Below are positions 1 through 64,000 of a DNA stretch of 64,000 nt, in pieces. The notes under the pieces were generated by a model. That model was not told the origin of the DNA, did not search any database, and saw nothing but the letters and a program-made list of their open reading frames with translations. Made by a program: the position numbers and the translations under genes. The stretch is from Gemmatimonadota bacterium (lineage in GTDB: Bacteria; Gemmatimonadota; Gemmatimonadetes; Gemmatimonadales; GWC2-71-9): positions 26,716 through 90,715 of the forward strand of contig JBDHEI010000003.1 of the NCBI GenBank assembly GCA_039591075.1, in the 5' to 3' direction. Numbering within the stretch: the stretch's first letter is position 1; every line of letters starts with the position of its first letter.

Positions 1-1
1 A

Positions 2-436
2 ACCGGCTACGTCGATTACGAGACGTCGGAGTCGGTGGGTCGGGGCATGCGGGTGCGCGTGGTCGTGCCCCAGCTCGAGCGGGTTCCGCTCCCAGTCGAC
101 CAGCCGGTCGTGCGGCCCAAGCCGGTCGACTACTGTGCCGAACCGGGTCCGGATTACAACAAGAACGGCAGCTGCTTCGATGCCGCGCCCGCGCCGAGCC
201 GCGCTCCCATCCTCCCGCTGCCCGATGGCGTCCAGGGGACCCCGCGGACCGTCCTGTGGGTGTTGGTGGGTTCGGATGGCCAGGTGAAGAAGGTGAATTG
301 GCAGCGGCGATCCGGCTCGCCACGCTTCGACGTGGCTGCGCAGGCCTATGCCCGGCAGGGACTGTCCTACACCCCAGCCACGAAGAACGGGCGCTCTGTG
401 GATGCCTGGCTCCTCCTGCCGGTCACGGGTCGATAG
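2..436 (+). CDS. TonB C-terminal domain-like protein (5' partial, frame open to window edge)
   Basis: The frame is open from nt 2 with no upstream stop. The C-terminal segment VLWVLVGSDGQVKKVNW...AAQAYARQGLSYTPATKNGRSVDAWLLLPV resembles a TonB_C energy-transducer domain. Stop is TAG 434-436. Confidence 0.55.
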   Translation, partial: TGYVDYETSESVGRGMRVRVVVPQLERVPLPVDQPVVRPKPVDYCAEPGPDYNKNGSCFDAAPAPSRAPILPLPDGVQGTPRTVLWVLVGSDGQVKKVNWQRRSGSPRFDVAAQAYARQGLSYTPATKNGRSVDAWLLLPVTGR

Positions 437-450
437 CCCATCGGCGGCAC

Positions 451-954
451 GTGATCCACCCTTCCGCGTTCATCGCCCCCGGTGCGGTCGTCCTCGGCGA
501 CGTCACCGTCGGGAGCGACGCGTCCGTCTGGTACCACTGCGTCATACGCGCCGACATGGCGCCCATCCGGATCGGGGACCAGGCGAATATCCAGGATCTC
601 ACGACCGTGCATGTCGACGAGGACGTGCCCTGCACCATCGGGAACCGGGTCGGGGTGGGGCATCGGGCCATTCTGCACGGCTGCACCGTGGATGACGAGT
701 GCCTTGTGGGGATGGGTGCCGTACTGTTGAACCATGTCCACGTTGGCACGGGGTCCGTCATCGGGGCCGGCGCCGTGGTAACGGAGGGGGTGACGATCCC
801 ACCGCGGTCGCTGGTGCTCGGTGTGCCAGCCCGCGTGGTGCGACCTGTCGACGAGCGGCTCGCCGGGCGAATCGAAACGACCTGGCGGCACTACGTGGCG
901 TTGGCCCGGCGGCACCGGGCCGGAGGAATCTCGAGGCACCCAACATCTTTGTGA
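451..954 (+). CDS. gamma-class carbonic anhydrase family / hexapeptide-repeat protein (YrdA/PaaY-like)
   Basis: Left-handed beta-helix hexapeptide pattern: IHPSAFIAPGAVVLGDVTVGSDASVWYHCVIRAD, IGDQANIQDLTTVHVD, GHRAILHGCTV, GAGAVVTEGVTIPP. The long ORF 256..954 overlaps the upstream gene, so the start is placed at in-frame GTG 451 (start uncertain). Confidence 0.8.
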   Translation: MIHPSAFIAPGAVVLGDVTVGSDASVWYHCVIRADMAPIRIGDQANIQDLTTVHVDEDVPCTIGNRVGVGHRAILHGCTVDDECLVGMGAVLLNHVHVGTGSVIGAGAVVTEGVTIPPRSLVLGVPARVVRPVDERLAGRIETTWRHYVALARRHRAGGISRHPTSL

Positions 955-1129
955 TGTGAATAGTCGGAAGGCGCGCCGCCGCGCCGCGTCTTCAGCCACT
1001 TGCGTCGCCTCAGGTCGATTTCTACCTTGCTTCCCCACGCCGGTGCGGGTCCATCTTCCTCGGATGGCCCATCGAAGTCGATTAGCTTTCAGTCCGGACA
1101 CCGCTCGCCAGCTCGAGGAAGGGGCTTTC

Positions 1130-3616
1130 ATGGCATTTGGGGACGATTCCGCGCAGCGCAGTGAGCCGCAGCTCAGCGACAACGCCGTCACGGTACTCAA
1201 GCGGCGCTACCTGATCAAAGACGAGCAAGGGCAGACGGTCGAGGAGCCAGGCGACCTGTTCTGGCGGGTTGCCCGGAACATCGCTCAGGCCGACGCACGC
1301 TATGGCGCGAGTTCGGGGGCGGTGGAAGCGCTCGCTGAGACGTTCTTCGACGTGATGGCGTCACGCGTGTGGATGCCGAACAGCCCCACCCTGATGAACG
1401 CCGGGCGGCCCCTGGGACAGTTGTCGGCCTGCTTCGTCCTGCCGGTCGACGATGCGTTGTCGAACGGCACGACCGGGATCTACGACACGCTGCGGAACAT
1501 GGCGCTCGTCCATCAGTCGGGCGGTGGGACGGGGTTCTCCTTCTCGCAGCTGCGGCCGAAGAACGACGTCGTGCGCTCGACGATGGGGGTCGCGTCCGGT
1601 CCGGTCTCGTTCATGTCGCTGTACGACGCGTCGACCGAGGTCGTGAAGCAGGGCGGCACCCGGCGCGGGGCCAACATGGGCATCCTGCGGGTCGACCACC
1701 CGGATATCCTCGATTTCATTACCTGCAAGAACGACATCACCAAAGTCACGAACTTCAACATCTCGGTCGGCGTGACGGACGCCTTCATGCAGGCAGTGGA
1801 GGCCGGCCGGCAGTACGATCTCGTGCATCCCCGCTCCGGCGAGGTGGTCGGGCAGCTCGATGCCCGTGAGGTGTTCCAGTCGATCGTCCACGGGGCATGG
1901 AAGACGGGCGAGCCCGGGGTGTTCTTCATCGACCGGGCCAACCACTACAACCCGGTTCCCCACCTGGGCAGCTACGAGGCGACCAACCCGTGCGGCGAAC
2001 AGCCGCTCCTGCCCTACGATGTGTGCAATCTCGGCTCGATCAACGTCGGGGCCTTCGTGCAGGACGGGGAGGTGGACTGGGACGGCCTGCGCCGCACCGT
2101 GCACTTGTGCACACACTTCCTCGACAACGTGATCGATGTCAACCGGTATCCTCTGCCGGAGATCACCGACCTCGCGAACCGAATTCGCCGCATCGGCCTT
2201 GGGATCATGGGCTGGGCGGACTTTCTTGTGCGCCTTGGCGTCCCCTACAGCTCCGACGACGCCATCGAGTGGGCCCACCGGATGATGCGATTCGTCGACG
2301 AGGAGGCCAAGGTCGAAAGCGAGCGGCTCGCTGAGAGCCGCGGGGTGTTCCCGGAATGGGAACGGAGCATCTGGGGTCCCGACACGTCCTGCGCTCGGGA
2401 TGCGGAGGGGAATCGCATCCGGCCGATGCGGCGGCTGCGGAACTGCAATCTGACCACCGTCGCGCCGACGGGCACCATCTCCATCATCGCCAGTTGCTCG
2501 TCGGGGATCGAACCGCTGTTCGCGGTGGCGTTCATGCGCAATCAGGCGGGTGTCCTGATGCCGGACGTGAATCAGGACTTCGTAGCCCTGGCTCGACAGG
2601 AGGGGTGGTACTCGGAGGATCTCATCAGACGCATCGCCGAGGAGGGCCACATCCACTTCCCGGAGGTCCCGGAGCGGTGGCAAGAGGTGTTCGTCACCGC
2701 TCACGACGTGTCACCCGAGTGGCACATTCGGATGCAGGCGGCATTCCAGGAATGCACCGACAGCGCGATCAGCAAGACCTGCAACTTCCCGAACGAGTCC
2801 ACCGAGGACTACGTCCGCGAGATTTACGAGATGGCCTACCGCGTCGGCTGCAAGGGCGTCACGGTGTACCGAGACGGCAGCCGGGATCTCCAGGTGCTCT
2901 CGACCGGCAAGACCGCCAAGAAGGTGCAGGACGCGCACGGGAGTGAGCGCGACGGGCGCGACACCGAGGTGGTTGACCTGAAGGCGCAGGTCGCCGAGTT
3001 GGAGGCGGAACTGGGACTGACGCGTAAGCGGATGCACGAGGTCGAGGCCGAGAACCTCCAACGCCGCCAGAAGCGCTCCCGGCCGGAGTTGCTGCGCGGG
3101 ACGACCCGCCGTCTCGAAACACCGCTGGGAACCCTGTACGTGACGATCACGGAAGACGATCGCAGCCAACCCTTCGAGATGTTCATGAGCCTCGGCAAGG
3201 CCGGAGGTGCCCTCATGGCGGATGTTGAAGCCATGGGCCGCCTCATCTCGTTGGCACTGCGCTCAGGTATTCCGCTCCAGGAGATCTATCGGCAGTTGCG
3301 CGGGATCTCGTCCGACCGGGTGAGCGGGCTCGGACCCAACAAGGTCCTGTCCGTACCGGATGCCATCGGGATCGCCATTGAGAAGTGGATGCAGGAGAAG
3401 CAGGGCGTCCAGCAGGATCTCTTGGAAGAGGTCACGAATCCCGGAGCCGTGGCCACACCGCTCAAGAGCAGCCCGTCGCCATCTGACGGAACCCTCTTTG
3501 CCTTCAAGCTCGATGCCGATCAGCATGCGGGCGCGTGCCCGGACTGCGGATCCCAGCTCGAGTTTGCCGAGGGCTGCATGAAATGCCACGTGTGTGGCTT
3601 CAGCGAGTGCGGATGA
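1130..3616 (+). CDS. nrdJ: adenosylcobalamin-dependent (class II) ribonucleoside-diphosphate/triphosphate reductase
   Basis: Class II RNR motifs: LSDNAVTVLKRRYL, PNSPTLMNAG, LSACFVLP, GGGTGFSFSQLRP, NPCGEQPL, TVAPTGTISI, KGVTVYRDGS. C-terminal Cys-rich zinc ribbon CPDCGS...CMKCHVCG. ATG 1130 is preceded by gaggaagggg, and the 821..1129 extension looks non-coding. Confidence 0.93.
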   Translation: MAFGDDSAQRSEPQLSDNAVTVLKRRYLIKDEQGQTVEEPGDLFWRVARNIAQADARYGASSGAVEALAETFFDVMASRVWMPNSPTLMNAGRPLGQLSACFVLPVDDALSNGTTGIYDTLRNMALVHQSGGGTGFSFSQLRPKNDVVRSTMGVASGPVSFMSLYDASTEVVKQGGTRRGANMGILRVDHPDILDFITCKNDITKVTNFNISVGVTDAFMQAVEAGRQYDLVHPRSGEVVGQLDAREVFQSIVHGAWKTGEPGVFFIDRANHYNPVPHLGSYEATNPCGEQPLLPYDVCNLGSINVGAFVQDGEVDWDGLRRTVHLCTHFLDNVIDVNRYPLPEITDLANRIRRIGLGIMGWADFLVRLGVPYSSDDAIEWAHRMMRFVDEEAKVESERLAESRGVFPEWERSIWGPDTSCARDAEGNRIRPMRRLRNCNLTTVAPTGTISIIASCSSGIEPLFAVAFMRNQAGVLMPDVNQDFVALARQEGWYSEDLIRRIAEEGHIHFPEVPERWQEVFVTAHDVSPEWHIRMQAAFQECTDSAISKTCNFPNESTEDYVREIYEMAYRVGCKGVTVYRDGSRDLQVLSTGKTAKKVQDAHGSERDGRDTEVVDLKAQVAELEAELGLTRKRMHEVEAENLQRRQKRSRPELLRGTTRRLETPLGTLYVTITEDDRSQPFEMFMSLGKAGGALMADVEAMGRLISLALRSGIPLQEIYRQLRGISSDRVSGLGPNKVLSVPDAIGIAIEKWMQEKQGVQQDLLEEVTNPGAVATPLKSSPSPSDGTLFAFKLDADQHAGACPDCGSQLEFAEGCMKCHVCGFSECG

Positions 3617-3658
3617 TCCCACCGCCTGGCGCGGCGGACGGATGAAACACGATGGACA

Positions 3659-3685
3659 GGGGGGCGCGCGACTGCGCCCCCTTTG
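3659..3685 (+). terminator. Rho-independent terminator candidate downstream of nrdJ
   Basis: Perfect 8-bp GC stem GGGGGCGC (3660-3667) / GCGCCCCC (3674-3681) with a 6-nt loop, followed by TTTGG. It lies 43 nt after the nrdJ stop. Confidence 0.6.
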
Positions 3686-3762
3686 GTATGTTGCACCCAG
3701 GGTGGGTCGGGGGAGGGCCCGGTGAGAGCCGCCAAGCGGCCAGACGCTGACGAGGCGCTACG

Positions 3763-3945
3763 GTGACGAAGGCGTTCCAGCTCGTACGGCAACTCCGGCA
3801 GGAACGGCGCGATCTCGGCTGGCGCGGTCTGGTGCGCAAGCGGGGGTGGACCCTCGTGGTCATGGTGGTCCTGTTCTACCTCGTCCGCGATCTCGTCTTG
3901 TATGTCGCGATCCCGTTGGCGGTGGCGTTCGGGCTGTCTCGATGA
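3763..3945 (+). CDS. small hypothetical membrane protein (one predicted TM span)
   Basis: 60-codon ORF with a GTG start. A basic N-terminus is followed by the hydrophobic stretch WTLVVMVVLFYLVRDLVLYVAIPLAVAF. No recognisable family. Confidence 0.35.
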   Translation: MTKAFQLVRQLRQERRDLGWRGLVRKRGWTLVVMVVLFYLVRDLVLYVAIPLAVAFGLSR

Positions 3946-3958
3946 CCGAGGTAACGCG

Positions 3959-4327
3959 ATGAAAACCAGCGAAATCTGGGCGCGAGTACGCCGAAGGGGG
4001 GCTCACGGGCTCCGACGCGGCGCGTGGTACCCCGTGGTCAGCGAGGTGAGAGACGACCTCGTGCTCGTGGACGTCGCCAGGCGGAACGTTCCTATCCCCC
4101 GGGCCTTGGTCGAAGTGAGTGACCAGCGGCCGTCACGGTGGAGTGTCGTGCGGTGGGACCCCTCCGAGGGCGGTGCGAAACGCCTGAGCCAAGAGGGTCA
4201 CACCATGATATATGCCGTGTGTCCCGTGTGCCGCTCGCGAGCCAACTTCGAAGAAGCCAAGCCGGAAAGCATGCCGTGCTCGGAATGCGGAGGCGAGTTC
4301 GAGGTGGATTGGGATCACCCCTGCTGA
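3959..4327 (+). CDS. hypothetical protein with C-terminal CxxC...CxxC zinc-ribbon
   Basis: ATG 3959 (MKTSEIWARV) lies within ORF 3902..4327. The C-terminus reads CPVCRSRANFEEAKPESMPCSECGGEFEVDW. No family recognised. Confidence 0.5.
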   Translation: MKTSEIWARVRRRGAHGLRRGAWYPVVSEVRDDLVLVDVARRNVPIPRALVEVSDQRPSRWSVVRWDPSEGGAKRLSQEGHTMIYAVCPVCRSRANFEEAKPESMPCSECGGEFEVDWDHPC

Positions 4328-4405
4328 ACCGGCTCCACCCCGGGCCCGCGACGCCACTCCCACCACCATTCTGACGACCCCCCGAGCCGGTCCCTATATT
4401 TCGCC

Positions 4406-5641
4406 ATGCCGATTGTTGAGCGCAGACGAACTGTGACGGCCCAGGTGGGCAACGTCCCGATCGGATCGGCCCATCCGATCGTCGTTCAGTCGATGACGAA
4501 CACCGACACTGCCGATGTCGCAGCAACGACGGAACAGGTCGCGGCACTGGCCGCTGCCGGCAGCGAGCTGGTGCGCGTCACCGTCAATACCGACGCGGCC
4601 GCCGCTGCCGTCCCGGAGGTTGCAAAACGCCTCGCCGATCGGGGCGTCGCGGTGCCCATCATCGGAGATTTCCACTACAACGGCCACCTGCTTTTGGCTC
4701 GGCACGAGGCGCTCGCCGCGACGCTGGCGAAGTACCGGATCAACCCGGGGAATGTCGGTGCCAGGCGGCGCGACGAGAATTTCCGCACGATCGTGGACAT
4801 CGCTCTAGCACACGACAAGCCCGTGCGGATCGGTGTCAACTGGGGATCGCTCGACAAGAGCCTCCTGACCGAGTTGATGGACGAGAATGCCCGACGGTCC
4901 ACACCGTTCTCCGCGCGAGACGTGACCCTCCACGCCATGGTCGAGAGCGCGATGCGCTCGGCGGAACTCGCCGAGGAGATCGGCCTGGCACACGACCACA
5001 TCATCCTCTCGGTCAAGATGTCGCAGGTGCAGGATCTAGTCGACGTCTACCGACAGCTCGCGCCGCGGTCGGACTATCCCTTACACCTCGGGCTCACCGA
5101 GGCCGGCATGGGAGCCAAGGGCATCGTGGCGAGCGCGGCGGGGTTGGCCATTCTCCTCCTCGAGGGCATTGGCGACACCATCCGCGTGTCCCTCACGCCG
5201 GCGCCAGGCGGCGACCGCGCAGAGGAGGTACGTGTCGCGCAGCAGATTCTACAGGCCATGGGACTTCGAAGTTTCATGCCGCAGGTGACGGCCTGTCCCG
5301 GTTGCGGCCGCACGACGTCCACGTTCTTCCAGGAGATGGCGGAGAAGATCCAAGGCTACTTGCACGCGCAGATGCCTGTGTGGCGAGAGCACCATCCGGG
5401 CGTCGAGGAGATGCGCGTGGCCGTCATGGGCTGCGTGGTCAACGGTCCGGGGGAGTCGAAACACGCCAATATCGGGATCTCGCTCCCCGGCACCTTCGAA
5501 GAACCAAAGGCACCCGTGTACGTCGATGGCGAGCTGTCCGTGACCCTCAAGGGGGATCGGATCGTGGACGAGTTCATCGAAATTCTCGAGGAATACGTCG
5601 GCCGAACATATCCGACGCCGAGGGAACCCGTCACGTCCTGA
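4406..5641 (+). CDS. ispG: 4-hydroxy-3-methylbut-2-en-1-yl diphosphate synthase (MEP pathway)
   Basis: [42 protein letters not shown] matches the IspG/GcpE N-terminal TIM-barrel signature. C-terminal Fe-S cysteines are present: CPGCGRT ... GCVVNGPGE. Confidence 0.95.
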
Positions 5642-5682
5642 GCAATCACCGCCGCCGATAGTGGAGGGTTGGGAGGAGCGCA

Positions 5683-6681
5683 GTGGCTCGAGGTACCGTG
5701 TCGCGACTGGTTGCCCTGTTTCTGCTCGTGGGCTGTGAGCACACCACCCCCTTCGAGCTGCGAGATCCCGAGCCGATGGGACCCGCGAGCGCCCAACTCC
5801 CGCTCCGCCTCACCTTCAACCCGTCCGAAGACCGCGACCCCGCCGCCGGCCCCGACGTGATCGTCTTCAGTCGCCTGGAGCCCGGGCGGACGGACCTGGA
5901 CCGCTGCCTGGCGTTCCTGCCAGCTCGGGGTGGCACGCTGATGCGCTCGGTCTGTGCCGGCGGTCCGCACGCCGACGGGGTCACCGATGGCTGGCTCCAG
6001 CCCGCGCTGTCGGCCGGTGGCCGGATCGCCTATGTGCGAGAGCGCGCCACGTTTCCTGCCATCGCCCCAACGTCCCGCGACCTGGTCGTCGCTCCCGTCG
6101 CAGCTCCGGACAGCGTGACCGACGAGGTGCTGGTGCTGTTCCAGGCGGCCGACGGCCGCCGCATCACCGCACTGCGCGAGTTGCAGTGGACCGGCTCTGA
6201 CCTTCGCTTCGTGGCTGGCCAGGATTCATTCCCGCGCGTGGCCGGGGTGTTCGACACGGCGTTCACGCCGGTGGCGCTCGCCGAGCTCACCCCGACCGTC
6301 GGGGTGCTCCGCGAAATCCCAGGGACAGGCGGTGCGTTTGCGCACGCCTCGGCCCCCGACGGCGGTATCTGGTTTGTGGCGATCGGTGCTCCATCGACCC
6401 TGATGCACGTTGCACCGGATGGGTCCGGAGCCCGGGTGTTCGGGACGTTCTCGCGACCGGTGGCAGCACTGACAGCGGTCGACGGACAGCCGGTGGCAGT
6501 CCTGGCAAACACCGACCCAACCTCGGTGGAATGGCTGGACGCCGAAACCGGAGCGGTGGTGGGAGGCACATCGATTGCCGGTGAGGCCGGCCGCATTGTC
6601 GACGTGCCCGGCTCCCGGCGCTTCGTGCTGGAGCTTCGGCGTGGGGCCGACACCGATCTCTGGCTCCTGGAGCTCCCGTGA
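5683..6681 (+). CDS. hypothetical lipoprotein (beta-propeller-like)
   Basis: GTG start preceded by gggaggag. Signal peptide plus lipobox LLVGC. The stop overlaps the GTG of the downstream TonB-dependent receptor (GTGA at 6678-6681). Confidence 0.6.
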   Translation: MARGTVSRLVALFLLVGCEHTTPFELRDPEPMGPASAQLPLRLTFNPSEDRDPAAGPDVIVFSRLEPGRTDLDRCLAFLPARGGTLMRSVCAGGPHADGVTDGWLQPALSAGGRIAYVRERATFPAIAPTSRDLVVAPVAAPDSVTDEVLVLFQAADGRRITALRELQWTGSDLRFVAGQDSFPRVAGVFDTAFTPVALAELTPTVGVLREIPGTGGAFAHASAPDGGIWFVAIGAPSTLMHVAPDGSGARVFGTFSRPVAALTAVDGQPVAVLANTDPTSVEWLDAETGAVVGGTSIAGEAGRIVDVPGSRRFVLELRRGADTDLWLLELP

Positions 6682-9428
6682 GGGCCGTCGTGGTCGTGGC
6701 GTGCGGGCTCTGGATCCCGTCGGCTGCGCTGGCCCAGGCTGGGGGACTCGTCACGGGACGGGTCATGGACGCGCTGAACGCCCGGCCCGTTCCGGGCGCG
6801 GTGATTGTCGTTGGCGGTGGCGAGCGGGGGGCGGTCACTGACGGGGACGGGCGGTATGCCATCCGCGACCTCGCTCCCGGGTACCACCGACTCAGCGTCC
6901 GTGCCGTGGGGTTTCGAGTGCTCGTTCGCGACAGCGTATTCGTCGGGAGCGGGCGAACCACCGTCGCCGACTTCACCCTGACGGGCGAGGCCGTTGCGCT
7001 TCCGCCGGTGGCGGTCGAGGCCACACCCGACCGCCTGCTGGATCCGCGAGAGCCGCAGACGTTGCAGCCGATCGGCGCCGAAGAACTCCGCGTCCTCCCG
7101 GTGTCGACGCTGGAGGAAGCGGTTGCGCTCCAGGCCGGGGTGGTGCTCGGCTCGTTCCGCGGCGGCCGTCTGGGGCAGGACGTGCTGGTTGTGGATGGCT
7201 TCGGACTGAAGAACCAACTGGACGCCTCGTCCGACCGACTCGGGCTGCGGCTCCCGACGGTCGCGCTCGAAGAGGCCACCGTGGTTACCGGTGGGTTCTC
7301 GGCCCGGTACGGACAGGCCCTCTCGGGCATCGTCACGGCTGCGACCCGCGATGGGGGAGACCGCTTGGAGGGCACATTTGCGCTCGAGACTGACCGACCT
7401 CTCCCGAATGGGTGGGACGTCGGGCTCGATCGCCTGACTGTGTCGGCCGCGGGACCGGTTGTGGGGCCCCTCCGGTTCCTCGCCGTCTTTGATGCCGAGG
7501 CCAGAGTCGACGATGACCCCGTCAACGCGCCGGCGCCGTCGGACATGCTGGATCCCCGTTCCGACGCGCCGTGGGTGTTGCCCGGCAACGCGGGAGAGCG
7601 ATACGACGTCTTCGGAAAGCTGACCCTGCCGATCGGACGACGGAACACGCTGCGACTGCTCGGGCTCGCATCGGAGTCCCAGCGCCAACTGTACGACCCC
7701 CAGCTCAAGTACGCACCCGCCGCCGCGACCGGCGAGCGACTCCACGGTCGGTTCGCCCTGCTTCACATGCGCCATGTGACGCCTCCGACTGCCGCCACAA
7801 CCATCGTCGCCGACGTGCGCGTGGGATTCTTCGAGAAGAGGGCGGTGCGGGCCCCCTTGGCCGAGGCACCCGACCACCGCTTCGGTGGGTTTACCTTCTC
7901 CCGGCTGGCGCTCGTGGGTGAGCGCATTGCGGAGTCGCAAGACACCGTGGCAGCCCAGGCCGCCATCCCCGGGTTCGAACGGCCTGCGTTCGTCGAGAAT
8001 TCGCCGTGGGGCGTTCCCGCGTTCTTTCTCACGGCCTCGCCGCGCGGTGAGCTTGCATGGAATCGGTTTCGGGAGGGTCGGCTGCGTGTCGATCTTCTCG
8101 TCGGCCCGGGCCCCGACACCGACCTCCGGGTCGGAGGGGAGTATGCGCGCCAGCGCGTGCAGACCTTCACGCGGCTCGAAGCCTACCGCTCCGTGTCCGA
8201 CGGGGCGCCGCCGGCCACGGGATCCATTTTCGATCCGCGCCAGGGAGCAGGATACGTCGAGCTCCAGCAGCGCACAGGCGAGCTCACACTGACCGCCGGC
8301 GTGCGGCTCGATCTGTTCAACGGGCGGGGCTCCATAGGAGAGCTCGAGAGCGATACGAAGTTTGCCTTCGGACCGAGATTGGCGCTCTCGACGGCCTTGG
8401 GTTCTGCGACGGTCGTTGTCGGTTGGGGGCGGTTCGCGCAGCCCCCGGATTTTCAGTACCTGGTGGATGCGGCGTTCGACGACACGCTGCGCACGGGTCG
8501 GTTTCGCCGCGGCAATCCGAGCCTCGGGTTCGAAACCAGCACCCAGTATGAGTTCCAAGTGCGGGCGAGGCCTGCGCCCGGCGTTGCGCTTCGGATCGGG
8601 ACCTTCGTCAAGCGTCTCGACGGACTTGTCGCGTCGATCCCACTGGGCCTCGATCCCGACAGCGCGATCTTCGCCAGCGGCGACTTCGGCAACGTTCGCG
8701 GGATCGAAGCGACGCTCGAGCGGGAATTCAATGGGATGGTCGGCGGGCGAGTAACCTATGTGCTTCAGCATGCGGAAGCGACGGCCACGGACGCCCGGGA
8801 TTTCTATCGGCGCCTTCGAATCTCCCCCATTGGAGACACGATCGTGCCGGCCACGGCCCAATATCCACTCGACTTCGATCGGCGTCACGCGGTGATTCTC
8901 GTGGGTCGCGGGCGGGTGCCCCCGGCGGCCGGAAGGACCCTTGGCGGAACGGAAGGCACTGTTGTGGCGCGCTGGGGATCCGGGTTGCCATTCACGCAAA
9001 CCACGGCGGCCGGTGACTCTCTCATTGGGCTCCCCAACAGCGGCCGCCTCCCCTCGGAGTTCAGCCTCGACCTGCTCGTTCGGCGGGAGTTCGGACTCCA
9101 ATCGCTGCGGGTGGCAGCGTTCGTGGATGTGCGGAACCTGACCAATAAGCGGAACGTGGTGGCCGTCCGTCGCGAGAACGGACAGATCATGGCCAGTGAG
9201 ACCCAGATCGAGGCACTCGCGGAGCGAGCGTACGCGGCCAATCCGAGCTCGATCCCTTACGAGTCGCCGCGGTATCGTCCTTGGGCCGATCTCGACGGGG
9301 ACGGAACAGTGGCCGGTCGCGACGAGCTGCTGCCGCTCTTTCTACGGGCCGCTCGGGACATCGCACACCCGGTCTTTCTCCATGGCCCTCCGCGGCTCGT
9401 GCGGCTCGGCATCGAGATTGCGTTCTAA
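6678..9428 (+). CDS. TonB-dependent receptor with N-terminal carboxypeptidase-regulatory-like domain
   Basis: Signal peptide ...SAALAQA. CarboxypepD_reg signature GRVMDALNARPVPGAVIVVGGGERGAVTDGDGRYAIRDLAPGYHRLSVRAVGF. Plug-like LEEATVVTGGFSARYGQALSGIV. The long beta-barrel region ends in the aromatic terminal residue ...GIEIAF. Confidence 0.85.
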   Translation: MRAVVVVACGLWIPSAALAQAGGLVTGRVMDALNARPVPGAVIVVGGGERGAVTDGDGRYAIRDLAPGYHRLSVRAVGFRVLVRDSVFVGSGRTTVADFTLTGEAVALPPVAVEATPDRLLDPREPQTLQPIGAEELRVLPVSTLEEAVALQAGVVLGSFRGGRLGQDVLVVDGFGLKNQLDASSDRLGLRLPTVALEEATVVTGGFSARYGQALSGIVTAATRDGGDRLEGTFALETDRPLPNGWDVGLDRLTVSAAGPVVGPLRFLAVFDAEARVDDDPVNAPAPSDMLDPRSDAPWVLPGNAGERYDVFGKLTLPIGRRNTLRLLGLASESQRQLYDPQLKYAPAAATGERLHGRFALLHMRHVTPPTAATTIVADVRVGFFEKRAVRAPLAEAPDHRFGGFTFSRLALVGERIAESQDTVAAQAAIPGFERPAFVENSPWGVPAFFLTASPRGELAWNRFREGRLRVDLLVGPGPDTDLRVGGEYARQRVQTFTRLEAYRSVSDGAPPATGSIFDPRQGAGYVELQQRTGELTLTAGVRLDLFNGRGSIGELESDTKFAFGPRLALSTALGSATVVVGWGRFAQPPDFQYLVDAAFDDTLRTGRFRRGNPSLGFETSTQYEFQVRARPAPGVALRIGTFVKRLDGLVASIPLGLDPDSAIFASGDFGNVRGIEATLEREFNGMVGGRVTYVLQHAEATATDARDFYRRLRISPIGDTIVPATAQYPLDFDRRHAVILVGRGRVPPAAGRTLGGTEGTVVARWGSGLPFTQTTAAGDSLIGLPNSGRLPSEFSLDLLVRREFGLQSLRVAAFVDVRNLTNKRNVVAVRRENGQIMASETQIEALAERAYAANPSSIPYESPRYRPWADLDGDGTVAGRDELLPLFLRAARDIAHPVFLHGPPRLVRLGIEIAF

Positions 9429-9498
9429 CTCACCCGGGTTACCCTTCAACACGGATGTGCAAAGTCCCTGTGGAGAACGCCGCAGGAGTGTGGAGTCC

Positions 9499-10290
9499 GT
9501 GTCGAAACCTGTGGATAACCGCGAGTGCTGTGAACATGCCGCGACGCTTCTCGCCAACGCGGAACGGGTCACGGTGCTCACGGGTGCCGGGATGTCCCAG
9601 GAATCGGGGGTGCCGACCTTTCGGGAGGCGCAGACCGGCCTGTGGGCCCAGTACGACCCCGCAGACTTGGCGACGCCTGAGGCGTTTGCTCGCCATCCGG
9701 CGCGCGTGTTCGGGTGGTACCTGTGGCGGTTCCGACTGACGCGAGCCGTTGAGCCGCATGCGGGGCACTATGCGCTGGCATCGATGGCAGAGCGCTTCTC
9801 CGACTTCACCTTGGTGACACAGAACGTGGACGGTCTCCACCGTCGGGCGGGCAGTCACGACCCCGTCGAGTTGCATGGGTCGCTGGAGTCCTTTCGGTGC
9901 GCCGACCGCGGGCATCCGTTCGACGTCGGTATCTTCGAAGGATTGGGGGGTTCGGAGCCCGGTGACGTCACGCCACCGGCGTGCCCGCAATGTGGAAGTC
10001 CAGCACGACCAGCGGTCGTGTGGTTTGGCGAGGTCTTGCCCGCCGAGGCGATGGAGCGCGCGTGGACGGCGGTGCAGGGGTGCGACGTGCTGCTCGTTGT
10101 CGGGACGTCCTCCGTGGTGTACCCGGCCGCGGCGCTGCCCGAGATAGCATTGCGGCGCGGTGTGCCCGTCATCGAGATCAATCCCGAGCGGACGCCGCTC
10201 ACCGCGCACGCTGCTCTGTGGTGGCCCGGATCGGCCGCGACGGCGCTCCCGATGTTGGAAGGATCCTTGAGCGCTTTGGGCTCACGATGA
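9499..10290 (+). CDS. cobB: NAD-dependent protein deacylase, Sir2 family
   Basis: VLTGAGMSQESGVPTFR, TQNVDGLHRRAG, ELHGS, CPQCGSPARPAVVWFGE, VVGTSSVVYPAA. The start is placed at GTG 9499, 10 nt after aggag. ORF 9196.. is an upstream extension overlapping the receptor gene. Confidence 0.85.
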   Translation: MSKPVDNRECCEHAATLLANAERVTVLTGAGMSQESGVPTFREAQTGLWAQYDPADLATPEAFARHPARVFGWYLWRFRLTRAVEPHAGHYALASMAERFSDFTLVTQNVDGLHRRAGSHDPVELHGSLESFRCADRGHPFDVGIFEGLGGSEPGDVTPPACPQCGSPARPAVVWFGEVLPAEAMERAWTAVQGCDVLLVVGTSSVVYPAAALPEIALRRGVPVIEINPERTPLTAHAALWWPGSAATALPMLEGSLSALGSR

Positions 10291-11711
10291 GTTCCGCGGC
10301 TCCGTTCCGGCGCACCAAGGTCGTCGCCACCCTCGGACCCGGGTCAGCCGACCAATCCGTGCTGAGCCGGTTGATCCGGGCGGGGGTCGACGTCATCCGC
10401 ATCAACAGTTCGCATGGCGACCCCGCGACCTGGGGAGCGTGGATCGATCGGGTGCGTCGGGTCTCGGCCGACCTCGATCGGCACGTGGCGGTGCTGGTCG
10501 ACCTCCAGGGTCCGCGCATTCGCGTCGGCACCCTCGACCAGCCGCTTGATCTCGCTCGCGACCACCGCGTGGTGTTTGCCCCGGAAGGGAGCGCACGTCC
10601 CGGCGAGATTCCCACGACATACACTGCGCTCGCCGAGGATGTCGAAGTCGGGAAGACCCTGTTGCTCGATGACGGGCTCCTGTCGGTCGAGATCGTCGCG
10701 GTCGATGGTCCGCGCGTCGACGGTGAGGTGAGGCAGGGGGGAGTGCTCCGGAGTCACAAGGGCATGAATCTCCCCGGGATGGTCGTGAGTGCGCCGGCAC
10801 TCACGGAGAGCGATCGGGGCCACCTGGCCGTTGCCGTCGATCACGGGGTCGACTACATCGGTGTCTCGTTCGTCCGCCGTGCCGAGGACGTGTCGATGGT
10901 TCGCGCCCTCGTGCCACCCACAGTCGGCCTCGTCGCCAAGATCGAGATGGCCGCTGCGCTGGACGACCTCGATCGGATCGTCCATGCCGCGGACGCCCTC
11001 ATGGTCGCGCGCGGCGATCTTGGAGTCGAGCTGCCGTTCGAGAAGGTCCCCCTCACCCAGAAGCATCTGATCGCGGAAGCCAACCGCCATGCGCGACCAG
11101 CCATCACGGCAACCCAGATGCTGGAGTCGATGGTTCACAGCCCCCGACCGACCCGGGCGGAGGCGTCCGACGTGGCCAACGCCATTCTCGACGGGACGGA
11201 TGCCGTGATGCTGTCTGCCGAAACGGCGGTTGGCGAGTATCCCGTCGACGCGGTCGAGGCCATGGCCAGGATTATCGTGGAGGTGGAGCGAACCTTCGCC
11301 ACCGGCGGCAGCCGCCGTCGGCGCGGGGTGCTGGCCGAAGGCGGGGCGCCGACGGTGGACGATGCCATTGCGTACGCGACGGTGGTGGCGGCCGAGACCC
11401 TCGAGGTCCCGCGTATCGTCTGTTTCACGAAGAGCGGCTTCACGGCGCGCAAGATCGCTGCCCATCGTCCGACGATCCCGATCGTCGGCCTCTCTACCGA
11501 TATCGAGACCTGCCGACGACTGGCGCTGGTTTGGGGTGTGATGCCGATCCGAGTGGAGGATGCTCCGACCTACGAGACGATGTTGGGCAAGGCGCGGGAC
11601 GCTCTCCTCGCTCGCGGAGTGGTGCGGGACGGGGATCGCATCGTCGTCACGGCCGGGGTGCCGTTCCACGTGCCGGGGACCACCAACCTGCTCAAGGTGG
11701 AGACGATTTGA
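10287..11711 (+). CDS. pyk: pyruvate kinase
   Basis: RRTKVVATLGPGS, VIRINSSHGD, MVARGDLGVELP, ATQMLESM, DGTDAVMLSAETA. ATG 10287 overlaps the cobB stop (ATGA). Confidence 0.95.
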   Translation: MSSAAPFRRTKVVATLGPGSADQSVLSRLIRAGVDVIRINSSHGDPATWGAWIDRVRRVSADLDRHVAVLVDLQGPRIRVGTLDQPLDLARDHRVVFAPEGSARPGEIPTTYTALAEDVEVGKTLLLDDGLLSVEIVAVDGPRVDGEVRQGGVLRSHKGMNLPGMVVSAPALTESDRGHLAVAVDHGVDYIGVSFVRRAEDVSMVRALVPPTVGLVAKIEMAAALDDLDRIVHAADALMVARGDLGVELPFEKVPLTQKHLIAEANRHARPAITATQMLESMVHSPRPTRAEASDVANAILDGTDAVMLSAETAVGEYPVDAVEAMARIIVEVERTFATGGSRRRRGVLAEGGAPTVDDAIAYATVVAAETLEVPRIVCFTKSGFTARKIAAHRPTIPIVGLSTDIETCRRLALVWGVMPIRVEDAPTYETMLGKARDALLARGVVRDGDRIVVTAGVPFHVPGTTNLLKVETI

Positions 11712-11719
11712 GCGGACGG

Positions 11720-12484
11720 ATGGTGATTCTCGGATCGGGCACGTCGTTCGGCGTGCCTGTGGTCGGATGCGCCTGTGCGGTGTGTCGATCGGACGATCCG
11801 CGCGACCGGCGGACCCGCACGGCGGCCGTCATCGAGACGCGCGGCGTGCGCCTGCTCGTCGATACGCCGCCGGAGCTGCGCTTGCAGCTGGTCGGCGCCG
11901 GCATCGACGCGGTGGACGCCGTGTTCTACACGCACGAGCATGCCGATCACGTCGCCGGGATCGACGATCTCAGGGCGATGTCGGTCCGTCGAGGGCCGTT
12001 GGCGGTCTACGGCCCGCCGGACACGCTCGCCCAGCTAGCTCGGCGCTTCTCGTACATCTTCGACCCGTCGGTCGAGCCGACGCCCGGCACCAACAAGCCG
12101 GAGTTGCGGCCAATCGGCATCGCACCGCTCGAGGCAGTGCAGGTGGATGCCGTGTCCGTGCTGCCGGTCGAGCTCGATCACGGAGGTTCACGCGTCTATG
12201 GGTACCGCGTCGGTCGCGCTGCCTACCTCACCGATGTCAAGATGGTGAGCGACGCTGCGTACGCTGCGCTCGAGGGGGTCGACGTGCTGGTCATCAATGC
12301 GCTCTTCGAACGCCCACACCCGACGCATCTGTCGTTCGACGAGGCAGCGGAGGTCGCGCGTCGGGTCGGTGCCCGTCGGACGTTCATCACTCATCTGACG
12401 CACCGCTACGCGCATGCGTGGCTCGAGACGCGGTTGCCGGAGGGGATTGCGCCGGCCTACGATGGGCTCGTCATTCCGTTTTGA
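11720..12484 (+). CDS. MBL-fold metallo-hydrolase (PhnP-like phosphodiesterase family)
   Basis: MVILGSGTSFGVPVVGCACAVCRSDDPRDRRTR plus the metallo-beta-lactamase motif THEHADHVAGIDDLR. ATG 11720 lies inside the longer ORF 11531.. Confidence 0.85.
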   Translation: MVILGSGTSFGVPVVGCACAVCRSDDPRDRRTRTAAVIETRGVRLLVDTPPELRLQLVGAGIDAVDAVFYTHEHADHVAGIDDLRAMSVRRGPLAVYGPPDTLAQLARRFSYIFDPSVEPTPGTNKPELRPIGIAPLEAVQVDAVSVLPVELDHGGSRVYGYRVGRAAYLTDVKMVSDAAYAALEGVDVLVINALFERPHPTHLSFDEAAEVARRVGARRTFITHLTHRYAHAWLETRLPEGIAPAYDGLVIPF

Positions 12485-12530
12485 CGGCGATCTCGCGGGA
12501 TGGTAATTTCAAGGGGCACAAGCACGTAGC

Positions 12531-12566
12531 GCCGCTCGATTCGACTCGGGGATCGAGGGCATTTTT
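12531..12566 (+). terminator. terminator-like hairpin plus T-run after the MBL-fold gene
   Basis: GCC-G-CTCGAT (12531-12540) pairs with ATCGAG-GGC (12552-12560) across an 11-nt loop, followed by ATTTTT (12561-12566). This is one of the few T-runs in the window. Confidence 0.45.
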
Positions 12567-12667
12567 CACGGACCGCTCAGCGTCGCATGGCTCGTGCCTG
12601 AGCGGTTCATATCTCTGTCCGCCTTCAGTGGTTCCCGAGAGAGGGGACGGAAGGGAAGGAGGTCAGC

Positions 12668-13078
12668 ATGCCCCATATGAGGGATGACAAGCCGGTGATC
12701 ATCATCGAGAAATCCAGTGGTGGGTTGGGTGGGTTCTTCCTCGGGTTGTTGATCGGGGCGGGAGCAGCTCTGCTCCTCGCGCCGCAGAGCGGCGAAGAGA
12801 CACGGGAAGTGCTGCGCTCCCGCGGGCGCAAGCTTCGCGACGACGCTCAGGCCAAAGCGGAAGAGCTGCAGGATCGGCTCGGTGATGGCTACGATCGCGC
12901 CAAGGAGCGAATGGAGAAGGGCGTCGATTCTGCGCGTCGGACGTTTCGGGAGAAGCGAGCCGGAGCGCACGATGCCGTCGATGCCGGCCGCGCTGCGGTC
13001 CACACGGCGCGCGACGAGTTGGAGCGGCGCCTGCAGGAAGCGCGGGCGGCGCGCGGGGACGAGGACGAGACGACCTGA
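12668..13078 (+). CDS. YtxH domain-containing (general stress-type) protein
   Basis: Strong RBS ggaaggagg 6 nt upstream. A TM anchor GGFFLGLLIGAGAALLLAPQSG is followed by a charged coiled-coil region, typical of YtxH. Confidence 0.8.
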   Translation: MPHMRDDKPVIIIEKSSGGLGGFFLGLLIGAGAALLLAPQSGEETREVLRSRGRKLRDDAQAKAEELQDRLGDGYDRAKERMEKGVDSARRTFREKRAGAHDAVDAGRAAVHTARDELERRLQEARAARGDEDETT

Positions 13079-13098
13079 GCTGAGCGACGGAACGAGTC

Positions 13099-13962
13099 GT
13101 GCCGTCCGCACGGCGTCGGGGGTGGGCATCGTCGCCGCTGGGTTTTGTGCGCCGGGTGTTCTGGGGTGCCTACGATGACAAGGTGCTCTTCCTGGCGAGT
13201 GCAATGACGTTCGACGCCTTGTTGGCGTCGCTCCCCTTGGTTCTGCTGTTGTTGGCGGTGCTTGGCCAGGTCCTGCACTCGACGGGTGATCCGGCGATGC
13301 AGGACCTCAGCGCCCTGCTGGATCGCCTGTTGCCCCGCTCATCCACCGCCGGCGAGGGGCCCATCCGCCGGGCCGAAGACCTCCTCACGGGGGTGGTCGA
13401 AAGCCGCGCCCAGCTGTCGGTGTTCGGTATCCCGCTGTTTCTCGTGCTGGCAACCAGGTTCTTCAGCGGCACGCGAGCCGCGCTGAACGAGGTGTTCGAC
13501 ACCTCGGAGACGCGGTCCTACCTGCGTGGCAAGATGATCGATCTTTACCTCGTGCTCGTGACTCTGGTGCTCGTGGTGGCGAATGCCTACCTGACGCTCC
13601 GGTTCGCGCAGGTTCCCTGGCTCGGCCGGTTCGCGGCGACCGTGTCGACCTATGCGCTCGGTGTGCTTCTGTTCTACGTGATCTACACCATCGCCCCAAC
13701 CCGGCGCATGCGGCCGGACACGGCGGTGGTCGCTGCGGCGGTCGCGGCGTTGGGGTTCGAGCTGGCGAAGCGGGGGTACAGCGCCTACCTCTCGAACGCT
13801 GCCACGATCGACCGGCTCATCTCGAACCCCAACGCGATCGCGGTGTTGCTCTTCGTTCTCTGGATGTACGCGATGTCGTGCGTGTTCCTTGTCGGCGCCG
13901 AAGTGGCTGAAACGTATGATCTCGTGCGGCGCCAACGGGAGCAACGGGAGATCCTCGCGTGA
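13099..13962 (+). CDS. YihY/BrkB (virulence factor BrkB / RNase BN-like) family membrane protein
   Basis: FLASAMTFDALLASLPLVLLLL at the N-terminus and multiple TM spans. The C-terminal FLVGAEV motif is typical of YihY. Confidence 0.8.
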   Translation: MPSARRRGWASSPLGFVRRVFWGAYDDKVLFLASAMTFDALLASLPLVLLLLAVLGQVLHSTGDPAMQDLSALLDRLLPRSSTAGEGPIRRAEDLLTGVVESRAQLSVFGIPLFLVLATRFFSGTRAALNEVFDTSETRSYLRGKMIDLYLVLVTLVLVVANAYLTLRFAQVPWLGRFAATVSTYALGVLLFYVIYTIAPTRRMRPDTAVVAAAVAALGFELAKRGYSAYLSNAATIDRLISNPNAIAVLLFVLWMYAMSCVFLVGAEVAETYDLVRRQREQREILA

Positions 13963-13996
13963 GAGTGGGCGTTCGGAACCCGCACGCGGGCGGGAC

Positions 13997-15052
13997 ATGA
14001 CGCCGCCGCCCCGCGTCGTCGATCTCCGGAGCGACACCGTGACGCGACCGTCGCCCGCCATGCGGCGGGCCATGGTCGAGGCGGAGGTCGGTGATGACGT
14101 GCTCGACGGCGATCCCACGACCCGTCGTCTGGAGGAACGGATTGCCGACCTCGTGGGCATGGAGGCCGCGCTCTTCTTCCCCTCGGGCGTGCAGGCCAAT
14201 CAGACGGCGGTGTGGCTCCACACCGATCGGGGAACGGAGGTCCTTCTCGAGGCGAACGCGCATCTCGTGTTGTACGAGATGGCGGGAATTGCCGGCCTGG
14301 CCGGCGCGCAGATACGACCGGTCGCGACGCCGGACGGTCTCCTGACGCCGGAGCTGGCAAGAGACGCTTGGCGCCCCGCATCCCCCCATGCGCCGCGCAT
14401 CAGCCTGGTGGCCGCGGAAAACACTCACAACGCCGCGGGTGGCAAGGTGATGCCCATCGCCGTGTGGGACGGGCTGGTGGCGCTGGCGCGGGAACGGGAC
14501 GTGCCGCTGCACCTGGACGGGGCGAGGCTCTGGCACGCCGCTACCGCGCTCTCGGTGCCTCCGGCGCGGGTCGCGAGTGGTGCGGCGTCGCTCATGGTCT
14601 CGCTGTCGAAGGGGCTCGGGTGTCCGGTGGGCAGTTGTCTCGCCGGCAGTGCGGCGTTCATCCACGAGGCGCGGGAGGCACGTCGACGGTTCGGCGGGGC
14701 GATGCGACAATCCGGGATTCTGGGTGCGGCCGGGCTCTTCGCCCTCGAGCACCATCTCGATCGACTGGCCGAGGATCACGCGAACGCCGTGGCATTGGCG
14801 AATGCCCTGGCCGGCCACGAGGCCGTGCGTCCGCTCACTCCGGAAACCAACATCGTCATGTTGGATCTCGTCGGCGACGGTCTTTCGGCTGACGCGGTGT
14901 TGCCCCGTCTGGCTGTGGAGGGCGTCTTGCTCGTGCCGTTCGGCCCCACGCGACTGCGGGCTGTCACCCACCTCGACGTATCGGCGGACGATGTGACCTG
15001 GGCGGGGGAGACGATCGCCCGGGTGTTGGCCACGAATCGGACAGGGGGCTGA
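13997..15052 (+). CDS. ltaE: low-specificity L-threonine aldolase
   Basis: VVDLRSDTVTRPSPAMRRAM..AEVGDDVLDGDPTTRRLEERIADLVGMEAALFFPSGVQANQ closely follows the LtaE N-terminus. The PLP lysine context SLSKGLG is present. Confidence 0.9.
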   Translation: MTPPPRVVDLRSDTVTRPSPAMRRAMVEAEVGDDVLDGDPTTRRLEERIADLVGMEAALFFPSGVQANQTAVWLHTDRGTEVLLEANAHLVLYEMAGIAGLAGAQIRPVATPDGLLTPELARDAWRPASPHAPRISLVAAENTHNAAGGKVMPIAVWDGLVALARERDVPLHLDGARLWHAATALSVPPARVASGAASLMVSLSKGLGCPVGSCLAGSAAFIHEAREARRRFGGAMRQSGILGAAGLFALEHHLDRLAEDHANAVALANALAGHEAVRPLTPETNIVMLDLVGDGLSADAVLPRLAVEGVLLVPFGPTRLRAVTHLDVSADDVTWAGETIARVLATNRTGG

Positions 15053-15057
15053 TCTCC

Positions 15058-16404
15058 ATGCATGTCGTCGTTGTTGGTGCGGGGGAAGTCGGCTACCACG
15101 TGGCGGATCGACTCGCTGGACTCCAGCACGACGTCGTCGTCGTCGACGTGGAGCCCCGGCGTCTCGAATACGTTGCCAATCATCTGGACGTCGCGGTGGT
15201 CGAGGGAAGTGGAACGAGCATGGCCACCCTGGAGGAAGCCGGCACTCGGAAGGCGGCGTTGTTGCTTGCCGTGACCAACGTGGACGAGGTGAACCTCGTC
15301 ACGTGCATGAGTGCGCGCGAGGTCGAGGCGCTCACGACCGTCGCACGGGTGTCCAACCCCACGTTCTATCGTGATGCCCGCAACCTGCGACCGGCGGCCT
15401 TCGGCGTCGACGTGCTGATCAATCCCGAGCGGGAGCTGGCGCTCGAGACCGTTCGCCTCCTCAAAACCACCGCCGCGACCGACGTTGCCGTGTTCGCCGG
15501 TGGGGCGGTGCAGCTGCTGGGCTTGGTGGTGGCACCTGGGGCACCCGTTGCCGGCCGACGGCTGGTCGATCTCGCCGCGGAGCATGGCGACCGGCCCATT
15601 CTGACGGTCGCGGTGGAGCGCGACGGGGCGACGATCGTGCCCAGAGGCGACACGGAGATCCGCGTCGGTGACCATTTGTTCGTGGCGACCAAGGCGGAGG
15701 AGGTGCCGACGGCACTGGAGTTAGTGGGGTATCAGCCCGCCACGGTTCGACGTGTGATGGTCACCGGCGGAAGCACCGAGGCGTACTACCTGTCCCATCT
15801 ACTGCAACAGCACCGGGTGCAGACGACCCTGCTGATCGGGGACCGGCAGCGCGCCCAGGATCTCGCCGAGGAGCTCGACAAGGTGCTCGTGTTGCACGGC
15901 GACGCCACGGACGTCGAGCTGCTCGAGCTCGAAGGCGTCGGCGGCGCGGACGGGTTCGTCGCCCTGACAGAACATGACGAGATCAACATCCTGTCCTCGC
16001 TCGTCGCCAAGCGCGCCGGCGCACGCCAGGTCATCACGCTGGTCAACAAGCAGGACTACATCCCCCTCGCCCGACACATCGGCCTCGACGCGTCCGTGAG
16101 CCCCAGGCTGTCCGCGGCGAACGCGATCCTGCGTCATGTGCGGCGGGGCAGTGTGACCCGGGTCGCGACGTTCGAGGGGAGTGATGCCGAAGCCATCGCG
16201 TTCACGGTCTCCCCGACGTCACCGGTTGCCGGGAAGTCGCTCGCGGAAGCCGGCATCCCCACCGGCGCGATTGTGGCTGCCATCGTCCGCGGGACAGAGG
16301 TGGTCGTCCCGCGAGGGCAGGACAGGATCGAAGCGGGCGATTCGGTGATCGTCTTCACCCTGCCGGAGGCGGCCAAGGCCGTCAGCGAGTACTTCCCGGC
16401 GTGA
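15058..16404 (+). CDS. trkA: Trk potassium uptake system NAD-binding subunit
   Basis: Duplicated RCK architecture with two Rossmann N-domains: MHVVVVGAGEVGYHVA and VMVTGGSTEAYYLS. It is coupled to trkH by a GTGA overlap. Confidence 0.9.
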   Translation: MHVVVVGAGEVGYHVADRLAGLQHDVVVVDVEPRRLEYVANHLDVAVVEGSGTSMATLEEAGTRKAALLLAVTNVDEVNLVTCMSAREVEALTTVARVSNPTFYRDARNLRPAAFGVDVLINPERELALETVRLLKTTAATDVAVFAGGAVQLLGLVVAPGAPVAGRRLVDLAAEHGDRPILTVAVERDGATIVPRGDTEIRVGDHLFVATKAEEVPTALELVGYQPATVRRVMVTGGSTEAYYLSHLLQQHRVQTTLLIGDRQRAQDLAEELDKVLVLHGDATDVELLELEGVGGADGFVALTEHDEINILSSLVAKRAGARQVITLVNKQDYIPLARHIGLDASVSPRLSAANAILRHVRRGSVTRVATFEGSDAEAIAFTVSPTSPVAGKSLAEAGIPTGAIVAAIVRGTEVVVPRGQDRIEAGDSVIVFTLPEAAKAVSEYFPA

Positions 16405-17849
16405 ACCTCCGCGAAGTTCTGCACGTCATCGGAGCCCTCCTCATGTGGACGGCGGGGACCATGCTGCTCCCGACGGTCTATGCCGCCGGGGAAGGGCTCT
16501 TCGTGCCGTGGATGGCGGCATCACTGGGCACGGCGGTGCTCGGCCTTGGTCTCTGGCGCCTCACCCCCCGGGAGATCCGAATCAACCCGCGAGAGGGCGT
16601 GGCGATCGTCGGCCTGGGATGGACCGCCGTCGTGCTGGCGGGGGCCGTGCCCTTCATCGTGACCGGCACCGCTCCCACCGTGGCCGGCGCCGTGTTCGAG
16701 TCCGTCTCGGGCTTCACGACGACCGGTGCCACGATCTTTCCGATCATCGAAGATCTCCCGCGGAGCGTTCTCCTGTGGCGGAGCATCAGCCACTGGCTCG
16801 GCGGAATGGGAATCATCGTACTCGGTGTGGCAATCCTCCCGCTTCTCGGCATGGGTGGGGCACAGCTGTTCCACGCCGAGGCTCCCGGAATTCCGAGCGA
16901 CCGCCTCCGGCCGCGGATCGCATCGACCGCACGGCTGTTATGGGGTGTGTACGCTCTCCTCACGGCAGCGCTCGCCGGACTCTACCTCCTGCTCGACATG
17001 GACCTGTTCGAGGCCGTGAACCATGCGATGAGCTGCCTGGCCACCGGGGGGTTCTCGACGCGCACCGCGTCTATGGGTGCGTTCTCGGCCGCGACGCAAT
17101 GGGTCACGATGCTGTTCATGATCGTGGCGGGGACGAACTTCACCCTCCACTATCGAGTGCTGAGCGGACGGCTCGGTGCGTGGGTGCGTGACGAGGAATG
17201 GCGCTGGTACGTGGGATCGATGGCTGTGGCGTGGGCGTTGGTCTTCGTCGCACTCGGTGTCTCCCGGGGCGGGTGGGGCGTGGACGCGGCGCGCCAAGCC
17301 ATGTTCAATGTGACCGCGGTCCACACCACCACCGGGTTTGCGACGGCCGACTTCGGGTTGTGGCCCGCGTTTGCCCAAGTGATCCTGCTGGGGCTCATGT
17401 TCATGGGTGCGATGGGTGGATCCACCGGAGGAGGCTTCAAGTCGGTCCGGGCCGGCGTCGTGCTCAAGCACGTGGCCGGAGAGATCCGCAAGGTGCTGCA
17501 TCCCCGCGCCGTGGTGGTCACGAAGCTGGGCGGACGCGCGGTGCGGCCGGAGGTCCTGCACAACGTTCTGGCGTTCCTCGCGCTGTACATCGTGACCCAC
17601 GGGATTGGCACGCTGCTGCTGGCGGCCATGGGTGAGGATCTGGTTACTGCCCTCAGCGCGTCCTTGGCGGCCATGAGCAGCATCGGCCCCGGGCTGGGTG
17701 AGGTCGGGCCCGCGTCCCACTACGGAAATCTGGGCGGTGCTGCCCATGTGGTGCTGTCGCTCCTGATGCTGCTTGGGCGGCTCGAGTTCTACACCCTGCT
17801 CGTCCTCGTTTTCCCCAGCACGTGGGCGAGCTGGGGAGGGACGGAGTAG
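16401..17849 (+). CDS. trkH: Trk-type potassium transporter membrane subunit
   Basis: Polytopic protein with repeated pore-loop-like motifs SGFTTTGAT, ATGGFST, HTTTGFAT and GPGLGEVGP, typical of TrkH/KtrB. Confidence 0.9.
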   Translation: MNLREVLHVIGALLMWTAGTMLLPTVYAAGEGLFVPWMAASLGTAVLGLGLWRLTPREIRINPREGVAIVGLGWTAVVLAGAVPFIVTGTAPTVAGAVFESVSGFTTTGATIFPIIEDLPRSVLLWRSISHWLGGMGIIVLGVAILPLLGMGGAQLFHAEAPGIPSDRLRPRIASTARLLWGVYALLTAALAGLYLLLDMDLFEAVNHAMSCLATGGFSTRTASMGAFSAATQWVTMLFMIVAGTNFTLHYRVLSGRLGAWVRDEEWRWYVGSMAVAWALVFVALGVSRGGWGVDAARQAMFNVTAVHTTTGFATADFGLWPAFAQVILLGLMFMGAMGGSTGGGFKSVRAGVVLKHVAGEIRKVLHPRAVVVTKLGGRAVRPEVLHNVLAFLALYIVTHGIGTLLLAAMGEDLVTALSASLAAMSSIGPGLGEVGPASHYGNLGGAAHVVLSLLMLLGRLEFYTLLVLVFPSTWASWGGTE

Positions 17850-17865
17850 CAGCGTGGCACGAGCA

Positions 17866-17885
17866 CCGGCACTGCCGAGTGCCGG
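17866..17885 (+). terminator. GC-rich hairpin after trkH (possible terminator, no U-tract)
   Basis: CCGGCACT / AGTGCCGG is a perfect 8-bp stem with a GCCG loop, 17 nt after the trkH stop. There is no T-run, so its function is uncertain. Confidence 0.3.
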
Positions 17886-17903
17886 TCGAGTGGGCTACCT
17901 TTC

Positions 17904-18009
17904 GAGTGCCCCAGGTCCGGGGGGCCCGTGCGCGCGAACCGCGTCAGGACCGTGCAGGTAGCAGCGCTAAGTGATGTCACGGGTCGCTTCGGGGTGCCTG
18001 GGGCACTTA
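17904..18009 (+). ncRNA. ffs: signal recognition particle RNA (small bacterial 4.5S type); ends approximate
   Basis: A closing helix GTGCCCCAGG (17907-17916) / CCTGGGGCAC (17997-18006) encloses GUCAGGACC...AGGUAGCAGC...GAUGUCACG. This resembles the conserved domain IV core of E. coli 4.5S RNA (GGUCAGGUCCGGAAGGAAGCAGC...GAUGACGCG). The position immediately upstream of dnaX is the classical ffs location. Confidence 0.8.
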
Positions 18010-18022
18010 TCTTCTATCCCCA

Positions 18023-19708
18023 ATGACGTATCTCGCCCTCGCCCGGAAATACCGACCCACGCGGTTCGTCGACCTGGTTGCCCAAGCGCATGTCGCGGCG
18101 GGTTTGAGCGGTGCGGTTGCACGTGACCGCGTGGCCCACGCGTACCTGCTGACGGGTCCCCGCGGCGTCGGAAAGACGAGCGCCGCCCGCATTCTGGCGA
18201 TGGCCCTCAACTGCGAGGCACGAGGAAACGACGGCGAGCCATGCGGCACGTGCGAGTCCTGTCGCCGCATCTGGTCTGGTGGAGCGAACCTCGACGTCGT
18301 CGAGATCGACGCCGCGAGCAATCGTGGCGTGGACGACGCGCGGGACCTGCGTGAGCGCGCTTCCTATGCGGCGAGCGGTGCCGGGCGGTTCAAGGTGTAC
18401 ATCATCGACGAAGCCCACATGCTCACGCGGGAGGCATGGAACGCGCTCCTCAAGATCCTCGAGGAGCCACCGCCCCGCGTGGTGTTCGTTTTTGCGACGA
18501 CGGAACCGCAGAAGATCGCCAATACGGCGGCCCCGGTCCTGAGCCGGGTGCAACGGTTCGATTTCCGACGGCTCGGACCGACCACGATCGTACAGCGGCT
18601 CCAGTTTGTCGCGGAACAGGAGGCGATCGACATCGAGCCCGAGGCCCTGCAGCTCATCGCGCGGATCGCGCGCGGCGGGATGCGCGATGCACTCTCGATG
18701 CTGGATCAGGCGGTGGCGTTTGGGGAGGGTCGAATCTCGGCCGCGCGGGTCCGGGGAGCGCTCGGCCTCATCGACGACGAGATGTATGCCGAACTGCTCG
18801 ATCTCGTGGCTGGTGGCGACTCGGCCGGAGTGTTCCCGTACGTGGCCCGACTGGTGGAGGCAGGCGTCGACCTGGCGGAGTTCATGGGCGGCGCCGGGGA
18901 GGTCTTGCGGGCGTTCCTGGTGCGCCTCCTGGGAGGTGAGCCGGAGGGCGTAACCGAGGTCCTCCGGGAAGCCATCGATCGACATGCGTCGGACCATGCG
19001 GCGGGCGACCTACTGCGGATGCTCAAGCTTCTGAACGACGCCGAGGCCGCGATCCGCCGGAGCCCCAATGCCCGGCTCCAGGTGGAAGTGTTGCTCCTCC
19101 AATGGACGCTGCTTGATCGCACGGTGGTGCTCGGCGACATCCTGAACGCCCTGGGTGACGTCCGGCCGGCCAAACAGGGTGTGGCGACCAAGGCAGTGCC
19201 GTCGCGTCGCCGAACGGCACCCCCGCGGGACGACGCGGTGCCGACGCCCACGCCCGCCCCCCCGAGCGAGACCGGGCGGGCCTCGCGGGCCCAGCCGACG
19301 GCTGCCGTCGAGGGACCGCTCACGATGCAGCACCTTGGCGACCACTGGCCGGCCGTGTTGGACGAAGTCTCCCGGCGGCGACGGATGTTGCGGGAGGCGC
19401 TCACCGACGCCGTGCCCGTCGCACTCGACGGCGACGAGCTGGTCATCGAAGTCGGGGGGAGCGAGGCCCATGTCGAGGGGTTGGCGCGGAGCGGCGCCGT
19501 CGTGGCCGGTGCGATCGAGGCGGTCGTCGGCCGGAGGGTACGCACCACGTTCAGGTCGGCCGGGTCCGAACCGTCCACGTCGGCGACGCCGCAGGTGCGG
19601 CGTCTGGACGACGCCTCGGATCGGGAGCAGCGACTGCGGCTCTACCGGGAGAAAGATCCGGCCTTGGACGCCGCTGCCGAAGCGCTGGATCTCGAACTCC
19701 TAGAGTAA
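18023..19708 (+). CDS. dnaX: DNA polymerase III subunits gamma/tau
   Basis: LARKYRPTRFVDLVAQ, HAYLLTGPRGVGKTS (Walker A), zinc module CGTCESC, YIIDEAHML (Walker B), SRVQRFDF. Confidence 0.93.
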   Translation: MTYLALARKYRPTRFVDLVAQAHVAAGLSGAVARDRVAHAYLLTGPRGVGKTSAARILAMALNCEARGNDGEPCGTCESCRRIWSGGANLDVVEIDAASNRGVDDARDLRERASYAASGAGRFKVYIIDEAHMLTREAWNALLKILEEPPPRVVFVFATTEPQKIANTAAPVLSRVQRFDFRRLGPTTIVQRLQFVAEQEAIDIEPEALQLIARIARGGMRDALSMLDQAVAFGEGRISAARVRGALGLIDDEMYAELLDLVAGGDSAGVFPYVARLVEAGVDLAEFMGGAGEVLRAFLVRLLGGEPEGVTEVLREAIDRHASDHAAGDLLRMLKLLNDAEAAIRRSPNARLQVEVLLLQWTLLDRTVVLGDILNALGDVRPAKQGVATKAVPSRRRTAPPRDDAVPTPTPAPPSETGRASRAQPTAAVEGPLTMQHLGDHWPAVLDEVSRRRRMLREALTDAVPVALDGDELVIEVGGSEAHVEGLARSGAVVAGAIEAVVGRRVRTTFRSAGSEPSTSATPQVRRLDDASDREQRLRLYREKDPALDAAAEALDLELLE

Positions 19709-19780
19709 CTTGCGAGGCCTCTGGGGGTAGGGTAGCTTGCACGTTCGGGTCGGGAAACCTAGAACTTTCACCACACACCT

Positions 19781-20098
19781 ATGGCTGATCTTTCTCAGCT
19801 CCTTCAACTTGGCCAGCAGATGCAGGGGCGGCTGACCCAAATGCAGACGGAACTCGCCGAGCAGAGCGTCACCGGCTCGGCCGGTGGCGGTATGGTCAAG
19901 GTTACCGCGGACGGCCGGGGACAGGTGCGGTCGGTGTCGATCGACCCCGCGGCTCTCACCGATGCCGACGTCGAGATGTTGGAGGATTTGGTGCTCGCGG
20001 CGGTTGCCGACGCGCAGCGTCGTGCGGAGGAGCTGTACCGGACCGAACTGAAGAAAATCGCAGGCGGGATGCCGCTTCCGTTCCAATTCCCGATCTAA
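19781..20098 (+). CDS. ybaB: YbaB/EbfC family nucleoid-associated protein
   Basis: LLQLGQQMQGRLTQMQTELAEQSVTGSAGGGMVKVTADGRGQVRSVSIDP. Canonical dnaX-ybaB-recR synteny. Confidence 0.9.
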   Translation: MADLSQLLQLGQQMQGRLTQMQTELAEQSVTGSAGGGMVKVTADGRGQVRSVSIDPAALTDADVEMLEDLVLAAVADAQRRAEELYRTELKKIAGGMPLPFQFPI

Positions 20099-20101
20099 GC
20101 C

Positions 20102-20695
20102 GTGGCGGCGATCGAGGATCTGATCGGCGAATTGAGCAAGCTCCCGGGCATCGGGAGAAAGACTGCGACGCGCCTCACGTACTTCTTGCTGAAGCAGCCG
20201 CCCGAGGCCGGTCGACGGCTGGCTCGCGCCCTGGAGGCCGTCGTCACGCGGGTCGGCCCCTGCTCGGTGTGTGGGAACCTGGGAGAGACGGATCCCTGCG
20301 TGATTTGCGAGGACACGCGTCGCGATCGCTCGACCGTGTGCGTGGTTGAAGAAGCATCGGACATCGGGGCGATCGAACGGACCGGGGAGTACCGCGGCGT
20401 GTACCACGTACTCGGCGGTCACTTGTCGCCCCTCGACGGCATCGGCCCGGACGACCTCCGCCTCGACGGGCTCCGCGCGCGCCTGTCCAACGGCTCGTCC
20501 GTCCGCGAAGTGATCGTGGCGACCAATCCCTCGATGGAGGGAGAAGTGACGGCGACGTACGTGCGGGGAATCGTCGAGGCACAGAGCGTGCGCGTGACCC
20601 GCATCGCGTTGGGCCTGCCGGTGGGCGGCGACCTGGAGTATGCCGACAACGTCACGATCGCACGGGCCCTCGCGGCACGGCGCGAGATGGAGTGA
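20102..20695 (+). CDS. recR: recombination protein RecR
   Basis: LSKLPGIGRKTATRL (HhH), zinc finger CSVCGNLGETDPCVIC, Toprim region VCVVEEASDIGAIERTGEYRGVYHVLGGHLSPLDGIGP. Confidence 0.95.
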   Translation: MAAIEDLIGELSKLPGIGRKTATRLTYFLLKQPPEAGRRLARALEAVVTRVGPCSVCGNLGETDPCVICEDTRRDRSTVCVVEEASDIGAIERTGEYRGVYHVLGGHLSPLDGIGPDDLRLDGLRARLSNGSSVREVIVATNPSMEGEVTATYVRGIVEAQSVRVTRIALGLPVGGDLEYADNVTIARALAARREME

Positions 20696-20982
20696 CCATG
20701 AGCCGGCGGGTGCAGGTGTTGGTGGTGGGCCTTGGGGTCGGGGCGGTCGTCGGCGCCGTGTTGGCACAGCAGTCGGTCGGACGGCATCGCCGCGCATTGT
20801 TCAGTGGCCGCCCGCTGCGGCGCCTTTCGGCGTTGAGTTATGTGGGCAAGCATCCCTCGGTCGAGGCGGTTCGCCTGTTGCACGACTACCTGACGTGGGA
20901 GCAGCATCCCATGTTGCGCCGCCGCGCGGAACGGATCATTCGCCGCATGGAAGCGAGACTCGCTGAGGTGAAGATCGGATGA
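20692..20982 (+). CDS. hypothetical single-pass membrane protein
   Basis: Its ATG overlaps the recR stop (ATGA) and its stop overlaps the next ATG (ATGA). TM segment VQVLVVGLGVGAVVGAVLA, then a basic helical tail. No family recognised. Confidence 0.4.
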   Translation: MTMSRRVQVLVVGLGVGAVVGAVLAQQSVGRHRRALFSGRPLRRLSALSYVGKHPSVEAVRLLHDYLTWEQHPMLRRRAERIIRRMEARLAEVKIG

Positions 20983-21482
20983 CTGGTGCGGGGACGTGGT
21001 CGCTGGACGAGCACCACTATCGGCAGATCACCGCGCATCTGACAGCACTCCTGAAGGAGTCGAACGCGCGGTGCGCGCTGCTCGTGGATCGCGCCGGGCA
21101 GCTGCTCGCGAGTACAGGGGAGCAGCTCTCGTTCGACCCTACGGCGTTCGCGTCGCTGACCGCTGCCGATTTCAGCGCCAACGACCAGCTCGCCAAGATG
21201 ATCGGCGAGCCGGAGTTTGCGTCGCTCTTCCACCAGGGGGAGCACGAGTCGATGTATCTGGCCGACGTCGCGCGGCGCGTCATCCTCGTCGTGCTCTTCG
21301 ATGAGCGGACCACGGTCGGGCTGGTGCGGCTGCGCGTCAAGCAGACCGTGGCGGATCTCGCTGCGCTGTTCGAACAGATGTTCCGTCGAGCGGCATCGGC
21401 GGAGGCCGGTGGGCCGCAGGAGCGACCCGGCGGCCCGCTCGCGGGAGCCGAAGACGAGATTGACAGACTATTCGGGGATTAG
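20979..21482 (+). CDS. mglB: Roadblock/LC7 domain protein, MglB-like GTPase-activating partner
   Basis: Roadblock-like core ALLVDRAGQLLASTGE...ADFSANDQLAKMIG...MYLADVARRVILVVLFD, located directly upstream of the mglA homologue as in Myxococcus. Confidence 0.75.
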   Translation: MTGAGTWSLDEHHYRQITAHLTALLKESNARCALLVDRAGQLLASTGEQLSFDPTAFASLTAADFSANDQLAKMIGEPEFASLFHQGEHESMYLADVARRVILVVLFDERTTVGLVRLRVKQTVADLAALFEQMFRRAASAEAGGPQERPGGPLAGAEDEIDRLFGD

Positions 21483-21500
21483 GCGGAGGCTCGTTCGACC

Positions 21501-22175
21501 ATGTCAATGATCAACTACGCCTCCCGCGAGATCAACTGCAAGCTCGTGTACTACGGGCCGGGGCTGGGTGGTAAGACCACGAACCTCGAACACGTGTACA
21601 CCAAAGTCTCCCCGGAAACGCGGGGGAAAATGGTGTCGCTCGCCACCGAAACCGAGCGGACGCTGTTCTTCGACTTCCTGCCCGTCGACATGGGGACGAT
21701 TCGCGGGTTCAAGACCCGCTTCCATCTCTACACGGTGCCGGGACAGGTCTACTACAACGCGTCGCGCAAGCTCATCCTCAAGGGGGTCGACGGCATCGTG
21801 TTCGTCGCCGACAGTCAAGTCGAGCGCATGGAGGCGAACGTCGAGTCCATGCAGAACCTGTACGACAACATGGCGGAGTACGGGTACGACCTCACCAAGA
21901 TCCCCTTCGTCATCCAGTACAACAAGCGCGATCTCCCCAACGCCGCACCCATTCGCGAGCTGCAGGGGCAGGTTAACCCCGGCTGGGAAGTAACCGAGGC
22001 GAGCAAGCAGAAACCCATGCCCGATCCGCGGCACGCCGGCGAATCGCTCATCGAGCAGCGGGACGGTGTCTGGATTCAGCGGGCGCCGTATTTCGAGTCG
22101 GTGGCGATTACCGGAGACGGTGTTTTCGACACGCTCAAGGCGGTCGCCAAGATGGTGCTCCGTACGCTGAGCTGA
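21501..22175 (+). CDS. mglA: Ras-like small GTPase MglA family
   Basis: [81 protein letters not shown] and [11 protein letters not shown] are near-collinear with the MglA signature. It carries an extra segment before the last motif. Confidence 0.9.
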
Positions 22176-22185
22176 GGGGTCCGCG

Positions 22186-22854
22186 GTGATCTGGACCCTG
22201 CCCAACATCCTCACCGTTGCGCGCATCGCGCTGGCGCCGGTGATTGCGCTCCTGCCGTTCATCAGGGGATACACGCCGAAGCTCATCGCCTTCGTGGTGT
22301 TCCTCGCGGCGGCGATCAGCGACATCTACGATGGGCGCTTGGCGCGCGAACGCGGCGAGATCACGGACCTCGGCAAGCTCCTCGACCCGCTCGCCGACAA
22401 ACTGCTGCTCGTGGCCACGCTGATCCCGATCTACTGGATCAGCCGCTATCCCATGCGACAGTACGAGATCCCATGGTGGGGGAACCTCCCCCTGTGGGTC
22501 GCGCTGCTCCTGGTAGGCAGAGAAGTCGTGATGACCGTGTTCCGCCAAGTCGCCAAACGCCGCGGGGTGGTGATCGCGGCAGCCAAGGCTGGGAAGATCA
22601 AGACGATCGTGCAGGACGTCTTCATCGGTGCCACGATCCTGTGGTTCGCGTGGAAGGACATGCGTGCCGCGTTCGGATGGCAGGGCGGATGGCTCGGCTC
22701 TTTCTGGGAGCAGTTCCACGGTACCGTGGTTGCCATCACCCTGGCGGGAGCGGTCCTGCTCACCGCCTACTCGCTCGTGTACTACGTGTATCGATATCGC
22801 AGGCTGTTTCGGGGAGCGTCGACCGCGCAGGGCACGTCGCACGATGGAGCTTGA
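22186..22854 (+). CDS. pgsA: CDP-diacylglycerol--glycerol-3-phosphate 3-phosphatidyltransferase
   Basis: CDP-alcohol phosphatidyltransferase motif DIYDGRLARERGEITDLGKLLDPLADKLL. N-terminus LPNILTVARIALAP. GTG start. Confidence 0.9.
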   Translation: MIWTLPNILTVARIALAPVIALLPFIRGYTPKLIAFVVFLAAAISDIYDGRLARERGEITDLGKLLDPLADKLLLVATLIPIYWISRYPMRQYEIPWWGNLPLWVALLLVGREVVMTVFRQVAKRRGVVIAAAKAGKIKTIVQDVFIGATILWFAWKDMRAAFGWQGGWLGSFWEQFHGTVVAITLAGAVLLTAYSLVYYVYRYRRLFRGASTAQGTSHDGA

Positions 22855-24100
22855 GATCGTCACGGTCGGCACGGAACTCCTTCTCGGTTTCACCCTCGAC
22901 AGCAACGCCGCAGACATTGCCCGCGCCCTCGCGGCCGTGGGCGCCCGCGTAACGCGCCGCGTCACCGTGGGGGACGACGAACGCGCGATTCGCGACGCGG
23001 TTGCGGGCAGTCTGCGCCACACGAAGCTGGCCGTGGTGACCGGCGGTCTGGGTCCCACCAACGACGACGTCACCAAGACGGCCGTGGCGCGGCTGTTCGA
23101 AGCGCCACTCGAGCTCGACCAGGCCTATCTGGAGGCTCTCGAGCGGCGTTTCGCCCAGTTCCGGCGCGGGCCTATGCCGTCCAGCAACCGCTCCCAAGCG
23201 GAATTCCCGCGCGGGGCCACCAGAATCCCGAACGCCCGCGGCACCGCGCCCGGCCTCATTCTCCAGGGCCCACTCGGCACGGTGGTGCTGTTGCCCGGGG
23301 TTCCCGCCGAGATGCGGCAGATGCTCGGCGACCACGTCGTGCCCTTCATCAAAGGGCTGATGAGCCAGGAAGGCCGCCGCGGCCGGCCCATTAGCTCTCA
23401 CACGCTCCGCACGACAGGGGTCACCGAGTCGGGGCTGGCAGACGTGCTAGCTGGCCTGGACCCCGGGCTCGAGGGTGTGAGCCTGGCCTATCTGCCGGGC
23501 TGGGAAGGGGTTGATCTGCGGCTCACCGCCGGGGCGGTAGATCGGGGGGAGGGGGACGGCCCGCTGGTCCGGGCCGCTGCCCTCATCCGGGAGGTCCTCG
23601 GAGACCGCTACTACGGTCCGGGGGAGACCGATCTCGCCGGCGTGGTGCTGATGGGTCTCCGAGCCCGAGGGTGGCGCCTTGCCGTGGCCGAATCGTGTAC
23701 CGGGGGCATGGTCGGATCCCGGCTGACGGCCATTCCAGGGGCGTCGGACGTGTTCGTTGGTGGGATCATCGCCTATGCCAACGAGGCCAAAGCCCGGGAT
23801 CTCGACATCCCGCCGAGTGTGTTGGCCGCCGAGGGCGCAGTCAGCGAAGTCGTGGCTTTGGCGATGGCCCAAGGCGTTGCCAAGCGGTTTCACACCGAGT
23901 CGGCGATCGCCCTGACCGGCGTCGCAGGACCGTCGGGCGGGACCCCGGGAAAGCCGGTCGGTACGGTCGTGGTCGCAGCCCGAGTTCTCGAGCGGTCGGT
24001 GGTGAAGACCCTACACCTCCCCGGCTCGCGCCAAGAAATACGGTCCCGCAGTACGCAGGCGGCGCTCGACCTGCTCCGGTTGCTCCTTGCCCGGCCGTAG
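22844..24100 (+). CDS. cinA: competence/damage-inducible protein CinA (MoCF-binding plus nicotinamide-nucleotide amidohydrolase domains)
   Basis: MELEIVTVGTELLLGFTLDSNA, TVGDDERAI, TGGLGPTNDD. C-terminal PncC-like region ESCTGGMVGSRLT...GVAGPSGG. ATG 22844 lies inside the longer ORF 22628.. Confidence 0.9.
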   Translation: MELEIVTVGTELLLGFTLDSNAADIARALAAVGARVTRRVTVGDDERAIRDAVAGSLRHTKLAVVTGGLGPTNDDVTKTAVARLFEAPLELDQAYLEALERRFAQFRRGPMPSSNRSQAEFPRGATRIPNARGTAPGLILQGPLGTVVLLPGVPAEMRQMLGDHVVPFIKGLMSQEGRRGRPISSHTLRTTGVTESGLADVLAGLDPGLEGVSLAYLPGWEGVDLRLTAGAVDRGEGDGPLVRAAALIREVLGDRYYGPGETDLAGVVLMGLRARGWRLAVAESCTGGMVGSRLTAIPGASDVFVGGIIAYANEAKARDLDIPPSVLAAEGAVSEVVALAMAQGVAKRFHTESAIALTGVAGPSGGTPGKPVGTVVVAARVLERSVVKTLHLPGSRQEIRSRSTQAALDLLRLLLARP

Positions 24101-24163
24101 GGGTGGCGCTTCCCGGCCCGTCGGATTGGCAGACATGCGTGGTACGGTTCTTGTCCTGAACGC

Positions 24164-24169
24164 TATAAT
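24164..24169 (+). promoter_or_regulatory. candidate -10 hexamer upstream of grpE
   Basis: Perfect TATAAT in a locally AT-richer stretch, 44 nt upstream of the grpE ATG. No convincing -35 at 16-18 nt spacing, so this is weak. Confidence 0.3.
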
Positions 24170-24212
24170 GGAAGGTTCTTGAAAGCAGGCCAGTAGACCA
24201 GTCGAGTGACGA

Positions 24213-24860
24213 ATGAGCCGAAAACGAAGGAAGTCAGTGCAAGACGGCGAGGCGGCGGAGGAGACATCTGCGCTGCAGGCCGACGAGCCGGTGAGCGACA
24301 ATTCGGGTGTCGCCGAAGTGGCGGCCTCCTCGGATGAGTCGGACGAAAGGGTCGAAACGGTCGATGCGGCGGAAGCCGTGAAGCGGCTCACGGTGGAGCT
24401 GGAGGAGCAGAATGATCGCTATCTGCGTCTGGCCGCCGAATTTGACAATTTCCGCAAGCGAGTCGTTCGTGAGCGCGCCGAGCTCAGGCATCGGTCGCAG
24501 GCCGAGTTTGCCCGCAAGCTGCTCGAGGCGCTGGACGATCTGGGGCGCGTCGTGGCCCTCGAGGCTGCCAATGCCACCGTCCACGATGTCATCAACGGCG
24601 TGCATCTCGTGGAGCAGAAGCTGATGCGGGAGTTGGAGCATGCCGGTTTTCAGCGCGTCGGTGCGGAAGGCGAACCCTTCGATCCGAACCTTCACGAAGC
24701 CGTAGCGGCCCGACCGGCCAGCGGAGACGGGCAGGCCGGAACGGTAGGCTCCGTGCTCCAGCCGGGATATCGGCTTGGCGAGGTGCTACTCCGTCCGGCG
24801 CGGGTCGTCGTGTGGGTCGAAGGAGACCACCGGGCCGAGGAGTCGGCCGCGGACGCCTAG
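24213..24860 (+). CDS. grpE: nucleotide exchange factor GrpE
   Basis: YLRLAAEFDNFRKR, LLEALDDL, FDPNLHEAV, GYRLGEVLLRPARV. Confidence 0.93.
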   Translation: MSRKRRKSVQDGEAAEETSALQADEPVSDNSGVAEVAASSDESDERVETVDAAEAVKRLTVELEEQNDRYLRLAAEFDNFRKRVVRERAELRHRSQAEFARKLLEALDDLGRVVALEAANATVHDVINGVHLVEQKLMRELEHAGFQRVGAEGEPFDPNLHEAVAARPASGDGQAGTVGSVLQPGYRLGEVLLRPARVVVWVEGDHRAEESAADA

Positions 24861-24870
24861 GATCTGACCG

Positions 24871-25959
24871 ATGCCGCCCGCCAAGGACTACTACCGCGTG
24901 CTGGGGGTTTCCGAGAAAGCCCCCGAAGCCGAGATCAAGAAGGCGTATCGGCGGCTTGCCAAGAAGTACCATCCGGATGCCAACCCCAGCGACGACTCCG
25001 CCGCCGAGCGCTTCAAGGAGATCGGCGAGGCGTACGGGGTGCTGAGTGATCCGGAACAGCGCAAGAAGTACGACACCATGCGGAAGTACGGTGCGTTCGC
25101 ACCCGGCGGCGGCGGATTCGGCCGATCGTCGCGTGGCGGGTCGGTACGGATGGAGGACGTCGACTTCGGGGGGTTCCCCGGATTTGGCGGACTGGGGGAC
25201 CTCTTCTCCTCCATCTTCGGCAAGGGAAAGCGATCGGCCGGCGCCGAGCCGATCGAGGTGGCGGCCGAGATCCCGTTTCGCACGGCGGCGCTGGGGGGCA
25301 AGGTCCCCGTCACGGTGGCCGTGACGGAGGCTTGTCCCGTGTGCGGTGGCACGGGGGCAGCAGCCGGGGCCAAGGTCGACATCTGCCAGGAGTGCAAGGG
25401 ACGGGGTACCGTCACGTTCGGGCAGGGCGGGTTTGCGGTCACGCGGCCGTGTCCGGCCTGTCGCGGCCGCGGCAAGATCCCGAGCCAGGCGTGCGGGCGA
25501 TGCACCGGGTCCGGGGAAATCGACGTGAACAAGCGGCTGCTGGTGACGGTGGCGCCCGGCACCGATTCCGGCCAAAAAGTACGCCTCAAGGGGCAGGGAC
25601 AGCGAAGCCCGGACGCCGGCCCGCCGGGTGACCTCATCGTCACGTTTCAGGTAGCGCCCGACCGGTTCTTCCGTCGGGAGGGCCTCGCCGTGCTCTGCAC
25701 GGTGCCCGTCAACCTGGTGCAGGCGGCGCTCGGCGCCAAGATCAAGGTGCGCACGATCGACGGTCGCCGAGTGGTCCTCAACATTCCTCCTGGCACGCAG
25801 CCGGGACGCCGCTTTCGTATTCGCGGGCAGGGCATTGCCAAGGGAAACACGCGGGGCGATCAGATCGTCGAGGTCACCGTGACGATCCCTGAGGACCTCA
25901 CACCGGCTCAGGTCGAGGCGCTACGGCAGTTCGCCGACTCAGCCGGCCTCAAGCACTAA
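24871..25959 (+). CDS. dnaJ: molecular chaperone DnaJ
   Basis: J-domain DYYRVLGVSEKAPEAEIKKAYRRLAKKYHPD. Four CxxCxGxG zinc-finger repeats: CPVCGGTG, CQECKGRG, CPACRGRG, CGRCTGSG. Confidence 0.9.
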   Translation: MPPAKDYYRVLGVSEKAPEAEIKKAYRRLAKKYHPDANPSDDSAAERFKEIGEAYGVLSDPEQRKKYDTMRKYGAFAPGGGGFGRSSRGGSVRMEDVDFGGFPGFGGLGDLFSSIFGKGKRSAGAEPIEVAAEIPFRTAALGGKVPVTVAVTEACPVCGGTGAAAGAKVDICQECKGRGTVTFGQGGFAVTRPCPACRGRGKIPSQACGRCTGSGEIDVNKRLLVTVAPGTDSGQKVRLKGQGQRSPDAGPPGDLIVTFQVAPDRFFRREGLAVLCTVPVNLVQAALGAKIKVRTIDGRRVVLNIPPGTQPGRRFRIRGQGIAKGNTRGDQIVEVTVTIPEDLTPAQVEALRQFADSAGLKH

Positions 25960-25966
25960 CCCGCCT

Positions 25967-26773
25967 TCACCGCCGCAGCCAGTGGTCCACGCTGTCGGGC
26001 ACGATCTCGCCCAGCCGGCTTGCGACGAATGTCGCCGCCGGGCCGGGCTCCGACCATCGGACTACTTCCCCCGTCGTCGGCGAGAGGGTGAAGCAGGCGA
26101 ACCGGCTGCGCGCCCCCCCCTCGCTTGCGAGCGCGTGGATCCGGCCGCGCGGGTCCACGGCTAGATCGTTCACGAAGACCTCCTCATGCCATTCCCAGGG
26201 GACTCGCCATCGGATGTTGCCGTTGGCGTTGTACAGGGTGAGGTACCGGTCGGGAACGGCATGAATGACGCCCCCCTGCGCCGCCACCAGGAGGCCGGTG
26301 CGCGTGGTGGGATCGAACAGCGCGAACGTCTGCAGGCTGTCACCGTTGATCGCGACGAGTCGGGCGTTCCTGCCCTCCACCACGATCCGTCCATCGGGCA
26401 GGACGGCAAACTGGTGCGGAGCGGTCGCCAGGGTATCCACGCGGAGGCGATCGACGACCCCCCACTGCGCGTCGAAGACGACGATCCATGCCCCATCATC
26501 GTCGACGTCCGAGACGTACCACATCCCGTCCCGTTCCTGGATGTGATGGGGACTGTGGAGGGTCTCCCCACCACGAGTGTGAACGGCTCCGGTCCGGCGG
26601 TCGCGGAGGATGATGGAGGACTGGCCCTGCCGAGTGATGGCCAGCACGGAGTCGCCGCCGGCCGTCACGGCGCGGCCGTCGACGAAGATTAGGTCTCCAG
26701 AATCAGACGGCCCGCACGCCGTGAACAGAGCCACGACGAGCGGGCCGCCACGTAGCAGCCTGCCGATCATCAA
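25967..26773 (-). CDS. hypothetical lipoprotein (repeat/beta-propeller-like)
   Basis: Signal peptide plus lipobox LFTAC. Repeated beta-strand-rich blocks (…DGRIVVEG…, …GGVIHAV…, …RGRIHAL…). No family recognised. Confidence 0.5.
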   Translation of the reverse strand: MMIGRLLRGGPLVVALFTACGPSDSGDLIFVDGRAVTAGGDSVLAITRQGQSSIILRDRRTGAVHTRGGETLHSPHHIQERDGMWYVSDVDDDGAWIVVFDAQWGVVDRLRVDTLATAPHQFAVLPDGRIVVEGRNARLVAINGDSLQTFALFDPTTRTGLLVAAQGGVIHAVPDRYLTLYNANGNIRWRVPWEWHEEVFVNDLAVDPRGRIHALASEGGARSRFACFTLSPTTGEVVRWSEPGPAATFVASRLGEIVPDSVDHWLRR

Positions 26774-26776
26774 TAC

Positions 26777-27853
26777 TTAGGCTCCGATACTCACCTGGAG
26801 CACAAGATACGCAGGAATCAGCAAGTCGTCGAATCCGTCGATCACCGCTCCGACACCTTCGAAGAGCTCGCCCAGGGCCTGGGCCTGCTCGGCGGTGAGC
26901 GGATTATCGGCGCCATCGGTGAACACCGGGCTCTCAGGCGTGCCGGAGATCTTCACCACGACGTTTCCGCCATGGACGACCGAGCCGGTCAGGCTCGTGG
27001 GGGTGGCCTGGACGGACAGGACGACTGAGTTACCGCCATCGTACACGGTCAGCTCGTAGGTGCCCATCTCGGATTGCGGATCGAGGTTGGCCGTGACCGT
27101 GAGGCCCACGCCCTTCGACGGAACGTCGATCGCATACGACAGGTGGAATCCGTCGACCTGCGACCAGGTGTGCGACAGGGAGAAATCGACCTGGGTCGTC
27201 CCATCTGACAGGTAGCCTTCGGCCGTGAAGGTGAGGCTGGAAGTGGTGACCACCGCGCTGGCCAGATACTCCAGATACGTGATCCCGTTCACGACGGCGA
27301 GTGCGCCCAGGCGATCGGCCGCGGGGGTCCCTTCGTCGGTCAATTCGAGATACCCGACCTGTGTGAGCGGATCCACGGGCAGGTGGAAGATCGGATCGAC
27401 TGCGTACAGGATGAGGCGGATGCCGTTTGCGGGTGCACCGGTGCTGTCCGGGGCAACCTCGTATTTGCCGGTCGAGGCGTTGTAGACCAGCGTCTTGCCC
27501 AGGAGGTCGGCCGGGAAGATCACGGCCGGCTGCGTCGGGCTCAGGAACGGCGCGACCTGCGTGAGGAGCCGGAACTGCTCCGGGATGGGCAGTCCGTCAG
27601 CGGTCGGCATGGCCGGGGCGACCGGGGCTGCGCCGAAGTCCGGCATAGCGGTGGTCAGCAGGCCCATCGCCTCGATTGCCGGGTTTCCGTCGAATGGTCC
27701 CAGCGCTTCGAGCGCGGCCTGATTGGTCTGAACGGCGTCGAATTCTCCGGGCGCAGCGGCATCACCGCACGCGCCGATGGCCAGTGCAGTCGCCACGAGC
27801 ATTGCGCAGGCTCGGGCGGGTCGGGAACCGTGTTGTGGACATGAACTCATCAT
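26777..27853 (-). CDS. hypothetical secreted lipoprotein
   Basis: Lipobox LAIGAC after a hydrophobic h-region. The start may be the internal Met at 27802. No family recognised. Confidence 0.5.
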   Translation of the reverse strand: MMSSCPQHGSRPARACAMLVATALAIGACGDAAAPGEFDAVQTNQAALEALGPFDGNPAIEAMGLLTTAMPDFGAAPVAPAMPTADGLPIPEQFRLLTQVAPFLSPTQPAVIFPADLLGKTLVYNASTGKYEVAPDSTGAPANGIRLILYAVDPIFHLPVDPLTQVGYLELTDEGTPAADRLGALAVVNGITYLEYLASAVVTTSSLTFTAEGYLSDGTTQVDFSLSHTWSQVDGFHLSYAIDVPSKGVGLTVTANLDPQSEMGTYELTVYDGGNSVVLSVQATPTSLTGSVVHGGNVVVKISGTPESPVFTDGADNPLTAEQAQALGELFEGVGAVIDGFDDLLIPAYLVLQVSIGA

Positions 27854-28011
27854 GACAGACTCCAGTCGTGGTATCTAGGGCGGACGTTGCCAACAGTGTA
27901 CGCTTTCATCGGTCATTTTCGCTGTGACGGGCTTCACGTCGAGTGGTGGACACACATCACATTGGGTGCGGGACTGCAGATGTGGGGTATCCTGTGCCAC
28001 GAGAGGGGCGC

Positions 28012-28914
28012 ATGCGGGTTCACTACACCGATCAGTTCGAGGTCCCGCTCCCACAGGGCCACCGATTCCCCATGCTGAAATACCGGCTTTTGCGGGAGCG
28101 GCTCGCTGCCGATCTCGTGGTGGAGGTCGAGAGCCTCGTGGTCCCCGATGCCGCCACTGACGAAGACCTGACCCGTGTGCACAGTCCCACGTACGTGACG
28201 CGAGTGAGGCGGGGAACGCTGAGCCAGTCGGAGGTGCGGCGACTCGGCTTTCCCTGGTCGCCGGGCCTCGTCGAGCGGTCATGCCGCTCGGTAGGGGGAA
28301 CCCTCGGCGCGTGTCGGAGGGCCCTCACCGATGGGGTGGCGGTGACCCTCGCCGGGGGGACGCACCACGCCTATCCCGATCGGGGCGAGGGGTATTGCGT
28401 CTTCAACGACGTCGCCGTGGCGATTCGCACGCTTCGCGCGGAGGGACGTATTGGGCCCGTCCTCGTGGTCGACCTGGACGTCCACCAGGGCAACGGCACG
28501 GCGGCGATTTTCCGCGACGATCCGACTGTGGTGGTGCTGGACCTGTTCGCCTCCGGTAACTACCCGTTCGCGAAGGAGAAGGCGCGTTACGCGATGCCGC
28601 TACCGGATGGCATGGCCGATCGCGAGTATCTCACGGTGCTCGAGACGGCGCTCCACGACGTGCGGCGGTCGGCTCGGGTGGACCTGGTGGTGTACGTGGC
28701 GGGCGCTGATCCGTACGTCGATGATCGACTGGGTCGGCTGGCGCTCAGCAAAGAGGGTCTCGCGAATCGTGATCGGCTGGTGTTCGGAGCGTGTCGCGCG
28801 GCGGGGCTGCCAGTGGCCGTGACTATGGGCGGTGGATATGCGCGACGGATTGCCGACACAGTCGACATCCACGCAACCACCGTACGCTTGGCGGGCCAGA
28901 TCGCGGCACGTTAG
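28012..28914 (+). CDS. histone deacetylase-family (AcuC/HDAC-like) zinc deacetylase
   Basis: GGTHHAYPDRGEGYCVFNDVAVAI, VVDLDVHQGNGT, GADPYVDDRLG. ATG 28012 is preceded by gagagggg. Confidence 0.85.
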   Translation: MRVHYTDQFEVPLPQGHRFPMLKYRLLRERLAADLVVEVESLVVPDAATDEDLTRVHSPTYVTRVRRGTLSQSEVRRLGFPWSPGLVERSCRSVGGTLGACRRALTDGVAVTLAGGTHHAYPDRGEGYCVFNDVAVAIRTLRAEGRIGPVLVVDLDVHQGNGTAAIFRDDPTVVVLDLFASGNYPFAKEKARYAMPLPDGMADREYLTVLETALHDVRRSARVDLVVYVAGADPYVDDRLGRLALSKEGLANRDRLVFGACRAAGLPVAVTMGGGYARRIADTVDIHATTVRLAGQIAAR

Positions 28915-30950
28915 ACCGGGGGGTGGGCGGCGACGTCGGCGCGTGCCGGTGCGCTGCCGTCCGGCGGGTTTCCTTGTCCGCCCCGGAACCTGCGCACCGC
29001 CTGACCGAGCGCGTCCGCAGTTCCCACGAGCACGACAGTGTCACCGGCGTGGAACCGGAAATCGGGGTCCGGGATGTGGTGGGTCTGTCGATCGCGGATC
29101 ACGGCGATGACCGTGGCCCCAGTCGTGCGGCGCAGGCTCAGGCTCACGGGATCCTCGTCGACCGCCTCAGCGTCGTCCTCTACCATCACCGTTTCGACGT
29201 TCACCTGCACGCCGAGGTGCCGCAGCGCATCGAGGCGCAAGTCGGGAAGGGAGAGCCCTCGGAGCATCTCGTATTGCTCGCCGCGGACGGCGTGGACCTC
29301 ACGCTCGATGACGTTGGCGGGAATGCCGAGCAGCCTGAGGACGCGACTGAAGATCTCGAGGGCCGTCTCGAACTCTTCGGGGATTACCTGATTCGCTCCG
29401 AGTCGCAGAAGCTCTTCGATCTCGGTGATGAGGCGAGTGCGGACGATGATGCTGACGTCGGAACTGAGTTGCCGCGCCACGGCGACACCGCGGCGGGTGT
29501 CGGCCGACGCACTGATGGCAAACACGAGGGCGCGCGCGCGATCGATCCCAACGTGCTCGAGCACGTCGCGCCGCGTGCCGTCCCCGAAGAAGATCGGCTG
29601 GCGGTTGATCCGGGCTCTCCGAACGATCTGTCCGTTCTGCTCGAGGATCACGTAGGGGATCTCCGCGGCCTTGAGCACGCGGGCGAGGTTGTGACCGATC
29701 AGGCCATATCCGACAATGATGACGTGATCGCGAAGAACCGACACGGCCTGATACTCGTGTGTCGTGAGCTGGAGGGCGGGCTGCCGTGTCCACCGACAGA
29801 TGCGGTCGGCGATCGGCGCGGCGCCGGCGATGAGGAACGGCGTCGCCAGCATCGAGACCACCGAGATGGCCAGGAACACCTGATAGATGTCATCGGCAAG
29901 CAACCCCACGCTGCTTCCGACCACCGCGAGGATGAATGAAAACTCCCCCACCTGGGCGAGTCCGATGCCGCTCACGATACTCACCTGAAGAGATCGGCCC
30001 AGGGTGCGCGTTGCCGTGGCACCCATGAATGCCTTGAGCGCCACGATACCAATGGTGAGCAGCAGCACGAAGGCCGCGTTGTTTGCGATGAACGGCAGGT
30101 CCACCAACATGCCGACCGAGATGAAAAAGATTCCCGTGAAGGTGTCACGGAACGGCATGACGTCGGAGAGAGCTTGGAGGCCGTATTCCGATTCGCTCAC
30201 GACCAGACCGGCGATGAACGCTCCGAGCGCGAGTGACAGACCGAACATGGCGGTCACGTAGGCCGCACCGAGCCCGAAGAACATGATGGCCAGCGTGAAC
30301 ACCTCGCGGTTCTGAACTCCTACCACGTTCTCCAGCACCCACGGGACGACAAATCGCCCGCCCGCGACGAGGACGCCGACGACCAGGAGGCTGACCAGGG
30401 TCGCACGGAGCACGGCGGTGATCCCCTCGTCCGCGCCGCCGAGCAGGGGCGTCAGCAGCATGAGCGGCACGACGCAGAGATCCTGAAACAACAAGATCGC
30501 GACCACCACTCGCCCGTGCGGTAGATCGAGCTCGCGCCGATCGGCGTAGAGCTTGAGCACGATGGCGGTGGAACTGAGCGCGATCAGCATGCCGAAGAAC
30601 ACTGCCCGCTCGATGGCGAGACCGATGGCCATGGCGAGCAACCCGCCCAGAATGGCGGTCCCGACCAACTGCACGCCGCCGCCCTGCACCACGGAGCGCC
30701 CCAACCGGATGATCCGGGAGAGGGAGAGCTCCAATCCGATGGTGAAGAGGAGGAGCACGACGCCGAGCTCCGCCAGGCCGGCGACCTCTTCGGAATTACG
30801 GATGAACCCCAGCGCGTGGGGGCCGATGGCGAGTCCGGTGAGCAGGAATCCGACGACCGTGGGGATACGGAACCGCTGCGCCGCGGCGACCACGGGAATC
30901 GCGAGCGCCACCAGGATGACCAGGTCCCGAAGCAAATCGAGCTGATGCAT
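28911..30950 (-). CDS. monovalent cation:proton antiporter-2 (CPA2) family protein with RCK/TrkA-N and TrkA-C domains (KefB/YbaL-like)
   Basis: About 12 TM Na_H_exchanger-like region (LFTIGLELS, FLLGLA-type segments). This is followed by the Rossmann motif VIIVGYGLIGHNLARVL and a C-terminal TrkA-C segment (HAGDTVVLVG). Confidence 0.85.
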   Translation of the reverse strand: MHQLDLLRDLVILVALAIPVVAAAQRFRIPTVVGFLLTGLAIGPHALGFIRNSEEVAGLAELGVVLLLFTIGLELSLSRIIRLGRSVVQGGGVQLVGTAILGGLLAMAIGLAIERAVFFGMLIALSSTAIVLKLYADRRELDLPHGRVVVAILLFQDLCVVPLMLLTPLLGGADEGITAVLRATLVSLLVVGVLVAGGRFVVPWVLENVVGVQNREVFTLAIMFFGLGAAYVTAMFGLSLALGAFIAGLVVSESEYGLQALSDVMPFRDTFTGIFFISVGMLVDLPFIANNAAFVLLLTIGIVALKAFMGATATRTLGRSLQVSIVSGIGLAQVGEFSFILAVVGSSVGLLADDIYQVFLAISVVSMLATPFLIAGAAPIADRICRWTRQPALQLTTHEYQAVSVLRDHVIIVGYGLIGHNLARVLKAAEIPYVILEQNGQIVRRARINRQPIFFGDGTRRDVLEHVGIDRARALVFAISASADTRRGVAVARQLSSDVSIIVRTRLITEIEELLRLGANQVIPEEFETALEIFSRVLRLLGIPANVIEREVHAVRGEQYEMLRGLSLPDLRLDALRHLGVQVNVETVMVEDDAEAVDEDPVSLSLRRTTGATVIAVIRDRQTHHIPDPDFRFHAGDTVVLVGTADALGQAVRRFRGGQGNPPDGSAPARADVAAHPPV

Positions 30951-31026
30951 GTGGGAAGTATAGACGGGTCCGGCCGGGCTACCAGTACCCGGACTACCGC
31001 CGAGGGTTCGGGGGGCTTAAATCCTC

Positions 31027-31491
31027 ATGGTCGAAGCGACCGTGCACCGGTTGCGACCCGGACGGGAGGATGCCATGACACTCGCGCGCCGTTGGACCTT
31101 CACGCTCGATGCCGAGTTCGGCCATCGGAACATCAGTCCAGAGGTGAAGACGCTCGTCGCGGACTCCGGCGTCACGACCGGCATCGTCACCCTGCAACTC
31201 ACCGGATCGACGGGGGCGCTCACCACGATCGAGTACGAGCCCGGGGCCTTGGCGGATCTGCGGCGTGCCCTGGACTCGATCGCGCCGCCCACGGACGAGT
31301 ACGAGCACAACGAGGCGTACCACGACGGGAACGGGTTCTCGCACGTCCGATCGGCGATCCTGAAGACCAGTCTGGCCATCCCCGTGATCGACGGACAGCT
31401 GCAGATCGGGACCTGGCAGGAAGTGCTGCTCCTCAACCTCGACAATCGGCGGCGGACGCGGGAGGTCGTCGGTGTCGTAGTCGGCGAGTAG
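31027..31491 (+). CDS. yjbQ: YjbQ/UPF0047 family (secondary thiamine-phosphate synthase) protein
   Basis: ITPEV-like ISPEVKTLV, GIVTLQLTGSTGALTTIEYEPG, NGFSHVRSAILKTSLAIPVIDGQLQIGTWQEVLLLNLD. Confidence 0.85.
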   Translation: MVEATVHRLRPGREDAMTLARRWTFTLDAEFGHRNISPEVKTLVADSGVTTGIVTLQLTGSTGALTTIEYEPGALADLRRALDSIAPPTDEYEHNEAYHDGNGFSHVRSAILKTSLAIPVIDGQLQIGTWQEVLLLNLDNRRRTREVVGVVVGE

Positions 31492-31497
31492 GCGCGG

Positions 31498-31875
31498 CTA
31501 GGTACGGTCCTTGGTCCACACTTCGACGGTCCCCCGAGGGCCGACAAACGCGTTCGCCGCCCACCCGGTCAGTCCGACGATCACCGACGCGAAAATGGCG
31601 CTCCCCAGGCCTTCCAAGTGGAAGGCCGGCATGATCCACGCCACGAGCATGACCATTGCACCGTTCACCACAAAGAGGAACAGGCCAAGGGTGAGCAACG
31701 TGATGGGAAGTGTGAGGAGAATGACGATCGGCCGCACGACGCCGTTGACGATCCCGAGCAGGACCGCCGCGAGCCACAGAGTGAAAACGCCGTCGAACCG
31801 CATGCCCGCGAGCAGGCTGTCGGCCATCCAGAGGCCGAACGCCGTGATGAATACCCGGGCAATGAATCCGCGCAT
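31498..31875 (-). CDS. phage-holin-4_2 / DUF360 family membrane protein
   Basis: FITAFGLWMADSLL...LGIVNGVVRPIVILLTLPITLLTLGLFLFVVNGAMVML is the typical DUF360 pattern. The start is taken at internal Met 31875 (the ORF extends to 31926). Confidence 0.7.
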   Translation of the reverse strand: MRGFIARVFITAFGLWMADSLLAGMRFDGVFTLWLAAVLLGIVNGVVRPIVILLTLPITLLTLGLFLFVVNGAMVMLVAWIMPAFHLEGLGSAIFASVIVGLTGWAANAFVGPRGTVEVWTKDRT

Positions 31876-31955
31876 GCCGATTGCCTGGTGAGGGGTCGAA
31901 GCAACTCGCTGGTGCAACCTCGTCATGCACCCCGCGACGCGTCAAGCCACGCTGC

Positions 31956-32387
31956 TCACTCGGCGAAGGTCACGCGGTCCACCATTACCACGCCGTTTTC
32001 CAGCGTCTTGTGTACCGGACAGCGGCTCACGATCTGTTCGAGCCGCGTGCGCTGGGCGTCGTCGAACGAACCTGCAATCCGCACCCTGCTCGTGACGCGA
32101 TCGAGATATCCCTGCTTGTCGTCCCCGCAGTCCTCGCAGTCGTCGGCATGGACGCGACCGTGCTCGTAGGTGGCCGAGACTGACTTCAAGGGGATTTGCT
32201 TGTGCCGGCAGTAGAGCGCCAGCGTGACGAGCGTACAGCCAGCGAGCGCACCAATCAGCATCTCGTACGGGGTTGGGCCGGCGTCGTCTCCGCCGGCTTC
32301 GGTGGGTTCGTCTGCGCGCCAGGTGTGGCGCCCGTTGGAGATCGTGACCTGCAGTCCCGAGGTCAGCTCAGCAGTGATCTGGGCCAT
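31956..32387 (-). CDS. OsmC family peroxiredoxin-like protein
   Basis: GPTPYEMLIGALAGCTLVTL and the C-terminal CPVHKTL are the two conserved Cys regions of OsmC/Ohr. Start at Met 32387 (MAQITAEL). Confidence 0.8.
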   Translation of the reverse strand: MAQITAELTSGLQVTISNGRHTWRADEPTEAGGDDAGPTPYEMLIGALAGCTLVTLALYCRHKQIPLKSVSATYEHGRVHADDCEDCGDDKQGYLDRVTSRVRIAGSFDDAQRTRLEQIVSRCPVHKTLENGVVMVDRVTFAE

Positions 32388-32449
32388 GGTGTGCACGTCC
32401 TGCTCGTGCGGGGTATCGGGTCGATCACCGGACCGTCCCGAGTGGGGCT

Positions 32450-32809
32450 TCAGCCGAAAAGCGGCAACTTGGCGTTCAGGGTCGTGAGCACCTGCGGTGA
32501 GACGTGCGTCTGGATGGCGTCTCCAACGATCCGGCACAACTCGGTCGCCCGGCCGTCGTCGAAGTCGGCAACGGCGAGGGTACGCCTGACGGCTGACGGG
32601 GTGGCCATGACCAGCATCTCGCCGGTCCCGTCGCCCTGGAACGGAGCGTGCCCCATCCAGTCGCCGATGTCGGGAAAGGCCGAGGCGATTGTCGTGAAGG
32701 TCCGCATGTCGAGGGCCATGCGGATCGCCACGAACAGCGTGCCGAGGCCCCGACGGGCCTGTGCCTCATCGATGGAGAGTCGCTTCGTCACTTCGTCGAC
32801 TAGGTTCAC
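32450..32809 (-). CDS. DUF2780-like hypothetical protein
   Basis: MNLVDEVTKRLSIDEAQARRGLGTLFVAIRMAL resembles the DUF2780 N-terminal helix pattern. Recognition is moderate. Confidence 0.55.
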   Translation of the reverse strand: MNLVDEVTKRLSIDEAQARRGLGTLFVAIRMALDMRTFTTIASAFPDIGDWMGHAPFQGDGTGEMLVMATPSAVRRTLAVADFDDGRATELCRIVGDAIQTHVSPQVLTTLNAKLPLFG

Positions 32810-32818
32810 GGAAACTCC

Positions 32819-33886
32819 TTAACCGATCACGCCGCCGCCGAGGAGGCGGGTCCCGTCGTAGAGGGCTCCCGACTGTCCGGGCGTAATGGCCCGCACCGGC
32901 TCGCGCAACTCGAGCTCCAGGAGTCCCCAATCGGGCCGCGAACTCGCGGTCACGCGGGCGCGCGCCGCTCGCGCTCGGTACCGAACTTGAATATCACAGG
33001 AATCGCTGGGCTGCAAGGGTTCGGTCAGCCAGTTTACCTCGCCGAGCACGACCCGGCGGCCCAGCAGCTCGTCGGCAGTCCCGACGACCACCGCCCGCTC
33101 GTCCGGCTCGATGGCCACGACGAACATGGCTTCGGAGAACCCGCCGGGGAGCCGTTTCCGCTGCCCGAGCGTGTACTGTGCGTACCCGTCGTGCTCTCCC
33201 ACGATTTCCCCCGCTGCCGTGCGGATCGGCCCCGGCGAGAGCGCGGGGTGGTCCACCGGCAGATGGCGCCGCAGGACGTCGACGTAATCCCCGTCGGGGA
33301 CGAAGCAGATCTCGACCGATTCCTCCTTGTCGGCGGTGACCAATCCGAGTCGCCGCGCGATGGCCCGGGTCCCCGTCTTCGTGCGCTCGCCGACCGGGGT
33401 CAGCATGCGTGGCACGACGGACCGGTCGATCCCCCACAGGAAATAGGTTTGGTCCTTGTTGGGGTCGCGCCCGCGGAACAGGGCACCGTCCCGCGAGATG
33501 GCGTAATGGCCCGTGGCCACGTACTCGCACGCGAGCGCGTCAGCGTGCGCCAGGAGGTCCTGGAACTTCGTGAAGGTATTGCAGCGGACGCACGGGATGG
33601 GTGTGCGACCGCGGGCGTACTCCGCGACGAAGTTCTCAATCACGCGACGGCGAAATCGATCTTCGAGGTCCAGCACGTAATGCGGAATCCCGAGCCGGTC
33701 GGCCACCGCCGCTGCGTCGGCGATGGAGTCCAACGAGCAGCACGGGCGGTCGGGCACGCTTTCGCCGTAGCAGAAGAGCCGCATGGTAGCACCAATCACG
33801 TCGTAGCCCTGCTCCACCAGCAGCGCGGCGGCCACCGAAGAGTCGACACCGCCCGACATGGCGACGAGCACCCGGCCCGCGCTCAC
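32819..33886 (-). CDS. mnmA: tRNA 2-thiouridine(34) synthase
   Basis: PP-loop [51 protein letters not shown] 33886 follows agggagga and overlaps the upstream stop (GTGA). The ORF extension to 34612 is an artefact. Confidence 0.93.
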
Positions 33887-35082
33887 CCGCCGTCCTCCCT
33901 GAGCGCCCGGGTCAGGACCCGTACGCGATCCATCACCTCGGGCAGGACGGCTACGACACGGTCGACATCCGCGTCGGTGCTCGTGGCTCCGAATGAGAAG
34001 CGAACCGACCAGCCGGCCAGGTTGGGTGCGATCCCCATCGCCGAGAGAACGTGGGATGGCGTCACGGTCCCGCTGGCGCATGCGGAGCCCGCGGAGCAGG
34101 CGACACCAGCCCGGTCCAGGTGGAGGAGCATGGCGTTGGCGTCGGTTCGTGGAAACGCGACGTTGGCCACATGTGGGGCCCGGGGGGCAGGGGGCCCGTG
34201 GATGCGGACCGTCTCGTCCATCGCGGTGATCGTCCCCTCGAGGCGGTCCCGCAGCGCCGAGGTGTGGGTGGCGAACGCTGGCTGCTCGCGCACGGCCAGC
34301 TCCACGGCCACGGCCAGTCCCACGGCCCCAGCCACGTTCTCTGTTCCGGGTCGGAGACCCCCCTGTTGGCCCCCGCCGTGGATGAGGGGCTCGACCGCGT
34401 CGGGATCCGCCACCACCAGAGCCCCGATGCCTTTCGGTGCTCCGATCTTGTGTCCCGAGATCGACACCAGGTCCGGCAATGGGTCTGGGAGCACCCAGGA
34501 CACCTTGCCGAGTGCCTGCACGGCGTCGGTATGGAACGGCACGCCGGCCTCGCGGGCGCGGGCAGCGATGGGGTGGAGATCCTGGCATACGCCGGTCTCG
34601 TTGTTCACCCACATGACGCTCAGTACCGCGACCGTCTCGTTTAGTGCCTCGTCGAGGGCGTCCAAGTCGAGCCGGCCGCTGGCGTCGACCGGGAGCACGA
34701 CGACGGATCCGCCGAGGCCCTCGATCGCATGGGCCGCGTCGATGACCGCCTTGTGTTCCGTGGCGCCGACCGCGGCGCGGAATGGTCGCCCCCGAGCGCG
34801 GGCTCGGAGCGCGCTGCCCAACACCGCGAGATTGTCGGCTTCGGTGCCGCCAGACGTGAACACCACGGCTTCGGATCGGACGCCGAGGGCCGTGCCGATC
34901 CGTTGCCGAGCGTCGGTCAGCGCCGCGCGGGCCGACCGACCGATCCGGTGGGCGGAAGACGGGTTACCGAACGCGGTGTCTGACAGAAACGGCAGCATGG
35001 CCTCGCGCACCTCGTGCCGCACCGGAGTGGTGGCGGCGTGATCGAGGTAGACCACAGTCGAGGCCTCGGATTGGGTGGACAT
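33883..35082 (-). CDS. cysteine desulfurase (NifS/IscS/YrvO-like), translationally coupled to mnmA
   Basis: [28 protein letters not shown] lysine [14 protein letters not shown], catalytic loop SAGSACASG. Start at Met 35082. Confidence 0.9.
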
Positions 35083-35143
35083 GGCGCCTGAAACGTACGG
35101 GGAGGGCGGGGGCGGGGGGTAGGGCACCCGCTCCGCGCCGGCG

Positions 35144-35866
35144 TCACATCGAGCGAACGCCCATGGCAACGACGTCGTCGATTCGGACGGTCTCGTGCGT
35201 GAGATATGGCTCACCATAGGCCGCGCGAATGAGGCTCCCGTACCTCGCGCAGTGCATGCGGACGTTCTCGTAGACGTCCCCGCCGGCGGGGAAGATCTCC
35301 CCGGCCGCCATCCGTCCGTCGAACTGCGACCCGTAACAGCGAATCGCCTCGAGTTTCGTCTCCAACTCGTCGGTGATGTCGACGACGAACGTGGGCTTCA
35401 CGGCGTCCTCGCGGTAGGCGAGCGTGTAGAGAATCTTCTCCGGTCGGTGGGCCTCCCCTGCTGCCGGGTAGTTGGCGAGCCCGGCCAGGTAGGACGCGTC
35501 CCGGCACAGCTCCGATGCGATGCGGTGGTCGGGATGGCGTCCGATCGGGTAGGGAAGGACCACTACCCGCGGGTGGATGCGGCGGATCAACTCGACGACC
35601 ACTCGGCGGGTCTCGTCGGTGTTGTGCAGTCCCGCGTCGGGGAGGCCGGCGTTCAACCGGATCGCAGCCCCGAGCACGCTCGCGGCGGCGTCGGCCTCCG
35701 ACGCCCGCACGCTCTGGGACCCGTGCGTGCCGGTTTCCCCTCCGGTCAGGTCGACGATGGCCGTTCGATATCCCTGGCGTGCGGTCTTGACGAGCGTCCC
35801 ACCGCAGGTGAGCTCGACGTCATCTGGGTGGGCACCGATGGCTAGGAGATGGCAGGGTTCAGACAT
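35144..35866 (-). CDS. bshB1: PIG-L/LmbE family deacetylase, BshB1-like
   Basis: LLAIGAHPDDVELTCGGTL, VDLTGGETGTHGS, EADAAASVLG, HPDH. The pattern matches bacillithiol deacetylase BshB1, but the specific substrate is inferred. Confidence 0.65.
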   Translation of the reverse strand: MSEPCHLLAIGAHPDDVELTCGGTLVKTARQGYRTAIVDLTGGETGTHGSQSVRASEADAAASVLGAAIRLNAGLPDAGLHNTDETRRVVVELIRRIHPRVVVLPYPIGRHPDHRIASELCRDASYLAGLANYPAAGEAHRPEKILYTLAYREDAVKPTFVVDITDELETKLEAIRCYGSQFDGRMAAGEIFPAGGDVYENVRMHCARYGSLIRAAYGEPYLTHETVRIDDVVAMGVRSM

Positions 35867-35875
35867 CCGTCCTCG

Positions 35876-37117
35876 TCACTCGTATCGTAGGGCCTCGATC
35901 GGATCGAGCCGGGAGGCCCGGTTGGCTGGCAGCAATCCGAACGCCAGGCCAATTCCAACCGACACCGCCGTGGCGGTCACGGCGCTCCACAGCGGAACGC
36001 CGGTCTCGAATCCGAGCATGCGCTTGAGTACTTCGCCGGCGGTGAGACCGACCACGATCCCGATGGCGCCCCCCACCAGGGTGAGCGTGGCCGCCTCGAT
36101 GAGGAACTGCCACAGGATCTCCCGGCGGGTGGCCCCGAGGGCCTTCCGTACGCCGATTTCCCGAGTTCGGCTCGTGACCGAGACCAGCATGATGGCCATC
36201 ACTCCGATGCCGCCTACCAGCAACGCCACGCTCGAGAGAACGATCATGACCAGGAAGAACACGCCGGTCAAGCGATTGAACACGTCGAGGATCTGATCGG
36301 ACGTGATCATGTCGAACGTGTTGGGATCGCCGGGGCGCAGACTGCGCATGCGCCGCAACTGCACGGTAGTGGCGTCCATGGCCCGAGCCACCGTGACGCC
36401 CTCTCGGGGCTTCACCAGGATGATGAGGCTATTGGTCTCGTCGTACCGAAACGCCCGCTTGGCGGTCTCGAACGGGACGATCGCCGAGATTTCCTGGCCG
36501 GGAGGCTGGAAGATGTTCTCGGGCTTCCGGTACACCCCAACCACTCGGAGCGGCCGTCCGGCGATCCGCATGGTCCGCCCCAGCGGGTTGATCTGCCCGA
36601 AGATGTTCGCCACGGCCTCTTCTTCGATAATCACGACGGGGGCGCCACTGCGCGCCTCCGTGGAGGTGAAGATCCGGCCGGCGGTGATGCCGCCACCGAG
36701 GATCTCCATGAAGCGCTCGTCGGCACCGTAGACCACGGTCGGCTGGGTGCGCGATCCTTCGTATTCGAGCCGCTCGAACACGCCAACCCAGATCGCCGAG
36801 TAGTGGATCTCCGGGAGGCGTGCGATCGCCTCCGCTTCCTCGGCGCGGAGTACCGGTCGGATCCGTACCTCGCGCGGGAGGGCGTCAGGGTTGAGCGGTG
36901 TGGACGAGAAGAACCGCAGAATGCGGAACGTCGTGGGTCCGACCACTTCGAGCGTGTTGAAGATCTGTCCTCGGATGCCCTGAACGATCGAAGCCATCGA
37001 CATGACGGTCGCCACGCCGATGATGATACCCAGAATGGTGAGCGCCGACCGCAGTTTTTGCGAGCGGATCGCGTCCATCGCCATCACGGCGCCCTCGGTG
37101 AGATTAGTGAGGCGCAT
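35876..37117 (-). CDS. ABC transporter permease, MacB/FtsX family (permease 4, type B)
   Basis: N-terminal TM, then a large periplasmic domain, then 3 TM. REIGVRKALGATRREILWQFLIEAATLT is shared with permease 2. C-terminal RLDPIEALRYE. Confidence 0.85.
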   Translation of the reverse strand: MRLTNLTEGAVMAMDAIRSQKLRSALTILGIIIGVATVMSMASIVQGIRGQIFNTLEVVGPTTFRILRFFSSTPLNPDALPREVRIRPVLRAEEAEAIARLPEIHYSAIWVGVFERLEYEGSRTQPTVVYGADERFMEILGGGITAGRIFTSTEARSGAPVVIIEEEAVANIFGQINPLGRTMRIAGRPLRVVGVYRKPENIFQPPGQEISAIVPFETAKRAFRYDETNSLIILVKPREGVTVARAMDATTVQLRRMRSLRPGDPNTFDMITSDQILDVFNRLTGVFFLVMIVLSSVALLVGGIGVMAIMLVSVTSRTREIGVRKALGATRREILWQFLIEAATLTLVGGAIGIVVGLTAGEVLKRMLGFETGVPLWSAVTATAVSVGIGLAFGLLPANRASRLDPIEALRYE

Positions 37118-37189
37118 GGGCGCGACCTTAGGCCGCCCTGCCGGCGATCGCGTCCCGCAGAGGTCGCTGGTCAGTGACGCTCGGCACGG

Positions 37190-38434
37190 TCATTCGAACC
37201 TGAGGGCGACGATCGGATCGAGGCGTGCGGCGCGACGGGCGGGGTAGACCCCGAACAGGACGCCCACACCGATCCCAAGGCCGAGAGCCACGGCCACGGA
37301 CCACAGTGTGACGCGGCTCGGCAGTGGCGAGAGGATGGCCACGACTTCGGCCAGCCCCCAGCCGGTGAGTATCCCGAGCAGTCCGCCCATGGTTGCCAGG
37401 CAGATCGACTCCATGAGGAACTGCCGCTGGATATCGGCGCGGCTCGCCCCCACGGACTTGCGGATGCCGATCTCGCGGGTGCGTTCGGTTACGCTCATCA
37501 GCATGATGTTCATGATGACGATCCCGCCAACGATTACCCCAATCGCGACCACGGCGGGCACCACCGTGAAGATGATGCGCGTGAGGCTCTTCCAGAAACT
37601 GATCAGTCCCTCGGCGGTATCGATCGTGAACGTGTTTGGCTGGCCCGGCCGCAACCGCCGAGCGACCCGCATCGCCTCCTCCGCGCGTTCCATCGCGCTC
37701 GCCACCTGATAGGCCTCGGGCATCTTGACCGAGATCACGGTGGTGTGGCGTCGGCCGTACGTCGTCTCGAACAGCGTGATGGGGAGCATCACGAACCCAT
37801 CCCATGACTGTCCGAGCACGGTACCCTTTTTGGCCGTGACGCCCTTGACCACGACCTCCTGTCCCCGGACGCGGATCTTGCGACCGATGGCGAGGTCGAT
37901 CTCGTCGAACAACTTGTCGGCCACGTCGAACCCGAGTACGGCGACTCGGCGACGCTCGTCGATGTCGAGGTCGATGAGCGCCTCGCCGGCGGCCATCTCA
38001 TAATCCTGGACCATCTGATACGGCGCCGTCACGCCGAACACGGCCACGTCGCCGACGGTGCGGTTCCTCCAGGTCACGTCTGCCAGCGGCGTGGGCCAGC
38101 CGGACTGGAGCGCGATGGCCTGGGCGTCGGGAATTGCCCGCCGAACGAACTCGACCTCCTCGGCGCGGATGATCGGCCGGCGTTGCAGCTCGCGATATTC
38201 CTCGTCGTCGATGAATCCCACCGAAATCGGCGTGCGTCGAATCTGGAAGGCGTTCTTGCCCACGATGGCCCCGGCCAGGTTCTCCCGCACGTAGGCGTTC
38301 ATGCCTTGGATCACGGCCACGACGGCCACGAGAAAGGCGACTGAGACGATGATGCCGAGCAGGGTGAAGAACGATCGCAGCTTGTGCGCGGAGATCTCGC
38401 GCAGCGCGAGTCGAAGTCCGTCGAAGAGGGGCAT
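37190..38434 (-). CDS. ABC transporter permease, MacB/FtsX family (permease 3, type A)
   Basis: GMNAYVRENLAG...NAFQIRR and VGGIVIMNIMLMSVTERTREIGIRKSVGA are shared with permease 1. C-terminal RLDPIVALRFE. Confidence 0.85.
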   Translation of the reverse strand: MPLFDGLRLALREISAHKLRSFFTLLGIIVSVAFLVAVVAVIQGMNAYVRENLAGAIVGKNAFQIRRTPISVGFIDDEEYRELQRRPIIRAEEVEFVRRAIPDAQAIALQSGWPTPLADVTWRNRTVGDVAVFGVTAPYQMVQDYEMAAGEALIDLDIDERRRVAVLGFDVADKLFDEIDLAIGRKIRVRGQEVVVKGVTAKKGTVLGQSWDGFVMLPITLFETTYGRRHTTVISVKMPEAYQVASAMERAEEAMRVARRLRPGQPNTFTIDTAEGLISFWKSLTRIIFTVVPAVVAIGVIVGGIVIMNIMLMSVTERTREIGIRKSVGASRADIQRQFLMESICLATMGGLLGILTGWGLAEVVAILSPLPSRVTLWSVAVALGLGIGVGVLFGVYPARRAARLDPIVALRFE

Positions 38435-38538
38435 GATCCGGAAGCTACGACGGCCGGGCCGGCAAGCGAAGCATCCGGCGTCGGACGTTGGGGGAAGTGA
38501 GGCTCACGGACGGCTGGGCAGGACCACGTGACATGGCA

Positions 38539-39774
38539 CTACTCGTGCCGCAGCGCCTCCACCGGGTCCAGGCGCGCCGCCCGCGCCGCCGGGTACAGGC
38601 CGAACGCGATCCCGGTGAGCGCCGACATCCCGAGGGCCGCCACCACAGAGATCAGTGGCACCTTGGCCGGAAGCGGCGTGAAGGTGGCGACGCCGAGGCT
38701 GATGAGGCCGCCGACGAGCATACCGATGGCGCCCCCGATGACCGTCAGGGTTGCTGCCTCGACCAGGAACTGCCAGAGGATCTCGCGTCGCCGTGCGCCC
38801 AGCGCCTTCCGCACACCGATCTCTCGGGTCCGCTCGGTCACGGAGATCATCATGATCGCCACCACGCCGACGCCACCGACCATGAGACCAACACTGGAGA
38901 GCGCGATCATAACGAGGAAGAACATCCCGGTCACCTGGTTCCAGCTGTCCAACAGCTTGTCTTGCGTCACGATCGAGAACGTGTTCTCCTCTGCCGGACG
39001 CAGCCCGCGAGCGGCGCGCAGGGAGCCGGTGACGTCATCGATCGCATCTTGGACGCTGACCTCAGGCGACGGCGAAACCAGGAAGTTCATCCAGCCACGC
39101 CAGTAGGGTACGTGCTTCTCGAATGCGCTGTGGGGGATCACGACCTCCGGTCGGTTGCCCTCGCCGAAGATATCCGGTGGCGGGATGAACACGCCGACGA
39201 CTTGATACGGTACGCCGGCGATCTTGATGCGCTTGCCAATCGGGTCGAGCAGCCCGAAGAGCTCGGAGGCGAGTTTCTCGTTCACGACGGCGACCCGGGC
39301 GCTCGCCGCACTCTCCACCGTCGTAAAGGACCGGCCCGGGGAGATGTCCCCTCCGCCGACCTGCACCCACTGGGGACCGCGACCGCGAACGGGAATGGAC
39401 TCGAGCTGGCGGTTTCCGTACTCGACGTCCGCGGACGACCCCTCGTCGACGACGATGAACCCGATACTCTCGAGCTGACGAATCCGCTCGGCCTCGGCGA
39501 CGGTGAGCGGCGGGTTGCGACGCCAGGGGCTCATCTCGTCGGAGCCGTCGGAGACCTGAATACCCGCCTGGAAGTATCGGAACACGAAGAACGTCCGCGG
39601 GCCGAGCTGGTTGAAGATGTCTTCGACGCCCCGGTTGATCCCGGTGATCATCGAGCCGATGACCATCACTACCATGACACCGATGGCAACGCCGAGAATC
39701 GTGAGTGCCGCGCGCGCTTTGTTCGCTCGGAGCGAGCTCAGGGCAATCCCGACACCTTCAAACAGAGAGGTCAC
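38539..39774 (-). CDS. ABC transporter permease, MacB/FtsX family (permease 2, type B)
   Basis: ALTILGVAIGV... and REIGVRKALGARRREILWQFLVEAATLT. C-terminal RLDPVEALRHE. Confidence 0.85.
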   Translation of the reverse strand: MTSLFEGVGIALSSLRANKARAALTILGVAIGVMVVMVIGSMITGINRGVEDIFNQLGPRTFFVFRYFQAGIQVSDGSDEMSPWRRNPPLTVAEAERIRQLESIGFIVVDEGSSADVEYGNRQLESIPVRGRGPQWVQVGGGDISPGRSFTTVESAASARVAVVNEKLASELFGLLDPIGKRIKIAGVPYQVVGVFIPPPDIFGEGNRPEVVIPHSAFEKHVPYWRGWMNFLVSPSPEVSVQDAIDDVTGSLRAARGLRPAEENTFSIVTQDKLLDSWNQVTGMFFLVMIALSSVGLMVGGVGVVAIMMISVTERTREIGVRKALGARRREILWQFLVEAATLTVIGGAIGMLVGGLISLGVATFTPLPAKVPLISVVAALGMSALTGIAFGLYPAARAARLDPVEALRHE

Positions 39775-39777
39775 GGC

Positions 39778-41019
39778 CTACTCCTGACGGATGGCATCGA
39801 CGGGATCGAGTCGGGCGGCACGACTCGCGGGATACAATCCTGCGGTCACGCCGACCCCACCGCCGAGCAAGATGGCAACCACCACCGACCAGGGAGCGAC
39901 ACGCGCGGGCAGGAACGTGGTGGCCTGAACGATGCCTGCCAGACCGATGCCGGTCGCGATCCCGATCGCCGCACCGACGGTGGCCAGGGTGGCCGACTCG
40001 ACCAGAAACTGACGCATGATGTCCCGGCGCCGAGCACCGAGCGACTTGCGGATGCCGATCTCGCGCGTTCGCTCGGCCACCGCCATCAACATGATGTTCA
40101 TGATGACGATGCCGCCTACCACGAGGGAGATGCTCACCAATCCCGGCAACGCCATCATGAGAACGCGGTTGATCTTGCCCCAGAAGTCCAGCACCGCGTC
40201 AGCGGTCTCGATCGAGAAGTTGTTGCCATCGGAGGGCCGGAGGTGTCGTCGGCTCCGCATGATCGCTTCGGTCTCGGCGATGGCGACGTCGAGTTCCTCC
40301 AATGAGCCGGCCCGGACGAGAAGGGCGTCGACCACGCGTGCGGGGTTGACGATCCGTTTGATCGGTGAGAGTGCGGGTGCCACGGCGAACTTGTCGAGGG
40401 AAATCCCAAACAGGTTCCCCTGGGTCTCGACCACGCCGATCACCCGGTAGGGGATCCCGCGGATCCGGACTTCTCGCCCGATGGGATCGCGGGTCTCGAA
40501 CAGGCGCTCTGCGAGTTCGTGGCCGATGACCATCACGGGCTGCCCCGCCTGCGCCTCCTGAGGGCTGAAGGGGCGGCCGGCTTCCAGATCCCAGTTCTTG
40601 ATCTGGAAGTAGTCCTCGGTGGCGCCGACGACCTCGATGTCCTTGGCGATCTTGCCGTCGTGCGAGAGATCGGCGCGTGAGCTCGACTCCCATGCGGTGA
40701 CGACCGGTAGCGAGAGCCCTTCGACCACGGCACGGGCGTCTTCGAAGGAGATCCGCGGCCGACGCCGCCACTCACGGCGGGTTTCCCGCGAGACGTCCCC
40801 CATCTGTACGCCGGGATACCGGCGCAGCTGGAACGTATTGACGCCCAGCAGCGTTGTCGCGAACCGGTCGGTCATGTAGGCGTTCATGCCCTCCACGATC
40901 GAGACGACCGCGATGAGGAACGTCACCCCGATGAACACACCGATCACCGAGAAGCTGCTCTTCATCTTCTGGGCCCAGATGACCTGGAGCGCCAGCCGAA
41001 TCGCCTCACGAAACGGCAT
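39778..41019 (-). CDS. ABC transporter permease, MacB/FtsX family (permease 1, type A)
   Basis: GMNAYMTDRFATTLLGVNTFQLRR and VGGIVIMNIMLMAVAERTREIGIRKSLGA. C-terminal RLDPVDAIRQE. Confidence 0.85.
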   Translation of the reverse strand: MPFREAIRLALQVIWAQKMKSSFSVIGVFIGVTFLIAVVSIVEGMNAYMTDRFATTLLGVNTFQLRRYPGVQMGDVSRETRREWRRRPRISFEDARAVVEGLSLPVVTAWESSSRADLSHDGKIAKDIEVVGATEDYFQIKNWDLEAGRPFSPQEAQAGQPVMVIGHELAERLFETRDPIGREVRIRGIPYRVIGVVETQGNLFGISLDKFAVAPALSPIKRIVNPARVVDALLVRAGSLEELDVAIAETEAIMRSRRHLRPSDGNNFSIETADAVLDFWGKINRVLMMALPGLVSISLVVGGIVIMNIMLMAVAERTREIGIRKSLGARRRDIMRQFLVESATLATVGAAIGIATGIGLAGIVQATTFLPARVAPWSVVVAILLGGGVGVTAGLYPASRAARLDPVDAIRQE

Positions 41020-41022
41020 GGT

Positions 41023-41721
41023 CTAGGCGGCCTCGCGCACCGAGTCGGAATGCACCACGCCGTCCAGCAGCGTGACCACGCGATGGGCGTGTGCCGCGAT
41101 GTCGGCTTCGTGGGTCACCATCAGGACGGTCTGACCCTGCGTGTGCAGCTCTCCAAACACCGCCATGATTTCCTGGCTGGTCACCGAATCGAGGTTGCCC
41201 GTGGGCTCGTCGGCGAGGAGGATGCTGGGATCGTTGACCAGGGCCCGAGCGATGGCCACGCGCTGACGTTGACCACCGGACAGCTCGTTGGGGCGGTGGT
41301 GCATGCGGTCGGCCAGTCCGACGCGCTCCAAGGCCCGGCTCGCCACCCTGCGCCGCTCTCTGGCACTCGTTCCGGCGTAAATGAGGGGCAACTCCACGTT
41401 GTGAAGAGCCGTCGCCCGGGGCAGCAGGTTGAACGTTTGGAAGACGAAACCGATCTCCCGGTTCCGGACACGGGCCAGCTCGTCGTCGCTCATCCTCGAG
41501 ACTTCGGTCCCGTTCAGCCAGTACTCACCCCGTGTGGGCGTGTCGAGGCAGCCGATGACGTTCATGAGGGTGGATTTCCCCGATCCGGAAGGTCCCATGA
41601 TCGCCACGTACTCGTTCGTCTCGATCGCGAGCTCGATGCCACGCAACGCGTAGACGGTCTCGGCATCCATCCGGTACTCGCGCGTCAGCCCGCGCAAGCT
41701 GATCAATGGCTGCCCAGCCAT
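41023..41721 (-). CDS. ABC transporter ATP-binding protein (MacB/LolD-type NBD)
   Basis: Walker [11 protein letters not shown]-loop, signature [15 protein letters not shown], Walker [14 protein letters not shown]-loop VTHE. Confidence 0.93.
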
Positions 41722-42971
41722 CAGGGCCTCTCAGTCGTGGTTTCCTTGACCGGCCGCAGCCGGGTACTGTCGCGGAGATCGCGAATCGTCTGGTACGGCC
41801 CCGCCACGATCGAGTCGCCTTCAACCAGCCCATCGATCACCTCGAAGTACTCCTCACCAGCAATGCCGACCTTGACCGGCCGGAACTGGGCGATCCCCCC
41901 GACAGCCACGAAGACGCCCTCCGTCTCTTTCTTGCCCTTCGTCGTATCCTGGGGGGCCGTTTCGGTCGATATCGCCTCATGCTCACGCACCGTGAGTGCG
42001 ATGATGGGGATGCTCAGCACGCTGTCCCGCGTGGCCGTGATGATCTTGGCCGTCGCGGACAAATCGGGCCGGATCTCGGACGGGGGGTTATCCAGGGTGA
42101 CTTCGACGTCGTAGTCGACGGCCTGGTTCGTCGCCCCCGCCTGCGCCGCCACGCCCTGGACCGCACTCTTGGAGATCTTGGTCACCCGACCGATGAACGT
42201 CGTGTCCGGGAACGCATCGATCGTGACCTCGGCCGAATCGGCCAGGTGCAGCCGAACGACGTCGGTCTCGTCCACCCGCACCGCCACCTGAATGATGCTC
42301 AGGTCGGAGATCGTCATGAGCAGCCCGGTCTCCGGGGAAAAGGTTCCGGGAACGGCCACCTCACCCTCTTCCTTCGCGAGCCGGGTGACCTCGCCGTCCA
42401 TCGGTGCTCGCAGCACCGTTTTGGCGAGCAGCTCCTGCGCGTTCTGCAGCGCCGCCCGCGACTGCGCGACCTGGTACTGGGCCGACGTGTAGACGGCTTC
42501 GGCGACCTCGAACGACGTCTGCGACTGCTCGAGTTGCTCGTCGGAGACGAGGTTCGGGCTCTGCCGGCGCAATTCCTGGGCGCGGTCCCAAGCCCGTTTG
42601 GCCTGGTCGCGGTTGGCTCGGGACTGGAGCGCCGAGGCTTCGGCGGAAGACAGCAAGGCACGCGCCTGCGCCACCTGGGCCTCGTACTGCGACGGTTCGA
42701 TGCGCAGCACGAGATCGCCCCGCTTCACGAAGTCGCCTTCCTGCACCAGGATCTGAATGATGCGGCCCGTGATGTCGGCGCTGATGTCCACCGAGCGCTG
42801 CGGCTCGATCTGTCCGCTCGCGGTCACGGTGGCTACCAGGTTGCGCCGCTCCACCGCCGCAATGCGGACCGACTCCCCGCGGTCCCGCCGACCGGCAGCG
42901 TTCAGGGCGATGAGGGCCGCGACGGCTACCGCGCCGCCGCCAAAGATCAAGAGTTTCTTACGACGTGACAT
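41721..42971 (-). CDS. efflux transporter periplasmic adaptor subunit (MacA/HlyD family)
   Basis: N-terminal anchor [19 protein letters not shown], a coiled-coil hairpin ([17 protein letters not shown]...[15 protein letters not shown]), and lipoyl/beta-barrel segments. Start at Met 42971. Confidence 0.85.
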
Positions 42972-42985
42972 GTCGAATCCATTCT

Positions 42986-44503
42986 CTAGCGCAAGGGCCG
43001 TCCCACGGCGTTCTCGAGGGTTGCAATCGACCAATGGTATGTGTAGACGGCATTAATGTAGTCGGCCTCGGCACGCTGCGAGGCGAGCTGCGCGTCGAGG
43101 AGCTCAAAGAAGGTCCCGGAGCCGACCCGGTAGCGCTCCGTGGCCAGCCGCAGCTGCTCGGCGGCCGCCACGCGGTTGTTCTCCTGGATGCCGAACGCTT
43201 CGAAGGCGGCTACCAAGGCGTAGTGCGCCTGGCTGACATCGGTCCTGACCTGGAGCTCCTTGGAGCGCACGGCCTCCCGCGCGTCGTCGGCGAAGGCCGA
43301 TGCCTCGGCGATTTCCAGCGGCCGCCCGAACTGGGTGAAGATCGGCAGCGATACCGTGAGGCTCGCCGAGAAGGGCTGCCGCGTGAAATCGAACGGGAAC
43401 ACCTCGTTCTGCTGTAGGATGCCGTCTCGAATGGCGTCTTCCGCCGCCGGTGTGAGGGCAAAGACCGAGCAATCGATGGGCGTCAAGCCCGGGTTGAGCC
43501 AGTTGGTGTTGGCGAAGTCGCATTGCTGCACGATGTCATTCGCGTCGGCCTGAGCGTTCGCCAGGGCCGAGTTCACCAGCGGATCGGTATTGGTGAACTG
43601 CTGCGTGAACCCGCTCCACCCTGCCGACAGTGACATCGTCGGCAACCACGTCGACTTGGCTGCCCGCGCCCCGGCCCGAGCGGCGGTGGCCTGCGCCTGC
43701 AAGGCCAAGAGGTCCGGATTCGCCGCCTCGGCCTCGCCGAGCAGGTCGCTGAGCAACCATTCGGGTGGCACGATCGGGAACGTGTCGGGGAGGGTGACGA
43801 GGGTCGGATCCTGGGGGGCCGGCACCCCCATCAGCTGGAACAGCCGTAGCACCTCGACCACCACGGCCTGCCGCGCCTGAAGCTGCTGCACCTCAGACTG
43901 CCCCTTCGCCACTTCGGCCTGCCGCACGTCCAGGATCGTGTTCTGGCCGACCTGGAACCGGGCCTGGGCAAGGCGCAGGAACTCGTCGTTTCGCGTGACC
44001 TGTAGCTCGGCGAGGTCGACCTGTGCCTCGGCCTGCAACACCGCGAGGTACTGCTGCCGGACGCCTGATTCCAAGTTGATCTCCGCCCCAGACAAGGTGG
44101 CCTCGGCCGCGCGGTGCCGCGCACTGGCCACGCCGGGCTGCATGAGCGTGCGTCCCGACAGCTGCATCGACAGGCTGACGCCGTAGCTCGAGCCGATTGT
44201 CGATGACTGCTGCACGAACTCCTGGGCGAGGAACGTCTGCGAACCGGCGCCGCGATAGGCCAATGATCCGTTGACCGACAGGCTCGGAACGAACGACGCG
44301 TAGGCATTCCGCACTCCCCAGCGGGTGGCCGTGAGGTCGTTCTCCGTCTGGCGGAGCAGCGGATTGTGCTCCTGGGCCGTCGCGATCGCCTCGGCCAGGG
44401 TCAGCGTCTGAGGGGTCGAGGGAACGGGCTCCTGTTGCGCCCACACGGCACTCGAAAGACCCAGCCCGAGCGCCGCGAGCAAAAGCGTAGCTCCACGTCT
44501 CAT
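42986..44503 (-). CDS. TolC family outer membrane efflux protein
   Basis: Signal peptide ...SSAVWAQQ. Two OEP repeats with the typical NPDLLALQAQ / YRVGSGTFFELLDAQ patterns. Confidence 0.85.
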   Translation of the reverse strand: MRRGATLLLAALGLGLSSAVWAQQEPVPSTPQTLTLAEAIATAQEHNPLLRQTENDLTATRWGVRNAYASFVPSLSVNGSLAYRGAGSQTFLAQEFVQQSSTIGSSYGVSLSMQLSGRTLMQPGVASARHRAAEATLSGAEINLESGVRQQYLAVLQAEAQVDLAELQVTRNDEFLRLAQARFQVGQNTILDVRQAEVAKGQSEVQQLQARQAVVVEVLRLFQLMGVPAPQDPTLVTLPDTFPIVPPEWLLSDLLGEAEAANPDLLALQAQATAARAGARAAKSTWLPTMSLSAGWSGFTQQFTNTDPLVNSALANAQADANDIVQQCDFANTNWLNPGLTPIDCSVFALTPAAEDAIRDGILQQNEVFPFDFTRQPFSASLTVSLPIFTQFGRPLEIAEASAFADDAREAVRSKELQVRTDVSQAHYALVAAFEAFGIQENNRVAAAEQLRLATERYRVGSGTFFELLDAQLASQRAEADYINAVYTYHWSIATLENAVGRPLR

Positions 44504-44644
44504 TGCGTCTGCCTTCGGTTTATGGTCGTAACCCTACCGCGCTCCCGTACGCCCGCATCACCCAAAAGTTTCAATCCGAGACAGCGCGACGACATGGTTC
44601 GGGACGGCCTATGCAGGAGGGGTAGGTGGCGGTGCAGCCCTAGC

Positions 44645-45358
44645 CTACCGGCGGGCCTGGACGCGAATCACCGTGAGGTTGCGGGTTGGGATCACGAGCT
44701 TCATGAGCCGACCGTCATCGTCGTACCAAAGCTGACGAGTTTCCGCCGACGAGCTGACTGTCACGTGGTGCAGGACCAGCCGGGCCGATCCGACGGTGGT
44801 CGGCTCCGTGCCGTGATCCACGACGCGCAGGGTCTCGCCCCGCACCCCGCTCAGGGTGATGCTCCGTGTCGCTCGCGCGGCCGCGCCGGGCGGAATGGCA
44901 TGGGCGGCGAACACGGAATCGTCCATCACGAGGTGCCGTTCCCGGGCCGGGTATTCCCTGGCGGACTCCCCAGCGCGGGTCAGCGTCCGGACCGTAATCC
45001 GCCGCGCCCCCAGCCCCATGACCACGCGGACCACCTCGCCGTTCCCGACCTCGTACCGCGACATCGTGGGAACCGAGTCGGCACCGAACTCGACGATCGC
45101 GTCGACCGAGGTCTCCGGTCGATCGGCGGGGTAGAGCACCGTGCTGGTGACCGTGAAACCACTCAGGCCGGGAGCGCCCGAACTTCCCCGAAGCAGCACG
45201 AATTCCTCCCGCCCGATCGTCGTCGCGTCGCGAGTGATGAGCAGCACGCCCCGATCCAGCTCGCGCTGTTGGGCGGACAGCTCGGCGGGCGCAGCAACGG
45301 CGGCGGCGATCACGAGGAGCGTCGCAAAGGTCGATGAGTCCGAGAGCGGCTTGGTCAT
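44645..45358 (-). CDS. hypothetical secreted protein
   Basis: Start at Met 45358 (MTKPLSDSSTFATLLVIAAAVAAPAELSAQQ, a signal peptide) overlapping the upstream stop (ATGA). The ORF extension to 45769 overlaps the creatininase gene. Confidence 0.45.
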   Translation of the reverse strand: MTKPLSDSSTFATLLVIAAAVAAPAELSAQQRELDRGVLLITRDATTIGREEFVLLRGSSGAPGLSGFTVTSTVLYPADRPETSVDAIVEFGADSVPTMSRYEVGNGEVVRVVMGLGARRITVRTLTRAGESAREYPARERHLVMDDSVFAAHAIPPGAAARATRSITLSGVRGETLRVVDHGTEPTTVGSARLVLHHVTVSSSAETRQLWYDDDGRLMKLVIPTRNLTVIRVQARR

Positions 45359-46089
45359 GTGGTTCGAAAGATACGCGAAGCGACCCGCTCGTAAATGAGG
45401 TGATAGAGACGCTCCCCTTTCTCGACCGATGCGAGCGAGGGTCGGCCCAGCGATCCCGGGCTCCGCGCGGGAATCGAACTGCGTCCACCGCGCTGATAGC
45501 GGCGGGCCACGGCGGGCGTTGCGTCGAAGTCCTGGGCCTGGGCGAGCTTCACTAACGCCGGGTCGACGTAGAGGAGCAGCGAGGTGTCGATTTCCCCTCC
45601 GTGCACGACGCGCCAGGTATCGGACCCCTCTTCGGGCAGTGGCACCGAAAAAATGTCGACGGTGCGGGCCCGAGCCTCGCGCAGGCTCAGGGTACTCAAT
45701 GCCTCCTGATGCGGATCCGGTCCGTGTGCGGTCAGAATGATGAATTCCCGCACTCCTCCAGTTTCCCACGAAACCACGAGATCGTTGATCAAGCGGTGCA
45801 GGGTCTTGAAGTGGAGCGACCCGCTGCCCGGAAAGGGACGCGCGGTATCGGCGTTGACACCATATTCTATGGTCGGTGCGCGCAGCACGCCGAACTCGGC
45901 TGAAAGGTCATCGGCGAGCCGCTCGACGATGATCGTATCGCACCCCAGTGGGAGGTGCGGGCCGTGCTGTTCCGTCGTGCCGACCGGCAGGATGAGTCGG
46001 GGGTCGCGGTCTAGATGCGTACGAACCTCTTCGGGGGTGAGGTGCTTGAGAAGAATGGGGCGTCGGTGAGCGCCAGTCGATTCGCTCAT
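45355..46089 (-). CDS. creatininase (creatinine amidohydrolase) family protein
   Basis: LILPVGTTEQHGPHLPLGCDTII is the family metal-binding signature. Also ILTAHGPD and HGGEIDTS. Start at Met 46089. Confidence 0.8.
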   Translation of the reverse strand: MSESTGAHRRPILLKHLTPEEVRTHLDRDPRLILPVGTTEQHGPHLPLGCDTIIVERLADDLSAEFGVLRAPTIEYGVNADTARPFPGSGSLHFKTLHRLINDLVVSWETGGVREFIILTAHGPDPHQEALSTLSLREARARTVDIFSVPLPEEGSDTWRVVHGGEIDTSLLLYVDPALVKLAQAQDFDATPAVARRYQRGGRSSIPARSPGSLGRPSLASVEKGERLYHLIYERVASRIFRTT

Positions 46090-46116
46090 TGGGAACTCGC
46101 GGTCGCCGCGGAGGCC

Positions 46117-49100
46117 GTGGCGTTGGGACTGTGGAGTCGGGAGCCGCACTTCCTCGTGGCGATTGCGGCTGTCATTGCCAGTGTGGTGGTCGCGGCCGCG
46201 GCTGCCCGAGCCCGTCGCTTTGGCGGGCTGCTCACGGCGGCCGTCGCCGTAGGTGCGGCGGTGGCCGTGTTCAGCAATGCGCTGCAGACGCGGGCAGTCG
46301 AACGCCGGTGGCCGGAAGTTCGCGAAGGCTTGATCCAGCAGGCCAGCCCCCGCCTGGACCGTAGCCTGGCGGAGGCGGTTGACGTGGCCCGGGGCCTGGC
46401 GGCGCGCGGTGCCGAACTGGCGGGAGAGCCCCGCGCCGAAGCGATGCGCCGGTTGCAGGCGCTGGGCGACGCCCGCGGGCCGGAGCGGAGCGTCGTCGTG
46501 TTCGACGAGGCGGGGCGGCCGTGGGTGTGGGCGGGCACCAATCGTCTCCACCTCGACCCCAGGCCGGCTGAGCTTTCTGCACACATCACTCCATTCTACG
46601 TCATTCTGGAAGCCAGTCGCCAGGTGGGCGATCGCGTGAGTGTGGGCCGCGTCCTGCTCGCTGCGGACAGTGCGGTCCCCGATCGGAGCGGCACGCTGGC
46701 GTGGCAGTTTGCCTCCGAAACCGGGTCCGCCCTGGAATTCTACTACCCCGGTACCGGGCCGTTGGGATCCGACGTCTTCGACTACTGCCTCCCCACTTGC
46801 GCCGCGCAGGCGGAGCGGCCGCCGCCGGACACGCTATTCAGCGTCCGTGCGATCCCACCGTCCCAGGGAGCGCGTAAGCTCGAGATCATGGAGCATGGCG
46901 GTGAGTGGGTGGGACTGCTGGCTACCCTCACGCTGTTGCTGGTGACCGTGTTTGGCAGCCGCCCGGCCCGATGGGGTGGGATACTGGGACTCGCGGCGCT
47001 GCTCGTCCTCACCCCCGTCGGCGAGCGGATCGGGCTCTCGCCGCTGTTCTCGCCCGCCACCTACTATCTGGAGCTCCTGGGGCCTCTGTCGGCCTCGGCG
47101 GGAGCACTGCTCCTGTTCGCGGCCGTCGCCAGTATTGCGTTCCGGCAGGTCGGGCGGCGTGGGATTCCGGCGTCGGTACTCGGGCTGCTTGCCGCAGGCC
47201 TCGTGGTGGCAGCCAGCCCGTTCCTCATGTGGCGCCTGGCCTCAGGGATCAGCCCCCCGGCGACCGAGATTGGGCTCGGGACGTGGTTGGGGTGGCAGCT
47301 GACGCTGCTCACGGCGGGCGGGGCACTCGGACTGGGCGCGGCCCTCCTGCTGGGGCGGCGCCCGTCGGCGCCGTCGTGGGTGTCGTGGGTCGCCGGTGGG
47401 TGGGTGGGAGTCCTCGCGGTGGTCGGGCTCGTGGTCTGGCAGCCCGCGGGGAACTGGCCGCTGTGGTACGGCCTGCTGTGGATGCCGGCGGTGTGGCTTG
47501 CCGTTCAGCCGGCTTCGCGCGCGCGGCAGCTCATGACTATTGCGGTCGTAGTTGGAGCCGGAGCCGGGTTGCTCACCTGGGGTCAGGTGATGCACGGCCG
47601 CTTGCTGTTGGCCGAACGCGATGCCGAGCGGCTGGAGGGCGGGGACCCCGTCGCGATCGGTTTTTTGGAGCGATTCGGGGCCGCCCTGCTCGAGCAGCCG
47701 CCGCCTAAGAGCGCGGCCGAGCTGTACTCACGCTGGCGTCACTCGCCGCTCAGCCAAGACGATTACCCCGGGGTGTTGGTGGTCTGGAGTCCCGACAACC
47801 GGATGTTGGCCAGTTTGGAGCTCGCCCAGCTGGACCTTCGGCTGCCGCTTCTGGCTGCCGTCGCCGACGTGGCCCGGGACAGCGGCCAGGCGGTGGTTCG
47901 GGCGCTCGAGCTCGAGCCAGGGGTGCATTACGTCGTGGCGGCCCCGTTCCCAGACGGCACGGTCGTCACGGCGGGTGTGGCCCCGCGGTCACAGGTCATC
48001 CCGCCGGTCGCCGTCGGGCGGTTCCTCCGCGGCGAGCGCCGTCTGGTCGCGCCGTACGTCATGTTCTTGGGTGAGCCCGTCGAGACAATGCCGGAGGGCA
48101 CGGGGCTGCAGTGGCGTCGCGATCGGTGGGTCGTCCGCGGGAGTCAATCGCTGATGCGGCCGGAGGGCACTCGGCACCTGCATGCGGTCGTGCCACTGGG
48201 CGACGTATCGCAGCTCGTGGTGCGGGGTGCGCTGTTGATCATTCTCGACGCTGCGTTCCTGCTCCTCCTGGGACTCGTGGGGCGCGCGGTGGGTGAGGAG
48301 GTGCGTCCGCCTACCTGGCTCCCCGATCTCCTGCAGTTCCGGTCGTATCGCGTCCGGCTGCTGATCGCGCTGGCCGGATTCTTCGTGATCCCCACGGTGG
48401 GCTATGCAGCGTGGTCGGTGAGCCGGTTGCGGGTCGAGGCGATCCGAAGCCGGGACCTCCTCATTCAGCAGACGTTGAGCGATGCCGCTGGCACGGCGAG
48501 GGCCTTTACCGGGCTGGCTCCCACCGATGCCGGACCGCGGCTCGACGACCTGGCGGATCGGTTGGGTGCCGACCTGATGTGGTACGCAGACGGCAAGCTC
48601 ACGGCGACGAGTGCGGGGATCTTGGAGCAGCTGGGGGTCTTGGGGGCATATCTACCGGCCGAGATCTTTCTCGCCCTGAGCGAAGAGGATGCGCTCGAGG
48701 TCACGGCCGACGCGTCCATTGCGGGTCAGCCAACGCGCGTGGGGTATCGGTCGCTAGGTGGTCTGCAGGGGTCAGGGTGGGTCCTGGCGGCTCCTCGGCT
48801 GGTGGAGGTGACCGGCATCGAGCGGGAGCGGCAGGACCTCGCCTTCGGGCTGCTGCTCACGACGCTGCTCGGGCTCGGGGGCGCTGCGGCTCTCGCGGCG
48901 TTGGCCGCCCGGTCGCTAGCCCGGCCGGTGCAGTCGCTCGAGGCCGCAGCCCTGGCTGTGGGGAAGGGCTCCCCCGTTCCGCCGTTCGATCCCGGGGTCC
49001 CCTCGGAGTTCGTGCCCGTGGTCGATGCGTTTCGGCGGATGGCGCGGGACGTTGAGGCGAGCCAGTTCGCGCTGGAAGCAGCGCGTCGCCGGACCGCCAC

Positions 49101-50073
49101 GGTCTTGGGCAATGTGGCCACCGGTGTGGTCGCCCTCGACGGTGAGCTGCGGGTGACCATTGCCAACCCCAGCGCGCAGCGGCTCCTCGGCAGCGCGCTC
49201 GAGCCCGGGATCGGCGTCGCACCGGCCACCGCAGAGAGCTGGCGTCAGGTGTGGGAGTGGGTGGGGTGGTTCCTCCGCAGCGGGGACGAGCACGCCGAGA
49301 GCGAGTTCGCCGTCGAGACCAGGCGGATTCGGGTGCAGGTCGCAGCGCTCACGGCCGATCCGCGCGGCTGCGTCGTTGCGCTCGATGACACGACGGAACT
49401 GGCACAGGCCGTTCGCGTGCTGGCGTGGGGTGAGGTGGCCCGGCAGGGCGCGCATGAGATCAAGAACCCGCTGACGCCAATTCGGTTGGGTATCCAGCAC
49501 TTGCAGCGGGCGCGCCGGCACGGCCGATCGGATTTCGACGCGACGCTCGAGCGCACCGCGCAGCAGATCCTGGCGGAGATCGAGCGTCTCGATGCCATTG
49601 CCCGGGCCTTCGCCCGCTTTGGCGCGCCCCTGATCGAAACCTCTCCCGTCGTGAGTGCCGACGTCGCCGCGATCGCCCAGGACGCGGCAGCGCTCTACGG
49701 GTTGGGCAGCACTACCGACGTGCGGATGCTATCTGACGGACCGGTCATGGCGCCCGTGCGCAAGGACGAGGTCAAGGAGGTGCTGATCAACCTGATCGAG
49801 AACGCGCGGAACGCGAGCGCCCAGCGAGTGGAAATCACCGTGGGGCGCGAGGACGACGGCGTTCCGTTTGTCCGTGTCCGCGACGACGGGGACGGGATCT
49901 CGCCGGATCACCTCCCCCTGGTGTTCGAGCCGCACTTCTCGACCAACACCAGCGGGACGGGACTCGGGCTCGCCATCTGTCGACGACTGGTCGAATCATG
50001 GGGGGGAACGATCGCGGTCGAGAGCGAGTTGGGTCGTGGGACGACGGTGACCATTCGGTTTCAGCCCGGCTGA
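46117..50073 (+). CDS. large multi-TM sensor histidine kinase, NtrY-like (HAMP-PAS-HisKA-HATPase)
   Basis: H-box HEIKNPLTPIRLGIQHLQRA, N-box NLIENARNA, G1 DDGDGI, G2 GTGLGLAICRRLV. More than 800 aa of N-terminal TM and periplasmic sequence. The start is uncertain: the maximal ORF begins at 46015 and overlaps the divergent gene, and GTG 46117 is chosen. Confidence 0.8.
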   Translation: MALGLWSREPHFLVAIAAVIASVVVAAAAARARRFGGLLTAAVAVGAAVAVFSNALQTRAVERRWPEVREGLIQQASPRLDRSLAEAVDVARGLAARGAELAGEPRAEAMRRLQALGDARGPERSVVVFDEAGRPWVWAGTNRLHLDPRPAELSAHITPFYVILEASRQVGDRVSVGRVLLAADSAVPDRSGTLAWQFASETGSALEFYYPGTGPLGSDVFDYCLPTCAAQAERPPPDTLFSVRAIPPSQGARKLEIMEHGGEWVGLLATLTLLLVTVFGSRPARWGGILGLAALLVLTPVGERIGLSPLFSPATYYLELLGPLSASAGALLLFAAVASIAFRQVGRRGIPASVLGLLAAGLVVAASPFLMWRLASGISPPATEIGLGTWLGWQLTLLTAGGALGLGAALLLGRRPSAPSWVSWVAGGWVGVLAVVGLVVWQPAGNWPLWYGLLWMPAVWLAVQPASRARQLMTIAVVVGAGAGLLTWGQVMHGRLLLAERDAERLEGGDPVAIGFLERFGAALLEQPPPKSAAELYSRWRHSPLSQDDYPGVLVVWSPDNRMLASLELAQLDLRLPLLAAVADVARDSGQAVVRALELEPGVHYVVAAPFPDGTVVTAGVAPRSQVIPPVAVGRFLRGERRLVAPYVMFLGEPVETMPEGTGLQWRRDRWVVRGSQSLMRPEGTRHLHAVVPLGDVSQLVVRGALLIILDAAFLLLLGLVGRAVGEEVRPPTWLPDLLQFRSYRVRLLIALAGFFVIPTVGYAAWSVSRLRVEAIRSRDLLIQQTLSDAAGTARAFTGLAPTDAGPRLDDLADRLGADLMWYADGKLTATSAGILEQLGVLGAYLPAEIFLALSEEDALEVTADASIAGQPTRVGYRSLGGLQGSGWVLAAPRLVEVTGIERERQDLAFGLLLTTLLGLGGAAALAALAARSLARPVQSLEAAALAVGKGSPVPPFDPGVPSEFVPVVDAFRRMARDVEASQFALEAARRRTATVLGNVATGVVALDGELRVTIANPSAQRLLGSALEPGIGVAPATAESWRQVWEWVGWFLRSGDEHAESEFAVETRRIRVQVAALTADPRGCVVALDDTTELAQAVRVLAWGEVARQGAHEIKNPLTPIRLGIQHLQRARRHGRSDFDATLERTAQQILAEIERLDAIARAFARFGAPLIETSPVVSADVAAIAQDAAALYGLGSTTDVRMLSDGPVMAPVRKDEVKEVLINLIENARNASAQRVEITVGREDDGVPFVRVRDDGDGISPDHLPLVFEPHFSTNTSGTGLGLAICRRLVESWGGTIAVESELGRGTTVTIRFQPG

Positions 50074-50082
50074 TGTTGCGGT

Positions 50083-50829
50083 CTAGCCGTTGTCGTCCCG
50101 GCAAGCCGCGGGACGCGCGCCGAGCGCCCCGCGCGTCCAGATGAGAATCACCCCGGAGTAGGTCTCTCCGTTGATACTCGGCCTGAATTCGCTCGCCGCC
50201 TGGAAGCCCCGACGGATCTCCACGCACTCCACGTCACCCACATCGATGTAGAACGTGAGCGGCGGCGTCACCACCGTTCCATTGATGACGTACAGCGCGT
50301 CGGACATCGAGTGGCGGATCCTCGTCCGCGTCTGGTCCTGACGGCCAGTCAATCGGACGCCGGGGACGGCCCCCTGCAGTGCCTGTAGCACGTCGCCTCT
50401 GGCGGGAAGCTGGTCGCGGGTAATGACGGTTGAGCCGAGGTGGTGCGGAGTCTCCAATCGTTCGGCCGTCACCTCGACCGGCTCGAGTGCGACCGACAGC
50501 GGCGCAAGTCGGAAGTGAACGGTGATTGAGGAGTCGGGAAGGAGGGTGTAGTAGGGTGTGGTGATTGGATTGTAGCCGATGATCTGGGCCGACACCCTGA
50601 TGAGGCCGGGAGCGATGCTCCCGAGCTGGTACGTTCCCTGGTCGTCGGTTCCCGCGATGGCCTCGGACCCGACCACCGAGACCGAAACGTCGGCGATTGG
50701 GAGGCCGGTGATTGCGTCGACGACGTTGCCGGTCACCGCCCCGGTCTGTTGGGCCTGTGCGCCGCCCGCAAACGCCAGGAGGGCGATACTGGCCGCGAGT
50801 CGGAACCCGGTGCTGCCGTCAGCTCGCAT
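50083..50829 (-). CDS. secreted CarboxypepD_reg plus Plug-like protein lacking a beta-barrel
   Basis: Signal peptide ...AGGAQAQQ. GNVVDAITGLPIADVSVSVVGSEAIAGTDDQGTYQLGSIAPGLIRVSAQIIGY, then a plug-like segment LQALQGAVPGVRL...YVINGTVV...IEIRRG. Only about 249 aa. Start at Met 50829. Confidence 0.65.
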   Translation of the reverse strand: MRADGSTGFRLAASIALLAFAGGAQAQQTGAVTGNVVDAITGLPIADVSVSVVGSEAIAGTDDQGTYQLGSIAPGLIRVSAQIIGYNPITTPYYTLLPDSSITVHFRLAPLSVALEPVEVTAERLETPHHLGSTVITRDQLPARGDVLQALQGAVPGVRLTGRQDQTRTRIRHSMSDALYVINGTVVTPPLTFYIDVGDVECVEIRRGFQAASEFRPSINGETYSGVILIWTRGALGARPAACRDDNG

Positions 50830-51118
50830 GCGGGGAACACCTTTGCCAAGGTAGCCCGATGCCCCGGGCGCGGACCAGCGCCCTCCGGTCAGCGTCCGCC
50901 CCAGACCCCCCCACTCCTCTGCCTGAATATAGGGCGGCCCGGTCCCTCGACGTAAGGATGGCTCACGCCGCCTTCTGGTCCTACCCGCTGGGCGGTCGAT
51001 TCGGTCCCGGATCGAACGACCTTGGGCATGCGTGCGGCGTTCTCGACATCGATGGAACATCGGCCCGGCCCAGGTGGTTGTACTGATGCGCCGACCGGTA
51101 CCCGACTGCGAGGACCCG

Positions 51119-52033
51119 ATGCTGATTCGACGACCCGATCCGATTGCCGGACGTGAGATCACCGACGAGCGTGTCTACGTACACCGGCGTCGTTTCCTGG
51201 AAACGATGGGTCTGGCCACCCTTGGACTCGCCGCGCCCGGGTCCTTGTGGGCCGGCGGGCCGCCGCGGGCGCTCCAGAGCGACGAGCTCACCTCGCTCGA
51301 AGACGTGCTCAGCTACAACAACTTCTACGAGTACGGCACCGGTAAGGACGATCCGGCCAAGAACGCCCACACGCTCCGGACGCGCCCGTGGACGGTCGAT
51401 GTCGAGGGGGAGGTCCACGAGCCCCGCACGTTCGGCATCGAGGACCTGTGGCAGCGGTTCACGCCCGAGGAGCGCGTGTACCGCCTGCGCTGCGTCGAAG
51501 CCTGGTCAATGGTGATTCCCTGGCTGGGAGTCCCGCTGCGGGATCTCCTGAGCGCAGTCCGACCGACGTCCCACGCCAGATACGTGGAATTCACCACGCT
51601 GCTCGACCCCGAGCAGATGCCTGGGCAGCGGCGTGGGATCCTGCCCTGGCCATACGTGGAGGCGCTGAGGTTGGATGAGGCGATGCACCCCCTCACCATC
51701 TTGGCCTTGGGGCTTTACGGCAAGGCACTCCCCAATCAGAATGGGGCGCCCGTACGGCTGGTGGTACCCTGGAAATACGGCTTCAAGAGCATCAAGTCGA
51801 TCGTTCGGATCCGCCTCGTGCGGGAACAGCCGACTACCACCTGGAACGTCGCCGCCCCGAGGGAATACGGGTTCTACGCCAACGTGAACCCGATGGTGGA
51901 TCACCCGCGGTGGACCCAGGCACGCGAGCGGCGCATTGGTGAACTCCGCAAACGCCCCACCCTGATGTTCAACGGCTATGCCGATCAGGTCGCTTCGCTC
52001 TATGCCGGAATGGATCTGCGCCGAAACTACTGA
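51119..52033 (+). CDS. msrP: protein-methionine-sulfoxide reductase catalytic (molybdopterin) subunit
   Basis: Tat signal [61 protein letters not shown] closely follows E. coli YedY/MsrP. Confidence 0.93.
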
Positions 52034-52039
52034 GACGCC

Positions 52040-52747
52040 GTGACACCGGGAGCCTTCGTTCGTCGCATCGCGCGTCCTCTCGTGTGGGTCGGGGCCGCGG
52101 TGCCTGGTGCGTGGCTGCTGCTGGACGCCCTGACCGGCGGGCTCGGCGCCAATCCGGTCGAATCGGTCACGCATCGGACCGGCTTGACGGCCCTCACGCT
52201 CCTCGCCCTCTCGCTCTCAGTGCGCCCCACGCGTGATCTGTTGCGTTTCGGCGCGCTGATGCCGCTCCGGCGGACCCTCGGCCTCGCCGCGTACACCTAT
52301 GCGGTGGTGCACGTCCTCACCTATGGAGTGGACCAGACCTATCTGTCCGGGCTCGGGGTCTCGCCCGCAGCGATCGTAGAGGACGTGCGCGAGCGTCCCT
52401 ACGTGACTATGGGTTTCCTCGCCTTCGTGCTCCTCACGCCGCTGGCCGTGACGTCGACGAGCGGGTGGGTAAAGCGGCTGGGCGCCACGCGGTGGCGGTG
52501 GTTGCATCGGCTGGTGTACCTGGCAGCCCCGCTCGCGGTGGTGCATTTCCTGTGGCTCGTCAAGGCGGATCTGCTGTTGCCGAGCCTCTTTGCACTTGCG
52601 GTGGCGGTGCTGCTGGGGTATCGGGTGGCACAGAGCCGTCGAAAACGGACCGCGCGGATGTCGGGGCAAGGTGTCCAGCCCCCGTCCCAGGTCGAGGTGG
52701 CGCCCGGGGAGATCTCGATGCGTGGTGAGGAACCGAGCCAATCGTGA
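52040..52747 (+). CDS. msrQ: protein-methionine-sulfoxide reductase heme-binding subunit
   Basis: Ferric-reductase-like 6-TM protein with conserved His in TM helices (YAVVHVLTY, LHRLVYLAAPLAVVHFLW), directly after msrP. Confidence 0.85.
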   Translation: MTPGAFVRRIARPLVWVGAAVPGAWLLLDALTGGLGANPVESVTHRTGLTALTLLALSLSVRPTRDLLRFGALMPLRRTLGLAAYTYAVVHVLTYGVDQTYLSGLGVSPAAIVEDVRERPYVTMGFLAFVLLTPLAVTSTSGWVKRLGATRWRWLHRLVYLAAPLAVVHFLWLVKADLLLPSLFALAVAVLLGYRVAQSRRKRTARMSGQGVQPPSQVEVAPGEISMRGEEPSQS

Positions 52748-53769
52748 AATCCGTGGTGTTCGCGCTTCCCGCCGATCCGCTGCGCAGCACCGGGCGCCTC
52801 CCCTTCAGCCGTCATCTCTCGGTATTGGGCCTGCGGGTGCACTTTGCATCGAACAGCGCCGAGGTGCTGGCGGCAGTGGATCGCTCCTTCGGTGCGGTCG
52901 CCGGTCTCCTCCCGCCACTCGCCGCCAAGGCTCCCGTCGCGGCTCGTGTGCGCCTCTGGGTGCGAGCGGGTGTGAGAGGCGAATCCAGCCCCCTCCGGGT
53001 CGAGTATTGCTGGCCGAGCCGTCGCAGATTCGCGCTCAGGGCGGAGGGCGGTTACGGGATAGCCGACATCGACGGTCACGAGGCAGCCGCCGTGGTCACG
53101 CCGGCGCTAGTCGAGGAGGAACTCCTGTTCCGATCGGCAGTGGTTGAGGCGCTCACCCTTATGCTCGTGACCCACCAAGATCGGTATCCCGTCCACGCCG
53201 CGACGCTGGTCCGGAACCAGTCTGCCGTCTTGCTGGTGGGGCCGTCCGGTTCCGGGAAGAGCACGGTGGCCTTTGCGGCACTCCGGCGGGGTTGGCGACT
53301 GCTCGGCGAGGAGGCCGCGTACGTCCAGTTGAGGCCGGTACCGTGCATCTGGGGGTTACCGCGTTCGGTCGGACTGCCGCCCGCGTCCATCGACTTCTTC
53401 CCCGACCTGCGGGACCGCGCGGTCCAGCGCCTTCCCGGTGGGAAAGACAAGGTGGTGATCCCGCTCGGTCCCTCCGACCGGGAAGTGGTCGCGATGGTTC
53501 GGAGTGGGGTGGTCTGTCTCCTTGAGCGCGGCGCTGGTCCGGCAACGCTGAGTCGCGTGTCGCGGGACGAGATGCACGAGGCGCTCATGTCAGGGTTGGA
53601 GCCCGGTTTCGATACCGATCCCGATGCGGCGCTGGCCGTCGCCACGCACCTCGCGCAGCCGAGGGGGTGGCGCCTATGTCACCGGGATGATCCGTACGAG
53701 AGCGTCCGGTTGCTGGGCCGGTTGGGTGAGCTCGGGGGAGGCGAGATGGAAGTGGAGAACCTCCCCTAG
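52744..53769 (+). CDS. HPr kinase C-terminal-like P-loop protein (HprK-related, function unknown)
   Basis: [46 protein letters not shown] matches the HprK-related kinase core (His-Ala...LLxGPSGxGKST...G..LLxD/E). Its GTG overlaps the msrQ stop (GTGA). Confidence 0.6.
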   Translation: MKSVVFALPADPLRSTGRLPFSRHLSVLGLRVHFASNSAEVLAAVDRSFGAVAGLLPPLAAKAPVAARVRLWVRAGVRGESSPLRVEYCWPSRRRFALRAEGGYGIADIDGHEAAAVVTPALVEEELLFRSAVVEALTLMLVTHQDRYPVHAATLVRNQSAVLLVGPSGSGKSTVAFAALRRGWRLLGEEAAYVQLRPVPCIWGLPRSVGLPPASIDFFPDLRDRAVQRLPGGKDKVVIPLGPSDREVVAMVRSGVVCLLERGAGPATLSRVSRDEMHEALMSGLEPGFDTDPDAALAVATHLAQPRGWRLCHRDDPYESVRLLGRLGELGGGEMEVENLP

Positions 53770-55181
53770 CGGGCGGATCGCACGCTCAGAGCCCGCTCCG
53801 CGAGAGAAGTCCACCGACGCTCGGTGTCTGCGCTCGGTCCCGTGACGACCTCGTTGTGCAAGAGGTCCCGGATGTCCCGATAGAATGACGTGGAGAAGGT
53901 GCCGCGGAACATCATGGCGAGGTCCCCGCTGTCGACCCAATTCCTCTTGTGACCGAGTTCCTCCTGCACGATGTTGAAGAACTCAGTTCCCGGGAGCGGG
54001 TATGCGACGGAAACGCCGATGTCATCCGGCCGTTCTTGGCGCACGAGGTCGCGCGTCTGAAGGATGTCATCCCACTCCTCGCCGAGATATCCCAGTTGAA
54101 GGAACCACCCGGTTCGAATTCCCTGGCTCTTGAGTGCCTGCGTCGCGCTGCGCACCTGCTCGACCGTCGTCCCCTTGTCCATCGCGTCCAGCACGTGCTG
54201 AGCCCCCGATTCGACCCCGATCCATACCTCTTCGGCTCCCGACTCGCGAAGCGCCTTCACGACAGACGGGGTGAGGAGGTTGGCTCGCGTTTGCATCATG
54301 AAGGGGGTCTGTGCCTCACGCGCAGCGAGTTCCTCGGCGAAGCTCGTGATCCAGTGTTCGGTCAACCCGAAAATGTCGTCGGCGAACCAGAGGTGGTCAG
54401 GTGCGACGTCCTGTTTGAGCAGGCGAACTTCCTCGGCGACGTCGGCCGGACTGCGTTGGACGTACCGGGTCCCGAAGATCGGCTTGGCGCACCAGTTGCA
54501 CCGGTAGGGACAACCGCGCGATGTGACGACGCTCCAAGAGAAGCGCCCGTGGCGCTGCCGCCACGCGGAGCGGTAGCGGTCGACGTCGACGAGATCCCAG
54601 GCCGGGAACGGCAGCGCGTCGAGGTCCTTCAGGTACGGGCGTGATGGTGTGGACGTCGGGACCGGCCGGTCCGCGCCCCCGCCCGGAAGCACCAGCCCCG
54701 GGATTCCGGAGAGGTCCGAGACCCCGGCTTCCCACGCGACCAAGACATCCTCGAGTGACCGTTCCGGCTCGCCGATGAGCGCGACGTCCGCCCCGGCGGC
54801 GAGATACTGCTCGGTGTGGTCGGTGGCGTCCGAGCCGTTCACCACCACGGGGATGCCACGGAACTTGGCGGCGGCGATCATGTCGAGGGCTGCCTCGCGC
54901 ATGCGAAGCGTGCACATCTTTGTCAGGAAGTTGAAATTGTCTTCGACGATCGCGACGGCTGCAGGGCGGATGCCTTCCAGCGCACCGGCAAATTCTTCCA
55001 CACCCGCCGACAGCATGGCATCGAAGAACCGTACGTCGAACCCCTTGTTCCTCAGTGTCGCGGTGACGATGAGCGTCGCGAGCGGTGCGTACGGCCGCAT
55101 CTTCTGCACCTGTTTCTCGTCGTAGCGCAGATAGTACGAATGCGCCAGGAGAATCGGGCCGAAGCGGTTGGGGATGCTCAT
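53766..55181 (-). CDS. B12-binding domain radical SAM protein (rSAM-1)
   Basis: N-terminal cobalamin-binding-type fold (IPVVVNGSDATDHTEQYLAAGADVALIGEPERSLEDVL), then the cluster motif GCPYRCNWC (CxxxCxxC). Paralogous to rSAM-2. Start at ATG 55181 (a TTG at 55202 is also possible). Confidence 0.85.
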   Translation of the reverse strand: MSIPNRFGPILLAHSYYLRYDEKQVQKMRPYAPLATLIVTATLRNKGFDVRFFDAMLSAGVEEFAGALEGIRPAAVAIVEDNFNFLTKMCTLRMREAALDMIAAAKFRGIPVVVNGSDATDHTEQYLAAGADVALIGEPERSLEDVLVAWEAGVSDLSGIPGLVLPGGGADRPVPTSTPSRPYLKDLDALPFPAWDLVDVDRYRSAWRQRHGRFSWSVVTSRGCPYRCNWCAKPIFGTRYVQRSPADVAEEVRLLKQDVAPDHLWFADDIFGLTEHWITSFAEELAAREAQTPFMMQTRANLLTPSVVKALRESGAEEVWIGVESGAQHVLDAMDKGTTVEQVRSATQALKSQGIRTGWFLQLGYLGEEWDDILQTRDLVRQERPDDIGVSVAYPLPGTEFFNIVQEELGHKRNWVDSGDLAMMFRGTFSTSFYRDIRDLLHNEVVTGPSADTERRWTSLAERALSVRSAR

Positions 55182-55230
55182 CGACGGGCTCGGTGTCGCC
55201 AAAGGGAATTCCCCAGTCTAGGGTCTCGCA

Positions 55231-55365
55231 GTGGACTTGTACAGGGTCCCGAACGGCGGCCGAGTCGGATTCCTGGTACCAGTCGTCACGGTGGCGACGA
55301 ACCACGCGCGGGCGGGTCCACGATCCCCGTGCACATCCTTCTGTGGGTCGACCTGCCAGGGTTAA
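55231..55365 (+). CDS. speculative 44-codon ORF with Cys/Ser/Thr-rich C-terminus (possible precursor peptide)
   Basis: From the GTG start it reads VDLYRVPNGGRVGFLVPVVTVATNHARAGPRSPCTSFCGSTCQG. The TAA stop is 10 nt before the rSAM-2 ATG, on the same strand. This frame has the highest third-position GC of the three plus frames by my hand count. The RBS is weak and chance ORFs are common in high-GC DNA. Confidence 0.2.
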   Translation: MDLYRVPNGGRVGFLVPVVTVATNHARAGPRSPCTSFCGSTCQG

Positions 55366-55375
55366 GTTGGGATTC

Positions 55376-56755
55376 ATGACGGATTTGCTGCTCACCCACG
55401 GGTACTTCCTGCTCGAGGATGAAAAGGAGCAGGAGATCATGAAGCCGTACCCACCACTCGGCCTCCTGTATGTCTCGGCCTACTTGAGGCGCGCCGGGTT
55501 CGACGTCGAGGTCTTCGATAGCACGTTCGCCACGCCCACAGACCTCGCGAACCGGCTGGAGTTTGGCAGCGGCGTCCTGGGGGTCTACACCAATCTGGTG
55601 ACGCGCTCAGCGGTTCTGCGGATCGTCGCGAAGGCGAAGGCATGCGGCTGGGTTGTCGTGCTGGGTGGACCCGAGTCGGCCAACTATCCCGGGGAGTACC
55701 TCAAGCGAGGTGCCGACGCAGTCGTGGCCGGCGAAGGAGAGTTGACGATGGCCGAGCTCCTCCCGGCGCTTGCCCGGAGGGGGGCACACCGACTACACGA
55801 CATTCGCGGTGTGGCGTTCCTGGACGAGACTGGGCAACTCGTGGTCAGCGAGCCCCGCCCCCAGATCGCCGACCTGGACGAGCTGCCATGGCCCGACCGG
55901 GATCGCATCGACATTTCACGGTACGTCCAGGTTTGGCGCGAGCACCACGGCCAAGGGAGCGTCAACCTGATCACAGCCCGGGGATGTCCCTACAAGTGCC
56001 GGTGGTGCTCTCACGCCGTGTTCGGCTTCACGCATCGTCGCCGCAGCCATATTGACTGCGCTGACGAGCTCCAGCAGGTCGTCGACGCGTACGCGCCCGA
56101 CCAGGTTTGGTACGCGGACGACGTGTTCACTATTCACCATCGGTGGCTCTTCCAGTACGCGAGCGAGCTGCGCCGGCGAAACCTCCGCGTTCCCTTCGAA
56201 ACGATCTCCCGCGCCGACCGCATGATGAAAGAGGAAGTGCTCGCGACGCTCGCTGACATGGGATGCTGGAGGATCTGGATCGGGTCCGAGAGCGGCAGCC
56301 AACGGCTCCTCGACGGGATGGAGCGTGGCGTGACGGTGGAACAGGTTCAGTGGGCAGCGCGAGCGGCGAAACGGCATGGTATCCAGGTCGGGATGTTCCT
56401 GATGTGGGGCTACGAAGGGGAGACGTTCGAGGATATCGAAGCCACCGTCGAGCACGTAATGCAGGCGGCCCCGGATGTGTTCTTTACGACCGTGGCCTAT
56501 CCGATCAAGAACACAGCCTACTATGCTGACGTGGAGGACCGCGTATCGCTGCCGGCTGACTGGGCCGACGTGACGGATCGCGACTACGCTATCGCGGGCC
56601 GTCGCCCGCGTGCATACTACGGGCTCGCCGACCGATGGCTATCGAGTGCCGTTGAGGCTGCGAGAGCCAAGACCGGTGACCCGGCACGAGCGCTGGCGGC
56701 CTCGGAGGACGCAGCACGGGCACGCCAGGCCCTCCTGACGTGGCCCACCTCGTGA
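55376..56755 (+). CDS. B12-binding domain radical SAM protein (rSAM-2)
   Basis: VVLGGPESANYPGEYLKRGADAVVAGEGELTMAELL (GGxxxT...GEGE pattern of B12-rSAMs), then GCPYKCRWC. The N-terminus MTDLLLTHGYFLLEDEKEQEIMKPYPPLGLLY parallels rSAM-1 ILLAHSYYLRYDEKQVQKMRPYAPLATL. Confidence 0.85.
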   Translation: MTDLLLTHGYFLLEDEKEQEIMKPYPPLGLLYVSAYLRRAGFDVEVFDSTFATPTDLANRLEFGSGVLGVYTNLVTRSAVLRIVAKAKACGWVVVLGGPESANYPGEYLKRGADAVVAGEGELTMAELLPALARRGAHRLHDIRGVAFLDETGQLVVSEPRPQIADLDELPWPDRDRIDISRYVQVWREHHGQGSVNLITARGCPYKCRWCSHAVFGFTHRRRSHIDCADELQQVVDAYAPDQVWYADDVFTIHHRWLFQYASELRRRNLRVPFETISRADRMMKEEVLATLADMGCWRIWIGSESGSQRLLDGMERGVTVEQVQWAARAAKRHGIQVGMFLMWGYEGETFEDIEATVEHVMQAAPDVFFTTVAYPIKNTAYYADVEDRVSLPADWADVTDRDYAIAGRRPRAYYGLADRWLSSAVEAARAKTGDPARALAASEDAARARQALLTWPTS

Positions 56756-57573
56756 CCGACCACCTACCCGATGACCCCTTTGACCTTCTCGCCGCCGAAT
56801 ACGATCGGCAGTTCACCCATACCGAACTCGGCCGGCTCTACCGGGGCGCCGTATGGCGCTGGCTCGACCGCGCGTTCCACCGTGGCGACCGTGTGCTCGA
56901 GCTGAATTGCGGTACCGGCGAGGATGCGGTGCACCTCGCTCGGAGAGGCGTGCTGGTGCACGCCACGGATCGTTCTCAGGCAATGCTCGACGAGTCCCGG
57001 CGCAAGATTGCCGAGGCTGGACTCGGACGGCTCGTGACGTGGGAGCGGGTCTCGCTCACGGCTGACGCCGACCCTCGGATTCCGGCTCTCGACCGCTACA
57101 TGCCTGAAGCCGTCTTCGACGGGGCGGTGTCGAGTTTTGGGGGGCTGAACCTCGTCGCCGATGTGGAACCGGTTGCGACGGGGCTTGCCCGGCTCCTGCG
57201 GCCAGGCGCGCGGGTCGTGGTGTCGGCCATGGGCCGGTTGGTGCCGTGGGAATGGGGGTGGTACTTGGCTCAGCTGCGCCCCCGCGAAGGATTCCGCCGC
57301 TTGCGCTCCGACGGGGTGACGTGGCGGGGCTGCCGCGTGTTCTATCCGTCCGTCGCGGCGGTACGCAGGGCCTTCGCGTCGGAGTTCGAGTGTCGTGGCG
57401 TCGGCGCGATCGGCGTATTATTGCCGCCACCCTATGCAAATGCATGGGCCGCACGTCACCCAGCGCTTATGACTCGCCTGGACGCCCTCGAGCGGCGGTG
57501 CGAGCGTTGGTGGCCGCTTTCCCGGTTGGCGGATCACTACATCATCGAGTTCGAGCGGCGTGGGAGTGACTGA
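56740..57573 (+). CDS. class I SAM-dependent methyltransferase (MT-1)
   Basis: Motif I VLELNCGTGEDAVHLARRG, and post-I acidic residue ATD. The start is GTG 56740 or GTG 56752 (the latter overlaps the rSAM-2 stop as GTGA). Confidence 0.75.
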   Translation: MAHLVTDHLPDDPFDLLAAEYDRQFTHTELGRLYRGAVWRWLDRAFHRGDRVLELNCGTGEDAVHLARRGVLVHATDRSQAMLDESRRKIAEAGLGRLVTWERVSLTADADPRIPALDRYMPEAVFDGAVSSFGGLNLVADVEPVATGLARLLRPGARVVVSAMGRLVPWEWGWYLAQLRPREGFRRLRSDGVTWRGCRVFYPSVAAVRRAFASEFECRGVGAIGVLLPPPYANAWAARHPALMTRLDALERRCERWWPLSRLADHYIIEFERRGSD

Positions 57574-59086
57574 CGCCCGGGGGTGGGCGACCGTGCGTTC
57601 GATCCTCATGATGGCGCTCGCCGGCGCGCTGGTGCGCTGGGTGTTTGGGCTCGCCGAAATGCCGTGGGTGGACGCTCCTGACCAGCTGGCGTGGGAGCTT
57701 CTGCTCGACGAGGCGCGTGACGGACCGCTGCGCTTCGATCAACTCGTCCATTATCCGCACGAGGGCGCAAGCGCCCTGGTGGGCCTGCTGGCCTGGCTCC
57801 TGCCATCGCGCGTGGCCGGCCTTCCGGCGCTTTCTGCGGCCGCGCTGATCGTCGATACAGGCAGCCGAGCCGTACAAATCGCGGTCGTTCACCGGGTGTT
57901 CGGTTCCACCGTCGGGAAATGGTTCGGCTGGTGGACGGTCGTGACGGTGCCAGGACTGCTGCCCTGGGGGACTGCCGGCTTCGGGTTGCACGGACTCGCG
58001 GCGTTTTGGCCATTCGTACTCATGGTCCTGGCGGCGCGGCGGGTGGGCGTGCAGCCGGTGCCAGTCGGACTGGTGCTCGGACTGGCTGTCGCGTGGGCCC
58101 TGGACTCGCTCGTCGTGCTCGCTGCGGCGGTGACGTTCGTATTCACCTCGGGGCGGCAGGGTGGGCGGCTCCGTGCCACGGCGCTCGTCGTCGTCGCAGC
58201 CTTGGCAGTCCTGGTGCCCTGGTGGCTCCTGTGGACGCAGCTCGACGTGGGGTTTCAGTTGGAGAAGCTCGGACCGCTTTCGGTGCGGGGGATGTCCCCG
58301 AGTGTGGTCAACCTGCTGTGGGCCCCCGTACGGTTCCTCGCGGTGCCGATTGTGGTGATCCCCGGGGCGACGTGGCTGCCGACGGTGGGTGGGCCGGTGG
58401 GCACGTATGCACTCCGACTGGTCTGGACTGCGGCGTGTGTGATGGGCACGAGTCTGGTGGTCAGCCGGCGGGCGGAGCCGGCCGCAACGGTCGGCCTCTT
58501 GGTTCTCCTGTGGTTCTTCGTGGCCTATGCGGCGTCACCATTCTACGTGGCGTCCCCGCTGGGAGGAGACTATGTGGCCTACCGGCATCTGGCGTTTGTC
58601 CTGCCACTCTTGGTTGCGCTCGCTTGGCGAGGAGTCGCGGACACCGCCCGGTGGCGGCGATGGTTCGCCGTAACCTTGCTGGGGTTAGGTGTGCTGGGAG
58701 CACTAGGTCAGGTGGGGCAGCCGCAGGGAGCGCCGACGGTTCCGCCGGTGCGAGCCGCTGGCTGGGTCCTGGGGCGGAAGCTGGGTCATGATGTGCCGCG
58801 GCTATCGCGGCTCGCGGCGCGCATGCCGGACGATGATCGTGCCGAGCTCGAGCGCGGATTTGGATGGGGGCTCACGGCGACCGTCCTTGGACGAGGCTCA
58901 ACAAGGGGAGAGGAGGGTCTCCTCGAACTGGTCGAGCTCTTAAATGCGTTCCCGGCGGCGGTGCGGCCCGGCTTGATACGAGGTGTGGTAGATGCCTTCG
59001 ATCCTCGCGCGACGCCCCGTCTCGAGCCCGCTCTCCAGGCCGCGCTCCTGGCTCGGCTGGGGTCGGAAACCGACCCTGTCCGCTAG
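57560..59086 (+). CDS. large polytopic membrane protein (about 10+ TM; GT-C/ArnT-like topology suspected) with soluble C-terminal helical domain
   Basis: Many hydrophobic spans. An acidic first loop (WVDAPDQLAWELLLDEARDG) follows TM1. The last roughly 110 aa are hydrophilic and helical. It overlaps the MT-1 stop. No family recognised with certainty. Confidence 0.6.
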   Translation: MGVTDARGWATVRSILMMALAGALVRWVFGLAEMPWVDAPDQLAWELLLDEARDGPLRFDQLVHYPHEGASALVGLLAWLLPSRVAGLPALSAAALIVDTGSRAVQIAVVHRVFGSTVGKWFGWWTVVTVPGLLPWGTAGFGLHGLAAFWPFVLMVLAARRVGVQPVPVGLVLGLAVAWALDSLVVLAAAVTFVFTSGRQGGRLRATALVVVAALAVLVPWWLLWTQLDVGFQLEKLGPLSVRGMSPSVVNLLWAPVRFLAVPIVVIPGATWLPTVGGPVGTYALRLVWTAACVMGTSLVVSRRAEPAATVGLLVLLWFFVAYAASPFYVASPLGGDYVAYRHLAFVLPLLVALAWRGVADTARWRRWFAVTLLGLGVLGALGQVGQPQGAPTVPPVRAAGWVLGRKLGHDVPRLSRLAARMPDDDRAELERGFGWGLTATVLGRGSTRGEEGLLELVELLNAFPAAVRPGLIRGVVDAFDPRATPRLEPALQAALLARLGSETDPVR

Positions 59087-59892
59087 CCTGCGAGTCCGGG
59101 GACGGAGGTCGACCACACGTCGAAACGTGACGGGGGACGCATCCCCCGGAGCCGTGCCCAAAGGGGACGCAACTCGTACTGCCACGGGTACCGGACACGA
59201 TGGCGTCGCCACCGCAGGCCCAGCGCGTCCGATGCTTTCCCCAGCCGCTCCGGTGTGAGGAATTCCACGAACGGGAACCGCATCAGCTCCTCGGCCAGCG
59301 GCCCGAACGTCACGGGAGCGGCCTTTCGTTTTTCCTCCACCATCGCGACCCCCCACACCTCCCTAGCGTAGAACGGGGAGTCCACGATCAGGAGTGTTCC
59401 GCCCGGTCGCGCGACCCGACACGCCTCCCGGAGCGTTGCCTCGAGGTCGAGGGCGTAGTGGATCGATGCATTGAACACTACGAGATCGAACCCTGCGCTG
59501 GTGAGAGGGAGGGTCTCGAAGGTGCCGGCGATCCGTGGGAACATGGCAGGCAGGTGCGCAGCGTAAGCTGCCGCAGCGCCGAGCCCGTCCACCGTATCGG
59601 TCCGAATGTCGAGAGCGATAGGGCGATGACCCTCGAGTGCGCTGCGGTAACACAACCAGCCGTTGCCGGCTCCCAGGTCGAGTATCCGTAGGGGGTGGCT
59701 GGCGCCGCTGCGTGAGAGCCAGTGGCGTGCCACATACGCGAAGGAGCGTGCCCGAATTCGCCACTCGTCAGCTCGGGGACCGGTCCGCAGGAACGGGAGT
59801 GCGAGCAACTCCTGTACACCGCCCGCGCCGCGACCCTCTCGTGCACGCTGGGTACCGTACGCCAGGCGGAAACGCCTCAGGCTCCCGGTCAC
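59083..59892 (-). CDS. class I SAM-dependent methyltransferase (MT-2)
   Basis: Motif I ILDLGAGNGWLCYRSALEGH, post-I LDI, motif II/III DLVVFNASIHY...ARPGGTLLIV. GTG start. Confidence 0.75.
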   Translation of the reverse strand: MTGSLRRFRLAYGTQRAREGRGAGGVQELLALPFLRTGPRADEWRIRARSFAYVARHWLSRSGASHPLRILDLGAGNGWLCYRSALEGHRPIALDIRTDTVDGLGAAAAYAAHLPAMFPRIAGTFETLPLTSAGFDLVVFNASIHYALDLEATLREACRVARPGGTLLIVDSPFYAREVWGVAMVEEKRKAAPVTFGPLAEELMRFPFVEFLTPERLGKASDALGLRWRRHRVRYPWQYELRPLWARLRGMRPPSRFDVWSTSVPGLAG

Positions 59893-59925
59893 GGGACGCG
59901 CGGCAGGACCACAGTCTGGTGGAGG

Positions 59926-61479
59926 TCAAATGCTCTCACGTTGCGGCTCCCGAAGCGGGATCAGGCGGCGGGCGAACTCCAGTTCACGGGGGCGGTCGTA
60001 TCGGGCGGTCGCGTAGCGCCACGACGCCAGGTGCTGGAGGATCCACTTCCCCCAGCGTGGTGTCGACCAATCCTGAACCGTGGGGAAGCGACAGGAGAGC
60101 ACCCTTGCGAAGTCTTGGACGCGTTCGCGCAGCGCCGGGGTGAGCCACGGGGCGTCTTGGTGGCAGACGTACCGTACCCAGCGGGGGTCGGCCCACCCCT
60201 CGGGGGTGGTCGGAAGGAGTGGCCCGCCGGGGCCGTACTGCTCCAGGATCGGGATTCGTGCTCCCGAATCGTCCAATCGGCTCTGTTCCCCGCTGAGCTG
60301 AGGTGTGGGGCTGTAGAAATAGAGGATCACTTCGCATGCGGGGTGAATCCGCTTGAGTTGTTTGATGAAGCGGAACGTGTGCTCGATTTCCCCCTCCGGG
60401 TCCTCCGGTCCGCCGACTACGAAGGAGAATTCCGGGATGATGCCGAAGGCCCGACAGCGCTCAGCGACCTCCAGCGTGTGCTCGACCCGCGAGCCCTTCC
60501 GCATGGCACGCAACATTTCGTCGCTGGCCGCTTCGGCCCCGATGTACGCCATGCGAAGCTGGCTCGTGCGGAGCAGTTCCCATGTTGCTGTTGAGAACCC
60601 CGCCAAGGTGTCCGCACGGGCATAGCACCACCACGGAAGGCGGTGCCGTGCCAGCACCTCGAGGATCGGTATGCTCGTGACCTCCCGGTCGAAGAAGTTG
60701 TGATCGTAGTATTGGACGGCATCCGCACGATACCGAGTGGAGAGGAGCTTCAGCACGTGATCGAGGCGCTCCGGGCCCTGGAGGTGGGTCTTACCGCCGA
60801 ACATGGAAACCACGCCACAGAACTCGCAGCGAAAGCGACAGCCGATGGCAGCCTGATGGACGGCCGTGCGCCGGCCGAGGAAACTCGGCCGGAAGTAGGT
60901 GTCGACGTCCTCGAGCGCGTCATAGGAGTAGACGGGGTACGTGTCGGGTGGACGAAACGCCCGGGCGGGGTTGTGGACGATCTCGCTGTCGCGCTTCCAG
61001 GTGAGTCCGGTGATCGCGATGGCGGCTGTCTCCCGAGTCGAGTCGCTCCGGCGGCCGACGTCGGATGGCGCGATGTCCGGGTGGGCCTCCAGCAGCCGGT
61101 GCAGCGTGTCCTCGCCCTGGCCGCGCACGACGTAGTCGACATATGGTGCGTTGATCGCCGAGTCGGGGTACAGCGTCGGGAAATAGCCTCCCCAGGCAAT
61201 CGGCACATCCGGGCGCGCGCGGCGCACGGCGGTCGCGATCGCGATGGCAGGAGCCACCTGGGGGCCCGGCATCACGGTGATACCCACCAACGCATGCCGG
61301 ACGCCGGTGAGCAACTGGAGCACGGTCTTGTCGGGGTGGGGATCGACGTTCCCGTCCACGATGCGGTATTCATACCGTCCTTCCAACACCGCGCCGAGCG
61401 CCAGCAGCGAGAGCGGCAGTCGCACACCCCGGGGCTTTGCCATGGAGGGATTCACGAGCAGCACCAATGGCCGGGTCAT
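59926..61479 (-). CDS. B12-binding domain radical SAM protein (rSAM-3)
   Basis: IAWGGYFPTLYPDSAINAPYVDYVVRGQGEDTLHRLL (B12-rSAM N-domain pattern), then GCRFRCEFC. Its ATG overlaps the upstream stop (ATGA). Confidence 0.85.
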   Translation of the reverse strand: MTRPLVLLVNPSMAKPRGVRLPLSLLALGAVLEGRYEYRIVDGNVDPHPDKTVLQLLTGVRHALVGITVMPGPQVAPAIAIATAVRRARPDVPIAWGGYFPTLYPDSAINAPYVDYVVRGQGEDTLHRLLEAHPDIAPSDVGRRSDSTRETAAIAITGLTWKRDSEIVHNPARAFRPPDTYPVYSYDALEDVDTYFRPSFLGRRTAVHQAAIGCRFRCEFCGVVSMFGGKTHLQGPERLDHVLKLLSTRYRADAVQYYDHNFFDREVTSIPILEVLARHRLPWWCYARADTLAGFSTATWELLRTSQLRMAYIGAEAASDEMLRAMRKGSRVEHTLEVAERCRAFGIIPEFSFVVGGPEDPEGEIEHTFRFIKQLKRIHPACEVILYFYSPTPQLSGEQSRLDDSGARIPILEQYGPGGPLLPTTPEGWADPRWVRYVCHQDAPWLTPALRERVQDFARVLSCRFPTVQDWSTPRWGKWILQHLASWRYATARYDRPRELEFARRLIPLREPQRESI

Positions 61480-62162
61480 GCGGACGCCGCCGGCACCGCA
61501 CGGTACGCCGTCATCACTTCGTTCCCGAAATCCCGGTGATGCGCTGGTGTCACGATGAACCCTGCGGCCGCGAGGCTGGTTAGCAACGTGGGCTCATCGC
61601 CATCGCTCGAGAATACCACGAGGGCTTCGCCACCTGGTGCTAACACGTCTCCCAACCCCGCGGCGAACCGGTGCAACACGTCGGGGCTCCTCCAATGTCG
61701 TTCGCGCGGATCACGAGGAATTCCTCGAAAAAACGGCGGGTTGAAGGTCACAACGTCGAACCGCTCGCCCATGACGGGTCCCCACAGGTCCCCTTGACGG
61801 ACGGCAATGCGATCCTCGACGCCGTTGAGCAGCGCGTTGACTCGTGCGCATCGCACGGCCACCGGGTCGGTATCCACCGCGACGACCCGCCAGCCGAGCC
61901 GAGCGAGGAACACAGCTCCCACGCCGCTCCCCGTGCCCAGGTCGAGCGCTCCTGTCCGCGCCGCGTCGCGTTCACGGGACGCAATGCAGAGATCGATTGC
62001 ATCTGCCAGGAAGCGGCCGCTGCGAAAGACCACTGGGTTGTGCACGCCGGGTAGCACGAGGAGGGGCACGTCCTTCACCGTCTCGAGCACGGCGTGGCGA
62101 AGACGGCGTCGAAGCCACGGACGTCGCAGACGCTGGCCCAGCCGGACCAATGCTCGTCGCAC
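61476..62162 (-). CDS. SAM-dependent methyltransferase with NPPF motif (PrmC/HemK-like amino-methyltransferase fold; MT-3)
   Basis: Motif I ALDLGTGSGVGAVFLARLG, post-I VDTD, catalytic-type DVVTFNPPFF. GTG start. Confidence 0.75.
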   Translation of the reverse strand: MRRALVRLGQRLRRPWLRRRLRHAVLETVKDVPLLVLPGVHNPVVFRSGRFLADAIDLCIASRERDAARTGALDLGTGSGVGAVFLARLGWRVVAVDTDPVAVRCARVNALLNGVEDRIAVRQGDLWGPVMGERFDVVTFNPPFFRGIPRDPRERHWRSPDVLHRFAAGLGDVLAPGGEALVVFSSDGDEPTLLTSLAAAGFIVTPAHHRDFGNEVMTAYRAVPAASA

Positions 62163-62285
62163 CAGCTTACCGACTCACCTGTCGAGCGGCGCGCGGTGCT
62201 CGCCGGTTTTGTGGGGTTGGGATATCATTGCAGGGGAAGGGCCGCCCGGGCTGAAGTTCGTGTGCGCGATCCGCTTCGAGGACTG

Positions 62286-63365
62286 ATGACTGAATTGATT
62301 CCGCGCCCGGCACCGAGTCAACCCCGCACCGCGCCAGGGCCGCTCCGGCCGCGAGTCGACCCCATCACCTCACTGCCGATCGTGATCTTGTATCCCCACA
62401 ACCGCTGCAACTGCCGCTGCGTGATGTGTGATATCTGGGAACTTCGCACCACGGAGGAGCTCACCATCGAGGAAATCGAAACGTGGATGCCGGAGTGGCA
62501 GGCGGTTGGCGTGGAGCGTGTGGTGCTGAGCGGAGGCGAGCCGCTCATGTATTCGGCGTTTGATGCTCTTGGCGAGCTGTTCCTGACGGCCGGGATCGGC
62601 GTGTCGCTGATCAGCACTGGTCTGCTCCTCGAGCGGCGGGCAGAGGCGGTCGGGAAATACTGCGACGATGTCATCGTGAGCTTGGACGGCCCACCCGAAG
62701 TGCACGACCGCATTCGCCGAGTTCCTCGAGCGTACGAGCGTCTGGCACGGGGCGTTGCGGCGGTCCGTGCTGTGGCCCCGGGGATCTGCATTTCCGCCCG
62801 CTGCACGGTACTACGCGAAAATGCCGGAACACTCACGAAGACGGTCGACGCGGCCAAGCGTCTCGGGCTCGAGCGGCTGAGCTTTCTCGCGGCCGATGTC
62901 AGCAGTGAGGCTTTCAATCGGCCGGGCGGTTGGGCGCCGGACCGGGCCGCGGTAGTGGCCCTCGATGGGGCGGGACTGCATGCACTCAGAGGGGAGCTGG
63001 ATGCGCTGGCCCGCGACTATGCCGACGATTTCGCCTCCGGTGTCATCGCCGAGAGCATCGAGAAGCTGGAACGCCGCCTGTACCACTACTTCGCGGCGAT
63101 CCTGGGGAAGGGAGCGTTCCCCTCCATCGAATGCAATGCGCCGTGGGTGTCCGCTGTGGTCGAATCCGACGGAACCGTGCGGCCATGTTTCTTTCATGCT
63201 TCAATGGGGAGTGCGCGGGAGGCCGGGGGGTTCGAGGTGGTGCTCAACTCGGACGAAGCCGTTGCATGGCGCCGCGGGCTCGACATGAGTCGCAACGAGA
63301 TCTGCCGACGCTGCGTCTGCTCGCTTGCGCTGCGGCGAGGGGCCGAGCCTGCCAGAGCGGTGTGA
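62286..63365 (+). CDS. radical SAM protein with C-terminal SPASM/twitch-like Cys cluster (rSAM-4)
   Basis: CNCRCVMC contains CxxxCxxC, and SGGEPL is the glycine-rich SAM motif. C-terminal cysteines are CNAPW...DGTVRPCFF...CRRCVCS. An upstream in-frame GTG at 62196 is an alternative start. Confidence 0.8.
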   Translation: MTELIPRPAPSQPRTAPGPLRPRVDPITSLPIVILYPHNRCNCRCVMCDIWELRTTEELTIEEIETWMPEWQAVGVERVVLSGGEPLMYSAFDALGELFLTAGIGVSLISTGLLLERRAEAVGKYCDDVIVSLDGPPEVHDRIRRVPRAYERLARGVAAVRAVAPGICISARCTVLRENAGTLTKTVDAAKRLGLERLSFLAADVSSEAFNRPGGWAPDRAAVVALDGAGLHALRGELDALARDYADDFASGVIAESIEKLERRLYHYFAAILGKGAFPSIECNAPWVSAVVESDGTVRPCFFHASMGSAREAGGFEVVLNSDEAVAWRRGLDMSRNEICRRCVCSLALRRGAEPARAV

Positions 63366-63380
63366 AGGTCGGGCCGCGCG

Positions 63381-64000
63381 AATGAGGATCGCCCTGGTCG
63401 TGCCCGGCGGTGTGAGTCGCGACGGCGAATACCGCGTCATCCCGTCAATCCTCTGGCTCATCGAGCGGCTCACACGTCGACACGACGTGCAGGTCGTGAC
63501 CCTGCGCCAGGAATCGCATCCGGCCTCCTGGGTGCTGGGTGGCGCAACCGTCCACAACGTGGGGACGAGGTCGTGGCGTCGGCGGGCCGTTCACACGTTG
63601 CTGCGACTCCACCGATCGACACCCTTCGACGTCTTCCACGCCCTGTGGGTCCGCGGACCCGGTGACGTTGCGCTCGCGGCCGGTCGGCTGTGTCGGCGCC
63701 CGGTGCTCGTGCACGTGGCAGGTGGCGAGTTCGTGTGGCTGCCGGAGATCCGATATGGTGGGGCGGGGTCAGCGTGGTCGAGGTGGATCGCGGGGACGGT
63801 CGTTCGATGGGCCGACCGAGTGACGGCCGCCAGCACCCCCATGCTCGAGCTAGTGCGATCCCACGGCGCTGAAGCGGAGCGGGTTGCTCTGGGTGTGGAC
63901 ACGGCCTTCTGGACGGTCATACCGCCTCGGCCCCGCCCGCGCGACCGGCCGGCGCGTCTCGTCCACGTGGGCAGCCTCAACCCCGTGAAGAACCAGGAAA
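63381..64000 (+). CDS. GT4-type (GT-B fold) glycosyltransferase, 3' partial at window edge
   Basis: Hand translation from ATG 63381 gives MRIALVVPGGVSRDGEYRVIPSILWLIERL...FDVFHALWVRGPG...VHVAGGEF...ADRVTAASTPM...LVHVGSLNPVKNQE, with no stop before nt 64000. This is the typical N-terminal half of GT4 enzymes. It is absent from the supplied ORF track because it is open-ended. Confidence 0.7.

What the first reader, a model, noticed from the sequence alone, without database searches (positions are those of the whole stretch)
52744..64000. Compact locus with four radical-SAM enzymes, three methyltransferases, an HprK-like P-loop protein and two glycosyltransferase-like proteins: an uncharacterised tailoring pathway
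In about 11 kb there are three B12-binding-type radical SAM proteins (GCPYRCNWC, GCPYKCRWC, GCRFRCEFC) and one SPASM/twitch-type radical SAM protein. There are also three SAM methyltransferases (one with an NPPF catalytic motif), an HPr-kinase-related P-loop protein, a 508-aa polytopic membrane protein and a GT4 glycosyltransferase. They are packed into three or four transcription units with 4-nt overlaps and no spacers, and the locus runs off the window. The enzyme logic recalls proteusin/polytheonamide-type RiPP tailoring, which combines B12-rSAM C-methyltransferases, a further rSAM and an N-methyltransferase. HprK-like kinases are also known from lasso-peptide loci. However, I see no NHLP/Nif11-type precursor, protease or exporter. 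The GT-C-like and GT4 genes instead suggest an envelope glycan or lipid substrate. I cannot map the gene order to any pathway I know.
Basis: partly seen in the sequence, partly recalled or inferred. Interest (0 to 1): 0.8.

Follow-up and report, generated by a model that had tools for sequence, protein, structure and literature searches.

The report
Conserved radical-SAM and methyltransferase sugar-tailoring cassette
This is a real gene cluster of unknown product, found in hundreds of soil and sediment bacteria from at least eight phyla, that combines several vitamin-B12-type radical enzymes, methyltransferases and sugar-handling enzymes and most likely decorates a sugar-containing envelope molecule rather than a peptide.

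Summary
Window 52744-64000 encodes three B12-binding radical SAM proteins, one SPASM/twitch radical SAM protein, three class I methyltransferases (one HemK-like with NPPF), an HprK/PEPCK-fold P-loop protein, a polytopic membrane protein and a GT4. The genes are tightly packed and under purifying selection. No rSAM reaches the curated cut-off of any characterised NCBIfam subfamily.

The genes are co-conserved. Among 51 genome loci of at least 15 kb seeded with the SPASM protein, 47 carry B12-rSAMs beside it and 42 carry two or more. The phyla include Acidobacteriota, Gemmatimonadota, Chloroflexota, Bacteroidota/Ignavibacteria and Planctomycetota. Methyltransferases, specific GT4s, GT87/PMT-type GT-C, Wzx, NTP_transf_5 and a deaminase-type amidohydrolase recur.

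A close relative (85-94% amino-acid identity) shows what lies beyond nt 64000: the rest of the GT4, then a PIG-L deacetylase, a GNAT and NTP_transf_5.

I found no precursor peptide, RRE, protease or riboswitch. One contig encodes a GT4-SPASM fusion.

Best reading (about 0.42): SAM-intensive tailoring of a glycolipid or lipid-linked glycan. Rivals are a RiPP or protein substrate, lipid-chain tailoring, and a secreted small molecule.

The 508-aa membrane protein is a lineage-specific ORFan, and its "GT-C-like" label is not supported. The product remains unknown.

The parts
52744..53769 (+). g5: ScmC-like P-loop protein with a PEPCK/HprK-type kinase fold (341 aa). It is an accessory member of the cassette and is usually paired with NTP_transf_5.
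   Evidence: Walker [10 protein letters not shown]. Weak family hits: PF07475 at 17 bits, TIGR04352 at 51 bits (cut-off 200), TIGR04249 at 19 bits (cut-off 125). The precomputed Pfam assignment is PF27840 ScmC (weak). Only 13 homologues among 5.8e9 proteins. AF2 model: pLDDT 86, pTM 0.86. Foldseek finds ATP-dependent PEP carboxykinase over both domains (TMq about 0.5) and the HprK/P C-terminal domain. Co-occurs with NTP_transf_5.
53766..55181 (-). g6: B12-binding radical SAM protein 'B12a' (471 aa; the ORF extends to 55202)
   Evidence: PF02310 and PF04055, motif GCPYRCNWC. Best NCBIfam hits are BchE at 111 bits (cut-off 481) and HpnJ at 105 bits (cut-off 578). Orthologues at 45% identity or more in 35 of 51 large loci. 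dN/dS 0.19.
55376..56755 (+). g7: B12-binding radical SAM protein 'B12b' (459 aa)
   Evidence: PF02310 and PF04055, motif GCPYKCRWC. Best NCBIfam hits are BchE at 143 bits (cut-off 481) and HpnJ at 110 bits. Best solved relatives by sequence are 9ccb and AprD4, 6fd2. Orthologues at 50% identity or more in 27 of 51 loci. Adjacent to MT1 in 25 of 28 loci where both are present.
56740..57573 (+). g8: class I SAM methyltransferase 'MT1' (277 aa), the conserved partner of B12b
   Evidence: Methyltransf_25/11/12. Best NCBIfam hit is the CpaM corrinoid-protein-associated methyltransferase at 62 bits (cut-off 180). Found in 60 of 81 loci.
57560..59086 (+). g9: 508-aa polytopic membrane protein, a lineage-specific ORFan inserted between MT1 and MT2
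   Evidence: No Pfam or NCBIfam hit. Three homologues among 5.8e9 proteins. Absent from L003/L004 and all other loci. About 10-11 hydrophobic segments. dN/dS 0.24. AF2 pLDDT 41, so the fold is unknown.
59083..59892 (-). g10: class I SAM methyltransferase 'MT2' (269 aa)
   Evidence: Methyltransf_11/31/25. Found in 25 loci. Fused to MT3 in 7 Chloroflexota-type loci (family F32).
59926..61479 (-). g11: B12-binding radical SAM protein 'B12c' (517 aa)
   Evidence: PF02310 and PF04055, motif GCRFRCEFC. Best NCBIfam hit is BchE at 86 bits (cut-off 481). The family is present in 67 of 81 loci. A cluster member at 90% identity or more is named as coming from a Gemmatimonadota bacterium.
61476..62090 (-). 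g12: HemK/MTS-type methyltransferase 'MT3' with FNPPFF (204 aa; the ORF extends to 62162)
   Evidence: PF05175 MTS and PrmA. HemK2/MTQ2 family at 72 bits (cut-off 87). Found in 19 loci, plus the F32 fusions.
62286..63365 (+). g13: SPASM/twitch radical SAM protein (359 aa), the most widely conserved marker of the cassette
   Evidence: PF04055 and PF13186. Best NCBIfam hits are PTO1314 at 77 bits (cut-off 306) and ScmE at 69 bits (cut-off 400). Best solved relative is BlsE, cytosylglucuronate decarboxylase, at 60 bits. More than 590 genome hits. 201 clusters at 50% identity with E<=1e-30. No N-terminal RRE: the rSAM cysteines start at residue 41. Fusions with GT4 and with Amidohydro_1 exist.
63382..64000 (+). 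g14: GT4 glycosyltransferase, N-terminal 206 aa (cut by the window end; 370 aa in the close relative)
   Evidence: Glyco_trans_4_4 and Glyco_transf_4. Orthologues at 49-56% identity lie beside the cassette in 15-16 loci of several phyla. In L093/L094 it is followed by PIG-L, GNAT and NTP_transf_5.

Best explanation
The locus is one member, in a Gemmatimonadota genome, of a widespread and so far uncharacterised SAM-intensive biosynthetic cassette.

Shown: the conserved core is a SPASM/twitch radical SAM enzyme, two to five B12-binding radical SAM enzymes in at least three orthologous groups, and two to four class I methyltransferases. Recurrent accessories are two cassette-specific GT4 glycosyltransferases, a GT-C (GT87 or PMT type), a Wzx-type flippase, an HprK/PEPCK-fold kinase paired with an NTP_transf_5 nucleotidyltransferase, and a nucleobase-deaminase-type amidohydrolase. 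In this lineage there are also a PIG-L deacetylase and a GNAT.

Inferred mechanism. The substrate is the sugar part of a membrane-anchored glycoconjugate, either a glycolipid or a lipid-linked glycan.
1. The GT4 transfers an N-acetylhexosamine to the acceptor.
2. PIG-L removes the acetyl group.
3. The GNAT re-acylates the free amine, or the HemK-like methyltransferase N-methylates it.
4. The B12-rSAMs methylate or rearrange unactivated carbons, as GenK and GenD1 do on aminoglycoside sugars and as HpnJ is proposed to do on the hopanoid glucosamine.
5. The twitch rSAM performs an oxidation, decarboxylation or C-C bond step on the sugar, as BtrN and BlsE do.
6. The other class I methyltransferases add O- or N-methyl groups.
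7. The kinase and NTP_transf_5 pair adds a phosphate-linked group, by analogy with lasso-peptide phospho-glycosylation.
8. Where the amidohydrolase or a PNP_UDP_1 nucleosidase is present, it probably removes inhibitory 5'-deoxyadenosine and SAH.
For: - The domain inventory is confirmed.
- Co-conservation: of 51 loci of at least 15 kb, 47 have B12-rSAM beside the SPASM gene and 42 have two or more. MT1 is in 60 of 81 loci and lies next to B12b in 25 of 28. All genes are under purifying selection.
- Sugar context: 27 of 51 large loci carry GT4, GT87 or Wzx within 10 kb. Orthologues of g14 at about 50% identity lie beside the cassette in 15-16 loci from Gemmatimonadota, Acidobacteriota, Chloroflexota, Rhodanobacter and Cytophagia. 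GT87, PMT-type GT-C, Wzy_C and Polysacc_synt are present.
- L092 places the cassette next to GT9, GT4, NTP_transf_5, Wza, Wzz, Bac_transf, Wzx and Wzy.
- The close relative L093/L094 continues with GT4, PIG-L, GNAT and NTP_transf_5. PIG-L recurs next to the GT4 in L012, and PIG-L with GNAT recurs in a Chloroflexia locus, L036.
- P0075 is a GT4-SPASM fusion protein.
- The nearest solved relatives act on sugars: BlsE for g13, and AprD4 for g7 and g11.
- Precedents: HpnI-HpnK-HpnJ and Cds on lipid head groups (PMC13459092); GenD1, GenN and GenK on aminoglycoside sugars (PMC4340712, PMC4039129).
- By-product removal: the F13 amidohydrolase is of the guanine or 5'-deoxyadenosine deaminase type, and PNP_UDP_1 genes occur among the neighbours.
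Against: - No step has been tested, and no acceptor or product is identified.
- About half of the large loci have no glycosyltransferase within 10 kb. The Terriglobales type, for example, has only rSAMs, methyltransferases and NTP_transf_5.
- No initiating phosphoglycosyl transferase, polymerase or nucleotide-sugar synthesis gene lies in the window.
- The only characterised relatives of the kinase and nucleotidyltransferase pair act on peptides (PMC8498205).
- HemK-type NPPF methyltransferases typically methylate glutamine amides or nucleobase amines, not sugars.
- The similarities to BlsE and AprD4 are weak (24-60 bits). The NCBIfam hits are equally close to BchE, HpnJ, the MCR methylase and the RiPP enzyme ApyD.
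- The GT4-SPASM fusion was seen on a single 4.4-kb contig.
Confidence: 0.42

Rival explanations
1. RiPP or protein tailoring. The rSAMs and methyltransferases modify a ribosomal peptide or an envelope protein encoded elsewhere, in a proteusin-like way: B12-rSAM C-methylation, HemK-like N-methylation of Asn or Gln amides, and a SPASM cross-link or epimerisation. The kinase, the NTP_transf_5 and the GT4s would then phospho-glycosylate it.
For: - HprK homologues and nucleotidyltransferases phosphorylate and glycosylate lasso peptides (PMC8498205).
- The ScmC-like protein and NTP_transf_5 are linked here.
- g13's second-best model is the SynChlorMet maturase ScmE, aligned over its full length.
- g12 is closest to protein N5-glutamine methyltransferases.
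- ApyD and the MCR glutamine C-methyltransferase are among the B12-rSAM hits.
- MsbA-like ABC exporters lie in 6 loci.
- PMT-type GT-C enzymes glycosylate proteins.
Against: - No conserved small ORF was found among about 8,900 short ORFs from about 90 loci.
- The window has no room for a precursor; the intergenic gaps are at most 195 bp.
- There is no PqqD/RRE gene. g13 has no N-terminal RRE, and the N-domain of g5 is a beta-rich PEPCK-type domain, not a winged helix.
- A census of 134 unassigned neighbouring genes found no protease, YcaO or LanB.
- RiPP models score far below their cut-offs: TIGR03975 at 50-76 bits (cut-off 282), ScmE at 69 (cut-off 400), ScmC at 19 (cut-off 125).
Confidence: 0.2
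2. Lipid-chain tailoring. The B12-rSAMs methylate or cyclise unactivated carbons of a membrane lipid (branched or membrane-spanning lipids, or hopanoids) and the SPASM enzyme forms a C-C bond. This would parallel the archaeal gms-grs-gmm cluster. The GT4s would add the head group.
For: - The enzyme composition mirrors the characterised GDGT-modifying cluster: a SPASM/twitch rSAM (Gms), a B12 methylase (Gmm) and a B12 ring synthase (Grs). Bacterial Gms homologues are reported in Acidobacteria and Planctomycetes (PMC11214058).
- g13's best NCBIfam hit is an archaeal family, PTO1314.
- In two Acidobacteriaceae genomes (L083, L087) a 48-49% identical SPASM homologue lies divergently next to hpnA, an hpnG-like gene, hpnC, hpnD and hpnE.
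- HpnJ and the lipid (ladderane-type) B12-rSAM are among the top models for g6 and g7.
- The host phyla are typical soil and sediment groups.
Against: - No fatty-acid, isoprenoid, ether-lipid or tes/mss-like genes were found among the conserved or sampled neighbours.
- The hpn adjacency is a single lineage, and those two loci lack the B12-rSAMs.
- Many carriers, such as Anaerolineae and Ignavibacteria, are not known hopanoid or brGDGT producers (own knowledge).
- This reading does not explain three to four non-CMAS class I methyltransferases, an NPPF methyltransferase, PIG-L or GNAT.
- g11 and g7 do not match the solved Tes structure by sequence.
Confidence: 0.2
3. A secreted small-molecule natural product, either an aminoglycoside-like pseudo-oligosaccharide or a nucleoside-type compound, rather than an envelope component. 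In the nucleoside version the SPASM enzyme transfers a 5'-deoxyadenosyl group to the substrate, as MqnE and HpnH do, and the amidohydrolase or nucleosidase then processes the base.
For: - GT4, PIG-L, twitch rSAM, B12-rSAM and N-methyltransferase is the enzyme set of the butirosin, gentamicin and apramycin pathways (own knowledge; PMC4340712, PMC4039129). AprD4 and BlsE are the nearest solved relatives.
- The deaminase-type amidohydrolase is usually adjacent to the SPASM gene and is fused to it in P0078.
- PNP_UDP_1 genes occur among the neighbours.
- The NPPF methyltransferase suits a nucleobase amine.
- ABC exporters occur in 6 loci.
Against: - There is no 2-deoxy-scyllo-inosose synthase, aminotransferase or other scaffold-forming gene in the window or among the conserved families.
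- Conservation at 45-70% identity across eight or more phyla and hundreds of species, on chromosomes among housekeeping genes, is unusual for an antibiotic cluster.
- The amidohydrolase and the nucleosidase are absent from the window lineage.
- GT-C, Wzx and Wzy neighbours point to the envelope.
Confidence: 0.1
4. There is no functional unit: the rSAM, methyltransferase and GT genes are unrelated genes that merely lie next to one another.
For: The genes lie on both strands in five transcription units. Accessory content differs between phyla.
Against: The same orthologous groups stay together across phyla in most loci, with conserved adjacencies and start/stop overlaps. Fusion proteins exist: MT2-MT3 in 7 loci, GT4-SPASM, and amidohydrolase-SPASM.
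Confidence: 0.02

Closest known systems
Hopanoid side-chain and ring tailoring (HpnH, HpnG, HpnI, HpnK, HpnJ, HpnP/HpnR)
   Same: Both use a glycosyltransferase that adds GlcNAc, then a deacetylase, then a B12-domain rSAM acting on the amino-sugar. Both also include further B12-rSAM C-methylases, a non-B12 rSAM and a PNP_UDP_1 enzyme. HpnJ is the second-best model for g6 and g7. A g13 homologue lies next to an hpn operon in L083 and L087 (PMC13459092).
   Different: Scores are far below the cut-offs: HpnJ 105-110 bits (cut-off 578), HpnR 38-86 (cut-off 650), HpnH 39 (cut-off 225). The window has no shc or hpnCDE. The deacetylase here is PIG-L. There are three or more class I methyltransferases and a kinase/NTP_transf_5 pair. 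Most carrier phyla are not known hopanoid producers.
Aminoglycoside tailoring (BtrM/BtrD/BtrN; GenD1, GenK, GenN; AprD4)
   Same: Both combine GT4, a PIG-L-type deacetylase, a twitch rSAM, cobalamin-dependent rSAM C-methylation of sugars and class I N-methylation. AprD4 is among the best solved matches of g7 and g11 (PMC4340712, PMC4039129).
   Different: There are no aminocyclitol-forming or aminotransferase genes. The similarity is weak (24-53 bits). The cassette is chromosomal and spread over many phyla rather than being an actinomycete antibiotic cluster. GT-C, Wzx and Wzy neighbours are present.
Archaeal GDGT-modifying cluster gms-grs-gmm
   Same: Both cluster one SPASM/twitch rSAM with several B12-binding rSAMs that methylate or cyclise unactivated carbons (PMC11214058, PMC13459092).
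   Different: Homology to Gms, Grs and Gmm could not be tested because no sequences were at hand. No tes or mss gene lies nearby. The cassette has extra class I methyltransferases, GT4s, PIG-L, GNAT, a kinase and a nucleotidyltransferase. The SPASM motif of g13 is truncated, whereas Gms is reported to bind two auxiliary clusters.
Proteusin (polytheonamide-type) RiPP clusters
   Same: Both have several B12-rSAM C-methyltransferase-like proteins, one further rSAM and a side-chain-amide-type N-methyltransferase.
   Different: There is no NHLP/Nif11 precursor, protease or LanM-like dehydratase. TIGR03975 scores 50-76 bits (cut-off 282). No RRE is present.
SynChlorMet (Scm) cassette, the HPr-rel-A system, and the lasso-peptide kinase plus nucleotidyltransferase pair (paeninodin, pseudomycoidin)
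   Same: Both have an HprK-fold P-loop protein (Pfam ScmC, weak) together with a SPASM rSAM resembling ScmE. Both pair the kinase with a nucleotidyltransferase (here NTP_transf_5, PF14907; the family of the lasso enzyme was not checked) (PMC8498205).
   Different: There is no PqqD-type partner, no second SPASM protein and no lasso cyclase or protease. ScmC scores 19 bits (cut-off 125), ScmE 69 (cut-off 400) and HprK_rel_A 51 (cut-off 200). The pair is accessory and absent from most cassette loci.
Mycothiol, bacillithiol and GPI-type GlcNAc transfer followed by deacetylation (MshA/MshB/MshD, BshA/BshB, PIG-A/PIG-L)
   Same: The window lineage has the same adjacent triad of GT4, PIG-L-family deacetylase and GNAT. 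BshA, MshA, BshB and MshB are among the weak hits.
   Different: All scores are far below the cut-offs (45-66 bits against 182-462). There is no cysteine ligase. The triad is embedded among four rSAMs and three methyltransferases.

Membership tests
Proteusin / polytheonamide-type RiPP cluster | NHLP- or Nif11-type precursor peptide gene in or next to the cluster | tested here: not met
   No conserved short ORF was found among about 8,900 short ORFs (20-130 aa) from about 90 loci. Window intergenic gaps are at most 195 bp.
Proteusin / polytheonamide-type RiPP cluster | B12-rSAM belonging to the RiPP C-methyltransferase family (TIGR03975) | tested here: not met
   g6 scores 50.5, g7 76.0 and g11 55.4 bits against a cut-off of 281.85.
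Proteusin / polytheonamide-type RiPP cluster | Leader protease, dehydratase or RRE-containing partner | tested here: not met
   None among the window genes, the conserved families or 134 sampled neighbours. g13 has no N-terminal RRE.
SynChlorMet (Scm) cassette | ScmC equivalog (TIGR04249) | tested here: not met
   18.7 bits against a cut-off of 125. Only the broader Pfam family PF27840 ScmC matches, and weakly.
SynChlorMet (Scm) cassette | Two SPASM maturases ScmE and ScmF plus the PqqD-like ScmD | tested here: not met
   There is one SPASM protein only. ScmE scores 69.1 bits (cut-off 400) and ScmF 43.6 (cut-off 400). No PqqD-like gene is present.
HPr-rel-A system (HprK-related kinase A with a PqqD-family partner) | HprK_rel_A equivalog (TIGR04352) and a PqqD-family partner | tested here: not met
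   51.1 bits against a cut-off of 200, aligned over residues 144-227 only. No PqqD gene is present. NTP_transf_5 is present in the close relative.
HPr kinase/phosphorylase fold (P-loop kinase related to PEPCK) | Walker A P-loop within an HprK/PEPCK-type nucleotide-binding domain | tested here: met
   GPSGSGKST is invariant among homologues. The AF2 model (pLDDT 86) matches ATP-PEPCK (Foldseek probability 1.00, TMq 0.43-0.51) and the HprK/P C-terminal domain (TMt 0.40-0.51). Kinase activity itself was not tested.
Characterised B12-rSAM subfamilies (BchE, HpnJ, HpnR, MCR Gln methylase, PhpK, BzaD, AprD4, ApyD, KedN5, ladderane-type) | Score at or above the curated NCBIfam cut-off | tested here: not met
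   The best scores are BchE at 111, 143 and 86 bits for g6, g7 and g11 (cut-off 481). All other models are also far below their cut-offs.
B12-binding (class B) radical SAM superfamily | N-terminal B12-binding domain plus a radical SAM core with CxxxCxxC | tested here: met
   PF02310 and PF04055 score above the gathering thresholds in g6, g7 and g11, and the motifs are present. Cobalamin binding and methyl transfer cannot be tested with these tools.
SPASM/twitch radical SAM | Radical SAM core plus a C-terminal Cys-rich auxiliary-cluster domain | tested here: met
   PF04055 scores 65.8 bits and PF13186 36.3 bits (cut-off 21.5). C283, C301, C340, C343 and C345 are invariant in the three-sequence SPASM alignment A1 (window, L008, L003). 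The motif is shorter than the canonical seven-Cys SPASM motif.
Wzx/Wzy-dependent polysaccharide locus | Initiating phosphoglycosyl transferase, Wzx flippase, Wzy polymerase and export proteins | tested here: not met
   None lie in the window or in the continuation seen in L093/L094. They are adjacent to the cassette in L092 and L018 only, and Wzx is present in 11 of 80 loci.
GT-C glycosyltransferases (claimed for g9) | Sequence or fold similarity to a GT-C family (PMT, GT87, ArnT and similar) | tested here: inconclusive
   No Pfam hit at E<=1. No BLASTP similarity to the PMT-type GT-C protein of L033; comparison with the cassette's GT87 protein was not run. The AF2 model has pLDDT 41 and is unusable for fold search.
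Archaeal GDGT-modifying cluster (Gms, Grs, Gmm) | Orthology of the SPASM protein to Gms and of the B12 proteins to Grs or Gmm; clustering with tes or mss | not testable with these tools
   No reference sequences could be obtained, and the paper has no held supplements. No tes- or mss-like gene was seen among the conserved neighbours, and there is no sequence match to the solved Tes structure.

The most novel reading that the evidence does not exclude
The cassette could be the missing bacterial machinery that installs methyl branches, rings or bridges on membrane lipids of soil bacteria. It would be a bacterial counterpart of the archaeal gms-grs-gmm cluster, acting for example on branched tetraether (brGDGT-type) or hopanoid-type lipids, with the GT4 and PIG-L enzymes building the head group. 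A second version is that the SPASM enzyme adds a 5'-deoxyadenosyl unit that the fused or adjacent deaminase then processes, giving nucleoside-type lipids. Either version would assign genes to widely used soil lipid biomarkers whose tailoring enzymes and producers are, to my knowledge, still unknown.
Probability: 0.15. Interest if true: 0.9.

Novelty: new variant of a known kind. Interest (0 to 1): 0.62.

Why it matters
B12-dependent radical SAM enzymes carry out some of the hardest reactions in biology, including methylation, ring contraction and cyclisation at unactivated carbons. Very few of them have known substrates.

This cassette keeps three to five of them together with a twitch rSAM and several methyltransferases in hundreds of species from at least eight phyla that dominate soils and sediments. 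No curated family model reaches its cut-off for any of its rSAMs, and four full-text literature searches aimed at it found no description of it.

Its product is therefore probably a common, chemically unusual and heavily methylated envelope molecule. Identifying it would:
- assign function to several large orphan enzyme families at once;
- show whether sugar C-methylation or rearrangement by B12-rSAMs occurs outside antibiotic pathways;
- under the lipid reading, give genetic markers for geochemical proxies.

The work also gives a concrete, testable definition of the cassette (core and accessory parts) and candidate genera in which to study it.

Tried and rejected
- Recovering the window's own contig beyond nt 64000 by exact protein look-up. 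g11 and g5 returned only short contigs. g13 and the g9 homologue P0062 were not on record. I solved this indirectly through the 85-94% identical relative L093/L094.
- Precursor peptide search. I clustered all ORFs of 20-130 aa lying outside the assigned genes in about 90 loci. Only shadow ORFs and local synteny came up.
- A riboswitch or RNA leader that might hint at the ligand. Rfam at gathering threshold over the window and four loci found only the SRP RNA. The promoter and terminator scans were uninformative.
- g9 as a GT-C or as a relative of the 512-aa protein of L006. There is no similarity, and the structure model was unusable.
- F19 (313 aa, no Pfam) as a divergent NTP_transf_5. hhalign gave a probability of 0.2%, so this is rejected.
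- The F13 amidohydrolase as a NagA-like sugar deacetylase. It is rejected: F13 matches the guanine, 5'-deoxyadenosine and TRZ/ATZ deaminase group.
- The upstream histidine kinase and msrPQ as part of the system. They are syntenic only in close Gemmatimonadota relatives and absent elsewhere.
- A hopanoid link as a general explanation. hpn genes lie next to the SPASM homologue in one lineage only, L083 and L087.
- Literature searches for the cassette, PF14907, SynChlorMet, and B12-rSAM with polysaccharide or Acidobacteria gave no description of this system.

Full report
**1. What is in the sequence**

The region lies in a 66-68% G+C chromosome segment with no compositional break. Housekeeping genes surround it: class II ribonucleotide reductase, ispG, dnaX and the SRP RNA. 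A protein at least 90% identical to g11 is deposited as coming from a Gemmatimonadota bacterium, and an identical stretch occurs in assembly GCA_039584555.1.

ORF listing, Pfam and NCBIfam scans give this gene map:
- g5, 52744-53769 (+): P-loop protein.
- g6, 53766-55181 (-): B12-rSAM.
- g7, 55376-56755 (+): B12-rSAM.
- g8, 56740-57573 (+): methyltransferase.
- g9, 57560-59086 (+): 508-aa membrane protein.
- g10, 59083-59892 (-): methyltransferase.
- g11, 59926-61479 (-): B12-rSAM.
- g12, 61476-62090 (-): HemK-like methyltransferase with FNPPFF.
- g13, 62286-63365 (+): SPASM/twitch rSAM.
- g14, 63382 onward (+): GT4, cut by the window end.

Against a relative with 85-94% amino-acid identity, all nine complete genes have dN/dS of 0.11-0.28. 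They are expressed coding genes, g9 included.

**2. The rSAMs belong to no characterised subfamily**

Against NCBIfam, the three B12-rSAMs hit BchE, HpnJ, the MCR glutamine C-methyltransferase, the ladderane-type lipid enzyme, PhpK, ApyD, HpnR, BzaD and AprD4 at 40-143 bits. The curated cut-offs are 251-775 bits. g13 hits PTO1314, ScmE, NirJ, AhbC and BlsE at 56-77 bits against cut-offs of 306-650.

By sequence, the nearest solved structures are:
- for g7, an unnamed rSAM (9ccb) and AprD4;
- for g11, AprD4, very weakly;
- for g13, the cytosylglucuronate decarboxylase BlsE.

**3. The genes are co-conserved, and widely**

g5 has only 13 homologues among 5.8 billion proteins. The contigs that carry them show the same gene order at 44% identity (L003/L004) and 88% identity (L008). 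A rearranged variant has two B12-rSAMs, three methyltransferases, GT4, Wzy_C and NTP_transf_5 (L006).

I scanned one genome per GTDB species with an alignment of g13 orthologues. This gave more than 590 confirmed hits. The best 80, at 41-63% identity, come from Acidobacteriota, Gemmatimonadota, Chloroflexota, Bacteroidota/Ignavibacteria, Planctomycetota, KSB1, Latescibacterota, Rhodanobacter and Entotheonella. An exhaustive HMMER search finds 201 clusters at 50% identity with E<=1e-30.

tblastn and all-against-all clustering of the ORFs in these loci show the following:
- Of 51 loci of at least 15 kb, 47 have B12-rSAM genes next to the SPASM gene. Forty-two have two or more, and some have up to eight hits.
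- The g11-type family is in 67 of 81 loci, the g6/g7-type family in 59 and MT1 in 60.
- MT1 lies next to the g7 orthologue in 25 of 28 cases.
- MT2 is in 25 loci and MT3 in 19. The two are fused in 7 Chloroflexota-type loci.
- Twenty-one of the 51 large loci contain orthologue-level matches to all three window B12-rSAMs.

This is a conserved functional cassette.

**4. Accessory genes and what lies beyond the window**

Recurrent accessories are:
- two GT4 families plus a third (31 loci in all);
- GT87 (9 loci) and PMT-type GT-C (4 loci);
- Wzx/Polysacc_synt (11 loci) and Wzy_C;
- NTP_transf_5 (about 14 loci);
- an unannotated 313-aa family, F19 (16 loci);
- a fourth methyltransferase, F11 (23 loci);
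- an Amidohydro_1 of the guanine, 5'-deoxyadenosine and TRZ/ATZ deaminase type, F13 (20-22 loci, usually touching the SPASM gene);
- an MsbA-like ABC exporter (6 loci);
- a DUF5777 beta-barrel (5 loci);
- ScmC-like proteins (about 12-15 loci).

Twenty-seven of the 51 large loci carry GT4, GT87 or Wzx within 10 kb.

In L092 the cassette, here with ScmC and GT9, runs straight into a complete Wza-Wzz-Bac_transf-Wzx-GT4-Wzy locus.

The close relative L093/L094 has the identical order, g9 included. It shows that after the GT4 (370 aa) come a PIG-L family deacetylase, a 350-aa GNAT (Acetyltransf_9) and NTP_transf_5, all on the minus strand. An unrelated peptidase follows. The whole locus is therefore 13 genes and about 15.2 kb.

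The GT4/PIG-L pair recurs in another Gemmatimonadota locus (L012). PIG-L with GNAT recurs at 39-52% identity in a Chloroflexia locus (L036). These genes belong to the system.

g9 occurs only in the window lineage and is absent from L003/L004. It is a lineage-specific insertion, not a cassette component.

**5. The P-loop protein**

An AlphaFold2 model of g5 built on 13 homologues is confident (pLDDT 86, pTM 0.86). Foldseek matches ATP-dependent PEP carboxykinase across both domains, and the HprK/P catalytic domain. g5 is therefore a kinase-fold protein of the PEPCK/HprK class. Its N-terminal domain is beta-rich and PEPCK-like, not a PqqD-type peptide-recognition element.

ScmC-like genes and NTP_transf_5 genes co-occur. 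Nine loci have both, and they are adjacent with 4-nt overlaps in L030 and L054. Most 'ScmC-only' loci are truncated contigs or belong to the window lineage, which has NTP_transf_5 downstream.

The only characterised precedent for such a pair is the lasso-peptide kinase plus nucleotidyltransferase. The kinase phosphorylates a C-terminal serine and the nucleotidyltransferase adds hexoses to that phosphate (PMC8498205).

**6. Which substrate?**

A peptide is argued against by several results.
- No conserved small ORF exists among about 8,900 short ORFs from about 90 loci.
- The window's intergenic gaps are too small for a precursor.
- There is no PqqD/RRE gene, and g13 has only about 35 residues before its rSAM cysteines.
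- A Pfam census of 134 further neighbouring genes shows more methyltransferases, rSAMs, ABC transporters, NTP_transf_5 and PNP_UDP_1. It shows no protease, YcaO or LanB, and also no lipid-synthesis genes.

A sugar is favoured by several results.
- Cassette-specific GT4s are conserved across phyla.
- GT-C, Wzx and Wzy genes are frequent neighbours.
- The window lineage has the GT4-PIG-L-GNAT triad.
- One contig encodes a GT4-SPASM fusion protein (P0075). This is a single observation.
- The nearest solved relatives of the rSAMs act on sugars.

Biochemical precedents exist for this logic: HpnI, HpnK and HpnJ, and calditol synthase, on lipid head groups (PMC13459092), and GenD1, GenK and GenN on aminoglycoside sugars (PMC4340712, PMC4039129).

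The F13 amidohydrolase is fused to the SPASM enzyme in P0078. Together with the PNP_UDP_1 neighbours it is most simply explained as removal of 5'-deoxyadenosine and SAH from a pathway that consumes very large amounts of SAM. This is an inference.

A lipid-chain substrate is not excluded.
- The archaeal gms-grs-gmm cluster has the same rSAM composition (PMC11214058).
- In two Acidobacteriaceae genomes a 48-49% identical g13 homologue lies beside hpnA, an hpnG-like gene and hpnCDE.

That is one lineage, however, and those loci lack the B12-rSAMs. No lipid genes recur elsewhere.

**7. Verdict**

Shown:
- The locus is real, selected and co-conserved.
- It is outside all curated subfamilies.
- Its full extent and its core and accessory structure are defined.
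- The P-loop protein has a kinase fold.
- RiPP hallmarks are absent.

Inferred: the cassette tailors the sugar part of a membrane-anchored glycoconjugate (confidence about 0.42). The rivals are a peptide or protein substrate (0.2), lipid-chain tailoring (0.2) and a secreted small molecule (0.1).

Four full-text literature searches aimed at the cassette found no description of it. I rate it a new variant of a known kind, an rSAM-rich tailoring cluster, and of above-average interest because of its breadth and its concentration of orphan B12-rSAMs.

Noticed in passing
L083:2451-11032 and L087:1-4300: In two Acidobacteriaceae-type MAGs, a 48-49% identical homologue of the SPASM protein g13 stands alone, with no B12-rSAMs within 10 kb. 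It is divergently adjacent to a hopanoid operon. HpnA scores 499 bits, HpnC 361 and HpnE 503, all above their cut-offs. HpnD (240) and an HpnG-like phosphorylase (73) score below theirs. Two Zn-dependent alcohol dehydrogenases are also present.
   Followed up: partly
P0075 (contig L095:587-2815) and P0078: Two fusion proteins involve the g13 family. One is GT4 plus SPASM rSAM (742 aa, seen on a single 4.4-kb contig). The other is a deaminase-type Amidohydro_1 plus SPASM rSAM (744 aa, named by JGI as radical SAM enzyme/cytosine-adenosine deaminase-related).
   Followed up: partly
window 57560-59086: g9 is a 508-aa polytopic membrane ORFan with three homologues among 5.8 billion proteins. It sits exactly between MT1 and MT2 of an otherwise conserved cassette and has dN/dS of 0.24. 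Its origin and role are unknown.
   Followed up: partly
window 46015-52747: A 1352-aa multi-membrane-span histidine kinase, a CarboxypepD_reg/Plug fragment and msrP-msrQ lie directly upstream. The msrQ stop overlaps the g5 start by 4 nt. The kinase-msrPQ-g5 order is kept in a relative at 44-64% identity (L003), but not outside this group.
   Followed up: partly
window 35876-44533 (- strand): A run of similar-sized genes looks like four tandem MacB/FtsX-type permease paralogues (413-438 aa), followed by an ABC ATPase, a 444-aa gene and an outer-membrane efflux protein. Only 37190-38503 (MacB_PCD plus FtsX), 41023-41730 (ABC_tran) and 42986-44533 (OEP) were checked with Pfam.
   Followed up: partly
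window 17909-18006 (+): Bacterial small SRP RNA (RF00169, 43.5 bits against a gathering score of 40) lies immediately upstream of dnaX (17975-19708).
   Followed up: no
L040:514-1461, L041:1980-2921 and 14 other loci: Family F19 (about 313 aa) has no Pfam or NCBIfam hit. It is the first gene of the cassette in Chloroflexota, Ignavibacteria and some Acidobacteriota loci. It carries a DIDYLVV-like motif but is not detectably related to NTP_transf_5.
   Followed up: partly
L090:8660-13219: Here a g14-type GT4, NTP_transf_5 and a methyltransferase stand without the rSAM cassette, directly next to an IS3-type transposase pair. This may be a remnant or a mobile sub-module.
   Followed up: no
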